Assembly: GCA_977017645.1 (NCBI GenBank)
Contig: OZ360234.1
Coordinates: forward strand, 17,546,001-17,610,000
Source of the DNA: Torpedo marmorata
Taxonomy: Eukaryota
Reading direction: 5' to 3'
Length of the DNA: 64,000 nt
In this document: one piece after another, positions 1 through 64,000 of the stretch
Numbering within the stretch: the first letter of the stretch is position 1
Layout of the letters: each line of letters begins with the position of its first letter
Translations under genes and position numbers: made by a program
Notes under the pieces: generated by a model
The model's database searches: none
What the model saw: the letters and a program-made list of their open reading frames with translations, nothing else
Told to the model about the DNA's origin: nothing

Positions 1-1705
1 AAAGATCGATACAAAATTAACTAATCTATATAAATTAAATTATTTACCATTATTTGTGAATATAAAAAAGGATCTGGAGAGTTGGAAGGATTTACCTATA
101 ACTTTAATGGGAATGGTAAATTGTGTTAAAATGAATGTTTTTCTGAGAATTCAATATCTTTTTCAATCAATTCCTTATGAAATTCCTCAAAAATTTTTTA
201 AAGACTTAAATTTAATTATTAGGAAATTCTTGTGGAAAGGAAAGTTGACTAGAGTAGGTATGGAGAAATTAACTTGGAATTATGAAATGGGTGGTTTACA
301 ACTTCCTAATTTTCAAAATTATTATAAAGCAGTTCAATTAAAATTTGTTAATGAAATGTTTGATTTAGCTAAGTCTTCTGCTTGGATTAGAATAGAATTA
401 AATAATATAGGAGAAGATTTGAAAGAAGTTATTTATAAATGGAATTCCAAACTATTGTTAACAAGAGGGAAAAATTCTCCTAATTTTAGACATTTGTTAG
501 AAATATGGAATAGAGTGGATAGAGAGATAGGAGCGAAAGGGTCAATTTCTCGAAAAATGCCTCTGTATCAAAATAAACATTCCATTTACTGTTGATAATC
601 AATTATTTAAAATTTGGTTCCAAAAGGGAATTAAGAAAATAAATGATTGTTTTGAAGCTGGTAAATTTATTACGTTTCAAAGAATGAAAGATAAGTTTAA
701 TGTATCAAATAATACAATTTTTGCTTATTATCAAATCAGAGCATTTTTAGTTGAAAGGTTGGGCCATAGTTTGATTTTACCAAGACAGAGTGAATTGGAA
801 TTATTAGTTACTAATGGAGGTGTTAATAAATTTATTTCTCAAATGTATAGATTGTTACAGAGGAAAATGCCTAAACCAGGAATTCATAAATCAAGATTAA
901 ATTGGGAAACACATTTGAACGTAACAATAGATGAAGAACATTGGAAAGATTTATGTAAACAAAGTATGACGAAGATTATTAATGTTAGATACTGATTGGT
1001 GCAATATAATTTTTTTCATCAATTATATCTAACACCTAAAAAATTAAAGAAATTTAATCCGACATTATCCGGCTTATGTTTTAGATGTAATAGAGAGGAA
1101 GGTTCTTTTGTACACTCTACATGGTTTTGTCTAAAAGTATATGATTTTTGGTTGAAAGTTAAAAAGTTTTACACTCCCAATGGATCCTATGATATTTTTG
1201 TTTGGAGATATTAAAAGAACCAGTGTTAAAATGAAATTAAATATGTATCAAACAGAATTTTTACGTATTGCTTTAGCTGTTTCTAAGAAATGCATTGCTA
1301 TTACATGGAAATCTGATGTAGATTTAGGGTTAGAAAGATGGCATGCAGAACTTCGTTCATGTATACCACTTGAAAAAATTACTTATAATTTACGTAATAA
1401 ATATCATTTCTTTTTGAAAATATGGAGCCCATATATAAAAACTGTTGGTTTAAGGATTTGAAGATCTCCGGATATTGGATCTGACTGGTGAACCTGTGTT
1501 CCACAATAAAATTAGTTTAGTTGTTTTGTTTAGAGTGACATTCTCCTTACTTTATCCTTTTCTTTTTTCTTTCTTTTTTTCAGGAGGGTTAGGGAGGGGA
1601 GGGAGGGGGGGTGAAAATGTATCACATGTAATTTGATAATTTTGCATTTTAAACTCTAATGTGTGATTTAAAAATTTTAAATAAAATATTAAAAGAAAAA
1701 AATAA
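1..1705 (+). mobile_element. L1/Tx1-clade LINE, 3' part of ORF2 plus 3' UTR (decayed)
   Basis: ORF pieces 56-595, 684-995, 996-1214 and 1180-1461 give the L1 ORF2 C-terminus (WKDLPITLMG..VKMN, GGLQLPNF..YY, CFRC..H...C zinc knuckle, LEKITY..W.PY). They are broken by stops and a frameshift and followed by a T-rich/G-rich UTR and an A-rich end. Confidence 0.9.
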
Positions 1706-2533
1706 TAATTTGTAATACATAATCCAAGCACTACAGAGCAAATAGTTTCCAGGAAACTATTCATTTCAAACAAACTGGGTACCCTAGAGTCAAGAAAATG
1801 ACTGTACATGTATAATGTTTACAGGAAAGCTTGATAGCAGGTATAAAATATTAATGGTTCCTACAGAATGCTGCACAAGTTTAATGTGTGGAGAACATGT
1901 CAGCATGATGAAAGTCCTTGGAAAGATTCCAGGGATCAAACAAAAAAAACTATTAAGACAAGAACAAATTATGGATTGTTTGGATCATCAAGTTTGGGTC
2001 TCTTCTTCAGCAATTTAGGATCCTGAACTTGCCATTAAAAGTTTTTATGCATCTGAAATGTAATCCAAATAAAAGTTTTTCAACAGTAATTAATTTCATG
2101 TGGAAAAAAATGCTTGATTCAATGAGTAATTTGAAGATATTTTGTGGGCAGAAATGGTTGTACTGAGGATTACAAATCTGCTTCAGCCGAAATATGGGCA
2201 ATAGAGAAAGTTGTGATAAGGGAAGGATTGTTTTGGAGGTCTCATCAGGCTCCATCTAACCCCAGCATTACCAAGCACAAATACCAACTTCCCAACTTGA
2301 CCAGGAGGCATCTGCAAAATATCACATTCTATTTTGGAGTGCCTTTTCCAGTTGTGGATGAAACTCTTAATCACCAACTTGGTTTGAAGTCTTCACCCGA
2401 CTGTGTCACAGAGACAAACCTGAAGCTTGTGTTTAGAAAGCACTCCACAATATCAGGCAACATTTCATCCACTCCTTTATGAAGTGAAACCCTCTGCAGA
2501 TGTCAAATATAAAATGAACACCGACAAAGCCTT

Positions 2534-2642
2534 CACTCGTCAGCCTTCAATTGATTCACTTCTCTTTGATCGAAGCCATTTCTCCTTGCTTCTGATTTTA
2601 ATACACTGTTCAGAGAAAACCTCCCTTTATTGAATGGAAATC
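2534..2642 (-). CDS. possible terminal coding exon of an unidentified minus-strand gene
   Basis: Minus-strand acceptor tttttttttccag, then one open frame FPFNKGRFSLNSVLKSEARRNGFDQREVNQLKADE-stop in non-repeat DNA. No recognised homology. Confidence 0.2.
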
Positions 2643-4920
2643 TGGAAAAAAAAACATTCCTAAAGGGCTTGCCAGTGTACATTTCAATGACATAATTTCT
2701 CATTGTTCAAAACTCTAGAGAATAGAAGCCAAACTAGTCAAACTCTCCTATTACAGAGAGAATTGGCAGAAGATTGGCTTCTAGTGCTGATGGGTATCTC
2801 GAGGAAGCCAAGATAGATCATTTACTCAATACTTCTGGCTGATCATGGTTACAATTTTTTTTATTCCTTTCTCAAGCACTCACATGTTGGCCCTCACCTG
2901 ATGATGCTTACAGATACCTGATCCCATTAGCTATTTAAATATCTTCAATGGAAAGACAGCTTTGTTTCTACAAGGACTGTACTTTGGCACCCATGACAAT
3001 AATATCATGGACAACAGCACTGAATCAGGTAGGTCAGCAAGGATGAGGTCAAGGTTTATCCTTCATGCTGGTTTGCTCACAACATTCTACAGAACTAGGT
3101 CAGATAGATCACTTTCAGGACTTACCACTGACCAAATTGACCATCACCAAAGTGACTTGTTAATAGCCAATGAAGTTCTCATCCAGGTTGTGGCTTGGCT
3201 ACTTTCAGCACTGCTTTGAAATATGTTCAACATGGAAGAGCAGTGATTTAATCAGCTGATGGATGGCATTTAGGATTTTGTTAATTTGATCATGTTTGAC
3301 CCAATACTATGAATCTTCAATAAGTCTGAACTAAATAATAATGGTTCCCACAGCTCCACCCACCCCCCTCCCCTCCCCATACTTTATTGTATCACCACAA
3401 GTAGAGCTGTTCTCCTAGTGAGGAAGAGTGCAAATAGGGAGTCGAGTCATTTTGTACTCTCAGAAACATTTCTCCTATTCAAGCTCATTTCCAGATGACT
3501 GAAGGATTTTAAGGTCAACTGAATGTCCAATTATATTAATGTTATGTCTCCAAGTCATCCTCTCTGGTGTCTCTAATGTTATAAAATATGGTTTTAAATA
3601 TCATTCATTAAAAGAGTGCTTTGTTAAAGCAAATCTCAAGCCTCTAGTGAAGATATTCTACTGAATTTAATCTGTGGCCCATGTAGATTGCTGTGCTGCT
3701 CTATATTGATGATTGGATATTAGGCACCAAAATCATTCAACTTTAAAGACTTTAAATTCAACTTTAAATTCCAAATATATTTTGGATTTTGGTTTAATTT
3801 ACTTAGGGGCAAGCTGACAAGTAGAAAGGTTGTATCAAAGTATGCTTAAAAAGAACACACACAATTAAAATTGATGGGCCAGTTTATCATTGGTTCATAA
3901 CAAGCTACAGCCAAAATATCACAAGTTTCAAGTATTCGCATATTTTGGACCCTCAGCATTCTGATATGTCAGAGGTCTTAAGAAAGCTAGAATTCTGAGT
4001 AAATGCAGTGGACATTCCTAGAACATGACAGCATGGGCCCTTTGGTCCATAAAGTTGTGCCACCCTATATAAACCTACTCAACAATCTAAATCTTCCCTA
4101 CCTCACACCCATAACCATCTATTTTATTTCTGCATCCATGTGCCTGTCTAAGACTCTCTTCAATGTCGCTATTGTACCAGCACCCACTACTGTATGTAAA
4201 AGAACTTACCCCTGATGTCTCCCCTAAATCTTTCTCCCCTCACCTGAAACAGATGTCCTCTGGGACTTGCTACTCTCAGCCCAGGAAAAGGGTGCTGGCT
4301 GTCCACCCTATTGATGCCTCTCAAACTTTTAGACCTCCATTAAGTCACCTCTCATCCTTCTTTACTTCAAAGAGAAAAGCCCTAGCTCTGATAACCTTGC
4401 CTCACAAGACACGTTCTCCAATCCAGGCAACATCCTGGTAAATCTCTGCATGCTCTCCAAAGCTTCCACATCCTTCGTGTAATGAGGTAACAAGAACTGA
4501 ACACAATATTCCAAGTGTGGTCTAGCCAGAGTTTTGTAGAGCTGCAATATTACCTTACGACTCTTGAACTCAACCCTCACCTTCCCAGAGTAATGAAGGC
4601 CAGCATACCATGAGCCTTCTTAACTACCTATCAACCTGAGCTGCAACCTTGAGAGATCTATGGATTTGGACCCCAAAGAAACTCTGTTCTTCCACACTGT
4701 TAAGAATCCTGCCATTAACCATGTACTCCACTTTCAAGTTTGACGTTCCAAAATGCATCACTTCACACTTATCAAGATTGAACACCATCTGCCACTTCTC
4801 TGCCCAACTCTGCATCCTGTCTATATCCTGTTGTAACCCATGACAACCTTCTACACTATCAACAACACCTTCAATCTTTATGTCATCTGCAAACTTACTG
4901 ACCCATCCTTCCACTTCTTC

Positions 4921-4954
4921 TGACCTGCTGAGTTTCTCCAGCATTGTGTTTTTA
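4921..4954 (+). mobile_element. 34-bp Penelope 3'-end micro-insertion
   Basis: tgacctgctgagtttctccagcattgtgttttta matches the Penelope tail seen at about 22438-22472. It is flanked by the 13-bp direct repeat cttccacttcttc (4908-4920 and 4955-4967). Confidence 0.8.
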
Positions 4955-5149
4955 CTTCCACTTCTTCATCCAGGTCATTTATATATTAAAATAAATCACA
5001 AAGAGCAGGTGTCCCAGAACAGATCACCACAGAACTCCACTAGTCAGTGACCTCCAGCCAGAATACATTTCATTTACTACTACCCTCTGCTTTCTGCAGG
5101 TAAACCAATTCAGAATACACAGCCAAAAGGTTCCATGGATTCCATGCCT

Positions 5150-6097
5150 CTTTCAATCTTTTTATTGATTTTAATATAAAACATACAATAAACAATGGAT
5201 GGAGAGAATAAGGATACATGATTGAAAAGATTACAATACACAACAATCGGTACATAATAGTATCTTCATATCCCCACACTCAAAGAAAAAAAAAGAAAAA
5301 ATTCACATTATAGTAAAAACCCCCTATACTAATCTAATAAAGAAAAAAAAAACAAAGACAAAAACTGGAAAGCCTTGGATCAGCGATCATCAAACATAAG
5401 AAGCCTGATCCTCCTCCAAAAGAAAAGCTTAATGGTATCAGGAATGGACAATAAATCAGAGAAAACGTTAGAAATTATATCATACGAAAATATTGTATGA
5501 ATGGGCGCCAAGTTTCTTCAAATTTAACGGAGGGATCAAATGTAGCTCTTCTAATTTTCTCTAAATTCAAACAAGCCGTGGTTTGAGAAAACCATTGAAC
5601 TATAGTAGGTGGAGTGGGGTCCTTCCATTTAAGAAGAATTGCTCTCCGAGTCATCAGGGTGGTAAAAGCTATCATCCGATGAGCAGAAGCCAGACAACGA
5701 CCAACATCTGCTCCTAAAACTCCAAAAAGAACAGTTAAGGGATTTGGTTGAAAATCAATTGCGAGGATTACTGAAAAAGTACCAAAGACATCTTTCCAAT
5801 ATCTTTCCAGAACCGGACAGGACCAAAACATATGGGTCAATGAAGCCACTTGCGAATTACACCTATCACAGATTGGATTAAAATTAGGAAAAATACAGGC
5901 ACGCTTGTCCTTGGACATATGCGCCCTATGTACTACCTTAAATTAAATAAGGGAGTGTCGAGCACACATTGATGAAGTATTAACCAATGTAAGAATCTTT
6001 TCCCACATCTCTGCAGGAAAATACTTTTGGAGCTCCTGCTCCCACACCCTTTTAAATTTTTCAGTCGAGACTGGTCGCAATTTTAATAACATATCAT
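5150..6097 (-). mobile_element. 5'-truncated L1 inserted in CR1
   Basis: ORF 5475-5918 has CDRC..HMFWSC and LNLEKIR..W.PF; 15-bp TSD atggattccatgcct at 5135-5149 and 6098-6112. Confidence 0.9.
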
Positions 6098-6112
6098 ATG
6101 GATTCCATGCCT

Positions 6113-6432
6113 TGCACCCCCAGGTTTAGGAACAGCTGCTACCCCTCTACCATCAGAATCCTCAACGACAAAGTCAAATCAGAGACTCATTTAAGGACTC
6201 TTACTCGTGCACTTTATTAAAATTTTCTTTGCTCTCTCTGTATTGCACATTTTCATTTTCAGTTTCATTCGTTACCTATTAGCAGTTCTTTTGATTGTTT
6301 ACATGTTTACACTGTGTACAGTTTACTTTTTGCACCTCCAATTAGTGGTAATTCTGCTGCGCCCGCAGGAAAAAAAGAATCTCAGGGTTGTATGTGACGT
6401 CATGTATGTACTCTGACAATAAATCTGAAATC
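6113..6432 (+). mobile_element. Rex-Babar LINE 3' fragment
   Basis: End of ORF (RFRNS.YPSTIRILN) and tail gacaataaatctgaaatc, the same tail family as 17490-18150. Confidence 0.75.
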
Positions 6433-7396
6433 GTTGCTTTCTGAATGAGTCTACTATGGAAGAACTTGTTAAATGCCTTACTAAAATCCATACACACACC
6501 AACCGCCCTACCTTCATCAATTTCTTTTGTCGCTCAAAAAACTCAACTAGGCTCGTGAGGCACGACCTGCCCCTCGCATAGCCATGCTGACTACCCTGAG
6601 AAAACTATGCTTCTCTAAAGGCTTGTAACTCCCATCACTAAGAATCCTCCACTAGTTGACAATTCCCAGGAATCTCCTTATTGCCTTTTTAAAAAAATAA
6701 AAAAAAATAGATTACATTTGCCATTTTCCAATCCTCCAGTAACTCCCCTATGACCAGGCAAGACGCAAAGATCATTGCCAATGCCCCAGCAATCTCTTCC
6801 CAAGGTCCCTCTCTCTAGGAAACCATGAAATAACGTATTCATTTAGGACCTCCCCCATTTTCTGCCTCCAGGCACATATTCCCCCCTTTCTCCTTAAGTG
6901 GCCCTAACTTCACTCTCATCATCCTTCTGTTCTTCACGCATGCATAGAATACCTTAGTGTTTTCCTTAATCCCACTTGCCAAGGCTTTCTCGTGCCCCTT
7001 TCTAGTTCTCCCAAGTCCTTTCTTAAGTTCCTTCCTGGCTACTATACAATTCTTATGAGCCATTTCTGATTTTTTGCTTCCTAAACCTTATTATGCTTAC
7101 TTTTTCCTCTTAACTTGCTGACTCACCTCTTTTGTCAACCACGGTTCCCTTATCCTACCATCTTTTCCCTGTCTCAGTGGGACAAACCTATTCAGAACTC
7201 CAAACAAGTGGTCCGTAAACATCCTCCACATTACTTCTGGGCATTTCCCCAAGAACATCTGTTCCTAATTTACACTCCCCAGTTCCTGCCTAAACCCATC
7301 GTAATTTGCCATTTCCCAATTAAACACTAACATTTTGTTTACTATCCCTGTCCATTGCTATGCTAAAGGTCAGTGAGTTTTAGTCACTGTCACCAA

Positions 7397-8226
7397 AAAA
7401 TGGCGGTGCTGCCAGAGCCACTGTACCGGCAGCGCTGCCACGGACCCGCGGGGAGCAAGGAGCGGAGATACAGCGCTCCCACGGGGTCCAACCGTCCAGT
7501 CAACTGCCGTCAGCTCCGCACAGGCTTTGAACGGCCCGTTAAAGGAGCCGACTGTAGTTTTATTTAAAATCCCGCAACCGCGGGGTCTGCGCCCAAGATG
7601 GCAACGCCTCTGATCGGCAGCAGCCACGAGGGGTTGCAGACTCCAGGGGAGCGGAGGACTGGCGCAGGGCACCAGAAAACGGGGAGACCATTCCCCGTCT
7701 GAGAAGGAGAAGCAGAGGAGACGACCCATGGGACGGTGACCACGGCAGCGGACCAGTGAGGGGGCTCTGCGGCTGAAAGACCAATGCATGCGGTGGGCTG
7801 CTGGCGACTCGAGGCGAGGAACCCGCGGAGGCTGTGGGCTGCTGGAGACTGCTGTCGGGAGACTCATGCCGAGCTGTGGACTGCTGGAGACTGGGTGAAG
7901 GGGTACCAGGTATTGGAACCAGGATGCAAGGGGGTGCCGAAGGCGCTGAAGGGTTCATGACCGTGTCGGAGGTTCGGATCTGGAGCCCGGGTTGCCAATG
8001 GTTTGAACTGGACTCTGTGGCTGCGGAGGCTGTGGAAGCGCTGGAGGCGAATCTACGGACACTGGGTGACTCTGGGGGGGGACTCTCTTTTGCTTCTCTT
8101 TCTCTGACTGTAAGAGGTGCTTCAGGCAATTTCTGCCGATGGCGAATCTGTCTGTCTTACAGCAGGCAAAAGCAATTTTGTGTAATATGACACTGTTTTA
8201 TTGCATGACAATAAATTGAATCTTGA
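7397..8226 (+). mobile_element. GC-rich non-autonomous retroelement, copy 1 (about 830 bp)
   Basis: Starts aaaatggcggtgctgcc and ends gacaataaattgaatcttgaa. It interrupts CR1 and is colinear with four other copies in the window. Confidence 0.85.
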
Positions 8227-11200
8227 AAATGCTTCCCCACCGAGAGGTCTGTCACCTGACCAGGTTCATTACCCAGTACTAGATCCAGTATGGCCTTTCC
8301 TCTCGTCGGCTTGCCCACATACTGTGTCAGGAATCCTTCTTGTACACACATAACAAATTCTGCCCCATCTATCTCTCTTGCAGTAAAGAGGTGCCCCAAA
8401 TATTTGGGAAGTTGAAGTCTCCAATAACAACCCTGTTATTTTTGCACCTTTCCAAAATCTGTCCACTTATCTGCTCCTCTGTATTCTGAGTGCGATTTGG
8501 GGGCCCATAGACTACTCCCAATATAGTAATCGCTCCCTTCCTGTTTCTGAATCCACCCACACTAACTCAGTAGACAATCCCTCCACAACACTCTCCCTTT
8601 CTGTAGCTGTGATACTATCCTGATTAAAAATGCCACTCCACACCACTCTTTTACCTCCCTTCCTATTCCATTTGAAACATCCAAACCCGTGTCTGCATCA
8701 GCCAATTCTATCCTTGCATCAGCCAAGTCGCTGCAATGGCCAAAACATCGTAATTCCACATACTGATCATCTCCTTTATTCCCAAAGCATCTTGCATTGA
8801 AGTAAACACATTTAAACCCTTCCAACTAACTGTATTTATCCTACTCCACTGCCTGTCCTTCCTCACAATTTCACTATGCATTGTATCAACCTTTTCACCA
8901 TCTGCTCTATTCTCTGCCCTATCAATCGTGTTCCTATCCTCCTGCCAAACTAGTTTAAACCCTCCCCAATAGCTCCAGCAGATTTTGCTGCCAGGATATT
9001 GGTCCCCTTCCAGTTCAGGTGTAACCCATCCTTTTTCTACAGATCATACCTTCCCCAGAAAAGATCCCAATGATCCAGCAACCTGAAACCCTGCACCAAT
9101 TATACAGCCACGCATTCATCTGCCATATCATCCTATTCTTACCCTCACTGGCACCTGGGAGGCAACAAACCATTCGGGTTTCTCTTCGTGCCCATAGAAT
9201 CTCCTGTCTGCCCCTCTATTGAATCCCCCATCACTACCACTCTCCTTTTATCCCTCCTTTCCTTCTGAACCACAGGGTCAGGCTCAGTGCTAGAGACCCG
9301 GTCACTACGGCTTTGCTCTGGTAGGTTGTCCCCCCTCAATACTATCCATAGGAGTATACTTATTATTGAGGGCAACAACCACAGGGGTACCCTGCACTAC
9401 CTGCAGCTCCAGTTCCCTAACACTGTCTGAAAGGAGTTGCAACGATGCATCTCATGCAGATGTAGCTACTAGGGAGATGGCAAGTCTACCAGAATTCCCA
9501 CATCTCACAAGTTGAACACTCCACTAACCTGGTTGCCATTCTGACTATTCTACCTTGGCACTAATACAAGGTCAAAGAATAAATAATAAACTCTCACCAG
9601 TCTTACCTTAGCCACCTCTTCTTGCCGAAACCTCTCTAGCTAAAGCCTCAACTCACCACTCCATCTCACACAATGGCTGCTCTGCTTATACCTCTCACCT
9701 TCTTAAACTGTCCCGCTTCCGCACACTCTCCTTCCAACTCCCGTTCGCTGGAAAAGCGAATGTTCAACGCTAAGAGATGCCCAAATGCCCCACTGACGTA
9801 TCCCCAAGGAGAAAAAAGTCAGTAGTCAACCTTCATATTGTTAATGACTCCAAGATATTGGCATATAACTGATTAGTTGAGGATGCAAAGAATGTGGAAG
9901 TTTTAAAATTCAGATTGTGCACTAAACAAGAAGGACATGGGAGGCTTCAGGGAGAAAAAGAAAACACTCAAGATCTGGAATTCCCTTCATAAACTTTTTC
10001 TTGTCTCCTCCTTTCAGAACGCCATAGCCAAGATGATGAACTGAATGCTGCCTTTGCACTGCAAGATTTTATTACTAAAAAGGATGCAAAAAGGGAAGCA
10101 TTTTCAAAATGTATGGACAGCATCTTCTCACTTCAGTTTTTGGGCTTGTGTACTAAAAGGGAGGATAGGAAAGCAGATGATTAATACCCGTACATAGAGC
10201 CACATAACCAAGTGACTAACTAGTGCCATTGACTGCAGACAGCCAAATAAGCAAAACATCTGGGAACAATCGGTTCAAGCTAAGTCACAGCCTATTTTGC
10301 TGTTCCTTGCAGTACCATCTGTTACAACCAGACAACAAATTGTTTCAAGCTCCAATACAATGACACATTTTTTAGGTGAAATATTTCAGCAGCAGTAAAT
10401 GAAGAAATGCAGTTAGCATTTTAATTAGAGACCATGTCCTACATACCCAATCACGTGCAAAAAAAACAAGATTTAAAGCAGCTGTGTGTTGAAATACAAA
10501 TGTTTCAGTCCATGCCCTTGTTTAGATCCAGCCTTGGCTAAAATATCGAAAATGAAGAGTTAGAGGAAATTCCAAATCCATTCTGAATAACTGACAGGCC
10601 CAAGGCTTGTTTTATCAATGTCACTTAGGACTCGCAGATGGCACATGGTATGTCCAGCAGGACAAGTGTATTTCTGCTAGAGATGATGGGAGTGGCAGAT
10701 GATTGAAGTTAATACATTGGGGAAGCAAAATAGAACCAAAAGCCAAGCAGTTGGTTTATTATACAATAGGCAGCCTGGCAACCTGCCAAATCAGAGGCCA
10801 ATTAAAACTCATGCTAGTGTTCTCCCCTCATTTAAAAATTTCAAACAATCTTTTTGCCCTGAAACTGATATCATAAATTCTCTCTTACTTGGACTTGTTC
10901 AAATAAGACAAGCTTTAGGTTCTATTCAAATACATGCTATCCAGATTCATAGTTAATAACCTGCTGATATACCAACTTCAAATGAATAAATGGTCTAAAT
11001 ATGATGGGGATAAGGTGCCAGCAAGAGCCCACAGTTATACTTCAGGCAAAATAAGGCCAGGTTGTAGAACTTGACATGAAACATTCATGAGTGGACAGAT
11101 TTACACTCTTCATAGAAACAATCATAATACATTTTCTCAAGCAGCAAAGTACACCAAGTCTTGAAGTGCTTAATAAACACTCACATTAAATTGATGCATT

Positions 11201-11538
11201 CATCAACCTGGCCCAAAACAGTGTCAATGGAAACCTTGCTGTAAAATCCCATAAAGGTAGTTGCTCTCACACAATGCTCAGATATAACTTGTCAATATTC
11301 AAGCCTACAGATGCTGCAAAGCAGCCATAAGTTGTGGGCTACCCTGAAATCTGTCATTATTGGTACCCATGAAGAGGCTCTTGGCTTCTCTGAAAGTTTT
11401 ACTTTTATTCAAGGGGGAAAAAAAACAAAAAACAAAACACTCTGTTTAGCAGAAAATCTGGGACCTAAAGAACACTTGGTGGATGAAGAGAACACAGGAG
11501 AATCAGCAGCTCCCTGACAGCTATGACACGTGTGGGTT

Positions 11539-11918
11539 TGTAGCCGACTGCTACGAAGAAACACACACACGCAGTGTGGAAGGTTAAGCTCTCTCCTTTA
11601 TTGAGGCTGGAAATGCTTCTTTTATACAGTTGGAGTTCCCGCCGTTTGGTTGATTGGTTGACATCAGCCGCATGAATGACAATAGCAGGCAGGAACGTTC
11701 TTGCATATGAATACCCTTTTTCCCCAGCCTGGTATTGATCTGTTAGCTGGGCAGCTTGGCCAGCGCCATTTTAGGGCTGCTGGTCTTGTACTGCTCCAGC
11801 TTTCAACCGCGCCAGTTCGCTATGCTAAGGGTCATGTTACAGTGTGTTATGCCGCTGTTTACTACCACGCGCGCCGCGCGATATGCTGGCTCGATCTCCG
11901 CGGTGGCGGGCCACCACA
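11539..11918 (-). mobile_element. solo LTR (Gypsy-type)
   Basis: TG...CA termini, 4-bp TSD ggtt (11535-11538 and 11919-11922), and minus-strand CCAAT, TATAAAA and AATAAA in LTR order. Confidence 0.8.
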
Positions 11919-14900
11919 GGTTCTTCAAATTGTACAAAAGGAACCCATGGAAGAATTGTGGTATGAAGAGAGACAGAGGAACTGGGGGGGGGGGGGTGTA
12001 GGGGGTGAAAGGAGGAGAGAGTGGAAGAATCCTGTGGGGAGAAAGGGATGGGGTGGAGAGAAAGAGCAGAAGGCATATAGAAGAGGGGTCACATTACCAT
12101 GCTGCTTCTGTTCTTGCTACCACCTTTGTCTCCTTTCCCACCTGCTCCTATCCATCCTCACCCCCCCCTCCCTTTGGTTCTATCCCCCCCACCCCCAACC
12201 CCCTGGTTTACATCTGATATTCTTTTCATTCCACCATCTCAGATTCCAGCGCTGGTCACCTTTGTCTTCTTATCACCCATTCCACCCTGTATGACTCAAC
12301 CTCCTCCATCTGTCCATTTTGTTTTATTGGCTCCCTCTCTTTTTTGTCTGGCATCTGCCAAATCAACTGGCACTGTTCATCATGTTTAATTTCCACCTAG
12401 TTTACCAATCCACAACCCCTGACTTCTTTACACTTGCTTTTTCCACATTTCTCCAGTCCTCAACCCCACCCATGGTAAATGAAGCCCAAGTTATTCTTTG
12501 TCCACTACAATGGACAGGGCACACCAGTCACAGACTCTATTCTGATCTTTGTAGGAGGAGAACATTATCAGGTGGACAGAGAAAATATTTTTTTGCATCT
12601 TGAGGAAATGCAACATCCCAACTCCAAGAAATCTCCAGCACATGGCTATTCAAAGTGGTGAAGGAGCAGACGAGTGCTATTGAGAGCCTGAAGGCCATGC
12701 TTTAAGAGCACACAGAAGACCTAGTTAGGTGGCAGAAAGTGCACCAGCTCAAACTACCCCCCAATCAATAGAAGAGTTCATAAATCTCCAGTTGGCTTCA
12801 TTAGCCACCTCGTAACCCACAAATCCAGAAGGGATGAATCCTCAGTCAAGGAACTGTCCAAGAAAGGATAGGATTTATAACATTGCATTCTGGAATTCAA
12901 TCATTAGAAAATATCCAATGCTTACTCAACTTTGGGTACAATAAAACCTGCACACAAACTGGATGAAATAAACACCTTTGCATTACTACAGCACCATGTT
13001 CAGAGAAAGAATATAGTTAATTTCACCTCATCATAGAAGACAATTCCACATTAAAAGCTTTTTTCAAACTGTATAATCTGTACAGCAGAAATAAAAATAA
13101 TTTTGTCATATTGCCAAGACACTTCAGCTTCAGATGCACCCCAAGAACTGTACACCAATAACTCTCATCATCTGGCAGTTAAAATTTGACATCCGAGAAT
13201 TCGTGCTGTTGACAAATTCTCCTTAGCATCCAAACCCAAGGGGAAATACCATTTTGAAATGTTATTAACTGCAGGCGATGGATTTGGTTAGTTGAGGTTT
13301 CTGCTCTAAACTGCTATCCCAGCACCCTTGGTGGTGGTAAGCATTTTAAATGCCAGAAGGTTAAAGCAATATTGAAAATGACAAAAGATATTGGTAATTC
13401 TTCCATACTTCACACCAATGTGGGCAATTTCCATTTAATACTTCAAGCTACTGTAATAATCGTGTAGCACAGCAATTCAGATGACAATACATGTGCTGAC
13501 TCTGAAATCTATCCAATTTATCACATTGCCCTCGCACAATTTTATTTTTTAGGTATTAATCCAATTTGTTAGGGGTGATTGAAACTTCCTCAACAAAAAC
13601 ATCTTTGGCAAAGTTCTCTCCTGGCAACAATTTATAACTAACAATTGAGAAGTAATCCTGAGAGACAACTGCCCTTACATTTTGACAGTTGACAAATCAG
13701 AAGTTACTGCCATGCTCAAGCTGATCTAGTTTTGAATTTGAAACAATTTACTGTAAAGTGCATGCTTGAGCTTTAACAGCTGCAACTAACATTCAAAAGA
13801 AATGAGCAGTTGATTCTTTGAACCTCAAAATTGTGTAGAAGCTACAAGATGGTGTGCATCCAAGCTGTGGTTAGCAGGGTGCTGCAAATACATTTACACT
13901 TTTTACAGCAAGTGGAGCTGCAGCTTCTGTGAAGAGTTAAATGGTGTTTGCTGTGTACACGTAATCACAGACACCCCCAGCAAATCACATCAATTGCTGA
14001 TCCTCCCTGTTTAAAGGGAGAAGGATGTTAACTAAACTCCTTTATGCTAGAGTCTAAAATATTACATTTGAGAAAGCTAGCTGAAATAATTTAGCCCACT
14101 ATCAGAGTCATGATGCTAAAATTGAAACTGTCAAATCTATAAACTCAATACCAATGGGATCTGAACAGCTGAAGTGGAGAGAGACTTCTCTCCCATTCCT
14201 TCCTAAATAGATTTGAAAGTCTTTACTCCATGGATGTAGTGACATTTGAGTAGTGCATCTAAGCAGTCAGCAATTAGTAATGCCACTATGGGACAGAAGT
14301 GACTTACATGGCAAATGAATAAAATGACTTTGTTAAATACCAAAATGTGGGAAATGAATACCAGAGTCAGACATTGCCGTGACTAGCAAAGGCATTGCCA
14401 AGACTAGATTCCATTGAGAAATTAATTAACCAATCATTTAAATTACATACCCCTGACCCAACTTAATTACTCCCCAATTATTCTGATATTAAAACATTCA
14501 ACCTCCCTCCTGGTTCACAACATAATGAGTTGGCAAAGAGATTATTGTCTGGAATACCAAGCACATCTCTGATGCCCAAGCAAGTAATCAATCCAACCAA
14601 GATCAGAATGCGACTCCGCACCCCCCACCCCCCCCCCCACTCACCACCAAGTTCTCTTTAAAATGATCCATTGAAAATTATGTACACAATATTTTGCTAA
14701 TTTCTTTAAAATAAAAACATGCACCCATTTCCAGATCCATTACAAATTGTGCATTTTACAAAAAAGGCCATTGACCCAAAACATTGACTTCATTTCTCTC
14801 TACAGTTCCTACTCGACCTGCTAAATGCTTCTAAAATGTTCTGCTTTTGTTCCTCAAAGGTTGATTACTACAAAACTTGAGGCAGTTTCCAGCATTTGAA

Positions 14901-14949
14901 GAACTGGCTTTAACAACTGTCAGAGATGAGCATACATTGAAATAGGGTA

Positions 14950-15215
14950 ATTGGTCCACCAAGTCGACAATGACCATCAAGCACCTACTTACACTAAATC
15001 TAAGCTAACCTGCACAAGAGGGAAAATTTACAGAGGCCAATTAACAAACAGACTCACATCATTAGGATGTGTGACAAATGCAAAGCATCTGAAGAAAACC
15101 CACACAATCATAGTGAAAATGTGCAAACTCCAGACAGGCAGCACTGACGTTCAGGATCAAATCCAGGCCCCTGGAGCTGTGAGGCAGCAGCTCTACGAGC
15201 TACATCAATGTGCCC
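14950..15215 (-). mobile_element. decayed tRNA/V-domain SINE
   Basis: Reverse-complement similarity to the SINE at 25925 (gaaaacccacaca..tgtgcaaactcca core). Confidence 0.6.
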
Positions 15216-15529
15216 TCTGGATTCCAAATAAATTTAATTTAAAAATGTACATTTGTAGTATGGAAATATGACAAGTTTCATTTTAAATCATGAGTGAGCA
15301 ACATTAGTGATGGATTCTCACCCTACCACAATGCTGATCTGATCATTCCTCTTGCAACAATTCAAATCTCCTATCCTGTAAAGGTCATTGCTCCATGATA
15401 TGAAGATATTTGACTTTTAACTCTTGAATTCATCATCGAATACAGTATTTCAGAACCAGAAAAGTCTCAGAAGCAGTTCTCTGGAGCACCCCGGAATTCT
15501 AATTTCCCTGCTTTGTTACATCTCTTCCC

Positions 15530-16045
15530 ACCCTGTTGGAGAGGGTTCAGAGAAGGTTCATAAGGATGATTCTGGGAATGAAAGGATTATCATATGAGGA
15601 GCAGCGTTTGATCGCTCTTGGCCTGCACTCGTTGAAATTTAGGAAAATAGGGGGGGAGGGGGAAATTTTATTAAAACATTTCAAATGTTGAAAGGCATGG
15701 ACAGAGTAGATGCATTAAGGTTGTTTCCCATGGTGGGAGAGTCTAGGACAAGAGGGCACAACTTGAGGATTGAAGGGCATTCTGCTTGGAACAGAGATGC
15801 AGAGGAACTTCTTCAGCCAGAGGGTGGTAAATCTGTGGAATTTGTTGCCACAGGCGGTTGTGGAGGCCAGATCATTGGGTGCATTTAAGGCAGAGATTGA
15901 TAAGTTCTTGATTAAGCCAGGGCATCAAAGGTTATGGGGAGAAGGCCAGGCAGTGGGGCTGAGTGGGAAAATGGATCAGCTCATACTTAAATGGCAGGGC
16001 AGACTCGATAGGAGCAGAAACAGGCCATTCAGCCTATGTCTTATG
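15530..16045 (+). mobile_element. CR1 3' fragment
   Basis: LFPMVGESRTRGH and RNFFSQRVVNLWN.LP motifs. Confidence 0.85.
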
Positions 16046-16449
16046 GTCTTTACAACCAACCTCCAAATTAATCTTCAATTACCCAACAAATGTTCTCAAT
16101 TTCTCATCTTATGGGAAGTTTCTTGCAACAGCTGATGTTGGCACAGAAACCATGAAATATGGACCAAATTCTAGATCACGTTTTAATTATACTCTTAAGA
16201 AAAATATTAAGTAAAAACTGAAGGAAAAGATTGTTGACAAAAGCCACTGAAAAGTTTTAAATGTCGCTGACAGATGACAGCAAATTGAACAACATGAATA
16301 GTTTTAGCAGAAGAATGAAAGGATTTTTCTTTGTGACAGAGAAGAATCAGACTTCAGATCTTTGAAAACAAATCTGAACTCTAAATTAGGAGCTCTTGTG
16401 ATCTGGAATCCAGCCAAGAAACTATCATCCACCTTTTACTCAAGAAAAT

Positions 16450-16820
16450 AAGAGAATATCAGACAGCTGGCTCCTTAAGCCTGCCCTGCCATTCAATATC
16501 ATGGATGATCTACCAGTATTCTTGCTTCAACTCTTCTATGCCAGCTTGTTGTCCTCAATTCCCTGATATTTCAACAATTTACTTCCACCTTGGATTTAAC
16601 ATTAAATGCCTGTCCTCCTTTCTTGTAACTACAAGACCTTCTTTAACGTGCACCCATGAGTGTAAAGATTGCAATATCAACTCTCTCAGGATCTCAGTAA
16701 GGTCATCCCTCATTCTTCGACATTCCAAATAATAGGGATCCAAATTGTTTAGCCTCATCATTGGAGCTATTTTACCATCAGTCTCTCCAGGAGATGATTT
16801 TGATGCTTCTGTCCAAGACA
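16450..16820 (-). mobile_element. old CR1 3' fragment
   Basis: RLNNL..Y.LE.RRMR.DL.E remnant and a CR1-like 3' end. Confidence 0.55.
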
Positions 16821-17489
16821 TTTAAGTAACAGTGAAGTCATCTTTTAAAATGTAAAACAATTTTTTTCAATAAGTTCACATTTCAAACTGCTGCATTAGA
16901 CTTACTTCCAAAAGTTACAGAAATACAAAGTGAAAGTTTCAAAAATACAATTACCGGTATTCTATATCTGACAGCTCTGCCTTCAACAGTGGTTGAAACA
17001 GGCAGTTGGGCACAAAACCACAGGGTTCAGCTTTTAATTATTTTGCATATCCAAAGTACATAAAAAGCCATTTGCAATTCTGCTCCAACTTTCTAAACTG
17101 ATCAAAAGCCCAAGAACAGTGGCAGGAAACACATGGCAAGTCCATAATATCAGCTCAATGAAATTTTGTGTAACAGAATGTGACAGATGGTAGTGTACAC
17201 ATTGCCTCACCAGCTTCCTGAAAGTTCAAGAAATGCTTCTGCAGCTTATTATCTACATACTAATGTAACGTTACAACAAAACTTAAGTACCACATTTCTT
17301 TATTAGAGTAATGAACTCAAATACACAAAATATACTGGCAGTATTTAGGTTATACAACAGTTCCATCCCCGAGAAGATTTTTCTGCATTTTTTTTTTTTT
17401 TTTTTTTTAAATAGTGATCCATCATATCTCTCTACATGCAATTTATTTATAATATATACACACACTGTATCTAGTCATAAATACTCAGA

Positions 17490-18150
17490 TATTCAGATTT
17501 ATTGTCACAGTACATACATGATATCACATACAACCCTGAGATTCTTTTTTTCTGCAGGCGAGGCAGAATTACCACCTATTGGTAGTGCAAAAAAACTGTA
17601 CACAGCGCATACATGTAAACAAATAAAGAACTGTAAACAGATAATGAATGTAAACAAACTGTCTTGTGCAATAGAGGGAATAAAATAAATCAATAAAGTG
17701 CACAAGAGCCATTAAATGAGTCCCTGATTGAGTTTGTTGTTGAGGAGTCTAATGGTGGAGGAGTAGCAGCTGTTCCTGAACCTGGTGGTACGAGTCTTGT
17801 GGCACCTTTACCTTTTTCCTGATGGCAGCAGCAAGAACAGAGCGTGTGCTGGGTGGTGTGGATCCTTGATTGCTGCTGCTCTCCGATGGCAGCATTCCCT
17901 GTAGCTGTTCTTGATAGTGGGGAGGGTTTTGCCTGTGATGTCCTGGGCTGTTTCCACTACCTATTGCAGGGCTTTACGCTCAGGGGTATTGGTCTCCCCA
18001 TACAAGACCGTGATGCAGCCGGTCAGCACACTTTCCACCACACATCTGTAGAAATTTGCCAGGGTTTCTGGTGTCATACCAAACCTCCGCAAATCCCTGA
18101 GGGAGTAGAGGCGCTGACATGCTTTCTTCATGATGCCATTAGTGTTGGGC
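17490..18150 (-). mobile_element. Rex-Babar LINE 3' fragment
   Basis: KKA.QRLY.LR.LRRFG..FYRC.VESVLT.CIT motif and a tail matching 6113-6432. Confidence 0.85.
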
Positions 18151-18870
18151 ATTTTTTTTTTCTCTTTCACACCTACAGGTTTCCCAATCCACCAAGTAGA
18201 AAAAAAATCTTAATTTCCTTTAATCCTCACCATTTTCCAGATTATCCTACCATTTTATCATCATCTTCCCCCACCCCAACCTCCATTTTGAATATCAAAA
18301 ACATTCTGACAGCAGCCTTATGTGTATTCTTAGGACACAGGAAGCAACATGCTCATCAAGTCAATGCCAGCTCACAGAGCAATCCCACTGCCCTACTTCC
18401 CTGTAATCTATTGTCACACATGCCTAGCAACACTCATTTTCTTACAACACAATGGTCCATTTACAGGAACCAATTCCTCCAGTAACCTGTAAATCGTTGA
18501 GAAGATGCAAGTGGGAACCTAAGTATCCAAAAGGAAAGAGTCGCTGGGAGAACATGCAAACTCCACACAGAATCAGCATCAAATCCAAGTCACCGCAACC
18601 ATTAAACAGGGCAATTTCCAAATTGTAATTGAACACCAGGATGACCAGCGTATTGTTTCGGAATCCGGTTACAAGTAGAACAATTTCCATGCATTCTCAC
18701 AAGCTAAGCCAGTACAACGATAGACTTGGACAGTTTATTTCCTCTTTCAGCTATTGAATAGTTCAGAAAATATGTCAATTCAATTAATCACCAGCAACCC
18801 CATCCAAATTTTAAATTTGTGAAAATTGCTGAATAAAACAACTAAATTATAATTGTAAACAGAAACCTAC

Positions 18871-18894
18871 CTCATCAATAGGTGCAGATGACAT
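18871..18894 (-). CDS. candidate first coding exon (MSSAPIDE) of an unidentified gene
   Basis: ATG TCA TCT GCA CCT ATT GAT GAG followed by donor gtaggt, just downstream (minus strand) of a CpG-rich promoter. It could equally be a 5' UTR exon. Confidence 0.4.
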
Positions 18895-18929
18895 CTCGTA
18901 GGTAATTATTTTTAACTTTATAGGCTAGA

Positions 18930-19475
18930 GACGAAGGAAGAAGGATCGACTGCGACGTTAGACACCGGACGAGGGCGTGGAAGGCAGGACTGGAGTCAAG
19001 TCTCGGTCCCGAATTCCATGAGCGCAGAGCCCTGAAGGAACCAAGCCGAGGGGCAGCTGCTCTGCACCTGCACGGGAGACACAGCAAACGTCGGACCTTT
19101 CCCCGCCCAGGAGAAGCGCTGTCAGTGGTTACGGATCGCACCTCAACCTGCGATGAAACGCCCGAGATACCGCAGCCCCTGCCCCGGGGTGACACCCGGT
19201 CCCGACCGCAAACAACGCCCGACTGCTCGCTCCCCTTTCAGCAGGTCTGCCGCCGAACCGCGTCGACAGCTGATTGAACTAATTCAAATGAAAGGCTGCC
19301 GGTCTGTCTGAGACACAACCGATCACTCCTGCTTCACCCATTGCCTTCCTGTTCTGTTTATAACCCGGCCCGGGTATAACCTAGCGACACGGCGGCCGCT
19401 AACCGGAAACCCTACGTCATATCCTGGCATGCCACATGAACTCTGGGAATCGTAGTTTTAATCGTCGCACTCATG
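18930..19475 (-). promoter_or_regulatory. CpG-island housekeeping-type promoter / 5' UTR
   Basis: Non-repeat CpG-rich tract with ETS ccggaa (about 19403), CRE-like tacgtca (19413-19419) and a ZNF143/Staf-like site ctgggaatcgtagt (19443-19456). Confidence 0.7.
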
Positions 19476-19496
19476 ACTGACAGAAGGAATTGTGTG

Positions 19497-20950
19497 ATAA
19501 GTCAAGTCAAGTCAAGTCACCTTTATTTGTCGTTCATTACCATATACACAGTAAGACGAGATAGCATTTCTCCAGGACCATGGGCAGATGTACATAAATA
19601 TCATAATACAATAGAAAAAACTATAACATGCTAATAATAGGAATTGAGGAGCCTGATGGCTTGGGGGAAAAAACTGTTGCACAGTCTGGACGTACGAGCC
19701 CGAGTGCATCGGTACCTCCTTCCAGATGGCAAATGGGAAAACAGTTTACCAAAGGGGTGTGAGAAGTCCTTCACAATGTTATTAGCCTTCCTCATGCATC
19801 GTGTGTTGTAGATGTCTGTCATGGTGGGGAGAGAGACTCCAATAATTTTCTCCGCTGACCCCACTATCCTCTGCAGGGTCTTCCGGTCCGAGGTGGTACA
19901 GTTTCCAAACCAAACGGTGATGCAATTGCTCAGAATACTCTCAATGCATCCCCTGTAGAATGTAGTAAGGATAGGGGGTGGGAGATGAACTTTCCTCAGT
20001 CTTCGCAGGAAGTAAAGACGCTGCTGGGCTTTCTTGGCTATGGAACTGGTGTTGAGGGACCAGCTGAGACTCTCCGCCAAGTGCACTCCAAGAAACTTGG
20101 TACTCTTTACGACCTCAACGGTAGAGCCGTCCATGGTCAAAGGAGAATGATCCCCCCGGGCCCTTCTGAAGTCGACAACCAACTCTTTTGTTCACGTTCA
20201 GCTGCAGGTTGTTGTTTCCGCACCATTCCATTAGCGACTGCACCTCATCTCTGTATGCTGACTCATCGTTCTTCCTGATAAGGCGTTCAGAATCAGAATT
20301 TATTGTCATAAACATGTCACGAAATTGGTTGTTTTTCTGCAGTATCACAGTGAAAACATAAACTGCCTTAGAAAATAAATAAAAATTGTGCAAGAAAAAG
20401 TCAAAGTAAGGCAGTGTCTGTGGTTCATTGTTCATTCAGGAATCTGATGGCAGAGGGGAAGAAGCTGTCCTTCAGCAAGGTAACTCGGCAAGCAGTCCGT
20501 ATACTTTTCGTAGTTCACCCACAGAAGTTTGATAGCGTATTCCACATTGTCAAATCTCACAGTTCTTTGAAAGTAGAGGCGTTTGTGTGCCTTCTTCACC
20601 GTTGGCTCTAAGAGAGGTCTTCTGACATATTGGACACCACCAGGATCTTGAAGGTAATTGCCATCTCCATCTCAGTCCCATCAATAGTGTCATCAGCAAA
20701 TTTATAGATTGTGTTGGAGCCAAACTTGGCCATGCAGTCAAGAGTGTGCAGGGAACAGAGCAGCTTTGGGGCACCCGTGTTAATGGTCAGCGAAGAATAG
20801 GGGATGTTGCCGATCCGCAATGATTGGGGTCTGCCAATGAGGAAGCCAAGGATTCAGTGACAGAGGGATGAAAAGATTTGATCATACGTTTTGCTGGTAT
20901 TATGGTGTTGAATGCTGAGCTATAGTCAATGAACTGCAGCCTGATGTAGG
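19497..20950 (-). mobile_element. cluster of Rex-Babar LINE fragments
   Basis: ORF 19631-20182 (VDFRR, KFLGVH, KKAQQRLYFLRRL, FFPQAIRLLN) with a (tgact)n tail; a second tail at about 20285-20470; KFADD piece at 20608-20820. Confidence 0.85.
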
Positions 20951-20952
20951 TA

Positions 20953-21577
20953 AAAACACAATGCTGGAGAAACTCAGCAGGTCAAACCGTGTACTTTATA
21001 TAGCAAACATAAAGATACATAACCAACATTTCGAGCTTGAGCTGAAGGGCAAGGTATGAAAAAATGTCACCAGGCGTCCGAACAAAATGGTAGAGGGGAG
21101 GGGCAGGGGGAGGAGCACGGTCCACAAGGCAGGAGGTAATAGGTGGATAAGGGAGGGAGGGCACAGCAGCAAACAGGGGGAGGAGGGATGGCTCTGTGAA
21201 TAGAGAGGGACAGGGGTGGAGAGCAACGGGAAAGAAGACAAGGAGAAAGGGAAGGGAGGGAGAATGGAGAGTAGGCTGGCAGAAACCGGAGAAGTCGATG
21301 TTAATGCCATCCGGTTGGAGAGTGCTCAGACAGAAAATCAAGTGTTGTTCCTCCAATTTACGGGTGGTCTTGGTGGGATAGTACATGAGGCCATGGACAA
21401 ACGTGAGTATGGGAGTGTGACAAAGAATTGAAATGGTTGGCCACTGGGAGGTGTCTGTCATTCGTGCGGACAGAGCGAAGGTGCTCAGCGAAGCAATCCC
21501 CTAGTCTGCGTCCAGTCCCGCCAATGTAGAGAAGGCCACAATGGGAGCACCGGATGCAGTAGATCACTCCTGCGGAT
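20953..21577 (-). mobile_element. Penelope-like element (GIY-YIG end), left arm of an inverted doublet
   Basis: IYCIRCS.CGLLYIG.TGRRL.D.FAEHL, VANHFN and LEEQHLIF..TLQPDGIN. Confidence 0.9.
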
Positions 21578-22506
21578 AATCCTCCGTAATTTCCGCCACC
21601 TACAACATGATCCCACTACCAGACACATCTTCCCCCTCTCCTCCCCTCTCTGCCTTCCATAGGGACTGCTCCCTCTGTGACTCCCTCGTGCACTCATCCC
21701 TCCCTACCAATCACCCCCCCCCGCCCCTCCCGGCACCTTCCCCTGTGGCTGCAGGAAGTGCCACACTTGCATCCACACCTCCTCCCTCACCACAATTCGG
21801 GGCCCCAAACAGACCTTTCAAGTGAAGAAACACTCACTTGTGTATCCACGAGAGTGATCTACTGCATTCGGTGCTCCCGTTGTGGCCTTCTCTACATCGG
21901 AGAGACTGGGCGCAGATTGGGAGATCGCTTCACTGAGCATCTTCACTCTGTCCGCATCAGTGACAGACAATAGACAGGGATCTCTCAGTGGCCAACCATT
22001 TCAGTTCTGCGTCCCACTCCCATACTCACATGTCTGTCCATGGCTTCATGTACTATCCCACCAAGACCACCCGTAAATTGGAGGAACAACACTTGATTTT
22101 CCGTCTGGGCACTCTCCAGCCAGATGGCATTAACATCAACTTCTCCGGTTTCTGCTAACCTACTCTCCTTTCTCCCTCCCTTCCCTTTCCCCTTGTCTTC
22201 TTTCCCTTTGCTCTCCACCCCCTTCCCTCTCCATTCACAGAGCCATCCCTCCTCCCCCTGCTTGCTGTTGTGCCCTCCCACCTTTATCCACCTATTACCT
22301 CCTGCCTTTGGGACCATACTCCTCCCCCCAACCATTTTGTTTGGACGCCTGCCGACATTTTTCCATACCTTGATGAAGGGGCCAAGCCAGAAACGTCGGT
22401 TACGTACCTTTATCTTTGCTATATAAAGTACACTGTTTGACCAGCTGAGTTTCTCCAGCCTTGTGTTTTTATTTCAACCACAGTGTCTGCAGACTTTCGT
22501 GTTTTA
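21575..22506 (+). mobile_element. Penelope-like element (Neptune-type), right arm of an inverted doublet
   Basis: VIYCIRCSRCGLLYIGETGRRLGDRF.EHL, an upstream Cys-rich linker, a pyrimidine-rich UTR and a hammerhead-like tail. Confidence 0.9.
22364..22404 (+). ncRNA. minimal type I hammerhead-ribozyme-like motif (variant core)
   Basis: catacc-ttgatga-aggggccaagcca-gaaacgtc-ggttacg. Confidence 0.55.
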
Positions 22507-22984
22507 CAGCCTGATGCAGGTATTTTTTTGTGGTCCTGGTGATCTAACGCAGAATGGAGGGCCAGTGAGATGGCATTTGCCATTGACTTGTTGTGACATG
22601 GAATGCAGAAACAAGAGGCTGTTTATTCCTTTGAATCTCTTCTGCCATTTTGTTGGCTATTGTCTGATTTGTATACATAAACTCTAATTACTGATATTTG
22701 CTCCATTTCCATTGATATTTTTGCTTAACAAAAATTGGAATGAATAAAGAGTTTATTGTCATAGACTTAAGTACAATGTACAGATTGTTGTTGCAGCTTC
22801 CCAGGTATATAAAACACACTAATAATGATCATAACAATTTCAGCAGGATTACATGGATACTTGGGAATCACTAGGCTTCGATCCCTGCATATGATCTTTC
22901 TTCTCCAATGGGAAAAAGAATATGCATTCTATATCAGTCCAATCCACTCTGCTGATGCAGATGTCCCAACTACAGTAATTTTAA

Positions 22985-23812
22985 AAATGGAAGCGCTGTC
23001 GCTGGTGCGGACCTGGGAGAGCGAGGAGTGGAGACACGGAGCTACTCCGCAGGGTCCTACCGCACAATCCTAATCATGACGGCTCCGTACAGGCTTTAAA
23101 CGGCCTATTAAAGGAGCCGATGGTGTTTTTAAAAAATCCTGCAACCATGGGGTGTGCACCCAAGATGACGGCGCCTGTGCACAACATACCACGAGCGGTT
23201 GCAGACTCCGGGGGGGGGAGTCGTGGACCAATGCAGGGCATCAGAAACGGGGATAACATCCTCTGTTGAGAAGGAGAAGCATAGGAGGCGACCCTACTGG
23301 ACAGTGACCACGGCAGTGAACAGCGAGGAGCTCAGAGGCTGAAGAACCCACACAGGCTACGGGTTTCTGGTGACTTGTGGTCGAAGGACTCACACAGGCT
23401 ACGGATTTCTGGTGACCTGTGATCGAAGGACCTGCACAGGTTGTGGGCTGCTGGAGACTGGCTCATAGGAACCATGTATCGGAACCGGGATTCTAGAAGG
23501 TGCTGAGGGCAAGAAGGTCTCCTGACGGGCCTCGGGTGCGTATCGGAGGTTTGGATGTGGAGTTCAGGTTGCCGATGGTTTGAACGGGAGCCTGTGCAGC
23601 TCCAGAGGCTGCGGGAATGCTGGAGGTGAATCCATGACACTCGCTGTCTCTGAAGGGACTCTCTTTTGCTTCTCTTTCTCCTCTTGTTAGAGGTGTTCGG
23701 GCAATGCTCATGGCGACTCTTTGCTTGCCTTTCGGCAGACAAAAGTTGAAGTATATCATATATATTACATTTTTAATGTATCATTACTTGACAATAAAAG
23801 GAACCTTTGAAT
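22985..23812 (+). mobile_element. GC-rich non-autonomous retroelement, copy 2 (diverged subfamily)
   Basis: Colinear with copy 1; internal 40-bp tandem duplication near 23350-23430; tail gacaataaaaggaacctttgaa. Confidence 0.8.
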
Positions 23813-24956
23813 ATTTTAATTTGGAGATAAGATGGTGCTTTCTTGTGAGTTTTACAAATGTGACTTTTTTAAATTAAAGGGGAACTATGAGCCCTTGCGT
23901 TAATATTCTACGTAACAAGAGATCACCATGTTTCTTTCCCAGCTTTGGATCTGGCTGTTCATTATGGACAATGAAATAATCTGTCGAGTTTAACAAAGGA
24001 AGAATGGTTTCTTGAATGAGATATTAGAGGACCATATGAATACTTAGGCAAGCTATCTTAATCACTACTTTCTGGAGAGGTGGAGAAAAGATGCAGGGAA
24101 TGTGATCCTTCTTGTTGACAAATACAATGTTCATGAGCATGACAGCCCAGCACCATTACTATTTTAGATAAATCATCTTAAAGAATGATAATTCATTTTG
24201 ATGTATTTTAATTGAACAGTACTTACAATTCAAGTTCTGACACACAAAATGTATCTTCAAATGTATCAGTATTATATTGTCAGCATTTGACATAGGAATT
24301 TATCATCTCATTCAATTATTGCGTATGGTATTATTGATTATCATATTATAATATATTTCTGCTGAATACAAACCATTTGAGGAATTCAAGTACTGAGCTG
24401 AACAATGATATTAAAACAATAGCAGCCTACAAAAATATCACCAAAGGATTTTCAATAGATTTAATTTATTTAAGTATTATATGATTGAACGATAACAGTG
24501 ACTGAACAAAGACTATCTTGTATGCATCAGTATTATTCATTCATCACATCACAGACAGAGGTGTAATTGATTCAACACAGATGAATAAACCTTTCATTTC
24601 ATAAGCATTGTTCATTCATTTTGCGTGCATAATGCATCATGTTAAACTTTTGATGACATAAGTTTCCATGCAGCAGAAATTCGATTCTCATGTTATAAAT
24701 TGCAGACATTCATGAAAACTCCTTTAGCTCTCACTTTCTACCTTTTTCTGAAGATGCTGAATGTTTTTCATTTTTAGTTTAAGGGGCACCAGCAAATCGT
24801 GAGGAAGTCACTCTTCTTGTATGATTGGAGAGGGGGTTCTTGATTTTTAGTATGTAGATGGCTCATACTCAAAAACGTTTGCATCGTTTATAAACTCCAA
24901 ACCATCAATTACTTATGCATGTGTTGTCATAAAAATCACACTTTCTGGTAGAACAT

Positions 24957-25733
24957 TTCAAGATTCTTTTATTGTCATGTAATAAAACAGAAAATGTAAT
25001 ATTACACAAAATTTCCTTTAGTCTACCACAAGGCAGACAAAGGTTCACTATCAGCAGAAATTGCCCGACGCCCCTTACAGTCAGAGAGAGTCCCCCCAGA
25101 GTCACTGAGTGTCCATGGATTTGCCTCCAGTGCTCCTGCAGCCTCCGCAGCTACTAAGCCTTCAGTCCAAACCATTGGCAACGCAAGCTCCAAATCCAAA
25201 CCTCTGACATGATCAGGAAGCCCTCAGCGCCCTCTCACATCTCTGTTCCGATACCTGGTACCCCTTCAGCCAGCTCGAGCCAGTCTGGATGCAGCCTGGT
25301 GTGAGTCCCTTGACAGTAGTTGCCAGCAGCCTGTGTGGGTTCCTCACCTCGAGTCACCAACAAACTACTTTCTGTTTGTTCTTCAGCCTCAGAGCCCCTT
25401 GCTGGGTCGTGGTCAAAGTCCCGTGGGGTTGTCTCCTCTGCTTCTCCTTCTCAAAGTGGAGGGTGGTCTCCCTGTTTGCTGGTGCCCGTTCCAGTCCTCT
25501 GCTTCCCCGGAATCTGCAACCACTCGTGGCCGCTGCCAAACCTTGCGGTCGCAGGACTTTAAAATAAAACACCGTTGGCTCCTTTAACAGACCGATTAAA
25601 GCGTGTATGGAGCCGACGACAGTCGGACTAGATGGTCAGACCCCGCGGGGGAGCTCTGTGTCTCCGCTCCCCGCGGGTCCATACCAGTGGCAGCGCTGAC
25701 GTTTACTGCAGCTCCGGCAGCGCCACCATTTTC
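24957..25733 (-). mobile_element. GC-rich non-autonomous retroelement, copy 3
   Basis: Reverse complement starts aaaatggtggcgctgccggag and ends gacaataaaagaatcttgaa. Confidence 0.85.
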
Positions 25734-25924
25734 TTTTCAAGCCTAGGCTTTAGTTTCCTTCCACACCAAGCTCTTTTTCCCGTTGGGGTCTTTGTTAAGC
25801 ATAATTGATCATACATACATTCAATCTTTTACAACTGGTTTTATCTATGGAGTCTCCCTGCGTGGGTCATGCTTCATAATAAAGATGTTAATATTGGGGT
25901 CTGAATGGTTGAAGCTATACTTTA

Positions 25925-26170
25925 ATGGGTGGCATGGTTGGCGTAGTGGTTAGCACAACGCTGTTACAGCGCCAGCGATCAGGACCGGGGTTCGAATCTG
26001 TAAGGAGTTTGTACGTTCTCCCCGTGTCTGTATGGGTTTTCCCCGGGGGCTCTGGTTTCCTTCCACCATTCGAAACGTACTGGGGGTGTAGGTTAATTTG
26101 GTGTAAATTGGGCGGCATGGACTTGTGGGCCGAAGTGGCCTGTTACCGTGCTGTATGTCTAAATTAAAAT
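25925..26170 (+). mobile_element. tRNA-derived V-domain SINE (HE1-like) with CR1-type tail
   Basis: A-box tggcgtagtggttagc, B-box ggttcgaatc, V-type core gtttgtacgttctccccgtg..ggtttcc, tail gggccgaag.ggcctgtt.ccgtgctgtat. Confidence 0.85.
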
Positions 26171-26275
26171 GAAAAAATACCTCATTCACACAACCACTTT
26201 TTAATGTTTGAAGTAAGACCATGTTGGAAGGTGAGTGCTCCTGCAGGGGATTCAGATGACTAAATGGGACTGGGT

Positions 26276-29200
26276 TGTGGTAAACCACTATTGTACCACT
26301 GTATATATTATGGGCTGGGGCAAGCCTGATCATGTCCTGTCTGTCTGTCCCGGTGACTCCTCCCCCTCTCCCCTGGAATAAAGGCCTTGAGCCACTGACT
26401 CCACCCTCAGTTCCGGGACAGTCTAGTAGGGATCAACAGGTCTAAGTGTAGCTTAGCCCTGGCCTGAATTCTGGTAATAAAAGCCTATTGATCTCCTGTA
26501 CTTCTTGCCTTGAGTAAGTCATTGATAGGTATATCAATTTTATTACCAGTCTTAATCTGATGGAGAATTTTCTGAGGCCAGACAAGCTAGACATTGCCCC
26601 CCTGGCCCAAGACCCCGCAAGTACCTTCGAACTCTGGCTACGCTGCTTCATACCCTTCCTGAGGTCGACCAGAGCGGTCAGCGACGAGGACAAACTCGAC
26701 ATCCTCATGTCTAGGGTAAGCCCACGGGTGTATAACACCGTCAGAGACTGCGAAACGTACGATGCTGCCTTGGGAGCCCTTAAAAGGCTGTACCTGACGC
26801 CTGTGAACGCGGTCTACGCGAGGCACAGGTTATCGCAACGGCGCCAGCGACCCGGAGAGTCGATCTCCGAGTACATCCAGGACGTGCAGCTACTGGTGCG
26901 GGCGTGCGATTGCCGAGCCCTGACGGCTGAGCAACACGCTGAACTGTTGGCAAGGGACACGTTCATTATGGGGCTCAGGTCGGTTTACATTCGCCAGCGA
27001 TTGCTGGAACACGCCGACCTGACCCTGAAATCTACCGTCCAGACGGCCCTCACACTGGAGGCTGCGCTCAGGAACTCTGACGCTATGCAGGCGCAGCCTG
27101 CCTCGTGGATCGCCCCAACCGCCAGCTCTGCAAGCGACGTGACTGCCGCTGCCGTCTACCATGACCCGATCGCCGCCGCTGCCGCTATCCGTGAGTTGGC
27201 CGCCGCCGCCGCTACCCGGGAGCCCGCCGCCATCCGTGAGTTAACCGCCGCGGCCGTTACCCGGGAGCCCGAGAAGTGTTACTTCTGCGGGCTCGACAAA
27301 CACCCACGCAAACGCTGCCCGGCCCGAGACGCGACTTGTTCTAGCTGCGGCAAGAAAGGCCACTACGCTAAGGCCTGCCGCTCCAAGCCGCGTACGGGTC
27401 CGAGCAGCGCCGCGTGCGAAGTAAGGGAGCGGCCATCTTACCTGTCGTCACTTCCAGCGGTGACCTCGTGCGAGGAATGGAGGCGGCCATCTTGGCCCCC
27501 GGCACTTCCGATACCAGCACTTCCGGCGCGGCCATTTTATAGCCTCACCGCGGCACTTCCAGCACCGCCATCTTGCAGCGACACGTGCGACCTACGGGGG
27601 CTGCCATCTTCGTCAGCGTCGGATCAAGACGGCACGTCGGATCAAGACCACGTCCCGACCCTGGCATCCGTGACGCTGGATCAGAGCGCGCCCCATCAGC
27701 TGTCCAGATCGATGATGGACATATTAGTTGAGGGGCATAAGACTACCTGCCTGTTCGACACAGGCAGTACTGAAAGTTTTATCCATCCAGACACCGTCCA
27801 GCGCTGTGGCCTCACAATTGTACCGGTAAGCCAGAGGGTGGCCATGGCGTCTGGAACACACACAACAGACATCCGGGGGGGTTGTGTGGCGAACATAGTG
27901 GTACAGGGCACGGAATATCGGGGGTTTTCATTGTTGGTCATGCCCCGTTTGTGTGCTCCTGTATTGCTGGGACTGGACTTCCAAAGCCACCTGCTAAGCG
28001 TCACCATGCACTATGATGGGCCCCACCCTCCGATCGTAGTGACTAACCCCGAGTATTTGAGTAATACGCCCCAGACTACCTGTGGTCTCTCCACGCTGAA
28101 GATCCAACCCCCGTCACCTTTCGCCAACCTGACCCCTGACTGTAAGCCTGTAGCAACTAAAAGTAGGTGATACAGTGCAGGGGACAGGGCATTCATTAAG
28201 GCGGAGGTGCATCGTCTACTGGGGGAAGGGATCATCGCACCCAGTAACAGCCCCTGGAGAGCTCAGGTAGTCGTAGTGAAGAACGGGGCCAAGAGCCGGA
28301 TGGTGGTGGACTACAGTCAGACCATTAACCGGTTCACGCAACTGGATGCCTATCCGCTGCCGAGAATCGCGGATATGGTCAACCAGATTGCGCAGTACAA
28401 AATCTTTTCCAACATTGACCTAAAGTCGGCATACCACCAACTTCCGATTCGCCGGGAAGACCGAGCGTACACCGCTTTCGAGGCGGACGGCAGGTTATTC
28501 CATTTCCTGCGCGTCCCCTTCGGGGTAACAAACGGGGTATCTGTGTTTCAACGGGAGATGGACAGGATCGTTGACCAGTTCAAACTCACTGCCACCTTCC
28601 CGTACCTGGACGACATCACCATTTGTGGTCATGATCGCCAGGATCACGATAGGAACCTTCGGAAGTTCCTGCAGGCGGCCAAGACGCTGAACCTCACATA
28701 TAACAAGGAGAAATGCGTGTTCGGGACTACCCGACTCGCTATCCTGGGGTGTGTCGTGGAGAACGGGGTGATTGGACCCGACCCCGACCGCATGCGCCCC
28801 CTGTTGGAACTTTCGATTCCCCATACCCCCAAAGCCCTTAAACGATGCCTCGGGTTCTTCTCGTATTATGCGCAGTGGGTCCCAAACTACGCGGACAAAG
28901 CCCGACCCCTCGTCAAGTCCACCAAGTTTCCCCTGGCAGCGGAGGCACGTGAGGCTTTCGACCTCATAAAAGGGGACATCGCCCGAGCAGCGATGCACGC
29001 GGTGGACGAGTCGGTACCTTTTCAGGTAGAGAGTGACGCATCGGACTTCGCACTGGCTGCTACCCTCAACCAGGCGGGAAGACCGGTAGCGTTTTTCTCC
29101 CGCACCCTTCAAGGCCCCGAAATTCGGCACTCCGCGGTAGAGAAAGAGGCCCAAGCCATAGTTGAGGCTATTCGGCACTGGAGGCACTATCTCGCCGGAA

Positions 29201-30892
29201 AACGTTTTACCCTGCTGACGGACCAGCGCTCCGTCGCATTCATGTTTAACAACCAGCAGCGGGGTAAAATCAAAAATGATAAAATCATGAGGTGGAGAAT
29301 AGAACTCTCCACCTACAATTACGACATCCTTTACCGGCCCGGGAAGCTCAACGAGCCCTCCGATGCTCTATCCTGGGGATCGTGCGCCAGCACGCAGATC
29401 GACCGGTTATACTCCCTCCATTGCGACCTCTGCCACCCAGGAGTTATAAGGCTGTTCCACTTCATAAAAGCACGGAACCTGCCTTACTCCCTGGAAGAGG
29501 TCAGGACCATGACCAGCAGCTGCCGAGTCTGTGCGGAGTGCAAACCGCAATTCTACCGCCCCGACAAGGCACAGCTGGTCAAGGCCACCCGCCCTTTTGA
29601 ACGTCTCAGTATCGACTTCAAGGGCCCCCTTCCCTCCACGAACCGCAACGTGTACTTTCTTAATATTATCGACGAGTACTCGCGGTTCCCCTTTGCCATC
29701 CCCTGCCCCGATACCTCGGCAGCTTCGGCTATTAAAGCCCTCCGCCAGGTATTCACCTTGTTCGGGTTCCCCTGCTATGTCCATAGCGACTGGGGATCCG
29801 CGTTCATGAGTGAGGAACTGCGGCAGTACTTGCAGACCCGAGGCATCGCCACCAGTAGGACCACGGGGTACAACCCACGGGGAAACGGACAGGTGGAGAG
29901 GGAGAACGCCACTGTATGGACAGCTACGCTACTGGCCCTGAAATCAAAAGGGTGGCCAGTGGCCCGCTGGCAAGAGGTTCTCCCGGACGCCCTCCACTCT
30001 ATACGATCCCTGTTATGTACCTCCACAAACACTACCCCTCACGAACGTCTTTTTCCTTCCCTAGAAAATCGACCACCGGAACTACCCTCCCTACCTGACT
30101 GACGTCCCCGGGACCGGTGCTACTCTGCAAACACCTTCGGAGTAGCAAGTACGAGCCCTTGGTCGAGAGGGTGCAGCTGACCCATGCGAACCCGCAGTAC
30201 GCATTCGTGGTCTTCCCCGACGGGCGGGAAGACACGGTGTCAATACGGGACCTGGCGCCTGCAGGAGCGTTGGAAGAGGTCCCCGACAGCGGGAACGCCT
30301 GGTCACAGCTGCCCCCTCCGCCTCCCAGCACGGCGGGTACAACGCCCCAGCCGGAGCTGGACGAGCCACAAGCCAGGCAGGAGGCAACCCGGACCCAGAC
30401 CCCCCCCACCCTCGTTCCACAACCACAATCATCGCCCGCGCCATCACCGCAGGTCTTACGTAGGTCGCAGCGGCGAGCCCGACCGCCGGATAGACTCAAC
30501 CTGTAGAGGTGATGGTTGCGGCAACCCTACTATGTAAATAATTTGTTTATATTTGTGTGCGCGGGATATTAATTACGGTAATTACGGTGACCACTTCGCC
30601 CCCCCATCGGATTTGTTTTAAAAGGGGTGAATGTGGTAAACCACTATTGTACCACTGTATATATTATGGGCTGGGGCAAGCCTGATCATGTCCTGTCTGT
30701 CTGTCCCGGTGACTCCTCCCCCTCTCCCCTGGAATAAAGGCCTTGAGCCACTGACTCCACCCTCAGTTCCGGGACAGTCTAGTAGGGATCAACAGGTCTA
30801 AGTGTAGCTTAGCCCTGGCCTGAATTCTGGTAATAAAAGCCTATTGATCTCCTGTACTTCTTGCCTTGAGTAAGTCATTGATAGGTATATCA
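26276..30892 (+). mobile_element. full-length Gypsy LTR retrotransposon A (4617 bp)
   Basis: 261-bp LTRs at 26276-26536 and 30632-30892 (TG..CA, identical by eye), 5-bp TSD tgggt, polypurine tract aaaaggggtgaa, PR-RT-RH-IN domain order. Confidence 0.97.
26560..30506 (+). pseudogene. gag-pol polyprotein of element A (disrupted)
   Basis: Two CCHC knuckles (CYFCGLDKHPRKRC, CSSCGKKGHYAKAC), protease LFDTGS, RT YLDD, RNase H ESDAS, integrase H..CH..C..C and SIDFKG..E. In-frame TGA at 28168-28170 and a frameshift near 30060. Confidence 0.93.
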
Positions 30893-30970
30893 TGGGTAGG
30901 GCTGACAAAAATGAAGGCTAGATGACACACAATTATATACATTGGGAAGCCTGTTTGAAGGGTGGTGTCA

Positions 30971-33900
30971 TGTGGTAAACCACTGTTTAGGTGTATTGTG
31001 TGCTAGGGTGTAGTATGGGTATGTCCTGCTGTCTGTCCCGGTGTCTCCTCCCCCTCCCCTGGTTGTCCCGGTAATCCCTCCTCTTTCCTCACCTGAATAA
31101 AGGCCCTTGTGCCACCGCTCCGCCCCCAGTCCGGGATCAGATCTGCAGACCAACTGTAGCTGTGTTTATAGTTAATAAAAGCCTATGGTTCGTTTCCACT
31201 CATAGTCTCTTGAGTGATTATTGATAGGCCTATCAATTTTATTAACTATTAAAATCCGATGGAGAGCGCTCTAAGACCGGACCGATTGGACAACGACCCT
31301 CTAGCTCCTGATGCCGGTAATTCTTTTGAACACTGGCTACGCTGTTTCGAGTCCTTTCTGACGACGATCAAAGCAGAAAGCGAGGACCAGAAATTGGAGG
31401 TCCTCGTGTCCAGGGTAAGCCCTCGGGTATTCTCGACGATTCGCGACTGTAAAACCTACACGGAGGCGATGGACGCGCTGAAGAGAATCTATGTTACGCC
31501 TGTTAACGCGGTCTACGCAAGGTACCGACTATCAACGCGAAAACAGCGGGCCAGGGAGTCGATCGTTGAGTTTGTCAGGGACATACAGTCGCTGGTGCGA
31601 GCGTGCGACTGTAAGGTGCTGACTGCAGAGGAACACGCTGAATTGCTGGAGAGGGACACGTTCATCATGGGGATCAGGTCGGTATACGTGCGCCAGCGGC
31701 TGCTGGAGCACGCCGACCTGGACCTCCGTACCGCGGTTGCAATGGCCCACACGCTGGAGGCCACGCTGCGGAACTCGGACGCCATGCAGGCGCGCGACCT
31801 CCAGCCTGCCGCGTGGTCAGCCCCGTCCCCCAACCCTGCCAGCCATCTGACCGCCGCCTCCGTTTGCCGCGACCTGTTCGCAGCCGCCGCTATCCACGAA
31901 CTCACTGCCGCAGCCGTTAACCGCGAGCCCGAGAAGTGCTACTTCTGCGGGCTCGATAAGCACCAAAGAAAACGCTGCCCGGCCCGCGACGCGACTTGCT
32001 CTAGCTGCGGCAAGAAAGGCCATTATGCAAAGGCCTGCCGCTCTAAGCCGCGCGCGGGTCCGAGCAGCGCCGCGTGCGAGATACGGGAGCGGCCATCTTA
32101 CCTGCTGTCGTTTCCGGCGTCGACCTCGTGTGAGGAGTGGAGGCGGCCATCTTTGATGCTGGCACTTCCGGCGCCGCCATCTTATAGCACGACATCTGTA
32201 CTTCCGGCACTTCCGGCGCCGCCATCTTGCAGCGCGAGCAGCAGCGACACGTGCAACCCACGGGAGCGGCCATCTTTGTCAGCTTCGGATCAAGACGACT
32301 ACATCCCGACCCTAGCATCCGTCACCCTCGACCAGAGTGTTCCCCACCAGCTGTCGCGATCCATGATGGACATCCTGGTGGAGGGGCACAAGACCACTTG
32401 CCTATTTGATACTGGCAGCACGGAGAGTTTCATTCACCTGGACACTGTTCAGCGCTGTGGCCTGACTACCATACCGGTAAGCCAGAGGGTGGCCATGGCG
32501 TCTGGGTCACACACAACAGACATCCGGGGTGCTTGTGTGGCGAACATTGTAGTACAGGGGACAGAGTATCGGCAATTCTCGTTATTTATTATGAATCGTT
32601 TGTGTGCGCCGGTATTACTGGGTCTTGACTTTCAGAGCCACTTACGGAGTGTCACAATGTGATATGACGGTCCCCACCCTGCGATCACTGTAGCGAACCA
32701 CCAGTTCCTGGACAACACGCCTCAGACTACCTGTGGTCTCGCTGCACCTCCGCCTTGATAAACGCTCTGTCCCCCGCACTGTATCGCCCCCGTCGTTATT
32801 CGCCAACCTGACCCCTGACTGTAAGCCGGTGGCAACCAAGAGCAGGCGATACAGTGCGGGGGACAGAGCATTTATCAAGGCGGAGGTGCAGCGATTATTA
32901 CAGGAGGGGATTATTGAGAAAAGTAATAGCCCCTGGAGAGCCCAGGTAGTCGTAGTAAAAGGGGCCAAGAGTAGGATGGTGGTGGACTACAGCCAAACCA
33001 TTAACCGATTCACGCAGCTGGACGCATATCCGCTACCACGAATAGCGGATAAAGTGAATGAAATAGCCCAGTATAGGCTATTTTCAACGATAGACCTAAA
33101 ATCTGCATACCATCAGCTCCCTATCCGTCGGGAGGACCGTTCGTACACCGCGTTCGAGGCGGATGGCAGGCTGTTCCATTTCCTGCGCGTCCCTTTCGGG
33201 GTCACAAATGGTGTGTCAGTATTCCAGCGGGAGATGGACAGGATTGTTGATCACTATAAACTTAAAGCCACTTTCCCATACCTGGACGACATTACCATCT
33301 GTGGTCATGATGGTCAGGACCATGACAACAACCTTCGGAGGTTCCTGCAGGCGGCCAAAGCATTAAACCTCACGTATAATAAAGACAAATGCGTGTTTGG
33401 TACCACCCGCCTCGCCATTTTGGGGTGTGTGGTCGAGAACGGGGTTATTGGACCCGACCCCGACCGCATGCGGCCCCTGCTGGAACTCCCGCTTCCCCAC
33501 ACCCCCAAAGCCCTTAAACGATGCCTCGGGTTCTTCTCATACTATGCGCAGTGGGTTCCCAATTATGCTGATAAGGCCCGACCCCTTGTAAAATCCACCG
33601 CATTTCCCCTTGCTTCGGAGGCACGTAAGGCGTTTGACCTTATAAAAGGGGACATTGCACGAGCAACAATGCACGCGGTGGATGAAGAGACACCTTTTCA
33701 GGTAGAGAGCGACGCATCGGACTTCGCGCTGGCTGCTACCCTCAACCAGGCGGGAAGGCCGGTGGCGTTTTTCTCACGGACCCTCCAAGGCCCCGAAATT
33801 CGGCACTCCGCGGTGGAGAAGGAAGCCCAGGCCATAGTGGAAGCCATCAGGCACTGGAGGCACTATCTCGCCGGTAAGCATTTTACCCTGCTGACAGATC

Positions 33901-35533
33901 AACGCTCTGTGGCTTTTATGTTCAACAATCAGCAGCGGGGTAAGATCAAAAATGACAAGATCATGAGGTGGAGAATAGAACTCTCCACCTACAATTACGA
34001 CATCCTTTACCGGCCCGGGAAGCTCAATGAGCCCTCCGATGCTCTATCCCGGGGATCATGCGCCAGCGCGCAGATCGACGGGTTACACGCCCTACATGAC
34101 GACCTATGCCACCCAGGAGTTACCAGGCTCTTTCACTTTGTGAAGTCACGGAACCTGCCATACTCCCTGGAAGAGGTCAGGACAATGATCAGCAGTTGTC
34201 GGGTTTGCGCGGAGTGCAAACCTCAGTTCTATCGCCCCGACAAGGCACAGCTGGTCAAAGCCACCCGCCCTTTTGAACGTCTCAGCATTGACTTCAAGGG
34301 CCCCCTTCCCTCCACGAACCGCAATGTGTATTTTCTGAATATTATTGATGAGTACTCGCGGTTCCCCTTCGCCATCCCCTGCCCCGACACTTCGGCTACC
34401 TCAACCATTAAAGCTCTTCACCAGGTATTTACGCTATTTGGCTTCCCGAACTATATACATAGTGACCGGGGATCAGCTTTTATGAGTGAGGAGCTGCGAC
34501 AGTATCTGCTGACCCGAGGCATCGCCACTAGTAGGACCACAGGTACAACCCCCGGGGAAATGGACAGGTGGAAAGGGAGAACGCCACGGTCTGGAAGGCC
34601 GCGCTCCTGGCTCTCAAGTCCAGGGGACTGCCGGTCTCCCGCTGGCAAGAGGTCCTCCCTGAAGCCCTCCACTCTATCCAGTCCCTGCTGTGCACGTCCA
34701 CAAATGCAACCCCTCACGAACGACTTTTCTCCTTCCCCAGGAAGTCGAACACCGGAACCATCCTACCTGCCTGGCTGATGTCCCCGGGACCCGTGCTGCT
34801 CCGCAACCACCTTCGGAGCAGCAAATATGAGCCGACGGTCCAGAGGGTGCAGTTAGCGCACGCTAACCCACAGTATGCCTACGTGGTCTTCCCTGATGGG
34901 CGAGAGGACACGGTGTCAATTCGTGACCTGGCGCCCGCTGGAGCGCCGGGAGAAACCCTCGACGGGCAAGACCACTTGCTGCAGCCCCTCCCCATTCCCC
35001 CTCCCAGCACGTCAGCCCCAGCACCCTCGCCGGGACCGGATACGCCACAAGAAGCCAGGCAGGAGGCGACCTTGCAGACAATCCTGCCATCTCCCCCATC
35101 ACCACAACCCGCCCCGTCACCACGGGTACTGCGCAGGTCGCAGCGGCGAATCAGACCACCGGATCGCCTTGACCTGTAAAATTGAATGTAAATATATCTG
35201 TTTTGTGTCTGTAAAATAGTCACTGTGGTCACTTCACCCCGCTGGACTCTTTTAAAAGGAGGGGTGAATGTGGTAAACCACTGTTTAGGTGTATTGTGTG
35301 CTAGGGTGTAGTATGGGCATGTCCTGCTGTCTGTCCCGGTGTCTCCTCCCCCTCCCCTGGTTGTCCCGGTAATCCCTCCCCTTTCCTCACCTGAATAAAG
35401 GCCCTTGTGCCACCGCTCCGCCCCCAGTCCGGGATCAGATCTGCAGGCCAACTGTAGCTGTGCTTATAGTTAATAAAAGCCTATGGTTCGTTTCCACTCA
35501 TAGTCTCTTGAGTGATTATTGATAGGCCTATCA
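30971..35533 (+). mobile_element. full-length Gypsy LTR retrotransposon B (4563 bp), sister family of A
   Basis: 265-bp LTRs at 30971-31235 and 35269-35533 (four transitions seen), 5-bp TSD tgtca, polypurine tract aaaaggaggggtgaa. Confidence 0.97.
31259..35179 (+). pseudogene. gag-pol polyprotein of element B (disrupted)
   Basis: Same domains as A. TGA at 32660-32662, frameshifts near 32740 and 34550, C-terminus RRSQRRIRPPDRLDL. Confidence 0.93.
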
Positions 35534-35819
35534 TGTCATTGTTAAGCAGCATGGAGGCGTTCAGCTGCAAATCGGAGCTCCGAGTTTGATGTAAACTCAC
35601 AGCCCATCCATTCCAGCCTGGAACTGTTGGCTAACTCCGTTTGTACACATCAGGGTCGAACAAAGATGCAACTTCCATCAAAGCCTTAGCAACAGCCACC
35701 CAATGCCTGAGTGGTGCAGCAGAAGTTCAGACTACTGGCATCATTTCTATAGACTACAGAGATTTGTGGCATTTTATAGCAGTAGTACAATCTGTACTCT
35801 AACACACGTTACTCCTGAC

Positions 35820-37760
35820 AATAGTTTAATGAAGCACAAATATGCCAGGCTGTTGTTCATTGACTTCAGCTTGGTGTTTAACATGATCATATCTCAGAGG
35901 CTGGTGGATAAAGTGTCCTCGCTGGGACTCAACACCCCACTCTGCAACTGGATTCTGGACTTCTTGACAGAAAGATCAGTCTGTCTAGGTTGGCAACAAA
36001 ACCTCAAGTCCCATGACACTGAGCAATGGCGCACCTCAGGGGTGTGTGCTCAGCCTGCTGCTACTGCTGTTCACACTGCTGACTTATGTCTGCACTGCCA
36101 GGTTCAGTTCCAACAGAATCAGCAAATTTGCAGATGTAGTTGGCCTTATCAGCAACAGTGATGAGTCACATTACAGAGAGGAGGTGGAAAGGCTCGTAAA
36201 ATGGTGCGAAAACAATAACCTGAATCTCAACATGGACAAGATAAAGGAGATGTTTGTGGACTTCAGGAGAATGAAGGTCAATGGTTCTCCACTACACATC
36301 AATGTTTGTGTCGTGGAAAGAGTGGAGAGTACAGTTCCTTGGCCTGCATATAAGGAACAACCTATCCTGGACTCACAACACCTCCTCATTAGTCAGGAAG
36401 GTGCAGCAGTGCCTACACTTCCTAAGGAGGCTGAGGCAAGGCCACCGACCCCCTTGACAACCTTTGACAGGAGCACAATTCAGTGTGCTGTGTGGCTGCA
36501 TCATTGTATCTGCAAAGCATCGGTCTGGAAGTCTATACAGAAGATCATTAAAACAGCTGAGAGGATCACTGGGGTCTTCCTTTCCTCTGCAGATGACATT
36601 TACTGTGAGTGCTGTCTAAAGAGGGCTCAAGGAATTATAGAAGACCCCTTCCATCCAGCACACTGTATCTTCAACCCACTACCATCAGAAAAAAGGTGCA
36701 GGAGCATCAAAATCAGGACTGCCAGGCTGGGGAATAGCTTCTTCTGACAAGCTGAGATTGATAAACAGTATCCTGTAACTGTGACAATCATCCCAAATAT
36801 TTATATTGAGTATTTATGTGATCTTTATGTACTGTGTATTGTGTGTTTTTGTGCGTGCACTTTGGTCTGGAGCAGGGGCCCCCAAACCTTTTAGACCATC
36901 GACCCCTTCATGCAATCCTTGATCCCTCATCGACTCCCAGGCATGTACAAATAAATTTAAAAAAAAATAAATAAATGATAATAATAATAATTGTTTCATT
37001 AGTAAACTAAGGTACAAATCCAAATTTCAAATACTCTTGTGAATATTGTCGGCACCTAGTCCAAGCATTAGCGGCCGCCATTGTGCTTACTAGAAATGTG
37101 GCAAATTTACACAGTAAATGCACAGCTATCAGTTCACTGACACCACTCCGATAGCTATGGGGTTGAGTATGCACTGGCTGTCTCTGGACTAGTTGGCGCC
37201 TTTGGACAGGAAATGACGCGGCCGGAATACTCAGCCTAGCGTTGCCACAACCCAGATTTTCGTTACGTACTTGAAAATAAAGCTTAAGGCTAAGCTAAAA
37301 CGTTTTAAAATGTTACAAGACTACAATGCTAATGATGAATAATATAGTTAATACATTTATCGATTATTTAAAAAAAGAGCATCGTCATGTGATTCCAACT
37401 AATAATAAATTATTATAACAATATTATTATCATTATGTTTCAGTAAACAGAATATAAAATAAATAGACAATAAAAACTAATTATATATAAATCAGAAATG
37501 TGTAGAAATCAAGTTGTATTTTATGTACCGGTATTTTTATTTCTTATACAAATGTCAGCTTTCGACCCCAAAAGTTAAATCGACCCCCTGGCGTTTATCG
37601 ACCCCCTTTTGACCCCCAGGTATTTATCGACCCCTTGGATAGGCCCATCAACCCCCAGGGGTCGATATCAACCACTTTGGAGACCCCTAGTCTGGAGAGA
37701 CGCTGTTTTGTCAGGTTGTATATACGGTATATAATCAGTTGATAATAAACTTGAACTTGA
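35820..37760 (+). mobile_element. decayed Rex-Babar LINE interrupted by a hAT element
   Basis: [25 protein letters not shown] and HPAH.IF.PLPS; the tail resumes after 37697 and ends aataaacttgaacttgaa. Confidence 0.85.
36873..37689. mobile_element. non-autonomous hAT (Charlie-like) DNA transposon
   Basis: Imperfect TIRs caggggcccccaaa / tttggagaccccta, 8-bp TSD gtctggag (36865-36872 and 37690-37697), multiple subterminal tcgacccc motifs at both ends. Confidence 0.88.
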
Positions 37761-37879
37761 AATGTGGTCTTCCTTTGAGGAAGGAAGTTTGTGTGCTCTC
37801 TCTCCCGTCACTCTGCCAAGTGTCTTTGCATGCAACAGGCAGATTTAGACTGTTGCACTTCCCATCCAAGATAATAATG

Positions 37880-38435
37880 TCTGAAGACACACAAGACTAC
37901 AGATGATGGAATATGGAGCAAAAAATAATCTGCTGGAAGAACTCAGTGGGTCGATTGAGAGTGCTGAGGATAGGTAGTCAGTATAATGTGGACAGGGATC
38001 AGACAGGGGCCATCGGGGGATTAGTGAACCAGGGAGAGGTGAAGGATGACAGACAGAGGCAGTTAATTGGCAGGTGCTATAGGGAGAGTGGGACAAGAGA
38101 AAAAAATTGGTCAGGTGCAGCTTGATGAGTCGTACAAGGTTTGATGATGATGGAATCTGAGAAGACAAGGTGAGAATAGTGGTATAATGAGAGCTGTGAG
38201 CAAAGGACGATGGGACTAGATGGACCTGAGGGGAGGGGGAAGAATCCGAAACAGGAATTGTGAGTGGAAGAGGATGGAACTGGAGAAGGAGGGATTCAGT
38301 ATGGGTGGGAGACAAGGTGGGGGTGGGTGGGAAAGGGACAATGGGGTGGGGGAGAATGAAAGAAGCTCAGGAAGAGAGAGGGACGTTACCTAAAATTGAA
38401 AATTTCAATGTTCATACCATTGGGCTGTAGACTGC
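37880..38435 (-). mobile_element. old Penelope-like 3' fragment
   Basis: ctgctggaagaactcag tail, purine-rich UTR complement, LQPNGMNIE.F remnant at about 38400-38435. Confidence 0.6.
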
Positions 38436-39073
38436 TGTTGTGTTGAGAAGAGTATCAGGTTCGGTGGGTTCACAGAGAGACGAGTCTGGACACAAGGATT
38501 ACAATCACACGTAACTTTTATTAACACACACGCACAATTTATAGAAGAGCGTGGGAAAATCGTAATGGGAATAAATCACACCAGCGCACAATTTATAGAA
38601 GAGCGTGGGAAAGAAACAGGGGAGAATGTTAAATGGTACACAATTACTAATTCACATAAACGACGATACAGACATTCACACACTATAAGCATGGGCTCTA
38701 CACACGTTCCCGGACCCCTGATCAGTGGGAGCACGACTCTACTACACACTATAAGCAGGAGTTCTACACATGCTCCTGGACCTCTGACCAGTGGGAGCGC
38801 AGCTCTACTATACACTATAAGCAGGGGTTTCACACATGCTCCCGGACCCCTGATCAGTGGGAGGTGCAGCTCTACTGCAAGTATTGCTACTATCGCAATA
38901 CTACGGCTCAGCTTCAGGGCAGTGCACACCTTACCCGCGACCCTTCCAAGCGACATCCACAGTAGCGACCTGGCATGGAGCGGTGTCCGGGGCTCGGACC
39001 ACGAGGCAGAGAGAGCGAATGTGCTGTGCACTCCTGTTAAATACAGGGCTAATCTTTGTGCCTAGCCAATAAT
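38436..39073 (-). mobile_element. probable LTR fragment with internal tandem repeats
   Basis: Starts with TG; minus-strand TAATAAAA next to a tgtgtg tract; 27-bp direct repeat and three 66-bp repeats; interrupted by CR1. Confidence 0.5.
38679..38877. repeat. 3 x 66-bp tandem repeat
   Basis: Units start at 38679, 38745 and 38811 (cacactataagca...ggacc.ctga.cagtgggag...ctctact). Confidence 0.9.
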
Positions 39074-39511
39074 AGAACACTACAGCACAGAAAACAGGCC
39101 ATTTGGCCCTTCTAGCCTGTGCCGAAACATCATCCCGCTAGTCCCACTGACCTGCACCCATTCCATAACCCTCCAGACCTCTCCCATCCATGTATCTATC
39201 CAATTTACTCTTAAAACTTAAGAGTGAGCCCGCATTTACCACGTCCGATGGCAGCTCGTTCCACGCTCCCACCACTCTGAGTGAAGAAGTTCCCCCTAAA
39301 CCTTTCTCCCTAAAGCCATGTCCTCTTGTATTTACCTCTCCTAATCTAAGTGGAAAGAGCCTACACGCATTTACTCTGTGTATACCTCTCATAATTTTGT
39401 AAACCTCAATCAAATCTCCCCTCATTCTTCTACGCTCCAAGGAATAAAGTCCTAACCTGTTTAATCTTTCCCTGTAACAACTCCTGAAGACCCGGCAACA
39501 TCCTAGTAAAT

Positions 39512-40414
39512 AGAAGTAAAACACGAAAATCTGTAGACACCGTGGTTGAAGTAAAAAACACAAATGCTGGAGAAACTCAGCAGGTCAAACAGTGTCTTTT
39601 ATGTAGCAAAGGTAGAAATACATAACCGACGTTTCAGGCTTGAGCCCTTCATCAAAGTATGAGAAAATGCCGGCAGGCGTCCGAACAAAAGAGTGAGGGG
39701 GGAAGGGGGGTGGCAAAGGCAGGAGATGATAGGTGGAGAAAGGAGGGAGGGGACAGCAGCAAAGAGGGGGAGGAGGGATGGCTGGGTAGGTGGAGAAAAA
39801 CAGGAAGGACAGGTGAGGGGGGAGGGGAAGGGAACGACAAGCAGGTTTAGTGGAAAGCAGAAAAGTCAATGTTAATGCCATCTGGCTGGAGAGTGCCCAG
39901 ACGGAAAATGAGATGTTGTTCCTCCAATTTGCAGGTAGTCTGGGTAGGATAGTACATAAGGCCATGGACAGACATGTGAGTGTGGGAGTATGACCCGGAA
40001 TTGAAATGGTTGGCTACTGGGAGGTCGCTGTTGTTGCGGACGGAGAGGAGGTGGTCAGCAAAGCAGTCTCCCAATCTACGACCGGTCTCTCCAATGTAGA
40101 GAAAGCCACAAAGGGAGCACTGGATGCAGTAAATAAGTTCTCTGGATGTACGTGAAGTGTAGTTTCACTTTGAAGGCTTGTTTGGGGTCCTGGACCGTGG
40201 TGAGGGGGGAGGTGTGGGCGCAGGTGTTGCACCTCCTGCGGGCACAGGGGAAGGTGCCAGGGGTGCGATGGGTGGGGAGGGATGAGTGCATGAGTGAATC
40301 GCGGATGGAGCGGTCCCTACGGAAGGCCGAGAGGGGAGGAGAAGGAAAAATGTGTCTGGTGGTGGGATCCTGTAGTAAGTGCCGGAAATTCCGGCGGATA
40401 ATGTGTTGGATAAT
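39512..40414 (-). mobile_element. Penelope-like element, 5'-truncated
   Basis: GIY-YIG remnants, CARRRCNTC linker, 12-bp TSD atcctagtaaat (39500-39511 and 40415-40426). Confidence 0.9.
39621..39661 (-). ncRNA. minimal hammerhead-ribozyme-like motif (best-preserved copy)
   Basis: Minus strand catact-ttgatga-a-gggc tcaa gcct-gaaacgtc-ggttatg. Confidence 0.6.
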
Positions 40415-40491
40415 ATCCTAGTAAATCTTCTCTGCACTCTTTTAAATCTTACTGATATCCTTTCAATAATGACACTAAGTGATTTGAATTA

Positions 40492-41130
40492 GGAATTTCC
40501 GGCACTTACTACAGGATCCTACCACCAGACACATTTTTCCTTCTCCTCCCCTCTCAGCCTTCGTAGGGACCGCTCCTTCCGCGATTTCCTCATGCACTCA
40601 TCCCTCCCCACCCATCGCACCCCCGTCACCTTCCCCTGTGCCCGCAGAAGGTGCAACACGCGACCACACCTCCTCCCTCACCACAGTCCGGGGCCCCAAA
40701 CAGGCCTTTCAAGTGAAGCAACACTTCACTTGTACATCCAGAGAACTTATTTACTGCATCCGGTGCTCCCTTTGTGGCATTCTCTACATCAGAGAGACCG
40801 GTCGTAGATTGGGAGATCGCTTCGCTGAGCACCTCCTCTCCGTCCGCAACAACAGCGACCTCCCAGTAGACAACCATTTCAATTCCGAGTCACGCTCACG
40901 TGTCTGTCCATGGCCTTATGTACTATCCCACCCAAACCACCCGCAAATTGGAGGAACATCATCTTATTTTCCATCTGGGCACTCTCCAGCCAGATGGCAT
41001 TAACATTGACTTTTCTGCCTTCCACTAAACCTGCTTGACTTTTCCTTCCCCTCCCCCCTTACCTGTCCTTCCAGTTTGTTTCCAGCCATCCCCCCTCCTC
41101 CTCTTTGCTGCTGTCCCCTCCCTCCTTTCT
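40492..41130 (+). mobile_element. Penelope-like element fragment
   Basis: LIYCIRCSLCGILYI.ETGRRLGDRFAEHL; inverted relative to 39512-40414. Confidence 0.88.
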
Positions 41131-41429
41131 CTTGAAACTTCCTACACTAATCATAAACTACAAAAAGGCCGGTCTGCATTATTGAACCACTGTTTTTCTT
41201 TTATCACTGTAACTGAATATTTATTATCTATCTTTTCTATTATCTTTTTCTGTACAATGATTTAATGTATACCATTGGAGTCGGTTATTGTTTTTACAAA
41301 GCATTCATTTAGCTGCAGCAAGTAAAAAATTTGATTCATATGTACATTGCACTTAATGTGTTTAACAATTTGATCATAAATTGTTAATTTTTACCTCCAC
41401 CAACATCTTCATTAACCTGTCTAAACAAT

Positions 41430-41800
41430 AAAGGTTTTCTCCCCTCGAGTCCCAGCACTCGGCGGAACAATCCTCTGCTTCCAGTCACCAACTCGCGAGT
41501 CGGAGCGCAGAACGGACGGACCGGATTATGGCTCGAGGTTTGCGGTGTCTGGTTTCTGCACTGATACCTCATACATTCATCAACACGGGTGCACAGCAGG
41601 TCGGTTTTTCCTCTGGTTGCCTCTTTTCTTCTGAAGGAACCGATTTACAGTGTTTGTTTGTCTCCTCGAACGGCCCTCGCAACTGTCCGCCCGCGTTCTC
41701 CGTCCGCACTCGTCCTCCCAGAGTGGCCCGGAGCAGGACGTTGCACCTCGGGCCACTCTGCATGCACTTCTACGTTGTATTTAATTTACAAAGATCGTAA
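41430..41800 (+). promoter_or_regulatory. CpG-rich candidate promoter / non-coding first exon of SNRNP35
   Basis: Unique CpG-rich tract with the palindrome actcgcgagt (41491-41500, similar to the TCTCGCGAGA promoter motif) and a possible donor CAG|gtcggt at 41600. It is the nearest such tract upstream of the SNRNP35 acceptor. Confidence 0.5.
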
Positions 41801-42120
41801 CAATGTTTAAAATATAGAGCTACGTTTTATCTGCAAAGAAACTTTCCAAAAACTCGGGGTTCTTTGTGTTACATTCACAGATGATCATAGCAGTCCTCAA
41901 CTCCTGTCGGTGCCTTCCGATTATACGTATTTTCAATGGGAGCCAAACTTCCTGACTAACAGTTGATTGGTTTCACTGCAGAGTGCATGATTGAGGATTT
42001 TATTTGACCAGACGTAGTTGTTTTAATGCTCACCTGTCACCTCAAAGGGGATAACAGAAAATAAAGGTAATCACTTAATCTGCAGATGTTGGGGTCCATC
42101 CAGTGCAGTGTTGGAGAAAC

Positions 42121-43225
42121 TCAGAATCAGAATTTATTGTCATGAACAAGTCACGAAATTCGGTGTTTTGCAGCAGCATCATAGTGCAAACATTCATATT
42201 ATGAACCATCTTACAACAATAATATAAAAAATAAAAATAGTAGTGCACGAAAAGTAAGGCAGTGTCTTTGGTTCATTGATTACCGTATTCAGGAATCTGA
42301 TGGCAGAGGGGAAAAAGCTGTCCTTGTGCCGCTGAGTGCTCGTCTTTAGGCTCCTGTACCTTTTTCCCGATGGTATAGTGAAGAGGGCATGGCCTGGGTG
42401 GTGGGGGTCTTTGAGGATAGAGGCTGCTTTTTTAAGACACCGCCTCATGTTGATGTCCTCGATGGAGTGGAGTCTGGTGCCTATGATGTTGCAGGCCGAG
42501 TTCACAATCCTCTGGAGTTTTTTCTTGACCTGAGATTTGGCGCCTCCATACCAGACAGTGATGCAACCAGCCAGTATTCTCTCCACGGTACACTTGTAGA
42601 AGTTTTCGAGAGTCTTCGGTGACATGCCGGATCTCCTCAAGCACCTCACAAAGTATAGCCGCTGGCTGGAATTCTTCGTGATTGCATCAACATGGAGGCT
42701 CCAGGACAAATCCTCGGAGATGTTGACACCCAGGAATTTGAAGTTCTTGACCCTCCACTACTGAGCCCTCGATGAGGACTGGGTCGTGTTCCCCTGACTC
42801 CCTCCTGAAGTCCACAATCATCTCCTTGGTTTTGCTAACGTTGAGCGCAAGGTTGTTGTTGTGACACCACTCAACGAGCTGATCTATCTCCTTCTTGTAC
42901 ACTTCCTCATTTCCGTTTGTGATTCTGCCGACAACTGTGGTGTCATCGGCAAACTTGTAGATAGCATTGGAATTGTTCCTGGCCACAGTCATGGGTGCAT
43001 AATGAGTAGAGCAGTGGGCTTAAGCACGCATCCTTGGGGTGCGCCTGTGTTGATAATCAGTTGCTTCAAATTCGTACTGACTGTGGTCTTCCGATGAGAA
43101 AGTCAAGGATCCAATTGCAGAGTGGGGTACAGAGGCCCAGAGTTTGTAGCTTCTTGACCAGCACTGAGGGAATAATGGTATTGAAGGCTGAGCTGTAGTC
43201 GATGAAGAGCAGCCGTACGTATGGT
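42121..43225 (-). mobile_element. Rex-Babar LINE 3' portion
   Basis: [40 protein letters not shown] and (ttctga)n tail. Confidence 0.9.
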
Positions 43226-43619
43226 CATGCAGCATTCGGGGAGAGCAAAAAGCAGTGGATGTTTTGGGCTTGAACCAAGTGATGAAATATTGCTTCACTG
43301 AATAGTCGACGACCATTTGTATTTATAAAGGAATATTCCTGAACTGAATTTGTGCCATGTGTGAATTAAAGGAAGAAATTGTGTGAAAGTGGACATAAAT
43401 TGTGCTTGTTGCTGCCATTTAAGCTACATTGCCACCTAATGTGAGTTACTTATACAGGCCAAATTCCATTTGAAAGTTTGAGGTTACAGATGCAAGGCCA
43501 AGGACTTACATTGGTGAACAAAAAGTTAATTAGGATGTTTTTTTTAAAAAAAGTAGAAAGTTGAGTTGCAATATGTCATTAGATATGTTTATAGTACATG
43601 AAGAATCCTCGCAGGCCTC

Positions 43620-45800
43620 TCAGCCCTTGGTGTCTCTGCTCCCAGTTTCTGAGGTTGACATGAACTGAACCTTCAGGAGGGTGAATCTTGGAAAATCCTG
43701 CGGCCCAGGTGTACCTGGCCGTGTCATTAAAACCCATGTGAACCAACTGGCTGAAGGTTTTGCAGACAATTTCAATGTCTTGCTCCAACAGTCAGAGGTC
43801 CCTGCCTGCTTCAAAACTTCTGGAGTTCAAGAAGAGCAAGGTGATCTGCCTCAACAACTATTGGTGGCACTTCTATCTTCTGTGCTGAAGTGCTTTGGCT
43901 ATGGAGCAGATGAACTTCTATCTCAGGAAGGATCTAGAGTTCAAAAGTAAATCATGAAAATCTGTGGACACCGTGGTTGAAGTAAAAAACACAAAATGCT
44001 GGAGAAGCTCAGCAGGTCAAACAGTGTCCTTAATGGAGCAGAGCAAAGGTAGAAATACATAACCAACATTTCGGGCCTGAGCCCTTCAACAAGGTATGAG
44101 AGAATGCCGGCAGGCATCCGAACAAAAGGGGAGGGGGGGTGCAAAGGCAGGAGAAGATAGGTGGATGAGGGGACAGCAGCAATGAGGGGGAGGAGGGATG
44201 GCTGGGTGGGTAAGGAGGAAGGGAGGGGAAAAACTGGAAAGACAGGAAAGGGGGAGTGGAAAGAAAAGGCGAGCAAGTTTAGTAGAAGGCAGAGAAATCA
44301 ATGTAAATGCCATTTGGCTGGAGAGTGCCCAGACGGAAGATAAGGTGTTGTTCCTCCAATCTGCGGGTGGTCAGGGTAGAATAGTGCAAAAGGCCATGGA
44401 CAGACATGTGAGTCTGGGAGTGTGACCCAGAATTGAAATGGTTGGCTACTGGGAGGTCGCTGTGGTTGCGGACGGAGAGGAGGTGCTCGGCAAAGCGATC
44501 TCCCAATCTGCGACCGGTCTCTCCGATGTAGAGAACGCCACAAAGGGAGCACCGGATGCAGTAAATGAGTCCTGCGGATATACAAGTGAAGTTTTGCTTC
44601 ACTTGAAAGGCCTGTTTGGGGCCCCGGACCATGGTGAGGGAGGAGGTGTGGGCGCAAGTGTTGCACCTCCTGCGGCCACAGGGGAAGGTGCCGGGGGGGG
44701 ATAGGTGGGGATGGATGAGTGAACAAGGGAATCACGGAGGGAGCGGTACCTGCGGAAGGCCGAGGGGAGGAGAAGGAAAAATGTGTCTGGTGGTGGGATC
44801 CTGTAGTAAGTGCCGGAAATTCCGGTGGATAATGTGTTGAATGCGGAGGCTGGTGGGGTGGTAGGTGAGGATACCTATCGTCACAACAGATGACAGATGC
44901 CATCTCGCTGGTCTTGCACTCTAGGCATTAGATCACCTTGGACCACAAGAAAACCTACGTCAGGCTTTTGTTTATTGACTGCAACCCGGCATTCAACAGC
45001 TGTGTAACAAGTTCAGCTCTAACACAATCTATAAAGTTGTTGATGACACCACTGTTTTTGATTGAGTAATTGGAAATGAGTCAGAATACAGGCTGGAGAT
45101 GAGAATCTGGTTGGGTAGTGCCAGAACAAATCTTGCTCTCAATGTCACTGACCAAGGATCTTATTGTCGATTTTAGGAAGGAGGGGCAGAGGGACCACCT
45201 GTCTGGATTGATGGGACAGGGGTGGAGAGGGTTAGTACTTCAAGTTCCTGGGAGTATATATTTCAGAAGATCTTTCCAGGAGCCAGCACAGAAACTGTGG
45301 AAAAAGTCACACCAACGTCTATAATTTCTAAGAAGTCTGAGGAGATTTGGCATGTCATTGAATACTCTTATCAAACATCCACAGGTGTACTGTGGAAAGT
45401 ATATGATTGGTTGCTTGACAGTAATTTGAGTGCCCAGGAACACAGAAGGATGCAGAAGGTAGCAAACATAGGCTGGCCCATCACGGACTCTGATGTGAGG
45501 TGCTGTCTCAAGAAAGCAGCCAGTCATAAAGGACCCCATCACCCTGGTCACAACCTTTTCTCACAGCTACCTTCAGATAAGCCTGAAGACCAATACCTCC
45601 AGGTTCAAGAAGTTTTTTTCCAACTGCTATCGCGATATTGTAACGCTATTATAACGCTTATCATGGACTGCTCTGACATCACAGGGCTGTCTACACTATT
45701 GAAAGGTACTTTTTTCTTGCACTATGGTAACTGAACATTTATTATCTATATTTTGTATTTTTTCACTGTTCTTGTTTGGCTGAAGCTAGCAGGAATTTGG
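43620..45800 (+). mobile_element. decayed Rex-Babar LINE split by a Penelope insertion
   Basis: GP.VPGRV.K..NQLA..F.D.FN at 43681-43940; continues after 44875 with [21 protein letters not shown] and HPGHNLFS.LPS. Confidence 0.7.
43945..44872 (-). mobile_element. Penelope-like element, 5'-truncated
   Basis: Open GIY-YIG domain at 44279-44632 (LIYCIRCSLCGVLYIGETGRRLGDRFAEHL..LEEQHLIFRLGTLQPNGI); hammerhead-like tail at 44058-44098. Confidence 0.9.
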
Positions 45801-46377
45801 TGCAAATAATGTATGTGCTCCCTTTTTCACATTTATATAACTTTCTAGCAACCAAGAGCTTTAATAAAACATGAATTTGAAATAATTAGGAAAATCAATC
45901 CAACAGCCAATGACAAACACCATTTTCAAACTTACAGCAATGGTCTGTGCTAAATTATAAAATGGCAAGAATGTCCCAGGATTGAATTTAAGGCAGGGCT
46001 GACGTGGACCATCTCAGTCTCTTTCATGTCAGGAAATAAAAGCAGCTTTTGATGATTTTTTTTATTGGACTGGGAATTGGAAAGTGCTCGTAGATCCAGC
46101 AAATTGTTCATGGCAGAGATCATGTAACATTATGTGAAGGAAAGGTTGTCTTGAACTGTGATGTTAATGCCATGCATGGATAAAGGTTTATCATCCATTT
46201 CTGTGATTGGTGGTTTTGCACAGCATTCAATTACTGCCTGCATTGGTACTGTATCTGCTTGTACCAGTTTTCTGGGATCACAACATGGATGCAGCTTTTT
46301 TAATGAGTGGGACACTGATAATTAAAAAAAAAAAACACTTTGTGACTTAATTCAATAGTACTTGTTTGTGTTTCAGC

Positions 46378-47142
46378 ATGATGAGTGAGTATTGGACTCC
46401 AATTGCGAAGCAGTATAACCCACTAAAAGCTGGAAGCATTGATGGCACAGATGAAGAGCCCCACGACCGAGCTGTCTCAAGGGCAATTGCAGCCACATAC
46501 AGACCGAATAAGGGTGTTATAGGAGATCCCCACCTGACCCTCTTTGTTGCCAGGTTGAATCCTCAGACATCTGAAGAAAAATTAAAAGATACTTTCTCAC
46601 GATTTGGAGACATCCGTAGACTGAGGCTTGTGCGGGACATTGTCACTGGATTTTCCAAATGCTATGGTTTCATCGAATACAAGGACGAGCGTTCATTATT
46701 AAAGGCACATCGGGATAGCAATAAATTAGTGGTGGACCAAAATGAAATATTTGTGGATTTTGAATTGGAACGGTCTTTGAAAGGCTGGGTTCCACGGAGA
46801 TTTGGTGGAGGTTTAGGAGGTAAAAAGGAATCTGGCCAGCTGCGGTTTGGTGGGCGGGATCGTCCGTTTAGGAAGCCTTTCAGCCTGCCAGCGTTGAAAG
46901 CAGAATTGTACACTGAAGGACCAGCTGACAAACTGGATAGAACAAGGGATAACTGGCAGTGGGAAAGAGGTCGAGATCGGGACAGGCGAAGAGAGGAGAG
47001 GGGTGAGGAAAGAGAAAAGCATGGTGGAGACAGGGAGCGATACAGAAGTCGGGAAAGGGATCATAAACGCCAAAGAGATGAAGATCGATATAAAGATGAA
47101 GACAGACACCAACGTAGAGAGAAACATAAAACACGACGGTAG
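46378..47142 (+). CDS. SNRNP35: U11/U12 small nuclear ribonucleoprotein 35 kDa protein
   Basis: W.PIAK.Y.PLKAGSIDGTDE.PHDRA, RRM (TLFVARLN..RDIVTGFSKCYGFIEY), GWVPRRFGGGLGGKKESGQLRFGGRDRPFRKP and an RD/RE-rich tail. Acceptor tttcag ends at 46376, just before the ATG. Confidence 0.97.
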   Translation: MMSEYWTPIAKQYNPLKAGSIDGTDEEPHDRAVSRAIAATYRPNKGVIGDPHLTLFVARLNPQTSEEKLKDTFSRFGDIRRLRLVRDIVTGFSKCYGFIEYKDERSLLKAHRDSNKLVVDQNEIFVDFELERSLKGWVPRRFGGGLGGKKESGQLRFGGRDRPFRKPFSLPALKAELYTEGPADKLDRTRDNWQWERGRDRDRRREERGEEREKHGGDRERYRSRERDHKRQRDEDRYKDEDRHQRREKHKTRR

Positions 47143-47184
47143 AAGTTAATACTATTTTTAACTACAATCTAACTGCTACAAATC

Positions 47185-47382
47185 TGAAATAAAAGATGAA
47201 AATGCTGGAAATGCCAACAATGCTGGAAGATCGCTTTTGTGGAAAGAGAAACATTTTAGACGAGAAACCTTTTGTCAGAACCAATTTCTGATGATCTTCC
47301 AGCTAAAACATTTAACTCGTTTCTCTTTCCAAGACATCGGTGTATCTGCTCAGTGTTTCCAGCATTTTCTGGTTTTATTTCA
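47185..47382. repeat. about 200-bp palindrome of two inverted Penelope-type tails in the SNRNP35 3' UTR
   Basis: Pairing segments tgaaataaaa/ttttatttca, gaaaatgctggaaa/tttccagcattttc, gaaagagaaac/gtttctctttc and tcagaa/ttctga. Confidence 0.75.
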
Positions 47383-50190
47383 TTTTTTGGCTGTTTTAGA
47401 ATGCATAATTTAATGTTTAATTTGAAGTGGATAAATTACTATCTTTCTACAACTTTGTTGGCTTTTGTTGTAGTTTTCACTGAAGCAAATCAATAGCTTC
47501 CATGCTCCATTTGAAATGATTTGGTGATCTTTATTTTACTCAGACCTATTGGTTTACTACACATGGATGCAAAATTGAATACTTTTGTTTGCAAAATGAA
47601 CAATTGTTGTGACAGACTTTTTAAATAAATCTTTCTCATCCTATCTTTTGGAAGTATTTACTGGAAGCCACATCCATTGGTTTTGCAGCAATTTCCCATT
47701 AAGTTTACTTTGTAAACTTTGCCGACTGCAAGTGGGATACGATTCCACAATTGTCTGTAACTATCTCCACTTCATCCAAAGTGATACAAAGTTAGAGATG
47801 TTGAAAGACTATTCAGGCTATGGCTCAGTGAAACCATGACTAATTTGTAGCATTAAGTGTGTGTGAGCATTATCACTGTATGGTGAGAAAGCAAATAAAT
47901 GTTCCTTGATTTTATCATCTCCTCAGCCTTGGTCTATGAAAGCCTTCTGAAAGAACTTGAGTAGCGGCATGGCTCAAATAAGCAAATTCAGTGAACGCTT
48001 GCAATCAACCCCAACATTTAGAAAAGCTTTTCTTCATTTGCTTTTGAGAAGCCAACAAGTACATCTTTATCACATAATGCTCTTGGATAAGAGTAATGTA
48101 GTTGATGAGGTAGAAGTGTTCTTGATGAGAGGTATTGCAATGGAGTTGATGATTACCACTGAACAGATAAAAATCTGACCCTGCAGCAGTGTGATGGTAA
48201 ATTAACGAAGTAATTTTTGTGTTAAACTGTTTTTGGATGTGTAGCATTGGGGACAAAGTATTTCATTTGATTCTAGAATGAGGGAGTGGGTTTGATACAA
48301 GAACAATGACAGAATCCACAAATTCATCTATTTAATTTTTTCTCAAATAAAACAATGTATTTATGAAGTAGCTATTAATAATGCCATTAACTCAAAAACA
48401 AACATTTATCTAAAATTCGTTTTCCTTTTAATGTGGCAAAACATGTCAAGGGGTCTTAAAAGGAGTGATATCACAATAAAAATGAATGTTCTTGCGAGCA
48501 GTGAGTTTGTTGGTTGAGAAATAAATGTTGAGCTACAGCCCAATTTTAAAAATTCCACGAGGAACTTCGTGTCATAGTCCTTTAGATAAAAATAGTCTAA
48601 TGACCAGAATAACCCAAATCGTAATTGGGGAATAATGAAATACAACAGTAGTTGAGCTGTAGTTTCCTGTAGTGGGCAAAGCACTTGTTTTTGATTCTTC
48701 CCAGTGACAGCCTGTATGGCAAAGTTTAATTAAATGTTGCATAATTCTTTTCTTGTTACAGGCAGATTCAGCAACCACTGTCCATATCCGAACAATTCTG
48801 TCACCATGACAGAATAATCAAACCCCTCTGGTTCTGTAGATATCCCCAGTTTCCTATGCTGTTGTGGAACTACACCAGTTTTTGAGGTAGTTCTCTGTAT
48901 TCAAAGACGGAAATCAGGCATATTAGCAAATAAAACAGAATCTTAAAAAGTCACTTTAATAAATAAATCCTGACATTAGAAGAATCCATTTATTTTTGAC
49001 TGATTAAAAGCCAATCCACTTCAAAAAACATATACAATTTTACTGATAATTAATATTTTCAAATGTAATATGGGGAGACAAATACACAATTTGCATATAA
49101 ATTATATGTTCCAGTAACTCGTCTTAAATGGATTTACAAAAGTTATCCACAACATGTGACCTATTGCCTTAAAGTAATAAGAAATCTTATTTGAAATACT
49201 GCATTTGCAAAGAATCGCTGAAAATTTGTATTAGGTAAACATAAAATTGTAGAAAATACAAATTATAAACAAAATTATGGTTTGATAATCTTTGGTTATG
49301 ATCGAGATTTACATGTACCATTGGAAACATCATCCTATTAGCACAACATCAAGTGCTAATTTAACAGAAATGGTTAGCATTGTTAACTTTTAAATTGCCT
49401 GTTATGTTTTAAAAATACAAAAATATTTAAAATAACTAGATATTTAAAATAACTAGGCAAATCAAAACAAAAGGAACTAAGCTGGTATAATTTGTTCAGG
49501 GTAAAATTCCTGGCAAATAAGTCAGTTGCAGTGAAACAAGCAAACTTTATTTCACAATGAGGAGCATCGTTCATCATTGTGAAATCCAAGCCTCTCATCA
49601 CTAAATTAAATATGGCTTCTCACAACAGAACCATCTCAGGCATTTTACACATGTTAAAAAGGGCCATTTTCTCCGTTGTTGAGTGTTACAAACTCATTGA
49701 AGTAGATTTTTATTTTGGTGCCTTCGTGGCGAGGATACAAAATTAACACTCCTGATAAGTTGTCCTCTAGAAATCCCTAATTGTTTTTTTACTTCAATGA
49801 ATGATTCATAAGAGTCAACCAGCAAAAGCAGTTACGTTCCCTTTCGCAGGTTCAAAAATGTGAACCATTCTTAACCTTCACCTCCAAACCTTCTGCTTCA
49901 ACGTGAGAGATGGAGACCCAACTACTCTACATACATTTGTTTCCCCAAATCATGACTTTTGATTGTAATGCAAAATATATCTACAAAATTTGAACATTTA
50001 CATCAAATATATACAAGCAAACTGACTAGCCCTGGAGCAAGCTTAGGGTCTAATTTACAACCACAGGCTGACAAACATTTTCAACAATCCTCTCCCACTC
50101 TTGTAAAATTAAACCACAATATTGGGAGAGGGTATATACATTTGCAATAACTATATCTAAGCTTTCGCAGTGAATATTAAAGAGCAACTT

Positions 50191-52015
50191 ACAAAAAGTT
50201 AAAAAAATTTAGTGAGAGAATTTCTTGGTACTACTCAATAAGATTAAACCACTATTATCGGGTTGGTCACCCTTATCTATTACAATGATGGGTCGTATCA
50301 ATTCGATTAAAATTAATATTTTGCTTAAATTTCTGTATCTTTTCCAAGCTTTACCAATTTTTATTCCTAAAGCCTTTTTTAGTTCATTAGATTCGGTCAT
50401 TTCTTCTTACATATGGCAGGGAAAACAACCACGTATAAACAAAGTCCATCTTCAAAAGATTAAAAGGAATGGAGGGTTATCACTTCCAGATTTTAGATTT
50501 TATTATTGGGCGATTAATATTCGTAATTTGCTTTTATTATTACATTTTGATAAGTTAGTGAATCGCCCCTCTTGGGTGGAAATGGAACTGAAGTTTAAAA
50601 AAAAAAAAAAAAAAAAAATCTATGCTGGCAATTTTGGGATTTTTTTTACCATTTTCCTTTTCCAAAATGACTCATAATCTGTTATTGAGAAATAGGTTGA
50701 GAATATGGGCTCAATTTAGAAAATGTTTTGGTCTCAATAGTTTTTCTCTGGCTAGTCCCATTATAGATAATCACCTTTTTCAGCTGTCTGTGCTGGACAT
50801 AGGATTTAAAGAATGGTACAGATTGGGTATTCATAACTATAACAATCTTTTTATTCGAGATAACTGTGCCTCTTTTGAACAACTAGTAGCCAAATTTAAT
50901 CTTTCTAAGACATTTTTTTAGATATTTACAAATTAGACATTTTGTTCAATCCAAGCTTTCTGATTTTCCTCGTATCTCAAATACTAATATCCTCTTCACT
51001 TTTTAACTTACGGTTTTTTTTTTTCATCGTGGATTAACATCATGCATATATAATGATTTATTGGATATAAGATCAGCCTCTATGGCTGGGATTAAGAACA
51101 ATTGGGAACGCGATTTGAAAATAACATTTTCAGATGAAGATTGGTATTTTACTCTTAGCCTCTTCATTTTGTGCAAGGCATTGTTTATTACAATTTAAGG
51201 TGGTACATAGAATCCATATGTCCAAACTTAAATGATCTACCGGTAATTTTTATGCAGATATTGATCCACTATGTGAGAAGTGTAAAATTTAGGGAGATTT
51301 TGGAAAGATATTTTCCAAACTTTATCAATGATTTTCAAGATTAAAATAGAACCATGTCCGATAATTGCTTTGTTTGGTTTTTCACGTGAACCAGATATAC
51401 CTCTGTCTGCATCTCAGGAGAAAGTCTTAGCTTTTTCCACGTTGATAGCCAGACGAGCAATTTTATTGAAATGGAAAGATGATTCTTCACCTACCCATAT
51501 ACAGTGGTTACAGGATGTAATGTCTTATTTGAGCTTGGAGAAAATTAGATACAATATCAAAGATAGAAAGTTTCAAATTCTAAAGATGAGGGGCCCATTC
51601 ATAGAATACTATCAGCATTGGAAGAATTAAGAATTTTGAATGTTCCGAGGATTCTCTGTCCGATGTCTGGAGGTCACTATCTGATCCATTTTTTTCTTTT
51701 TTTTTCTTACAAAGGTAACCTTGATTGGAGGGAGGGGATAGTTTAGATTTAGTTTTTAGGATTTTTTTTGTTTGTTTTTTTTTCTTTTCTTTTTTATATT
51801 ATTCTTTTTAGTTTGAATAATTTGTAATATGGGTTTCAACATGATTTTTATAGTAAATTCATAACTTGTCTCTCATGTGGATTCAGCAACTGGTCAACGT
51901 AGTTCCATCTGTTTATTTCTTTTGTATTTGTATGTATATGAGATGACATATGTGTTCTCCAAATTTTTTGTAAACATGTTTATATGTTAAACTCAATGAA
52001 AATATTTTAAAAAGA
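50191..52015 (+). mobile_element. 5'-truncated L1
   Basis: WSPLSITMMGRINSIKINIL.KFLYLFQ, GGLSLPDFRFYYWA, LSLEKIRY; 12-bp TSD aaagagcaactt (50179-50190 and 52016-52027) at a tt/aaa site. Confidence 0.92.
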
Positions 52016-52823
52016 AAAGAGCAACTTTGTATCACAAAGACAGTCACATCTTACAGCAGAATATAGCTGTGATATTCTTCAGTCTTACAGGCAGATTCAG
52101 CAACCACTGTCCATATTCGAATATCTGTGCTAATTTAAACCGAATAAAACAGCAGCCTTTTTGTAAAAAAGCAATACTTCAAGGGACTGAGAAGATAACA
52201 AATGATGAAAGGTAAACATTGCAAAAACAGATCCATTGCATATGTGCAGGACATAACAATAATGTGCATATGTATTTAATTTGTTATTCTGGGCATGGAC
52301 TTTTCCCAAAAACAGTAGGGGAGTTCCAAGATTGTTTGGAGTGGTGGTCTCACCTGTGTTGGTAAAATGAGGGCTTCATCATAGGAAAACAACAATCCCA
52401 GTTTCAAGTATTCCCCAAGTCATTTAACATTTTCACCACAAGTGTAGCATCTCTGAACCAAACATTCAGTGATTCCCCACTTCTAATGGTCTGTATGCCA
52501 ACTTATTTGGTCTGGCCCATTGTAGGTATGTAGAAACTAAAATGTATTTTCTGCTTCCACTTTAACACAGCAAAATGTATGTTATCCATTTCTATAATGT
52601 GCACATTCTCAGAAATGTCGACCTTTATAAAAATTGAAGAACATACTTGAACCTTTGACAAGGCTAATCACAAGTATACTCGATAAGTGTACTACTGTAC
52701 TAAGAACTGGTTAATTAGTGGTAACCAAAATGAATAGCAGCCACAACTACTCCCACAGAAAAAAAACTGTGCATTATCGAAGATTACTTGGAAGGAAGTT
52801 TCCTCTCATAGGTGTTTCTGTAT

Positions 52824-52984
52824 TCATGCAGAGTCTGCTTCCTTCCATTTTTTAACACTTATTAAAGTGTTGGATTCTAGCATTTTTTCCATTTTCTCTT
52901 GGCTTCCTGAGTCCACAGGTGTACAATAGGGACTCTGACCCTTGGAGCTGTTCCACATTCCATAACCAAAGTAGATCAAAAAGC
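52824..52984 (-). CDS. SLC7A3: cationic amino acid transporter (CAT-3-like), last coding exon
   Basis: tttctctag acceptor; GFLIYFGYGMWNS...EADSA-stop. The paralog assignment (SLC7A3 versus SLC7A1/2) is tentative. Confidence 0.85.
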
Positions 52985-53129
52985 CTAGAGAAAGTAAAGA
53001 TTTTAGCATCATACATTTCAGAAAGATTCTCAAAATATTTTATTCTTATCAGGAAATAAGAAATATTTTACAAAACAGGAAAAGCAACCTGAAGCACTGT
53101 TGTTGAATTTGCAAATAGATATCTCAATA

Positions 53130-54840
53130 AGTTATTAAAAAGTTCTGATAAGAGTAAATTAATGAGGGCAGGGCAGTAGACATCATCTACATGGACTTTA
53201 GCAATGCCTTTGACAGGGTCTCGCATGATAATCTAGTCTGGATCGCTTGGGATCCAGGGCGAGTCAGTCAATTATATACAGAATTGACAGAGGATGGTGA
53301 ATGGTAGGGCCCTGGACAGTGCTGTAGAATAGGGAGGCTTGTGGGTACAGGGGCATAGTTCCATGAAATAGGTGGCCAGGGTGGTGTAAGTGCTTAGCAT
53401 GCTTGCCTTCATCAGTTAGGGCATTGGAGTACAGGAACAGGGAGGTCATGTAACAACTGTACAAGATGGTTAGTCAACACTTGGGAGTTTTGAGCACAGT
53501 TCTGGTCACCCAACTTTAGGAAAGTTACCATTAAGTTGGAAAAGGTGCAGTGAAGAGTTATGAGAACGTTACATGGACTGATAGGCTGGAATTATGTCTG
53601 GAATATTTCTCCCTGGAGTGTAGGAGGCCAAGGGGGCGGGGAAGATTTAGAATTATTTTAAAGTCATGAGGGACATAGAAAACGGTAAATAGTCGTTTTT
53701 TCCCAGTGGAAGGGAATCTATAACTAGAGGGCATTGGTTTAAGACGAGGGGAAATATTTTAAAAAGACCCAAAGGGCATCTTTTTCTACATAGAGGGTTG
53801 TGGGAATATGAAACGAGCTGCCAGAGGAAGTGGTAGAGGTGGGTACAATTGTAATATTGATAAGACAGGTACATGGCGGCGCTGCCGGAGCCGCTGTAGC
53901 GTCAGCGCTTCCGCTGGTGCGGACCCGCGGGGAGCGGAGATGCAGCGCTCCCGTGGGGTCCAGCCACCCAGTCGACTGCCGTTGGCTCCGCACGGGTTTT
54001 GAACGGCCCATTGAGGGAGTCGACGGTGGTTTTTATTTGAGATCCCGCGACCGCGGGGTCTGCACCCAAGATGGCGGCGCCTATTAATCGGCAGCAGCCA
54101 CGAGGGGCTGCAGACTCCGGGGAAGCGGAGGACTTGAGCAGGGCACCCGAGGACGAGAAGATCACGCCCCCCCCTGTCTGAGAAGGGGAAGCGGAGGAGA
54201 CAACCCACGCGATGGTGACCACGGTGGCGGACCAGTGAGGGGCTCTGAGGCTGAAGGACCAGTGCATGCGGTGGGCTGCTGGCAACTTGAGGCGAGGAAC
54301 CCGCGGAACATGTGGGCTGCTGGAGACTGCTGTCGGGAGACTCGCGCCGGGCTGCGGACTGCTGGAGACTGACTCGAACTGGCTGGAGGGGTACCACGTA
54401 TCGGAACCGGGATGCGAGGGGGTACCGAGGGCGCCGAATGGTTCCTGACCATGTCAGAGGTTCGGATCTGGAGCTCGGGTTGCCAATGGTTTGGACTGGA
54501 CTCTGTGTGGCTGCGGAGGCTGCGGAAGCACTGGAGGCGAATCTACGGACACTCGGTGACTCTGCGGGGACTCTCTTTTGCTTCTCTTTCTCTGACTAAG
54601 TCTGACTAAGAAATGTAAGAGGCGCTTAGGCAATTTCTGCCAGTGGCGAATCTGTCTGCCTTGCAGCAGGCAAAAAGAAATTTCATGTAATATGACACTG
54701 TTTTATTACTATGATAATAAATTGAATCTTGAATAGGAAAGGTTTAGAGGGATATTGGCCGAATGCAGACAAATGGGATTAGCCTGGTAGGTATGGACAG
54801 GGTTGGCCGAAGAGCCTGTTTCTGTGCTGTAGAAATCTAT
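53130..54840 (+). mobile_element. decayed CR1 3' half split by GC-rich element copy 4
   Basis: VDIIYMDFSNAFD.VSH, TRGH.FK, CR1 tail ggccgaagagcctgtttctgtgctgta. Confidence 0.8.
53873..54733 (+). mobile_element. GC-rich non-autonomous retroelement, copy 4
   Basis: Starts atggcggcgctgccggagccgc and ends aataaattgaatcttgaa; CR1 sequence resumes on both sides. Confidence 0.88.
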
Positions 54841-55627
54841 GAATGCAGAGAATATTTTCACTGTGAGAGGCCATCATTATAAAACTGTCATCAAACAAAA
54901 GGGAATTCAAAAGAAATTTCTTTACCCAAACAGTGCTGAGAGTATGGAAGGTGAGGTGAGCATGGACAAGGGAGAAAGGAATACAGGACTGCAATTATAG
55001 AATTGGATGCAGAGCCTTTTTGTGCTGTGAATATCCCTTGTTATCTTGTATGGTAAAAAGTCAGATGATTGATCTGACTGTGTGCACACTTTACACAATA
55101 AAGGGCAAAAATCTTTTTTTGGGGGCCTGGGCTTATTATGAGCTAATGTCCTCAAACCCTATTTTACATTCCTTTGCCTGTAATCTCATTCTCTAACTAC
55201 CCCCCATCTCCTGTTTATTTCCCAATTTTCTCTCTCTTACAGCCCTCATTAACTGGATGATGTTTGCCATGTATCCGAAGGCAATCCTGGCCTCACCCTT
55301 ACAGAGATATGATCTTTGATAAACCCATCTCCCCACCCACCTCCGAATCACTTATTCTGCAACTTAAACCTCACGTTTTCTCTCCTACCTAGTTCTGACA
55401 AAGGGTCTTGACCTAAAATGCTAACTCAGTTTCTCTTCCCACAAATGCTGCCCGAGTGTTTCTAGCATTTTCTCTTATTTCGCACTTACAGCATCTGCAG
55501 TTTTAAATTTAATTTCAAAAGAGAAAGCGGGTCATGATGAATTTCACAGGATCACTTTCTGTACTATTTTAATGGTTTACTTATCATACAGTGAGTATGT
55601 GGTAAGTAGAAGTTTGTTTATACTTGC

Positions 55628-55736
55628 CTATAAGCATCCAAATTCCAAACATTGTCCAAGTGTCCAAATCCATCATCACCATCAAGTAAACATTTACAAA
55701 GATACTGACGATAGGTAGGAAGGGAAGGAATGGTAC
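55628..55736 (-). CDS. SLC7A3: CAT-3-like exon with GC splice donor
   Basis: [37 protein letters not shown]; acceptor ctttcag, donor gcaagt; phase matches the last exon. Confidence 0.9.
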
Positions 55737-56074
55737 CTGAAAGGGCAAAGGGAAAATATTGATTTTTTTCTCTCAACTATTAAAATAGCATTTCTCACAG
55801 AATCAAAATGCTGTGCATGCTTGAACTATTTGGGTCACATAGCTTCTGCGTTCATTCAAATTCTGGCTTTGTCTCCACACATACTGTCTGACCTGCTGAA
55901 TATTTCTATTATTTTCTATATTATTATTTTTTATTGTCTACCATTCAAGGGGGAACTAATTTTGCTTCTTTATTGATTTGATGGTCAATTTAAATTAGAA
56001 CATTGAAAATATGGTGCAAAAACTAAGGCAAACTTTCTACTGTTCCTAGTGATTAGGGAGATTGAAAGATTTAC

Positions 56075-56241
56075 CTTAAAAGTAAGTGTCACTTCACTCT
56101 GTGGCTGTTTCCATATCACGAATGTAATAACTGCAACCACCAGGCAGAGTGTCCCAAGCACCATTACCCAGATGGCTCGTCCATCCAATATTTCTGTTTG
56201 ATATTTGGCAACAATAATGGCAATACAAGTCAAGACAATTG
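56075..56241 (-). CDS. SLC7A3: CAT-3-like exon
   Basis: IVLTCIAII...FVIWKQPQSEVTLTFK; ag/gt boundaries in phase. Confidence 0.9.
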
Positions 56242-56727
56242 CTGAAATGGAATAATGAAACAGGAATCTTAAAGATGCGAGACAACATGAATCAATGGAA
56301 AAAAATAACAATTGGATGCGTTGAATTAGGCAGGGCTGAGTAAATGAAAATCTCTTTTTGTGGCACACACAAAACATAGAGAAGAGTTCTATTTACTCCC
56401 AAACAATATTTTACCTGAACCACATTGGATTATTCTTTCTTCCACAGTAGGAATAATTTGGGAATAAAAATTCAAGATGTTGAACAATTAAATGCCCTGG
56501 CTGCTCTCCAAACCCCATGTGAATTTATATACCCACATTCCTTTTTTATTGGATCCTAAATCCACTATGCTTACAAATAAACCATAAATATCAATTTTTA
56601 TTATCTGCATAGGCACAAGGAGAGTACATTCTTTACAAGCAGAATCAGTGATATCACTGCCAATCAAAAGATCATTTTCACAGAATGTTCCACATAAAAG
56701 TCAGTGTTTCAGTCTCAAGATACTTAC

Positions 56728-56936
56728 AAAGAATTCCAACACAGATGTAAATTATTAATCCAGAACTTTTCGTGGGTTTTTTTCCTTTTGGGTAGAATAG
56801 TAACTTTAACGACACCAAAGCTTTATCTTCAGCCTTATAACCTTCACTGTTGATTTGAGTTTCCAGGTTGGTTTTGCTTTCTCCAAATGGAGTCATTTCA
56901 TACAAATCACATTTCATAAGCTGAGGAGGCTGATAT
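56728..56936 (-). CDS. SLC7A3: CAT-3-like exon
   Basis: RYQPPQL...PTKSSGLIIYICVGIL; acceptor cccag, donor gtaagt. Confidence 0.9.
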
Positions 56937-57300
56937 CTGGGAATAGAATAAAGCCAAAATTAAACCTTTGTGCCGCCACCTAGAAGTTCCTAAGTTACAC
57001 ACTATTCTGATCTGTACATATATTGCTGTTGTTACATCTTTGCTGGGTGTAAATAATGGGGCTTCTAATCCAACTGCCAGCAGAGTAGCGTTGCCACATG
57101 TACTGCAGTAATTCAAGATGGCATTGGCATCTTCACCAGGGCAATCAATGAAGGCAATCAATGCTGATCTTCATCCCGTCAATGAATAATAACACAATGT
57201 TAATTGTGTCTAAAGGATTCTTTTCGTATATCAGCCACATGTTGCTGTAACATGGCAATAAGTTGTTAGCTTTTGTCTGAAGAAGAACCACTTCACTCAC

Positions 57301-57403
57301 CTGAGGATAAGAACACAAACTGCCACCAAGGAATAAGCAAGTAATGTACCAATAGACATGAGGTCAACTAGAACATCCAGGTCGAAGAGCAAAGCCATGA
57401 TAG
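57301..57403 (-). CDS. SLC7A3: CAT-3-like exon
   Basis: [35 protein letters not shown]; acceptor catcag, donor gtgagt. Confidence 0.93.
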
Positions 57404-57708
57404 CTGATGAACAAAACAAAAACAAATGTGACTACACACACACACTATCAACATCTACACATTCGTGGACACACTGCGATCGATTCATTTATTTGGTCAT
57501 TCCAACCTCTGAAACAAAATTATATTTATTAAATGTTTTGATATGCTAAAATAGCATCATGATGTATCTTTCCTAAAGGAGATTGAGTTATTACAAGTAT
57601 TCTGCAACTTTAAAAAAAAAAGTATTATCTAATTGTTCATTCAAGAAAAGTTACAGGAATTTCATATGAATCAGACCACTCAGTGGAACACCACAAACAT
57701 GACACAGT

Positions 57709-57940
57709 AAAGGTTCCATTATTGTCACGTAATACTACATTTAGAATGTAACATACATGAAATTCTTTAATTTTTGTCTACCATAAGGCAGACAAGAGAG
57801 TCGTTACTTTGTCCAGCGCCCCTCACAGAAACCTACAGCACCTGGTGTTCCTAGGCGGTCTCCCCTCCAAGTACTGACCAGTCCTGTGCCTGCTTAGCTT
57901 CCGAGATCAGACAATCCCAGTCGTATTCAGGCTATTGGTG
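57709..57940 (-). mobile_element. 5S rRNA-headed SINE (SINE3-type)
   Basis: 57831-57935 is a degenerate reverse complement of 5S rRNA (cctacagcacc.ggt.ttcc.aggcggtctccc.tccaagtact.accag..ctgcttagcttccgagatcagac). It is fused to a 120-bp tail shared with the GC-rich element. Confidence 0.85.
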
Positions 57941-57942
57941 CT

Positions 57943-58600
57943 GTTTCCGATTAACCGAAATTCCGAATATCCGAAAGTTTTTTCGGGTGAGACATGACAT
58001 CACAATTTGAAAAAAAATTTACCCACCGTGCTCAGGTGGGGCTACAGGGAATCAGTTTTACAAAGGAGACATTTGTCCACAGGTTACACATTGACAAAAA
58101 GGATAGCACTGATTATTTATTTATAAATTGTAATTTTTTTGCCGAGTTACTGCAACTTTGTGATAAATTGCATTGTGGCGCTGCTGCTCTCTCCCTGCTC
58201 GCCCGCCCGAGCCGCGCTCTCCCCGCTCACCTGCCCGAGCCGCGCTCTCTCCCCGCTCGCCTGAGCCGCTCCCTCTGTCAAATATCCTTTCAGCTGGGTC
58301 GCTGAAATTCTGCTGGAGGACAATCCCTGTGCAATCTCCTACCACTTACAGGTGAAGTGAGACCTCTGGCTCCCGGTAAGGAGCGGGGACCTCGGGCTCC
58401 CGGGCAGGATTGGCGACGGTGGTGGGGAGGTGTCGGGGATCGGCAACTGCGTGGGGAGGTGTCGGGGATCGGCGACAACTGATACAAGTATTCTCCTGAT
58501 GCTACTGGGCTGCTGTGGAGAAAATTCTCGAATATCCTAAAAATCCGCTTAACAGATATAGGTCCGGTCCCAAGCATTTCGGATAATCGGAAACGTACTG
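57943..58600. mobile_element. non-autonomous Tc1/mariner (Tigger-like) DNA transposon
   Basis: TIRs gtttccgattaaccgaaa / tttcggataatcggaaacgtactg followed by TA. The left terminus (cagta at about 57705) appears to be separated by the 5S SINE. Confidence 0.72.
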
Positions 58601-58742
58601 TACAAGCTTTCTTCATTCAACTACCATACATTTGTATTTTTATTCACTGAACAGGGAATGAATTAAAATTGACCAACTACCAGTAGAGTGGTGTTTCACT
58701 GTAAAATGATTCCTTAGGATGCCTATTTTAAACTCTACTCAC

Positions 58743-58882
58743 CAGCCACAGCACCAGAAACAATGGTTGCATGCACTGGCGTCTTGGTTTTTTTGTGTGT
58801 GTTCCCCAGGAAGCGGAAGAGCAATCCATCCTCAGCCATTGCGTATATGACACGTGGCATAGGAAACATAGAGCCCAGTAAA
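58743..58882 (-). CDS. SLC7A3: CAT-3-like exon
   Basis: [47 protein letters not shown]; acceptor aatctag, donor gtgagt. Confidence 0.95.
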
Positions 58883-59049
58883 CTAGATTAGAGAAAGGGA
58901 CAATGGTAGAGATCAGGACCACTCAGCGTTGAGCCTACTTCATTTCTTTATTTGTGTGCTCTTGTTACACAAAAAGTTCTGTATTACTGTGTTTCATTTG
59001 GTTGCAGATACACAAGATTCTGGAACTGGAGCTACTGGCATTATTTGGA

Positions 59050-59890
59050 GATTCAAGATTCAATTTATTGTCATAGTAATAAGACAGTGTCATATTCCAT
59101 GAAATTTCTTTTTGCCTGCTGCAAGGCAGGCAGATTCTCCACCGGCAGAAATTGCCTAAGCGCCTCTAACATTCCTTACAGTCAGAGAAAGAGAAGCAAA
59201 AGAGAGTCCCCCCCAGAGTCACCAAGTGTCCATAGATTCGCCTCCAGCGCTTCCGCAGCCACACAGAGTCCAGTCCAAACCATCGGCATCCCGAGCTCCA
59301 GATCTGAACCTCCAACACGGTCAGGTCGTCCTCGGCACCCCCTCGCATCCCAGTTCCGATACCTGGTACTCCTCCAGCCAGTTCGAGCCAGCCTCCAGCA
59401 GTCTGCAGCCCGACGTGACTCCCCCGACAGAAGTCTCCAGCAGCCCACAGTCTCCGCGGGTTCCTCGCCTCGAGTCGCCAGCAGCCCGTCGCATGCACTG
59501 GTCCTTCAGCCTCAGATCCCCTCACCGGTCAGCTGCCGTGGTCACCGTCCCGTGGGTCGTCTCCTCCGCTTCTCCTTCTCAGACGTGGGTGATCTTCCCA
59601 TCCTCTGGTGCCCTGCTCCAGTCCTCCGCTTCCCCAGAATCTGCAGCCCCTCGTGGCTGCTGCCGGTTAAAAGGCGCTGCCATCTTGGGCGCAGACCCCG
59701 CGGTCACGGGATCTTAAATAAAACCACCGTCGGCTCCTTTAACGGGCCGTTCAAAGCCTGTGCGGAACCGACGGCAGTCGACTGGGTGGCTGGACCCCGC
59801 GGGAGCGCTGTATCTCCGCTCCCACGCTCCCCGCGGGTCCGCACCAGCGGCAGCGCTGCCGCTACAGCGGCTCCGGCAGCGCCGCCATTC
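59050..59890 (-). mobile_element. GC-rich non-autonomous retroelement, copy 5
   Basis: Reverse complement starts aatggcggcgctgccggagccgc and ends aataaattgaatcttgaatc; ttggag on both flanks. Confidence 0.88.
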
Positions 59891-59895
59891 ATTGG

Positions 59896-60128
59896 AGGGG
59901 CGGCACGGTTAGCGCAACGTTGTTACAGCACCAGTGACTGGGATTCTAATCCCGCGCTGTCTGTAAGGAGTTTGTACATTCTCCCCGTGTCAGCGTGGGT
60001 TCCTCTGGGAGTTCCGGTTTCCTCCCACCCTTCAAAACCTATCAGGTTGTAGGTCAATTTGGTGTAGTTGGACGACGTGGGCTCATGGGCCAGAAGGGCC
60101 TGTTACCATGCTGTATGTCTAAATTTAA
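59896..60128 (+). mobile_element. tRNA-derived V-domain SINE
   Basis: Colinear with 25925-26170. Confidence 0.85.
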
Positions 60129-60782
60129 AATTTAATTGAAATTATTGATAATATTTTTGTAATTTTTTTTCCTTCACCTGAAAATGCAAATCTTGCTCCA
60201 GCAAAAAGAGTTGCTAGCCAACTTCTGATAACAAGAGTGGAGGTCATTATTCCCAAACAAGGCAAGACAATGACTGCTGACAAGCTATGCAACTGGATGT
60301 ATCTGTCCACCTCATTTCTATTTCAACAATGGTGATATGAGCACATTTCTAACAATGAGCAGTCACGAGAGGGGAAACAATAGGCAGCACCATGGTTAGG
60401 ACTGAGGAGCAGTCACTCCCACAGATTCCTCCATAAAGGCATTATTGTGCCAAATGTCACACCCTGGAAGCACTAATTGGCATATCCCAGGGTCTGGCCA
60501 CTTAAATCAGAACTGAAATTGTTGGAAATACTCATCAGGTCAGGCAGTATTCGTGGGAAGACAAAGTTAACGATTCAGCTTCATGACCATTTCTTCTTGC
60601 ATTTTCTGTTTTCTAGCTTCTAGGGTTTTTTTTAAAAAAAAGCTTTTTGAGCACTAATTTGTAAGGCTCAGCTCCCAGCTGATTAAACCCACTGAACTAT
60701 TCAGGAGACTTTATTTGAAGCTGACTGGAAAATCTTTTAAATGGTTCACTGAGTAGTTTCCCTGAATAAAAGTTCTGTATAC

Positions 60783-61005
60783 CTGGTGGAGAGCGCACAG
60801 AGGGAGCCAACAGCCACAATGTACCGTGCAGGTTTCCAGCCAACATACAGGAAGGCCTCAGGCAATGGGCTTTTCTTGTTCAGGATGTAGTAAGGCATCA
60901 TGAGTGTGAGAGCAGCAGACACTCCAAAGTATGCCACAAAGCAGATCAACAGGGAAACCACTATCCCAATAGGAATCGACTTCTGAGGATTTTTTGCTTC
61001 TTCAC
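60783..61005 (-). CDS. SLC7A3: CAT-3-like exon
   Basis: [69 protein letters not shown]; the EEA..PEAFLY.GW.PARY pattern resembles CAT-3. Confidence 0.95.
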
Positions 61006-61373
61006 CTGAAAACAGCAAAAAAACAAACAAACGTGATACAAAGCAGCAGTAATGGAATAGGAATGCTGAAATTCATAGGAATGCTGAAAACCTGACATGA
61101 AACCAAGAGGTGATGGAAATACATAGTTCGGCCAATTTAACGATTTGGGTTTTGACCTGAAATTCATAATAATTAGGCTTCTCTGCACACTTGGGCAGAC
61201 ATTATTTTCACAAGCTCCAACTTCTTCATCAAGGTGACACATGATGAGCTTTGGGCTTGATGTGCAAGTGCATGGGCATTAGCTGCATGAAGCTGTGTAA
61301 TAGGCATTAAAACTTTTCATCATTATCACTTTCAGAAAATTGCACCTTAGTTGCAGAAAACTTTGGTCCGTAC

Positions 61374-61498
61374 CTGTAGCTGCAATACAGTCAAATCCTA
61401 CAAAGGCATAGAAGCACGTTGCAGCTCCTGTGAGAACACCGAAAGATCCAAAAGGAGCAAATCCTCCAGAACCAAACTTCCCTGCTTCGGTTTCAGTA
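61374..61498 (-). CDS. SLC7A3: CAT-3-like exon (most 5' exon in the window)
   Basis: [37 protein letters not shown]; acceptor ttcttag, donor gtacgg. Upstream exons are not seen in the window. Confidence 0.93.
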
Positions 61499-61962
61499 CT
61501 AAGAAAGACACAAACAAAATATTTATATTATTAATGTATATAAAAATAACGCATAACTAAACAAATGCAAAATCCAGAAGCATTATGCAATCCCTTCATA
61601 TAAAAAGTATATTTGAACCCCCCCAGAAACAAGCTAGTTTGGATTCAGTGGGAAGGTGCAAAAAGGTTCAAACTCAATCCCATTTATGACTCTAATGAAG
61701 GTGGATCAAAGGATGGATGACCATTGAGCTCTTATCTAAGGGCTGATCATTGATATATTTGAAAGGATTTGCATACACTGTAGTAACATGATTTTTGAAA
61801 TTAATGGCAGCTGTGTTTCCCAATATCTGTATGATTACTGCCTTCACGGTACTGAATGATCAAGGAGAATCAAAAATATTTTCTCCAGGTGTAACTTGCT
61901 TCTCTGTCATGGACCGAAAATTTCTGCAACATCACTGCTTGATACAATTTCTCTTAGAGCCA

Positions 61963-62940
61963 ATCAGAATCAGATTTTATTGTCATGAACAAGTCATGAA
62001 ATTCGGTGTTTTTGCGGCAGCATCACAGTGCAATTAACATTCATATTATAACCATCTTATGACATTACTATAAAAAATTATAAATAATAGTGCACGAAAA
62101 GTAAGGCAGTGTCTGGTTCATTGATTATTCAGGAATCTGATGGCAGCGGGGAAGAAGCTGTCCTTGTGCCGTTGAGTGCTCGTCTTTAGGCTCCTGTACC
62201 TTTTTCCCAATGGCAGCAGAGTGAAGAGGGCATGGCCTGGGTGGTAGGGGGCCTTGAGGATAGAGGCTGCTTTTTTAAGAGACCGCCTCATGTAGATGTC
62301 CTCGATGGAGTGAAGTTTGGTGCCTGTGATGTCACAGGCTGAGTTAACAACCCTCTGGAGTTTACTCTTGTCCTGAGAGTTGGCGCCTCCATACCAGGCA
62401 GTGATGCAACCAGCCAGAATGCTCTCCACGGTACACCTGTAGAAGTTTACAAGAGTCTTCGGTGACATACCGAATCTCCTCAGACACCTCACAAAGTATA
62501 GCCGCTGACGAGCCTTCTTTGTGATTGCATCAATGTGGAGGCTCCAGGATAGATCCTCGGAGATGTTGAAACCCAGGAATTTGAAGTTCTTGACCCTCTC
62601 CACTACTGAGCCCTCGATGAGGACTGGGTCATGTTCCTCTGACTTCCTCCTGAAGTCCACAATCACCTCCTTGGTTTTGCTGACGTTGAGCTCAAGGTTG
62701 TTGTCGTTACACCATTCAACGAGCTGATCTATCTTCCTCCTGTACGCTTCCTCATTGCCGTTTGTGATTCTGCCAACAACTGTGGTGTCATCGGCAAACT
62801 TGTAGATGGCATTGGAATTGTGCCTGGCCACACAGTCATGGGTGTATAACGAGTAGAGCAGTGGACTAAGCACGCATCCTTGGGGTGCGCCTGTGTTGAT
62901 AATCAGTGAGGAGGAGACGTTGTTTCCAATTCGTACTGAC
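61963..62940 (-). mobile_element. young Rex-Babar LINE 3' portion
   Basis: Uninterrupted 274-aa [36 protein letters not shown] plus tail. Confidence 0.93.
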
Positions 62941-64000
62941 ACCTTCTATGCCCGCTTTGAGAAGAACAAAACAGTGCCTAATAGAATCCCTGAAAAGGCT
63001 GAGGACCCTGTGATATCTGTCTCTGAGGGCGACGTCAGAACATCATTCAAGAGGGTGAACCCTCGCAAGGCGTCAGGCCCTGACGGCGTACCTGGCAGGG
63101 TATTGAAAATCTGCGCCAACCAACTAGCCGGAGTGTTCACGGACATTTTCAACCTCTCATTGCGGCAGTCAGAGGTTCCCACCTGCTTCAAAAGGGCATC
63201 AATCATCCCGGTACCCAAGAAGAGTAGTGTGAGCTGCCTCAACGACTACCGCCCAGTAGCACTAACTTCTACTGTGATGAAATGCTTTGAGAGGCTGGTC
63301 ATGGCCAGAATTAACACATACCTAAGCAAAGATCTGGACCCACTGCAATTCGCCTATCGCCACAATCGCTCCACAGCAGATGCAATATCGCTGGCTCTCC
63401 ACTCAGCTCTGGATCACCTCGAAAACAGCAATTCATACATACGGTTGCTCTTCATCGACTACAGCTCGGCCTTCAATACATTATTCCCTCAGTGCTGGTC
63501 AAGAAGCTACTAACTCTAGGCCTCTGTACCCCCCTCTGCAACTGGATCCTTGACTTTCTCATCGGAAGATCACAGTCAGTACAAATTGGAAACAACGTCT
63601 CCTCCTCACTGATTATCAACACAGGCGCACCCCAAGGATGCGTGCTTAGTCCACTGCTCTACTCGTTATACACTCATGACTGTGGCCAGGCACAATTCCA
63701 ATGCCATCTACAAGTTTGCCGATGACACCTCAGTTGTCGGCAGAATCACAAACGGCAATGAGGAAGTGTACAGGAGGGAGATAGATCAGCTCGTTGAATG
63801 GTGTAATGACAACAACCTTGAGCTCAACGTCAGCAAAACCAAGGAGATGATTGTGGACTTCCGGAGGAAGTCAGGGGAACATGACCCAGTCCTCATCGAG
63901 GGCTCAGTCGTGGAGAGGGTCAAGAACTTCAAATTCCTGGGTGTCAACATCTCCGAGGATCTGTCCTGGAGCATCCACGTGGATGCAATCACAAAGAAGG
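62941..64000 (+). mobile_element. young Rex-Babar LINE, inverted relative to its neighbour, runs off the window
   Basis: [52 protein letters not shown] and KFADD; two frameshifts. Confidence 0.93.

Follow-up and report, generated by a model that had tools for sequence, protein, structure and literature searches.

The window examined here, a 64,000-nt stretch of the Torpedo marmorata genome, carries five copies of an ≈850-nt repeat that lacks a shared long ORF and is represented by ≈40 to 55 thousand young copies in the 6.2-Gb genome. The repeat is a non-autonomous non-LTR retroposon, with dispersed copies, a fixed 3′ end, and no RT ORF, and it likely borrows the enzymes of Rex-Babar LINEs for its mobilization. 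We consider it probable that the family is a Pol II element mobilized in this way. Its general type is known already, and the 850-nt form with Rex-Babar-like ends would be a variant for which we found no description.

Five copies of an ORF-less repeat

The initial annotation reported five copies in the window, and alignment confirmed the place and strand of every one. They represent five subfamilies, one copy each, with pairwise identities of 66 to 87% over 720 to 870 nt:

7397..8227, + strand: copy 7397, full length, subfamily 4, 96% to its consensus
22984..23813, + strand: copy 22985, oldest subfamily, 89% to its consensus, with an ≈26-nt deletion after the first ATGG
24957..25732, − strand: copy 24957, old subfamily 2, 90% to its consensus, with internal deletions
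53873..54733, + strand: copy 53873, full length, young subfamily 5, 95% to its consensus
59051..59890, − strand: copy 59050, full length, young subfamily 3, 97% to its consensus

The earlier description of the copies as nearly all full length holds for 7397, 53873, and 59050 but not for the two with deletions. Similarly, the proposed common ending, gacaataaa..gaatcttgaa, has four pattern matches in the window against 0.03 expected, but copy 22985 has an older GGAACCTTTGAA-type tail that is closest to the tail of a 5S SINE. The density of the element in the window is 78 copies/Mb, compared with 10 to 33/Mb in four flank sets retrieved for unrelated purposes; a fifth flank set, taken from Rex-B loci and containing repeated loci, has 57 copies/Mb. 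The absence of a consistent ORF was borne out, as only an 8-codon ORF at the first ATG is common to all subfamily consensuses. A Pfam search with the longest antisense frame gave no match, and comparison with 120 Rex-type proteins found no protein similarity (best E 0.03). With none found by protein comparison, a coding remnant in the element was rejected.

Mode of retroposition

All 30 loci sampled through the young tail proved to be the 850-nt element with an intact 3′ end. Nineteen are full length, one is full length with an internal duplication, and 10 have scattered 5′ truncation points. The 30 loci sampled through the old tail likewise all finish in the element tail. The simple-repeat 3′ tail varies in length between copies, and the element has neither an LTR nor a terminal inverted repeat layout. 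Target duplications are not consistent (at least 8 nt in 2 of 43 loci versus 16 of 212 controls). Because the 3′ ends are intact, the 5′ truncation is variable, and the target duplications are not consistent, we classify the element as a non-LTR retroposon; 5′ truncation and tail form rule out an LTR element or a DNA transposon. A shorter ancestor that began at an internal second motif was rejected as well, since truncation points do not cluster there.

Rex-Babar-type LINEs in the window and the search for a parent

Two LINE 3′ ends in the window are relevant to the choice of helper. They belong to families that we take to be Rex-Babar from a single RT ORF with PF09004 and the form of the tail:

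17491..18150, − strand: 3′ end of LINE family B, Rex-Babar-type, the candidate helper, whose tail layout comes closest to that of the element among those found
61964..62945, − strand: 3′ end of LINE family A, Rex-Babar-type, the most abundant family and an alternative helper

The element lies within Rex-B at two loci and Rex-B lies within the element at one, and these nested insertions in both directions place the two in the same era. Rex-A likewise lacks consistent target duplications, with none of eight copies above 4 nt. No LINE among the sampled loci shares the head or tail of the element at the sequence level, and each of the 30 loci sampled through the head continues into the body of the element rather than into a LINE. 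Samples of tails, heads, near-full-length Rex copies, and Rex 3′ ends gave no parent LINE, nor did the loose ends of public contigs on the shared tail. These samples are the first 30 to 100 places of each search, so rare LINE families can be missed. The initial suggestion of a non-autonomous element mobilized by a LINE is supported. The helper would be Rex-Babar family B or a close relative, and both ends of the element may descend from a Rex-Babar lineage that has since disappeared or become rare.

A 3′ module shared with two SINEs

The last ≈125 nt of the element comprise three predicted hairpins followed by an ACAATAA motif and a repeat tail, as in a Rex-Babar 3′ UTR. The same tail is borne by a 5S-headed SINE and a tRNA-headed SINE, and that of the oldest subfamily is identical to the 5S SINE tail at 105 of 130 positions:

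54617..54733, + strand: 3′ module of copy 53873, with three predicted hairpins, an A-rich linker, AATAAA, and (ATCTTGA)n; the two SINEs have a homologous tail
57706..57948, − strand: 5S rRNA-headed SINE, with its 5S head (57948-57830) joined directly to the same 3′ module (57828-57706)

The consensus tails of the element, the SINE, and Rex-B all fold into a hairpin, a second hairpin, an A-rich linker, a long hairpin, and CAATAA. Pairing in the tail stems is 94.7%, and in 9 of 16 pairs the only variation is by one-sided changes that keep the pair; covariation is not above column shuffles, 69 of 500 of which reach the score. A covariance model built from element and SINE tails only matches the 3′ end, on the right strand, in 12 of 13 Rex-B copies (14 to 22 bits), each match to a Rex tail being individually nonsignificant (E 0.14 to 3.8) and driven in part by a shared TGACAATAA. 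The model matches none of eight Rex-A tails, and five of its nine weak matches in the window are Rex-Babar ends. Against the element tail profile, the 3′ ends of 63 Rex copies, drawn from about seven families, scored at most 11 bits, and none was a high-identity partner. A comparison of tail profiles with Rex UTR clusters was uninformative, as most sequences fell below the reporting floor. A pairwise tail test yielded z scores of up to 2.4 for one Rex-B UTR and a single 5.1 for a minor A-like family. The tail layout and the weak but correctly placed matches on Rex-B support the Rex-Babar-like tail proposed at the outset.

If this likeness were convergent, the helper could instead be another LINE of the CR1 group, L2 or CR1. 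CR1-group elements commonly have short tandem tails and 3′ stem-loops and lack target duplications, which counts in favor of such a helper. The described shark SINEs, moreover, pair with CR1/L2-type LINEs (PMC3747384; PMC5499810). We nevertheless regard this alternative as improbable: the top non-self matches of both the tail profile and the covariance model are Rex-Babar ends, and the surveyed Rex families share TGACAATAAA ahead of the repeat.

A TISU/YY1-type start common to the element and LINEs

The first 50 nt of the element are 90% invariant across six subfamily consensuses, and no other part of the family is as conserved. The features of this region are best seen in copy 53873:

53873..54130, + strand: head of copy 53873, with a TISU/YY1-type start, an 8-codon ORF, and then four predicted hairpins
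54065..54079, + strand: second TISU/YY1-type motif, within the fourth predicted hairpin

The AAGATGGC core at the start of the element and of the LINEs is a TISU element; in mammalian cells, such elements bind YY1 and drive transcription as well as translation from short leaders (PMC2518114). As judged from the motif, the YY1-type start is not unique to the 850-nt element; it is common to three Rex-Babar-type LINE families. Families A, B, and E also start at A(A/G)ATGGCG, and that ATG opens their ORF. Among the copies listed, the LINE 5′ end lies 2 to 4 nt before the ORF-opening ATGG(C/T)G in 17 of 22 for A, 8 of 9 for B, and 3 of 3 for E, with conservation falling to background just upstream. 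The element starts at the same 2- to 4-nt offset from its ATG. Sharing with these families at the 5′ end is limited to the 9- to 14-nt start motif; alignment of four heads to LINEs beyond the motif, using the old consensus, did not rise above shuffles. The idea of a captured LINE 5′ UTR has to be recast, as the Rex-Babar-type LINEs here almost lack a 5′ UTR and have only the start motif in common with the element. A second motif ≈200 nt into the element, also noted originally, is exact in one of the five copies and is deleted from 24957, where an ≈28-nt deletion removes AAGATGG.

YY1 may bind at the start motif, and its TISU/YY1 role in the fish element and LINEs is putative. Because ≈4% of human promoters contain TISU (PMC2518114), the motif is no proof of LINE origin. 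Accordingly, the head and body could derive from a cellular Pol II transcript, namely the 5′ portion of a housekeeping mRNA or lncRNA with a TISU, that became fused to a Rex-Babar tail and was mobilized as proposed above; such an element would resemble the GC-rich-headed bird SINEs. There is no LINE homology past the start motif, and the tail is a portable module that also took 5S and tRNA heads, both consistent with this origin. However, TISU genes have a median leader of 12 nt, unlike the 2- to 4-nt offset that the element has in common with the three LINE families, and the second motif of subfamily 1 agrees with the family E start at 19 of 20 nt, a match that is suggestive only. No single-copy source gene emerged either, although the searches could not have picked one out from tens of thousands of element copies. 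We view a cellular head as possible, though unlikely.

Folding of the head

The hairpins initially described in the head were recovered with zero to two mismatches in the three young copies 7397, 53873, and 59050, zero to three in 24957, and one to five in 22985. A structured 5′ part is further supported by the folding of nt 1 to 300, with z from −3 to −7 versus ≈0 in the element body. Among 89 pairs compared across five consensuses, two have two-sided changes, four have one-sided changes, and 10 are broken; folding computed on decayed copies gives a different head structure. This folding, the sharp 5′ end, and the few indels among copies in the head would all suit a self-cleaving ribozyme like those of R2, RTE, and Ingi, which would excise the element from read-through transcripts. 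There is also overlap between the LINE clades known to yield such derivatives and those in which 5′ ribozymes occur (PMC5786205). Rfam, however, returned no ribozyme match, whether at the gathering threshold or at E ≤ 5, apart from four unrelated subthreshold matches, and the ribozyme head suggested earlier finds no support there. The predicted stems are simple serial hairpins, and the shared start motif explains the sharp 5′ start. Self-made HDV-like and hammerhead patterns, run without a positive control and hence weak as evidence, gave no match in the element. A ribozyme head seems decidedly improbable.

Transcription and CpG decay

All six subfamily consensuses contain runs of T4+ near nt 170 and 690 to 710, which make Pol III less likely. 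We found no A box or B box in them, and an AATAAA signal is present in the element. These features make Pol II, suggested earlier, more likely than Pol III as the polymerase that would transcribe the element. No RNA data set was listed among those containing the element. The statement that the head is not of tRNA, 5S, or 7SL origin also stands, with no Rfam match in the element and no tRNA found. A Pol III SINE whose head came from an unrecognized small RNA would account for a GC-rich, structured head and for a tail that serves two Pol III-type SINEs. The 850-nt length, together with the T-runs, the missing boxes, and the negative tRNA and Rfam results, renders it highly improbable.

CpG transitions in the element occur at 3 to 5 times the rate at other C/G sites (3 to 4.7 times), equally in head and body. 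Because CpGs decay faster in both parts alike, the copies are not protected CpG islands, and the suggestion that the element spreads such islands was rejected.

Relationship to known elements

Our literature search found no description of the 850-nt family or of a Rex-Babar counterpart, and none of LINEs that start at a TISU; either could be contained in subscription papers, Repbase Reports, or supplements. Among the closest known systems are bipartite non-autonomous LINEs that lack an ORF, namely Bov-A, RTE-N, RIME, NARTc, and R2 SIDE (PMC5786205). Like the element, these have no ORF, LINE-type 5′ and 3′ ends, and presumed Pol II transcription, and have given their 3′ part to tRNA- and 5S-headed SINEs (PMC5786205). 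The survey lists them solely in RTE, Ingi, Vingi, and R2, whereas the 850-nt element ends in Rex-Babar-like fashion and is longer than the RTE-N examples in the tables of that survey, 195 to 470 nt (PMC5786205). The bipartite class consists of internal-deletion derivatives; with no parent LINE among those sampled, such an origin is putative for the element. ORF-less LINE parasites with LINE-type ends would be extended to Rex1/Babar, which is absent from the four producing clades of the 2018 Repbase survey.

Bird SINEs also combine a GC-rich head that is not tRNA, 5S, or 7SL with a LINE-derived tail and a putative promoter, but they carry bipartite RTE sequence, in contrast to the TISU/YY1 start shared with a candidate helper and the Rex-Babar-like tail seen here (PMC5786205, PMC7245038). 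Rex1/Babar LINEs have a conserved 3′ UTR followed by an oligonucleotide repeat, and rays are among the taxa richest in Rex1 (PMC6274825, PMC13343379). Those of this genome share the start motif and tail layout of the element, which differs in having no EN/RT ORF and no coding remnant.

In human L1, YY1 fixes the start site (PMC11602158). The AAGATGGC core lies at the extreme 5′ end in the TISU/L1 YY1 site and in the element alike (PMC2518114, PMC11602158), although the L1 site is in a long 5′ UTR, whereas the ATG opens the ORF in the LINEs here and an 8-codon ORF in the element (PMC11602158). A LINE that starts at a TISU/YY1 motif with an ORF-opening ATG makes the transcription and translation of an ORF1-less Rex1 directly testable. 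A more speculative and rather doubtful extension is that Rex-Babar LINEs are retrotransposons without a leader, in which a single TISU/YY1 motif serves as both promoter and start codon, with the element a parasite that keeps the motif, the 8-codon ORF, and the hairpin head to load ribosomes and catch the helper protein, a Pol II analogue of Alu ribosome targeting. If so, no bipartite-type non-autonomous element would have been known before from the Rex1 clade, and the element would likely have supplied the tail from which two SINE families arose.

A precedent for pairing with Rex1 is the sea anemone SINE2-5_NV, which is matched to the Rex1-24_NV LINE through its 3′ end (PMC3747384). Its head is of tRNA type (PMC3747384). 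The elements here that correspond to it are the 5S and tRNA sister SINEs and not the 850-nt element. One 125-nt tail with three heads (GC-rich, 5S, and tRNA) in a single genome clearly illustrates how SINEs can be born through the exchange of heads.

Copy number and insertion pattern

Self-comparison of the window recovered the ≈850-nt element at the five places proposed in the initial annotation, with pairwise likeness of 66–87%:

7397-8227, plus strand, element copy (young)
22984-23813, plus strand, element copy (old; copy 22985)
24957-25732, minus strand, element copy (old)
53873-54733, plus strand, element copy (young)
59051-59890, minus strand, element copy (young; copy 59050)

In the three young copies the motifs and stems described match exactly or almost exactly; the match is poorer in the two old copies. 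In copy 22985, ≈26 nt are missing directly 3' of the first ATGG, and the second motif is absent from copy 24957. Clustering of 84 near-full-length copies gave five subfamilies with 3–13.5% non-CpG divergence, and 30 further loci yielded a sixth, older consensus; no two of the five window copies fall in the same subfamily.

Within the 6.2-Gb genome we counted 19,232 exact 29-nt young tails and 10,723 exact 19-nt heads (reversed controls, 0 for both). Cross-counting (14/30 and 6/30) gives a rough estimate of 41–54 thousand young copies, and density was 10–33 matches per Mb in four flank sets of only 2–3 matches each. Words of the element are present in twenty public runs (12 studies, ten organisms), and its length is spanned by run contigs in three other organisms, so that it is common to relatives. 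The element is real and abundant, and it is probably undescribed: we found no description in the openly readable literature. At locus L200, a young copy sits in the tail of an old one, leaving two tails in series.

All 30 young-tail loci taken in genome order are elements with an intact 3' end; 19 are full length, one has an internal duplication and 10 are cut at scattered 5' points. Likewise, 30 of 30 old-tail loci end in the old tail, and tail repeat length varies among copies. With this insertion pattern, observed directly, the element is a retroposon. Target duplications of at least 8 nt show no excess (2 of 43 copies versus 16 of 212 in the shuffled control). As first proposed, a consistent reading frame is lacking: no long ORF common to the consensuses was found, and comparison with 120 Rex-type proteins gave no match better than E 0.03.

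A 3' module shared with SINEs and resembling Rex-Babar-type LINE tails

The element profile also matches window positions 57828-57706, directly behind a 5S match at 57948-57830. SINEs with this tail are as follows:

57706-57948, minus strand, young 5S rRNA-headed SINE (element profile and 5S match; also at L331-L360)
L353 1324-1397, tRNA-headed SINE (called Lys)
L395 1431-1504, tRNA-headed SINE (called Thr)
L421, L422, L424 and L426, tRNA-headed SINE

The 5S-headed SINE is ≈245 nt long, has 18,825 exact tail matches and ends in (ACCTTT)n; the tRNA-headed SINE, seen at six loci, has the same tail and junction. Element and SINE have the last ≈125 nt in common, and the 5S SINE tail is identical to that of the oldest element subfamily at 105 of 130 positions. 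At L250 (3236-3425), the terminal hairpin of the element is amplified to a short tandem array just 5' of the normal tail.

The consensus tails of the element, the SINE and Rex-B, an autonomous LINE family of this genome, adopt a common fold in which a pair of short hairpins is followed by an A-rich linker, one long hairpin and CAATAA. Across 17 distinct tails from element and SINE copies, pairing in the last two stems is 94.7%, and 9 of 16 pairs vary only by pair-keeping changes; this does not exceed column shuffles. A covariance model built from element and SINE tails matches 12 of 13 Rex-B copies, each at the 3' end, and none of 8 copies of the related Rex-A; in the window, five of nine weak matches are Rex A or B ends. 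Every match is individually weak; the evidence lies in their placement. In layout, the element tail is of Rex-Babar type. Two loci have an element nested in Rex-B and one has the reverse arrangement, indicating that both were active in the same period.

The initial annotation had the element mobilized by a LINE. The tail and insertion pattern support this, but the search for an autonomous LINE sharing both ends found no parent. Scored against the element tail, 63 additional Rex 3' ends (about seven families) all stayed at or below 11 bits, and no direct donor was found among the Rex 3' ends surveyed. Rex-B or a close relative is our candidate helper; that another CR1-group LINE serves instead seems improbable. 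In how it would spread, the element resembles the bipartite ORF-less LINE derivatives; as no parent LINE was found, it is a candidate member of that group. In the part of Kojima 2018 (PMC5786205) concerned with them, such derivatives are listed for RTE, Ingi, Vingi and R2 only.

A start signature shared with LINEs

Full-length LINEs from the same genome were used for 5' comparison. Family A (≈3.27 kb) has a single 1039-aa ORF with RT and PF09004; from ORF layout and tail form, we take it to be Rex-Babar. A single ORF without ORF1 agrees with the layout outlined in the relevant portion of PMC13343379. Families A, B and E start 2–4 nt 5' of ATGG(C/T)G, whose ATG opens the ORF, in 17/22, 8/9 and 3/3 copies, respectively; about 10,500 Rex-Babar-type copies extend to the endonuclease start. 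Short-leader loci are the following:

L062, L063, L065, L067, L074, family A
L239, L241, L243, family B
L258, L264, L284, family E

The YY1 start noted earlier, present at the element 5' end, is thus also the signature with which these LINEs begin. Its core, AAGATGGC, is TISU; according to PMC2518114, this sequence is bound by YY1 in mammalian cells, is required for transcription and directs translation from very short leaders. The first ATG of the element opens eight codons, with TAA as the stop in the older subfamilies and TAG in the younger, and nt 1-50 are 90% invariant across six consensuses. Comparison of four heads found no homology to LINE 5' ends beyond the start motif, and all 30 head-sampled loci run on into the element, with no LINE among them. 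Fusion of a cellular TISU-bearing 5' end to the tail is an unlikely alternative, though one with some claim; the shared ends are observed, and we favor descent from a lost Rex lineage.

All six consensuses have T-runs of at least 4 near nt 170 and 700 and none has A/B boxes, which argues against Pol III and makes a Pol III SINE barely credible. These features favor the Pol II promoter proposed at the outset, and transcription would be by Pol II. We consider it reasonably probable that a master copy is transcribed by Pol II from its TISU/YY1 motif, that the RNA ends past AATAAA and that its hairpin tail is recognized and bound by a Rex-Babar protein, which mobilizes the RNA; the protein would prime reverse transcription at a nick, leaving full-length or 5'-cut copies.

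Folding of the head and CpG content

Folding z ranges from −2.6 to −6.7 over nt 1-300 and from −3.4 to −4.0 at the 3' end, whereas the body gives values around zero or above it. The head also folds well on its reverse strand. Gaps occupy 9 of 275 head columns versus 109 of 495 in the body. The stems of the consecutive hairpins reported earlier are real at the sequence level, with a putative function. Covariation is sparse: 73 of 89 head pairs show no change, 4 have one-sided changes, 2 have two-sided changes (each C-G to T-A) and 10 are broken. Variable columns favor loops, as they do in the unstructured body, and when 24 decayed copies were folded one by one, another structure resulted. The suggestion that this folded head is a ribozyme now appears quite improbable: at the gathering threshold Rfam gave no match within the element, and at E≤5 the four loci carrying copies gave only four sub-threshold matches, all unrelated.

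Young copies are CpG-rich (o/e 0.82–0.86 versus 0.54 for the window), but CpG transitions run at 3–4.7 times the rate of other C/G sites, with no difference between head and body. This indicates CpGs apparently methylated in the germline and decaying rather than the protected islands implied by the idea that the element spreads CpG-island-like sequence.

Other repeats and genes

Several further features were seen:

20951-22507, 39514-41130 and 43945-44842, one repeat family whose members are paired in direct or inverted orientation
25948-26169 and 59907-60129, a different short repeat, present twice, just beyond element 5' ends (215 and 16 nt off)
26276-35533, two tandem gag-pol units (≈77% likeness) carrying direct repeats of ≈260 nt that are almost identical
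46351-47142, plus strand, single-exon ORF with an RRM
61964-64000, internally inverted family A LINE (3' part minus strand, upstream RT part plus strand)

The gag-pol units look like a Gypsy-type LTR retrotransposon pair. The short repeat, abundant in related runs, looks tRNA-derived by eye. Translation of the paired family presumably resembles the GIY-YIG endonuclease of Penelope-like elements, and the ORF, we assume, resembles the U11/U12 snRNP 35 kDa protein. At L254, a family A copy carries a greatly expanded in-frame tandem repeat in its N-terminal coding region.

Follow-up and report, generated by a model that had tools for sequence, protein, structure and literature searches.

The window analysed here, 64,000 nucleotides of Torpedo marmorata DNA (contig OZ360234.1, forward-strand positions 17,546,001 to 17,610,000), contains two young, complete Gypsy insertions, element A (26276-30892) and element B (30971-35533). 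Both are flanked by 5-bp target duplications, and their LTR pairs match at 261/261 positions in A and 261/265 in B. The LTRs run from TG to CA, a polypurine tract is present, and the domain order is protease, reverse transcriptase (RT), RNase H and integrase, which places both elements in the Ty3/Gypsy group. Each gag carries two CX2CX4HX4C motifs, in keeping with an earlier note that had described these as double-CCHC elements. Coordinates are collected in Table 1.

Table 1. Features of elements A and B, in positions of the window
Feature	Position	Strand	Remarks
Target-site duplication of A, TGGGT	26271..26275		second copy 30893-30897
5' LTR of A	26276..26536	+	261 bp, same sequence as the 3' LTR, TG...CA
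GAATAAAGG upstream in the LTR of A	26376..26384	+	putative TATA-like element, or alternatively a poly(A) signal
Initiator-like TCAGTTC of A	26407..26413	+	predicted transcription start 26409
Self-primer arm of A	26471..26482	+	AATAAA at 26476-26481; predicted cut 26482/26483
Stacked second helix of A	26483..26530	+	GCCTAT 26483-26488 with ATAGGT 26525-26530; G-U tolerated
Primer-binding position of A	26538..26549	+	perfectly complementary to the arm, beginning 1 nt past the LTR end
gag, with two CCHC knuckles, and protease of A	26560..28170	+	in-frame stop ahead of RT
RT, RNase H and integrase core of A	28171..30102	+	frame terminates early in the integrase tail
Polypurine tract of A	30618..30631	+	
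3' LTR of A	30632..30892	+	
5' LTR of B	30971..31235	+	265 bp; target duplication TGTCA 30966-30970 / 35534-35538
TATA-like GAATAAAGG and initiator-like CCAGTCC of B	31095..31132	+	predicted start 31128
Self-primer arm of B	31168..31180	+	AATAAA at 31174-31179
Stacked second helix of B	31181..31229	+	31181-31186 with ATAGGC 31224-31229
Primer-binding position of B	31237..31249	+	exact complement of the arm
gag-pol of B	31259..35179	+	three broken open frames: 31259-32662, 32694-34778, 34535-35179
3' LTR of B	35269..35533	+	polypurine tract 35252-35268 just before

Neither 5' LTR is followed by a TGG-type tRNA site. The sequence at the primer position is the exact reverse complement of a segment inside the element's own LTR, over 12 bp in A and 13 bp in B, and in both elements this LTR segment, the arm, terminates in AATAAAA. 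A second helix is stacked beside the first in A and in B, and the LTR end lies in a 7-nt bulge. All of this had been read from the two elements in the earlier note and is confirmed here. Taken singly, the two regions fold with modest z-scores (-2.2 and -2.9), and the strong evidence for pairing is comparative.

That compensatory change preserves the pairing, first proposed from A and B, is borne out across the family. The genome contains 35,219 matches to a gag-start pattern, and 100 copies, chosen by gag alone, were scored at 12 positions each (1200 cells). The primer-site helix, helix 1, was Watson-Crick paired in 1177 cells, with 3 G-U pairs and 20 mismatches; pairing over the 12 bp was perfect in 81 copies, and 23 different perfect 12-mers occupied the primer site. 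At each of two helix-1 positions four different pair types were seen, and the 23 distinct perfect pairs gave 115 paired cells, compared with a maximum of 80 in 10,000 shuffles of the primer sites. The helix measures 12-14 bp and begins 1 nt after the LTR end, with a sharp 5' edge formed by a spacer base that is unpaired in all 100 copies. The adjacent helix, a stacked RCCT/AGGY, holds 85 G-U pairs in 600 cells. The arm terminates in AATAAA or ATTAAA in 96/100 copies, GAATAAAGG lies upstream of it in 96/100, and the distance from GAATAAAGG to the A of an initiator-like CAGT is 32 nt in 66/100, counting exact matches. An ATG follows 22-41 nt past the LTR end.

Step counts, obtained by parsimony on a tree of the copies, separate the two helices. 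Both partners change at once in 37 of 62 helix-1 steps, compared with 1 of 33 in the adjacent helix and 5/73 and 5/68 in slid controls, although recombination between LTR and gag can inflate such counts. Two helix-1 positions had 13 arm-side changes each against a gag third-position mean of 9, with 12 of those steps being double. Because both partners change together so much more often than in the adjacent helix, the sequences suggest that copies of the LTR segment enter the primer site, which is what a primer would do. A genome-wide census of one position returned 7,418 standard copies, 9 arm-only variants, 6 site-only variants and 2 doubles, both complementary, where independence predicts 0.007 doubles. 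Eight of the arm-only variants are confined to the 5' LTR and one is in both LTRs. Both doubles have the variant in both LTRs, and one comes from a family where that pair is common, which leaves a single clean case.

The pairing extends to distant relatives, of which 28 of 45 scorable loci reach 11-12 of 12 pairs, a score obtained in 4 of 1800 shuffles. At 5 of these 45 loci there was no pairing. The paired relatives, many of them marine, constitute one RT clade without a chromodomain, with elements of 3.9-4.7 kb and LTRs of 150-270 bp. Trichuris and Actinostola have named relatives as well. From rays to these distant relatives the stacked helix is retained at the predicted cut with differing loop lengths. 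Six of nine distant LTRs have no poly(A)-type hexamer other than that of the arm, and some distant arms terminate in GTTAAA or TTTAAA with pairing intact. A simple search for a third duplex of the Tf1 type, which a weak or family-specific helix could escape, gave a mean of 6.6 observed and 7.0 shuffled (43 variants), and a conserved or tRNA-like fold upstream of the arm was rejected (mean z 0.09; 4/43 below -1.5). Neither single-sequence searches of metagenome and viral contigs nor an alignment-based search of the viral ones gave a match.

No TGG occurs in the first 6 nt after the LTR in any of the 100 copies. Against 28 host tRNA genes, a sample of nine isotypes without those needed for a positive control, the best match is 6-8 nt long. 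The non-chromodomain status assigned earlier also agrees with our searches: seven long polyproteins contained no chromodomain at E<=0.1 and no Tf2-type SH3 match, and genome-wide there were 15 chromodomain matches among 95 candidates versus 35,219 gag starts. A Tf2-type SH3 search meant to supply an in-genome chromovirus control yielded, in the 12 loci examined, elements that have integrase ahead of RT and that served as outgroup.

The earlier note had also called the elements Mag-like and had envisaged an RT phylogeny against Tf1/sushi and Mag clades. In a quick tree of unnamed elements alone, the ray elements and their paired relatives form one clade (SH-aLRT 100) apart from tRNA-primed outgroups. 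The Mag lineage (Mag, SURL, Gulliver, CFG1) consists of small single-ORF Gypsy elements with no chromodomain and a CCHC gag, traits that the ray elements share. Mag-like as a statement of membership is not supported, however, when judged by outgroup elements that we take to be Mag-type: these have TGG sites of the TGGCGACGAG tRNA type, which the ray elements lack, share 31-35% RT identity with the ray clade and fall outside it. On a crude score, the RT-RNase H of the ray elements reached 182 bits against Ty3, lower than the 250 bits that an unrelated animal Gypsy reached against it. Neither the protein atlas nor the names of clusters supplied a name for the clade, and motif searches through the literature, supplements included, were equally negative. 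Cigr-1 of Ciona intestinalis (RepeatMasker LTR/Gypsy-Cigr) is about 4.2 kb long with short LTRs and a single ORF, and in these respects it resembles the ray clade. Should the clade be Cigr-1, the lineage is already named and only its priming mode may be new. The Cigr-1 clade has been reported in molluscs (PMC6238403). One supplement table files Cigr-1 under 'Mag', with no sub-clade given, and a sister relation to Mag is therefore possible.

We consider it likely that these elements prime minus-strand DNA with an RNA segment of their own LTR, the cut that frees it being predicted immediately 3' of AAUAAA(A). This would be Tf1-like self-priming, probably in a separate lineage, with a paired segment that terminates on the likely poly(A) hexamer. 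Self-priming after a cut 3' of AATAAAA, as first proposed, is the best explanation of the family-wide pairing and double-sided changes, the cut itself being a prediction. Transcription would start at the initiator-like A, some 50-75 nt upstream of the cut and not at the primer, a start predicted because the spacing between the TATA-like and initiator-like motifs is fixed. The 5' copy of the arm would then pair with the primer site, a fold that would mask the 5' poly(A) hexamer as well, and the element's own RNase H would cut where the two helices meet, as reported for Tf1. RT would copy 35-56 nt up to the cut and jump to the RNA 3' end, which must lie beyond the cut, so that polyadenylation would have to be signalled by the arm hexamer. 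Finally, the primer would be copied by plus-strand DNA, and arm mutations would in this way enter the primer site without a second mutation.

Parts of this scheme meet opposing observations. The predicted start lies far upstream of the cut, unlike in Tf1, and since no third duplex was found either, the way Tf1 is cut may not apply here. Nothing was found to explain why copying would halt after 12-14 nt; the upstream segment has no conserved fold. An upstream AATAAA in ray LTRs could be the poly(A) signal, in which case the jump to the RNA 3' end would fail. With processed copies as poly(A) markers, one match lay downstream of the arm hexamer and none downstream of the upstream AATAAA; this single copy was not counted, being rearranged and ambiguous, with an A14 run that sits at a T-run some 34 nt past the hexamer. 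Alignment of three contig sets with the window gave no information on transcript starts or ends.

The same LTR segment might instead prime in trans, coming from short LTR-ending RNAs (made by solo LTRs, or by termination at the 5' poly(A) signal) or from a second packaged genome, and trimmed to the helix end. We regard this as unlikely. It would yield the same copying signature and is compatible with the upstream AATAAA as the true poly(A) signal, and the presence of a poly(A)-type hexamer on nearly every arm makes short LTR-terminated RNAs plausible. However, in rays and distant relatives alike the stacked helix starts right at the predicted cut although loop lengths differ, which fits a cis fold that presents the cut site, and Tf1 priming has been reported in cis. 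Less probable again is that the helix merely hides the 5' poly(A) signal for read-through of the first LTR, with priming by, for example, a tRNA fragment elsewhere. RNA structure hides the 5' poly(A) signal in HIV-1, a precedent for such a role, and the near-constant hexamer at the arm end, its being the sole one in most of the nine distant LTRs, and the presence of the partner strand only at the RNA 5' end would all be expected. Yet selection for structure alone should permit G-U pairs as the adjacent helix does, whereas helix 1 has 3 in 1200 cells and changes on both sides at a neutral rate; its partner begins 1 nt past the LTR end, the required primer position, ahead of the ATG; the distant arms ending in GTTAAA or TTTAAA still pair; and among the nine host tRNA isotypes sampled no match is longer than 6-8 nt.

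That the genomic RNA, ending on the arm in its 3' repeat, bends back and primes at the primer site with no 5' cut seems very improbable. The arm is in both LTRs, as are the double variants, and for this reason DNA does not identify the primer donor. Such a loop nevertheless requires an RNA ending exactly on AAUAAAA with no poly(A) tail, would leave no free 3' repeat for the first jump, as judged from the standard LTR cycle, and leaves the local stacked helix unexplained. The double changes could also reflect DNA-level correction of an inverted repeat, by chromosomal template switching or gene conversion, and one of the first 100 copies (L279) is rearranged with its junction exactly at the arm/primer-site identity. 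This is already disfavoured and hardly credible: for none of the 8 variants confined to the 5' LTR does the primer site show a matching correction, the adjacent helix goes uncorrected (1/33) despite its shorter loop, and the element would be left with no primer.

To our knowledge, self-priming has so far been proven only in the yeast element Tf1. In Tf1 the initial 11 nt of the RNA serve as primer, within a three-duplex fold; RNase H is reported to cut between bases 11 and 12 (PMC7175516) and the primer to be copied into cDNA (PMC11042837). Like Tf1 and Tf2 of Schizosaccharomyces pombe, Tj1 and the Tf1/sushi chromoviruses, the ray elements are Ty3/Gypsy elements with no tRNA site and with post-LTR sequence complementary to an LTR segment (bioRxiv 2022.12.06.519325, PMC7175516, PMC4600332, PMC11042837). 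Shared with the Tf1/sushi group are also a helix stacked beside the primer duplex and a primer copied into cDNA, the latter suggested by sequence in the ray elements. Unlike that group, the ray elements have no chromodomain or Tf2-type SH3 match, and the duplex of their clade, 12-19 bp, ends on a poly(A)-type hexamer; in contrast to Tf1, whose RNA begins with the primer, theirs is predicted to start 50-75 nt ahead of the cut, and two duplexes were found where Tf1 forms a three-duplex 'pretzel'. For the Tcn1 chromoviruses of plants and Copia elements of the TAR type (Houba, Osr-1), self-priming has also been predicted, on the grounds that at least 10 bp, beginning 0-5 bp past the LTR, are complementary to it (PMC6317226). 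The ray elements show this same complementarity of at least 10 bp but represent other lineages and hosts, and the portions of that report considered here give neither a covariation or copying test nor a poly(A)-signal link (PMC6317226).

The literature cited here treats self-priming as a mark of Tf1/sushi chromoviruses and adds predictions for Tcn1 of plants and for TAR among Copia elements; the ray elements would be a variant of this known mechanism. It is tempting, though we rate it slightly below an even chance, to propose the fuller picture of a pan-animal chromodomain-less Gypsy clade, with more than 35,000 copies in one vertebrate genome, in which self-priming would have arisen separately from Tf1/sushi, the primer would be an internal, capped fragment of 50-75 nt with its 3' end at the poly(A) hexamer, one helix would both prime and silence the 5' poly(A) signal, and the primer site would drift at a neutral rate through copying. 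The contrast between a strict, double-sided helix and a wobble-tolerant neighbour provides a sequence-only test for priming that is usable on any LTR family, and the overlap of primer and poly(A) signal offers a direct test of first-LTR read-through in short-LTR elements. If self-priming is true, a widespread animal Gypsy clade, including a very abundant family in a 6.2-Gb genome, replicates without host tRNA, and tRNA-free priming would be a repeated outcome among LTR elements. It would also explain why annotation based on tRNA sites misses or under-rates such elements, and these elements would escape control by 3' tRNA fragments.

We show that the two Gypsy elements of the window, A and B, carry one base past the 5' LTR a primer site that is the exact complement (12 nt in A, 13 nt in B) of a stretch of the LTR that ends in AATAAAA, hereafter the arm. 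A second helix is stacked on this primer helix in both, with the LTR end inside a 7-nt bulge; pairing, second helix and bulge are thus all present as the earlier note described them. Both elements encode gag with the two CCHC knuckles that it reported, protease, RT, RNase H and integrase, in reading frames that are broken in each. A and B point the same way and are separated by only 78 bp (30893-30970). Each is flanked by a target duplication of its own; they are two independent side-by-side insertions. Their LTRs start (26276-26288, 30971-30983) with TGTGGTAAACCAC, a small hairpin (GTGGT/ACCAC) that most of the ray copies inspected share. We take the host exon listed below to resemble U11/U12 snRNP 35K. 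The genome also holds a second abundant Gypsy group with integrase before RT (loci L187-L198, L297 and L298; 41,875 first-look PF24626 candidates), presumably Gmr1-type.

Features of the window
Feature	Position	Strand	Details
Gypsy element A	26276-30892	+	LTRs 261 bp, mutually identical; target duplication TGGGT
Arm / primer site of A	26471-26482 / 26538-26549	+	
Gypsy element B	30971-35533	+	LTRs 265 bp, 261/265 identical; target duplication TGTCA
Arm / primer site of B	31168-31180 / 31237-31249	+	
Host-gene open exon	46351-47142	+	RRM domain (Pfam, E 3e-17); Arg/Asp/Glu-rich tail
LINE remnants	19631-20191, 42194-42757, 62118-62945	-	RT and/or ALKBH8_N (Pfam)
LINE remnants	35989-36747, 62857-63513	+	RT and/or ALKBH8_N (Pfam)

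The closest matches among named proteins come from rays and catsharks (about 75-86% identity), and a degenerate gag-start pattern, blind to the LTR, has 35,219 matches in the 6.2-Gb genome versus 1 for the reversed control. We scored 100 copies: A, B, one further copy and 97 of the first 100 matches listed, leaving out an identical duplicate and two copies without the anchor motif, one with a perfect 14-bp helix and the other the rearranged locus L279. The copies were anchored on short motifs that lie at the end of the LTR and behind the arm, which biases toward pairing at positions 1-3, not 4-12. Over 12 positions, 1177 of 1200 cells are Watson-Crick, 3 are G-U and 20 are mismatches; 81 copies pair perfectly, and pairing continues in 73% at position 13, 62% at 14 and 34% at 15. 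Covariation, which the earlier note proposed to test on genome-wide copies, is seen among 23 distinct perfect 12-mers: 115 cells are paired, whereas 10,000 trials with shuffled primer sites averaged 58 and never exceeded 80. A pair-counting tool agrees, with two-sided change in 75 cells, a figure that none of 500 shuffles matched and that compares with 7-25 in slid controls; because this run used 31 of 51 hand-picked representatives, several of the 20 omitted having mismatches, the 100-copy count is the fair figure. One locus, L200, is a chimera: the arm of its 5' LTR comes from one family, its primer site and the arm of its 3' LTR from another (LTRs 94% alike). It probably arose by recombination between two genomic copies.

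No copy among the 100 has TGG within the first 6 nt after the LTR, which extends the earlier observation that a TGG-type PBS is missing. The comparison with host tRNAs that the earlier note proposed agrees as far as a sample of 28 genes from only 9 isotypes reaches, the longest match being 6-8 nt; the stronger argument against a tRNA site is that the primer site tracks the LTR through 23 versions. An ATG lies 22-41 nt past the LTR end and therefore leaves scant space for another primer site.

In the standard LTR cycle, plus-strand synthesis copies the primer into the new primer site. This copying, described for Tf1 in PMC11042837, is therefore expected to impose strict Watson-Crick pairing and joint change of both partners, whereas a helix maintained by selection alone should contain wobble pairs. 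The two stacked helices differ in just this manner: both partners change together in 37 of 62 steps in the primer helix, while the second helix has 85 G-U pairs in 600 cells and changes on both sides in 1 of 33 steps. On the arm side of the primer helix, position 8 and position 9 have 13 changes apiece, no fewer than the average of 9 for gag third positions; 12 of the steps there are double. LTR-gag recombination can raise step counts; slid controls, with identical linkage, show double changes in 5/73 and 5/68 steps. Joint changes could also come from correction at the DNA level, and here position 8, counted across the genome for one family group, is informative (7,418 standard, 9 arm-only, 6 site-only, 2 double). 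Both doubles are complementary, with 0.007 expected under independence, and carry the variant in both LTRs; the family of one commonly has that pair, leaving one clean case. Eight arm-only variants are confined to the 5' LTR and are post-insertion mutations; none is mirrored in the primer site, which makes DNA-level correction extremely improbable. The ninth, present in both LTRs, is the expected intermediate.

The underlying feature is real and self-priming is likely; we think it probable, from these patterns, that the elements prime in cis with their own LTR segment of the RNA. The 5' arm would anneal to the primer site, masking the 5' poly(A) hexamer, and RNase H would cleave at the junction of the two helices. 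RT would then make a 35-56 nt strong-stop DNA and jump to the 3' repeat, which must reach past the cut, and plus-strand synthesis would copy 12-14 nt of primer. A conserved fold upstream of the arm that could stop copying at that length was not found. An identical LTR-segment primer supplied in trans would give the same joint changes, and we consider it unlikely. A helix that serves poly(A) hiding alone would account for the hexamer, found in the arm of 96/100 copies (AATAAA in 79, ATTAAA in 17); set beside the joint changes of the primer helix, it is still less probable, and priming by the 3' end of the RNA is very improbable. Locus L279 (424-1495; G000:C1, from 10898557) resembles an inserted solo LTR, with a target duplication of 5 bp; between its U3 and U5 lie about 820 nt, in inverted orientation, from primer site, leader and gag. 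The junction falls exactly at the arm/primer-site identity, and the locus may be an aberrant reverse-transcription product.

The ray LTRs contain a second, upstream GAATAAAGG in 96/100 copies. An initiator-like CAGT follows it at 32 nt in 66 copies (exact match) and at 31-34 nt in 6 more, the remaining 24 having variant CA motifs at similar spacing; the interval between GAATAAAGG and the arm, by contrast, ranges over 81-106 nt. We predict that GAATAAAGG acts as a TATA-like box, which would place starts at 26409 and 31128 and yield a primer fragment of 50-75 nt; a possible alternative is a poly(A) signal with cleavage at the initiator-like CA. The arm hexamer is the sole poly(A)-type hexamer in 6/9 distant LTRs; of the other three, one has an extra hexamer downstream, one has it downstream only and one has none. 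In one relative (L091, 1994-2156), GTTAAA closes the arm and an AATAAA stands apart from it, 23 nt short of the end of the LTR; the primer and the poly(A) signal thus seem to be separable.

Relatives comprise 87 loci from metagenomes and MAG contigs (RT identity 43-66%), 45 of them with a gag start and upstream DNA. Pairing reaches 11-12/12 in 28 of these (16 distinct arms by our own reading, many being copies from one assembly), 10/12 in 9 and less in 8; shuffles reach 11 in 4/1800 and 10 in 46/1800. In three of the 8 low scorers, a perfect helix of 10-14 bp lies beyond the limits of the scan. The other five show no pairing, an outcome that the earlier note would count against self-priming if seen in intact family members; two of the five are close to the start of a contig. 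In the relatives, the helix (10-19 bp) begins about 1 nt past the CA and runs to TAAA, behind which most have an RCCT...AGGY hairpin of varying loop length. Animal Gypsy elements make up several bacterial MAG contigs and a record labelled 'Wolbachia plasmid' (L171-L186, L363), which are most likely host contamination.

In a quickly computed RT tree of 72 rows, none of them a named Tf1, sushi, Mag or Cigr-1 sequence (support by SH-aLRT only; four further rows removed for short matches), all pairing elements belong to a single clade (61 rows, support 100). The clade includes named proteins, known by protein and not by LTR, from sea anemone, coral, sea slug, spider, flukes, tapeworm, nematodes, rays and catshark; by resemblance, the lineage may be Cigr-1. 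Outgroup elements (31-34% RT identity) have TGGCGACGAG sites. The elements were rightly called non-chromodomain: none was found in 7 long polyproteins, and genome-wide there are 15 chromodomain matches among 95 candidates.

As published, the first 11 bases of Tf1 pair with its primer site, with an RNase H cut between 11 and 12 (PMC7175516); its three-duplex fold is common to Tf1/sushi chromoviruses (bioRxiv 2022.12.06.519325; PMC4600332); plant Tcn1 elements and TAR elements (Copia) are predicted to self-prime as well (PMC6317226); Skipper has neither a tRNA site nor LTR complementarity (PMC5006619); and bivalve TRIMs have no tRNA site, with no mechanism proposed (PMC6934838). Our search of the full-text literature did not find any animal Gypsy clade outside the chromoviruses described as self-priming; an earlier mention, e.g. 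in Butler 2001, Goodwin and Poulter 2001, Repbase, Dfam or GyDB, is possible. The clade would work like Tf1 in its priming mode; neither the chromodomain nor the third duplex of Tf1/sushi chromoviruses was found in it, and it probably differs from Tf1 in not having the primer at the RNA 5' end. Tentatively, these elements may combine an independent origin of self-priming, an internal cut and a primer that ends on the poly(A) signal.

Follow-up and report, generated by a model that had tools for sequence, protein, structure and literature searches.

Two tandem Ty3/gypsy elements in Torpedo marmorata

The window, by which we mean the whole stretch of 64,000 nucleotides of Torpedo marmorata DNA that was analysed, contains two Ty3/gypsy LTR retrotransposons, E1 and E2, arranged in tandem and head to tail with a gap of 78 bp (30893-30970). 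The marks of this class are all present, namely TG...CA LTRs, a TSD, a polypurine tract and the order gag-PR-RT-RH-IN without env; the top solved-structure match is the Ty3 Gag-Pol, and the named proteins nearest to them come from the stingray and devil-ray genomes. The RTs of E1 and E2 are 93% identical, both Gag proteins contain two CCHC knuckles, and the reading frames are broken in both elements. Their features are as follows:

26276-30892, + strand: E1, whole element
26271-26275, + strand, repeated at 30893-30897: E1 TSD, 5 bp
26276-26536, + strand: E1 5' LTR, 261 bp, TG...CA, identical to the 3' LTR
26377-26382, + strand: E1 upstream AATAAA, probably a TATA-type promoter box, judged from its spacing to the Inr-like site and its U-poor downstream sequence
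26406-26413, + strand: E1 Inr-like site, candidate start A26409
26447-26450, + strand: TGTA, 29 nt ahead of the helix hexamer, possibly (weak) an upstream element for CFIm
26471-26482, + strand: E1 PBS-complementary LTR segment, candidate self-primer end, with AATAAA at 26476-26481
26483-26530, + strand: E1 predicted stem stacked on the helix, 26483-26492 with 26521-26530
26538-26549, + strand: E1 PBS, one base past the LTR, no complement to a tRNA 3' end
26560-28170, + strand: E1 gag (two CCHC knuckles) and aspartic protease, ending at an in-frame stop
28171-30506, + strand: E1 RT-RNase H-integrase, frame change near 30100, tail without a chromodomain match
30620-30631, + strand: E1 polypurine tract region
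30632-30892, + strand: E1 3' LTR, AATAAA at 30832-30837
30971-35533, + strand: E2, whole element
30966-30970 and 35534-35538, + strand: E2 TSD
30971-31235, + strand: E2 5' LTR, 265 bp, four differences from the 3' LTR
31096 and 31128, + strand: E2 upstream AATAAA and Inr-like A31128, from a motif scan
31168-31180, + strand: E2 PBS-complementary LTR segment, with AATAAA at 31174-31179
31237-31249, + strand: E2 PBS
31259-35179, + strand: E2 gag-PR-RT-RH-IN, split over three frames (ORFs 31253-32662, 32694-34778 and 34535-35179)
35269-35533, + strand: E2 3' LTR, AATAAA at 35472-35477

The LTRs of E1 are identical despite the in-frame stop (28168-28170) and the frame change near 30100; E1 may have been mobilised by proteins that another copy supplied, or errors in the sequence may account for the breaks. 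The close spacing of the two elements, which each have a TSD of their own, could point to a preference for local insertion. Elsewhere the window holds dispersed repeats at 20960-21578, 39563-40148 and 43995-44580, and the dispersed repeat pairs 42286-42987 / 62126-62832 and 7761-8019 / 54239-54507. Words resembling splice donors occur in the U5 of E1 (26510-26520, in both LTRs) and in gag (26713-26723 and 31412-31422). No tRNA gene was found within the window and no Rfam match in 26200-35700, and an Atlas search returned generic Gag-like clusters and nothing else.

A helix between the PBS and the LTR

In tRNA-primed elements the PBS is complementary to the 3' end of a tRNA and starts with TGG. 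In E1, by contrast, 26538-26549 is the exact reverse complement of 26471-26482 in the 5' LTR, giving a helix of 12 bp, and E2 shows a perfect pairing of 13 bp between 31168-31180 and 31237-31249. An earlier note on this DNA had claimed that the pairing LTR segment contains AATAAA in both elements, and this is the case (26476-26481 and 31174-31179); each segment ends in the hexamer plus one A, and the E1 PBS opens with the reverse complement of the hexamer and the A-run. When the LTRs were resampled at the same dinucleotide make-up, the observed helix length was reached in 1/20000 trials for E1 and 0/20000 for E2, and the 40 nt past either 3' LTR hold no complement of at least 7 nt in E1 or E2. 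The same note had reasoned that only the 5' copy of the segment can pair; this is true during transcription but not in the finished RNA, where the 3' LTR holds an identical segment that could pair with the PBS too.

Relatives were collected by a gag search of metagenomes, which gave two loci, and by a pol search of genome contigs, which gave five; the gag alignment was too variable to serve as a search query. The resulting set comprises nine elements in six families, namely E1, E2, L001/L002, L124, L125 and L126-L128, with an RT identity of 51-67% between the families compared (all but L126-L128), the pair E1/E2 excepted. Among the relatives only L126-L128 have two LTRs present; L001, L002, L124 and L125 show one LTR per contig, the ends of which were set by the polypurine tract, TG and CA. 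L124-L128 are animal-type LTR retrotransposons in bins labelled bacterial, three of them amid long tandem repeats, and are probably eukaryotic contamination of these bins. Neither gag nor a pol alignment recovered a relative from viral contigs, and 121 stretches from a motif scan of viral contigs were set aside as AT-rich chance matches.

A perfect helix of 10-18 bp, pairing the PBS with an LTR segment that ends in AWTAAA(A), is present in all nine elements (two in the window, 2/2 from the gag search and 5/5 from the pol search). The LTR length varies from 121 to 265 bp across the families and the distance from helix end to LTR end from 38 to 60 nt, and exactly one base separates the CA of the LTR from the helix end in each of the nine. 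The PBS begins with a T-run plus WTT/AAT in 9/9 elements and in none with TGG; it covaries with the element's own LTR. In an in-register count with one member per family, pairs 1-12 are kept in 6/6 families and seven of these 12 show more than one pair type. A MAFFT alignment of seven rows gave a similar picture, with 90.3% of the cells pairing and 8/14 pairs changing on both sides; the arm of L124 is misplaced in this alignment, where its row was kept, and is placed properly by the in-register count. The covariation score was reached by 0/500 shuffles and slid partner controls pair at 26-50%, controls that are somewhat flattering since the structure was derived from the same sequences; E1 and E2 are so close that the six families amount to about five independent lineages. 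In L001 and L002 the PBS end and leader recur within the LTR as an 18-nt direct repeat, which lies upstream of the helix segment (L001 615-632 and 756-773).

These observations leave us nearly certain that the helix is real and selected. The analogy with Tf1, together with the fixed register, suggests that it probably also serves for self-priming.

The helix hexamer and the start of the RNA

The hexamer in the helix is AATAAA in four families and ATTAAA in two, which are the two strong metazoan poly(A) signals, while the five preceding bases vary; in each family the change of hexamer is matched by a change in the PBS. Among the matches listed from contigs of close relatives, the only substitutions inside the two E1 arms are 26477 A>T, yielding ATTAAA, and T>A at its partner 26543, and these sit on different contigs. 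Four helix endings in two registers are seen, all with a canonical hexamer; of the 16 possible R-W-W-W-AAA endings six would have one. The hexamer position thereby shifts by one base between families, whereas the helix end stays fixed relative to the LTR CA, as a primer end would need.

The helix hexamer is the sole A[AT]TAAA of the LTR in 2/6 families (L001/L002 and L124), and a third has just one more, at 7 nt from where its LTR begins. In E1 and E2 a U/GU-rich stretch comes after the helix hexamer (T 0.40), whereas none comes after the upstream AATAAA (T 0.12-0.20), and a YA, the predicted cleavage region, lies 18 nt past the helix hexamer in both. In 4/6 families a TGTA lies no more than 60 nt upstream of this hexamer, against 0.24-0.43 expected per family, a result too weak to build on. 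The helix hexamer is very probably the working poly(A) signal, and the predictions point to the AATAAA of the E1 3' LTR (30832-30837) as likely the one in use. In L126-L128 a second AATAAA lies 15 nt after the helix hexamer, outside the cover of the PBS (L126 3668, L127 3639 and L128 3732), and in the 3' LTR of L127 the first hexamer is changed.

Each LTR of E1 and E2 also contains the other AATAAA that the earlier note had placed there (26377 and 31096), and in both elements it lies 32 nt before an Inr-like A. Among the matches listed from related contigs the interval 26377-26409, from box to Inr A and including the CA at 26408-26409, is free of substitutions and indels, the indels occurring further on. 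If a TATA-type reading of this AATAAA holds, the RNA would start 62 (E1) or 40 (E2) nt before the paired segment. A strict TATA-plus-Inr scan gave nothing in L001, L002, L126, L127 or L128, and the sites that it gave in L124 and L125 stand at unlike places, which limits the start-site guess to E1 and E2. E2 lacks the TATATA that E1 has at about 26302, and a role of this word as a shared promoter was therefore discarded.

In folding predictions the probability that the hexamer pairs with the PBS in the 5' context is 0.92-0.99 in 8/8 elements folded (the set without L002). In the context of the 3' LTR the hexamer is predicted to be paired at 0.02-0.46 in the five elements with a 3' LTR (E1 0.02, E2 about 0.25). 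Leaving out the PBS still gave the hexamer of L001 and L124 a pairing of 0.68-0.75 from one of the two trial starts. In nascent E1 RNA the hexamer is predicted to be open until about 70 nt past it have emerged and the helix to form once 70-75 nt have done so, an interval that gives the 3'-end machinery a window in which to bind first; the bare duplex, moreover, amounts to only -8 to -22 kcal/mol. Commitment of the cleavage machinery to a poly(A) site takes some seconds, and work on the timing of cis-antisense pairing was reportedly done on SV40.

A stem beside the helix end is predicted in 7/7 tested elements, and in E1 this stacked stem (26483-26492 with 26521-26530) would enclose the predicted cleavage region and the U-rich downstream element. 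Folding of the LTR part was better than that of shuffles only in E2 (6/300) and L124 (2/300) of the seven. The LTR end is a near-palindrome (26523-26536 and 31222-31235), for which a hairpin of its own, competing with the stacked stem, is possible.

A proposed 5' poly(A) switch and its alternatives

The proposal that follows joins these strands. Transcription would start in the 5' LTR, upstream of the hexamer; the PBS, emerging about 70-75 nt after the hexamer, would pair over it and shield it from the machinery of 3'-end formation, probably in concert with cap proximity. After the 3' LTR no free PBS follows, and there the same hexamer would direct cleavage roughly 18-25 nt further on. Inside the particle a cut where the A-run ends, like the one that the RNase H of Tf1 makes where its primer helix ends, would leave a 3' end to prime minus-strand DNA, and the short piece of RNA from this cut to the poly(A) site would provide the overlap for strand transfer. 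The hexamer would then sit at the last place that the PBS can still cover, which leaves the longest overlap.

That the PBS of this clade is an antisense copy of the element's own poly(A) signal, together with the 6-12 bases that precede it, appears to us the best explanation as a whole, held with evenly balanced confidence. That one helix serves both priming and poly(A) control is, on sequence and folding predictions, a well-founded hypothesis. We lean slightly towards the helix adding measurably to 5' silencing, and think it doubtful that it is the main switch. The fullest version, in which the PBS of an animal, non-chromovirus Ty3/gypsy clade would be the main 3' poly(A)-site switch, in cis-antisense only after the 5' LTR, with the same helix yielding the primer once cut where the hexamer's A-run ends and the E1/E2 primer lying 40-62 nt inside R or being the 3' R copy, is unlikely to hold in every part.

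The chief rival takes the overlap for a by-product: the helix would be selected only for self-priming, and the 5' site silenced, whether the helix is there or not, by its closeness to the cap or by missing U3 enhancers. R and U5 being tiny (the 38-60 nt from helix end to LTR end), a poly(A) signal would fall inside the helix as a result of cramping. Effects of cap distance and U3 enhancers are documented in retroviruses (PMC12789967; PMC3694450), and distance from cap to signal is a known sufficient cause of 5' silencing (PMC12789967). The candidate starts of E1 and E2 are only 46-67 nt, thus under 70 nt, from the hexamer, the hexamer would be exposed for about 70 nt of synthesis, and L126-L128 tolerate their second AATAAA without PBS cover. 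This reading gives, however, no account of why the hexamer stands at the very helix end in 6/6 families despite varying helix, LTR and distance lengths, and folding predicts occlusion whether it is needed or not; we regard it as possible but less than probable.

Another reading concerns the primer. The Inr-like sites of E1 and E2 place the candidate start 62 and 40 nt before the helix, and the paired segment may therefore not be the RNA 5' end. The R copy at the 3' end, which is identical in sequence, could then act as primer on a circularised RNA, cut or trimmed where the A-run ends, with the R upstream of the helix as strand-transfer overlap and the 5' copy on the PBS only during transcription. 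Against this, no box occurs at a comparable place in L001/L002, L124 or L126-L128; in L001 a TATA-like word seen by eye 31 nt before the helix fits a 5'-terminal primer as in Tf1; and it stands to reason that a local helix would be favoured over one spanning a range of 4 kb. We know of no precedent for priming by the 3' copy and consider it improbable.

The earlier note had named polyadenylation driven by the upstream AATAAA as the case that would overturn its proposal. With that hexamer (26377 / 31096) as the real poly(A) signal, cleavage would fall at the CA 26 nt on and the helix in U5, where it would play no part in the choice of poly(A) site. The hexamer is perfect, conserved between E1 and E2 and unchanged among the matches listed from related contigs, the CA is inside the usual 10-30 nt, and it is the first hexamer met in the 3' LTR. 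Yet in E1 and E2 it has no TGTA before it and no U/GU-rich element after it, the downstream sequence being pyrimidine- and C-rich and U-poor; it has no counterpart in the other four families; and, by reasoning, a cut at the helix end would leave no R overlap for strand transfer. With its TATA-like spacing, the upstream AATAAA is by its sequence and motifs probably a TATA-type box and not a poly(A) signal, and the overturning case looks very improbable. Least probable of all is suppression of 5' polyadenylation in the HIV-1 manner by U1 snRNP bound to a donor site downstream of the 5' LTR, for which there are the documented instances in HIV-1 and foamy virus (PMC3694450) and a donor-like gag site common to E1 (26713) and E2 (31412), but that site is part of the coding sequence and was not observed in distant families, a crude match count found no conserved U1 site within 300 nt across families, and by this count the best site in each of eight elements is equalled by 43-500/500 resampled regions.

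Significance and comparison with known systems

The overlap of primer site and poly(A) signal is real, conserved and apparently undescribed: in the accessible literature on retroelement priming and poly(A) control we found no published description of a PBS covering a poly(A) signal. All LTR elements must both ignore the poly(A) site of the 5' LTR and find a primer. The known answers to the first task, namely placement of the signal in U3, U1 bound to a donor, weak sites combined with cap proximity, and U3 enhancers, are separate from priming. In the RSV/MMTV-type arrangement the signal lies in U3 and is left untranscribed at the 5' end; for the helix hexamer, pairing with the PBS presupposes transcription at that end. 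If our proposal is true, one helix of 12-18 bp would do both jobs by means of the sole sequence that follows only the 5' LTR, and tRNA-independent priming would extend to a widespread animal lineage outside the chromoviruses. A PBS that is the reverse complement of the AWTAAA region of the LTR could serve as an annotation signature for such elements.

Repbase notes are said to mention self-priming in some fish gypsy elements. One self-primed element is Tf1, in which the RNA's 11 leading bases pair with the PBS and RNase H cuts between bases 11 and 12 (PMC7175516); in the Tf1/sushi group the complement of the PBS is supplied by RNA derived from the element's own LTR (PMC10085805; PMC4600332). 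As far as the accessible parts of these sources describe them, Tf1/Tf2 of S. pombe, Tj1 and Tf1/sushi resemble E1 and E2 in having no tRNA PBS, a self-complement of about 11-18 nt and a stem, predicted in E1 and E2, after the primer helix. They differ in other respects. Tf1/sushi elements carry a chromodomain at the integrase C-terminus, whereas the integrase tails of the window elements and of 5/5 full-length relatives match no chromodomain family at E 0.05. Tf1/sushi elements also form a three-duplex 'pretzel' around the PBS, and in E1, E2 and relatives a leader-side duplex of this kind is no better than shuffles in 7/7. Going by the chromodomain, the E1/E2 clade is not filed under Tf1/sushi. 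In E1/E2 a canonical metazoan poly(A) hexamer closes the paired segment, a feature of which the accessible texts make no mention for Tf1/sushi, and the segment may lie 40-62 nt inside the RNA, unlike the Tf1 primer at its first 11 bases.

E1 and E2 appear to resemble the Mag lineage (A/B/C clades; CFG1, Hydra2-1, DRM, SPM, Jule) in short LTRs, a length of about 4.6 kb, a 5-bp TSD, a single gag-pol with two CCHC knuckles, the lack of env and chromodomain, and occurrence in marine animals and fish. The Mag elements of Culex, 13 families, are described with tRNA-Leu, -Ser or -Arg PBSs, unlike E1 and E2 (PMC3286476). For plant Tcn1 and TAR copia elements self-priming has been predicted from PBS-LTR complementarity (PMC6317226).

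The poly(A) hairpin of HIV-1 is local to R and therefore encoded at both ends. As proposed here, HIV-1 has its poly(A) signal in R at both ends and base-pairing over the hexamer (PMC12789967). The means of retroviral control include placing the signal in U3, binding U1 to a donor that lies downstream, and keeping the sites weak (PMC3694450), to which are added cap-to-signal distance in several retroviruses, U3 enhancers and the HIV-1 stem-loop (PMC12789967); in HIV-1 itself, 5' suppression is ascribed to U1 at the downstream major splice donor plus U3 enhancers (PMC3694450). The hairpin occlusion that the earlier note took as precedent is thus a loose one: pairing over the hexamer has been proposed to lower its use, but in the accessible texts the hairpin 'could facilitate' suppression and is not given as the main means, which are the donor with U1, cap distance and U3 (PMC3694450; PMC12789967). 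Unlike in the HIV-1 hairpin, the covering strand in E1 and E2 is the PBS itself, and since the PBS is outside the LTR, the structure would be 5'-specific by design.

Follow-up and report, generated by a model that had tools for sequence, protein, structure and literature searches.

The window, a 64,000-nt stretch of Torpedo marmorata DNA (GCA_977017645.1, OZ360234.1:17,546,001-17,610,000, forward strand), contains two neighboring Ty3/Gypsy elements, A and B (Table 1). Their membership in this group follows from the gag-protease-RT-RNase H-integrase order seen in Pfam matches and from the paired TG..CA LTRs and target duplications of both elements. The 5' and 3' LTRs of element A show no differences, and its 5-bp target duplication is TGGGT. 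In each element, the LTR pairs perfectly with the segment that follows it. In element A, the 5' arm of this pairing is the LTR segment around AATAAA, and the 3' arm, formed by the bases directly after the LTR, occupies the usual position of the tRNA primer site and reads AATAAA on the minus strand. The letters of the pairing differ between elements A and B, with the complementarity kept. The gag-protease frame of element A closes at an in-frame stop, as seen for the copy in the window.

Table 1 Features of the two Gypsy elements (window positions)
Feature	Positions	Strand	Remarks
Element A 5' LTR	26276..26536	+	261 nt, TG..CA
Element A LTR/post-LTR pairing	26471..26549	+	12-bp perfect: 26471-26482 with 26538-26549
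Element A gag-protease frame	26560..28170	+	two CCHC knuckles, linker, aspartic protease
Element A YY1/ETS array	27400..27630	-	overprinted on gag-protease linker
Element A 5' splice-site match CAG|GTAAG	27437..27444	-	overlaps last YY1 site
Element A pol (RT, RNase H, integrase)	28171..30506	+	broken near 3' end
Element A 3' LTR	30632..30892	+	
Element B 5' LTR	30971..31235	+	265 nt; 5-bp target duplication TGTCA
Element B LTR/post-LTR pairing	31168..31249	+	13-bp perfect: 31168-31180 with 31237-31249
Element B gag-protease frame	31259..32662	+	ends at in-frame stop, window copy
Element B YY1/ETS array	32060..32290	-	five AAGATGGC and three CCGGAAGT
Element B 5' splice-site match CAG|GTAAG	32097..32104	-	
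Element B pol (RT, RNase H, integrase)	32694..35179	+	broken
Element B 3' LTR	35269..35533	+	

Each array sits in frame downstream of the second CCHC knuckle and ahead of the aspartic protease, and recounting bore out the original prediction that each gag-protease linker holds five YY1-type sites together with ETS-type sites. Between 27430 and 27610, element A has five copies of GCCAT(C/T)TT (at 27432, 27486, 27531, 27567, and 27603) and four of CACTTCC (at 27449, 27503, 27518, and 27554), which read on the minus strand as five AA(G/A)ATGGC and four GGAAGTG. Between 32090 and 32280, element B has five copies of GCCATCTT (at 32092, 32146, 32176, 32221, and 32269) and three of ACTTCCGG (at 32164, 32200, and 32209), two of the three CCGGAAGT standing in tandem at 32200-32216. 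One of the four CACTTCC sites in the window copy of element A is a full ACTTCCGG, and sister copies have more. In both array stretches, the CCAT-type and ETS-type letters are confined to the plus strand, with none on the minus strand, and the KMAA and PEVP repeats earlier described on the minus strand are present. By the YY1 consensus letters, GCCAT(C/T)TT is a YY1 site. Over the whole window, GCCATYTT occurs 22 times against 7.3 ± 2.8 expected (0 of 100 shuffles reach 22), and ACTTCCGG five times against 1.1 expected (1 of 100 shuffles). The proposed match to YY1 and ETS consensus sites holds, the ETS consensus being CCGGAAGTG as quoted in a ProCapNet passage. A further sequence, GTGCGA, recurs five codons before the YY1 site.

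For the codon test, 110 of 145 copies were kept after those with out-of-frame or frameshifted linkers had been dropped. Copies were sorted manually into subfamilies A, B, C, D1, D2, and E by their linker and gag signatures; automatic clustering was set aside because indels distorted the grouping. Between lineages A-C, D, and E, fourfold sites in gag, zinc knuckle, and protease are near saturation, with identities of 0.19-0.44. Across these three deep lineages, Pro-Ser pairs are encoded by CCA-TCT in 457 of 614 cases within the linker versus 11 of 170 outside it, copies within a subfamily being non-independent and the deep comparison comprising three lineages of one 6.2-Gb genome. By subfamily, the linker and outside fractions are 114/145 and 0/50 in A, 148/176 and 0/51 in B, 110/146 and 0/35 in C, 59/93 and 2/18 in D1, 8/16 and 3/5 in D2, and 18/38 and 6/11 in E; D2 and E have additional YY1 sites upstream of the knuckle, on the same strand as the array. 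Background codon shares are 0.08-0.27 for CCA and 0.05-0.14 for TCT. The preceding codon ends in G in 448 of the 457 CCA-TCT pairs, with its residue varying among R, P, L, T, A, S, Q, and W, and the following codon starts with T in 450 of them, with its residue varying among Y, W, C, S, L, and F. Serine after the pair is always TCN (74/74), leucine always TTN (70/70), and Ser-to-Phe variants retain CCATNTT. ETS sites are missing from lineage D and occur in two reading frames in lineage E (Leu-Pro; Thr-Ser-Gly). Site spacings are multiples of three in 429 of 442 cases. The codon test thus agrees with the earlier claim that the motifs are held by nucleotide and not via the RPS/LPA peptide, and the free synonymous variation that would speak against it was not seen within them. 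The single orientation is likewise kept across subfamilies, with 2.3-4.9 linker YY1 sites per copy on the plus strand versus 0-0.03 on the minus strand. Because synonymous conservation between A and B reaches into the knuckle (15/19), mosaic ancestry may account for the conservation in this pair taken alone.

In a tree built from search matches only, the array-type linkers fall into a single RT clade (100/99). Every named host of the array clade is a shark or ray, the motifs in species other than Torpedo being read from peptides only. Relatives outside the clade are without the array, and the linkers of invertebrate-type relatives are short and motif-free. A metagenome scan for DNA of other vertebrates returned one unrelated Gypsy from which the array is absent, a scan of viral sequences gave no match, and searches of open-access papers yielded no description of array or clade. 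Within the 6.2-Gb genome, the family has about 55,000-60,000 candidate matches, and a 20-nt ETS-YY1 composite occurs 21,330 times. Codon fixation despite varying neighbors, ETS sites in two frames, and the restriction to one clade together argue, at the level of sequence, for reading the array as a putative regulatory module at the DNA level, superimposed on the coding sequence.

The motifs, their nucleotide-level conservation, their orientation, their clade restriction, and their abundance across the genome are direct observations. As a plausible mechanism, to which we assign a probability of roughly 0.45, the array is predicted to bind YY1 and an ETS factor, to activate the LTR, and to start antisense RNA as a by-product. 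Judging from the vertebrate consensus, YY1 and a member of the ETS family, for instance GABP, are the likely ligands, and the bound array would probably serve as an internal activator of the short 5' LTR about 1 kb upstream. Since only about 23 non-coding bases lie between the LTR and the gag start, the flexible linker offers free space for such sites. By analogy with human models, the orientation of the array would start RNA antisense to gag, thereby avoiding sense starts that would give RNAs without the primer region, and any such antisense RNA would meet AATAAA first at the LTR boundary. In passages on these models (10.1101/2023.06.27.546584, 10.1101/2024.05.28.596138), the effect of YY1 depends on strand and falls immediately upstream of its site, and the ProCapNet passage describes high-affinity YY1/ETS sites as depleted in enhancers relative to promoters, so that a promoter role fits better than a pure enhancer role. 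The activator reading is supported by the LTR of element A, which has no YY1, ETS, CCAAT, or GC-box match and two CpG, and by the RNA fold of the array, in which nothing unusual was found (z 0.09 and 0.24). Counted against it are the lack of ETS sites in lineage D, the two GC-box-like matches and one ETS-like match in the LTR of element B, and CpG decay, which in all six groups is the same in the linker as elsewhere in the element (Fisher p 0.09-0.70; similarity to the linker was the basis for choosing sets A and B, with bias, if any, toward low linker decay). Most inserted copies are therefore not protected in the manner of a CpG-island promoter.

The array could instead be a dedicated internal antisense promoter whose selected product is RNA across gag, used for self-limitation or small-RNA tuning after the pattern of Ty1 antisense RNA or micropia, and possibly spliced or read into flanking genes in the manner of the L1 antisense promoter. 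We regard this as possible but doubtful. The direction-specific motif is strictly oriented, including at the separate pre-knuckle sites of D2 and E, and subfamilies A-C combine tandem ETS sites with a minus-strand CAG|GTAAG donor; however, the donor is absent from D and E, and no antisense ORF over the array is conserved across subfamilies, its length ranging from 5 to 185 codons. Most copies have a minus-strand AATAAA immediately within the edge of the 5' LTR, which would also suit such an RNA. Its pairing with the LTR and its occurrence in array-less relatives led us to reject it as an independent sign of antisense transcription. One predicted Hemitrygon akajei protein (XP_072926687.1, P0116) starts with the antisense array peptide, although it is a lone prediction and the motif itself holds a strong start-codon context. 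Searches for further gene models of this kind, weak for short low-complexity peptides, gave none at E<=0.01 among 1,105 candidates and, in a second search, the query alone among 75. Retroposed copies joining an antisense junction to poly(A) numbered 0 versus 6,512 for a control junction, in a weak, exact-match test covering mainly subfamilies A-C. Self-limitation by an RNA is also less easily selected in a family with so many candidate matches. The suggestion that the array fires into flanking DNA is unsupported, given the limited spread of the donor, the AATAAA at the LTR boundary, the unconserved antisense frame, and CpG decay in the array no lower than elsewhere in the element; the variable frame and the confined donor also weaken an L1-ORF0-like product as a candidate.

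Initiation by YY1 on the CCAT strand, giving a sense sub-genomic RNA for protease-pol or a Ty1i-like regulator, appears quite improbable. YY1 and ETS sub-motifs can initiate on either strand according to the ProCapNet passage, an internal sense transcript is described for Ty1 in the passage of PMC7175516, and in A-E a Met-Met stands after the array, where the protease begins. This methionine, however, lies downstream of a conserved LASVTLD stretch, is absent from the array-clade proteins P0002, P0030, and P0041, and is present in some array-less proteins, and initiation at YY1, taken in bulk, strongly favors one strand in the passages of 10.1101/2023.06.27.546584 and 10.1101/2024.05.28.596138. 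Selection of the motif as a nucleic acid for functions other than transcription, with YY1 or another protein acting on element RNA or cDNA in packaging, nuclear tethering, or integration, would accommodate the nucleotide-level conservation, which fits DNA or RNA alike, and the recurring GTGCGA. YY1-RNA and YY1-integrase interactions exist; nevertheless, the joint presence of YY1 and tandem ETS sites is characteristic of promoters and a conserved RNA fold is absent from the array, making this reading improbable. Finally, the peptide alone might matter, as a Pro/Ser-rich spacer or a PPxY-like late motif, with the DNA repeats a by-product of recent tandem duplication. The units are indeed tandem duplicates in multiples of three, PPSY occurs in B and C, and Cys and Trp recur within the unit in rays and sharks. 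Yet identical codons persist across lineages near synonymous saturation, the bases on either side are kept under changing residues, ETS sites fall in two frames, and a conserved PPxY late domain was not found, the motif being absent from A, D, and E. On this codon-level evidence, the peptide-only explanation is largely refuted and very improbable.

Ty1, micropia, and L1 already provide examples of internal or antisense retroelement promoters. In yeast Ty1, as described in the passage of PMC7175516, antisense RNAs start within gag and an internal transcript, Ty1i, is produced, with transcription controlled from within the gag coding sequence of this LTR retrotransposon, as proposed for the array. 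Ty1, however, is a Copia-type element of yeast with experimentally shown RNAs, whereas the present case is a vertebrate Gypsy clade with a tandem YY1/ETS array and a predicted antisense RNA. Drosophila micropia, as cited in the passage of PMC2615633, is also an LTR retrotransposon, and antisense RNA across a coding region is made from a promoter in its interior. The array lies at a position that fits such a role, which is only proposed here. The micropia RNA is testis-specific and complementary to RT, whereas the RNA predicted here would cover gag, and that passage mentions no YY1/ETS array for micropia. Human L1 is under the control of YY1 and ETS sites, the YY1 site being required for accurate initiation, and has an antisense promoter (passage of PMC4982230). 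The L1 sites lie in a non-coding 5' UTR, whereas those of the Gypsy elements are multiplied inside coding sequence and point antisense; L1 also has a translated ORF0, unlike the array, which is without a conserved antisense ORF. The YY1 site of L1 serves the sense start. Housekeeping YY1/ETS promoters of vertebrates are typically unmethylated CpG islands, whereas in the bulk of these Gypsy copies the array shows CpG decay equal to that elsewhere in the element. The motif set itself is common to these promoters and the array, with YY1 strand-specific and ETS bidirectional in the Puffin and ProCapNet passages.

Dual coding in a retrotransposon is seen cleanly in the array, with transcription-factor motifs fixed at synonymous sites across otherwise saturated lineages. 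It suggests a route by which an element with hardly any untranslated sequence could adapt to vertebrate transcription factors, and such adaptation to host factors may help to explain the very large expansion in this genome. If the cassette is active, cartilaginous fish would harbor tens of thousands of potential sources of promoters, antisense RNA, and YY1/GABP sites. A stronger version, in which a Gypsy lineage with short linkers gained a complete antisense housekeeping promoter on entering sharks and rays, with more than 21,000 cassettes seeding antisense starts, small-RNA templates, and host first exons, seems unlikely. A few active copies could differ from the bulk in CpG protection.

Both Gypsy elements in the window are full-length, with the domain order Gag-PR-RT-RH-IN, and the coding regions of both copies are broken. 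In each, a cluster of YY1 and ETS motifs (the array) lies in frame in the gag-protease linker, downstream of the second CCHC knuckle and ahead of the aspartic protease. By pattern count within this linker, element A contains GCCAT(C/T)TT five times and CACTTCC four times, and element B contains GCCATCTT five times and ACTTCCGG three times, all on the plus strand; the motif counts and coordinates of the original prediction were reproduced exactly on recount. GCCAT(C/T)TT matches the YY1 consensus, and the window has three times as many of these YY1-type 8-mers as shuffled sequence (22 vs 7.3; none of 100 shuffles reaches 22). The ETS sites match the consensus quoted in the ProCapNet paper (10.1101/2024.05.28.596138). 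The elements are separate insertions in the same orientation, with a gap of 78 bases (window 30893-30970).

Window positions and boundaries of the two Gypsy elements
Element	Position	LTRs	Target duplication
A	26276-30892	identical, 261/261	own, 5 bp
B	30971-35533		own, 5 bp

Codon choice indicates that the DNA of the array is itself constrained. In the 110 of 145 family copies with in-frame linkers, which are not independent and all come from one genome, linker Pro-Ser pairs are written CCA-TCT in 457 of 614 cases vs 11 of 170 in the remainder of those frames; additional YY1 sites that precede the knuckle in subfamilies D2 and E probably explain most of the 11. Background use is 8-27% for CCA and 5-14% for TCT. 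The base preceding CCA-TCT is G in 448/457 and the base following is T in 450/457, with widely varying encoded residues; a following Ser is TCN in 74/74 and a following Leu TTN in 70/70. At fourfold-degenerate sites of gag (E unscored), knuckle and protease, identity between the three lineages is as low as 0.19-0.44, so common descent does not by itself account for the fixed linker codons. Free synonymous variation within the motifs, named beforehand as the outcome contradicting an overprinted element, was not observed. The comparison of A with B alone is confounded, since their knuckles are also unusually alike (15/19). A tolerated Ser-to-Phe variant in the YY1 site (CCATCTT to CCATTTT) changes the peptide greatly and leaves the match to the YY1 consensus unaffected. 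The ETS sites are written A-CTT-CCG, though CTG is the common Leu codon, and in E they occur in a second reading frame. Of the array site spacings, 429/442 are multiples of three; the protein is thus under constraint as well, and the stretch is dual-coding. Selection on the peptide only, with which this spacing agrees, is very improbable in view of the codon bias. The array is genuine, is not a chance pattern and is under selection at the nucleotide level; we are highly confident that it is a nucleotide-level element, whose function we infer. A second recurring piece, GTGCGA (Cys-Glu/Asp), precedes many YY1 sites at a constant distance of five codons and was seen in the linkers of loci L061-L150 and proteins P0027, P0039 and P0041.

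Protein searches of the 6.2-Gb source assembly with gag or protease gave about 55,000-60,000 first-look candidates, which are not copy numbers. We fetched 150 loci, 145 of them with both flanking anchors, and assigned them by hand, from linker and gag signatures, to six groups, which make up three deep lineages (A/B/C, D1/D2 and E). Linkers of A/B/C and E contain YY1 and ETS sites, those of D1/D2 YY1 sites only. Across the genome there are 21,330 exact copies of a 20-nt ETS-YY1 composite (reversed control, 0). It lay inside the gag-protease linker at 30/30 inspected loci, the first along one contig, several being from the same element. In peptide comparison, relatives from Scyliorhinus, Mustelus, Hypanus, Hemitrygon, Mobula and Narcine have Pro-Ser-Trp/Cys or Thr-Ser-Gly linkers similar to the Torpedo ones. 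Two Scyliorhinus torazame proteins (P0001, P0074), known here from peptide alone, have five or six Thr-Ser-Gly repeats in the linker, the peptide that ACTTCCGG encodes in another frame. The eight rows labelled array-type in a 34-row RT tree (host named for five; P0020, whose gene model skips the linker, counted by kinship with P0006) form one clade with support 100/99. Most other homologues have short, repeat-free linkers, and the DNA of five of them (L152-L156) contained no array. Several bacterial MAG records contain eukaryote-type Gypsy elements of the same group (L152-L156), probably host contamination.

On one strand a linker contains 2.3-4.9 YY1 sites on average, on the opposite strand 0-0.03. 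YY1 is usually read as AAGATGGC on the transcribed strand, so the array's orientation predicts starts antisense, towards gag. In human models, as described in the Puffin and ProCapNet papers (10.1101/2023.06.27.546584, 10.1101/2024.05.28.596138), YY1 is strand-specific and acts just upstream of itself and ETS is bidirectional. This orientation favours a dedicated antisense promoter, which we nevertheless consider doubtful: the antisense frame over the array ranges from 5 to 185 codons across subfamilies, a CAG|GTAAG splice donor occurs in subfamilies A-C only, and linker CpGs decay as fast as elsewhere in the element in 6/6 groups, all counting against a simple antisense gene. A search for antisense junction-plus-poly(A) retrocopies gave 0 vs 6,512 control junctions. 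A single predicted Hemitrygon akajei protein (XP_072926687.1) starts with the antisense array peptide, and a search for a second such gene model found none. Most copies have a minus-strand AATAAA just inside the 5' LTR boundary, which could terminate a putative antisense RNA; it provides no independent support for one, because it is one arm of a covarying stem also present in array-less relatives, and on the antisense strand it could be hidden by that pairing.

Our best explanation, at a probability of roughly 45%, is that the array may act as an internal LTR activator that sits in the flexible linker and points antisense, with antisense initiation as a by-product. It was chosen because selection on a very successful family would most plausibly favour more full-length RNA; the antisense orientation would avoid starting truncated sense RNAs. 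The gap from LTR to gag start is about 23 bases; LTR A had no YY1, ETS, CCAAT or GC-box match, and LTR B has two GC-box-like matches and one ETS-like match. A sense sub-genomic start, which bidirectional ETS sites would permit and the YY1 orientation disfavours, is quite improbable. A non-transcriptional nucleic-acid signal agrees with nucleotide-level selection and is unlikely; no special RNA fold of the array was found.

No tRNA primer site was found after the 5' LTR (window 26471-26549 and 31168-31249; loci L001-L150; L155 and L156). Instead, the 12-17 bases after the LTR pair perfectly with an LTR segment around AATAAA, 51-56 nt upstream (fold z about -3). The stem letters differ between subfamilies and the pairing is kept, with a perfect stem of at least 10 bp in 28/30 (A), 30/30 (B), 29/29 (C), 18/29 (D1), 5/9 (D2) and 10/16 (E) copies; array-less L155 and L156 have the same pairing (14 bp, 39-nt gap). 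The arrangement suggests self-priming of the Tf1 type or a shield for the 5' poly(A) signal; a Pfam search of the window elements gave no chromodomain match for this stem-bearing clade.

Internal and antisense retroelement promoters are already known in Ty1 (PMC7175516), micropia (cited in PMC2615633) and L1; YY1 and ETS sites have a role in L1 too (PMC4982230). The Torpedo array would resemble these if it works at all. No description of it was found in open-access literature, PMC3601003 included. An ORF0-type system, as in L1, was rejected, a conserved antisense ORF having been sought and not found, as was a protected CpG island for the bulk copies. Elsewhere in the window, an approximately 800-bp repeat (about 7400-8220, 53900-54730 and 59050-59880) has a 3' AATAAA and a TTGAATC-type tail, with a YY1-consensus site near the opposite end whose AAGATGGC reading runs towards the tail, an orientation like the L1-style sense use of YY1.
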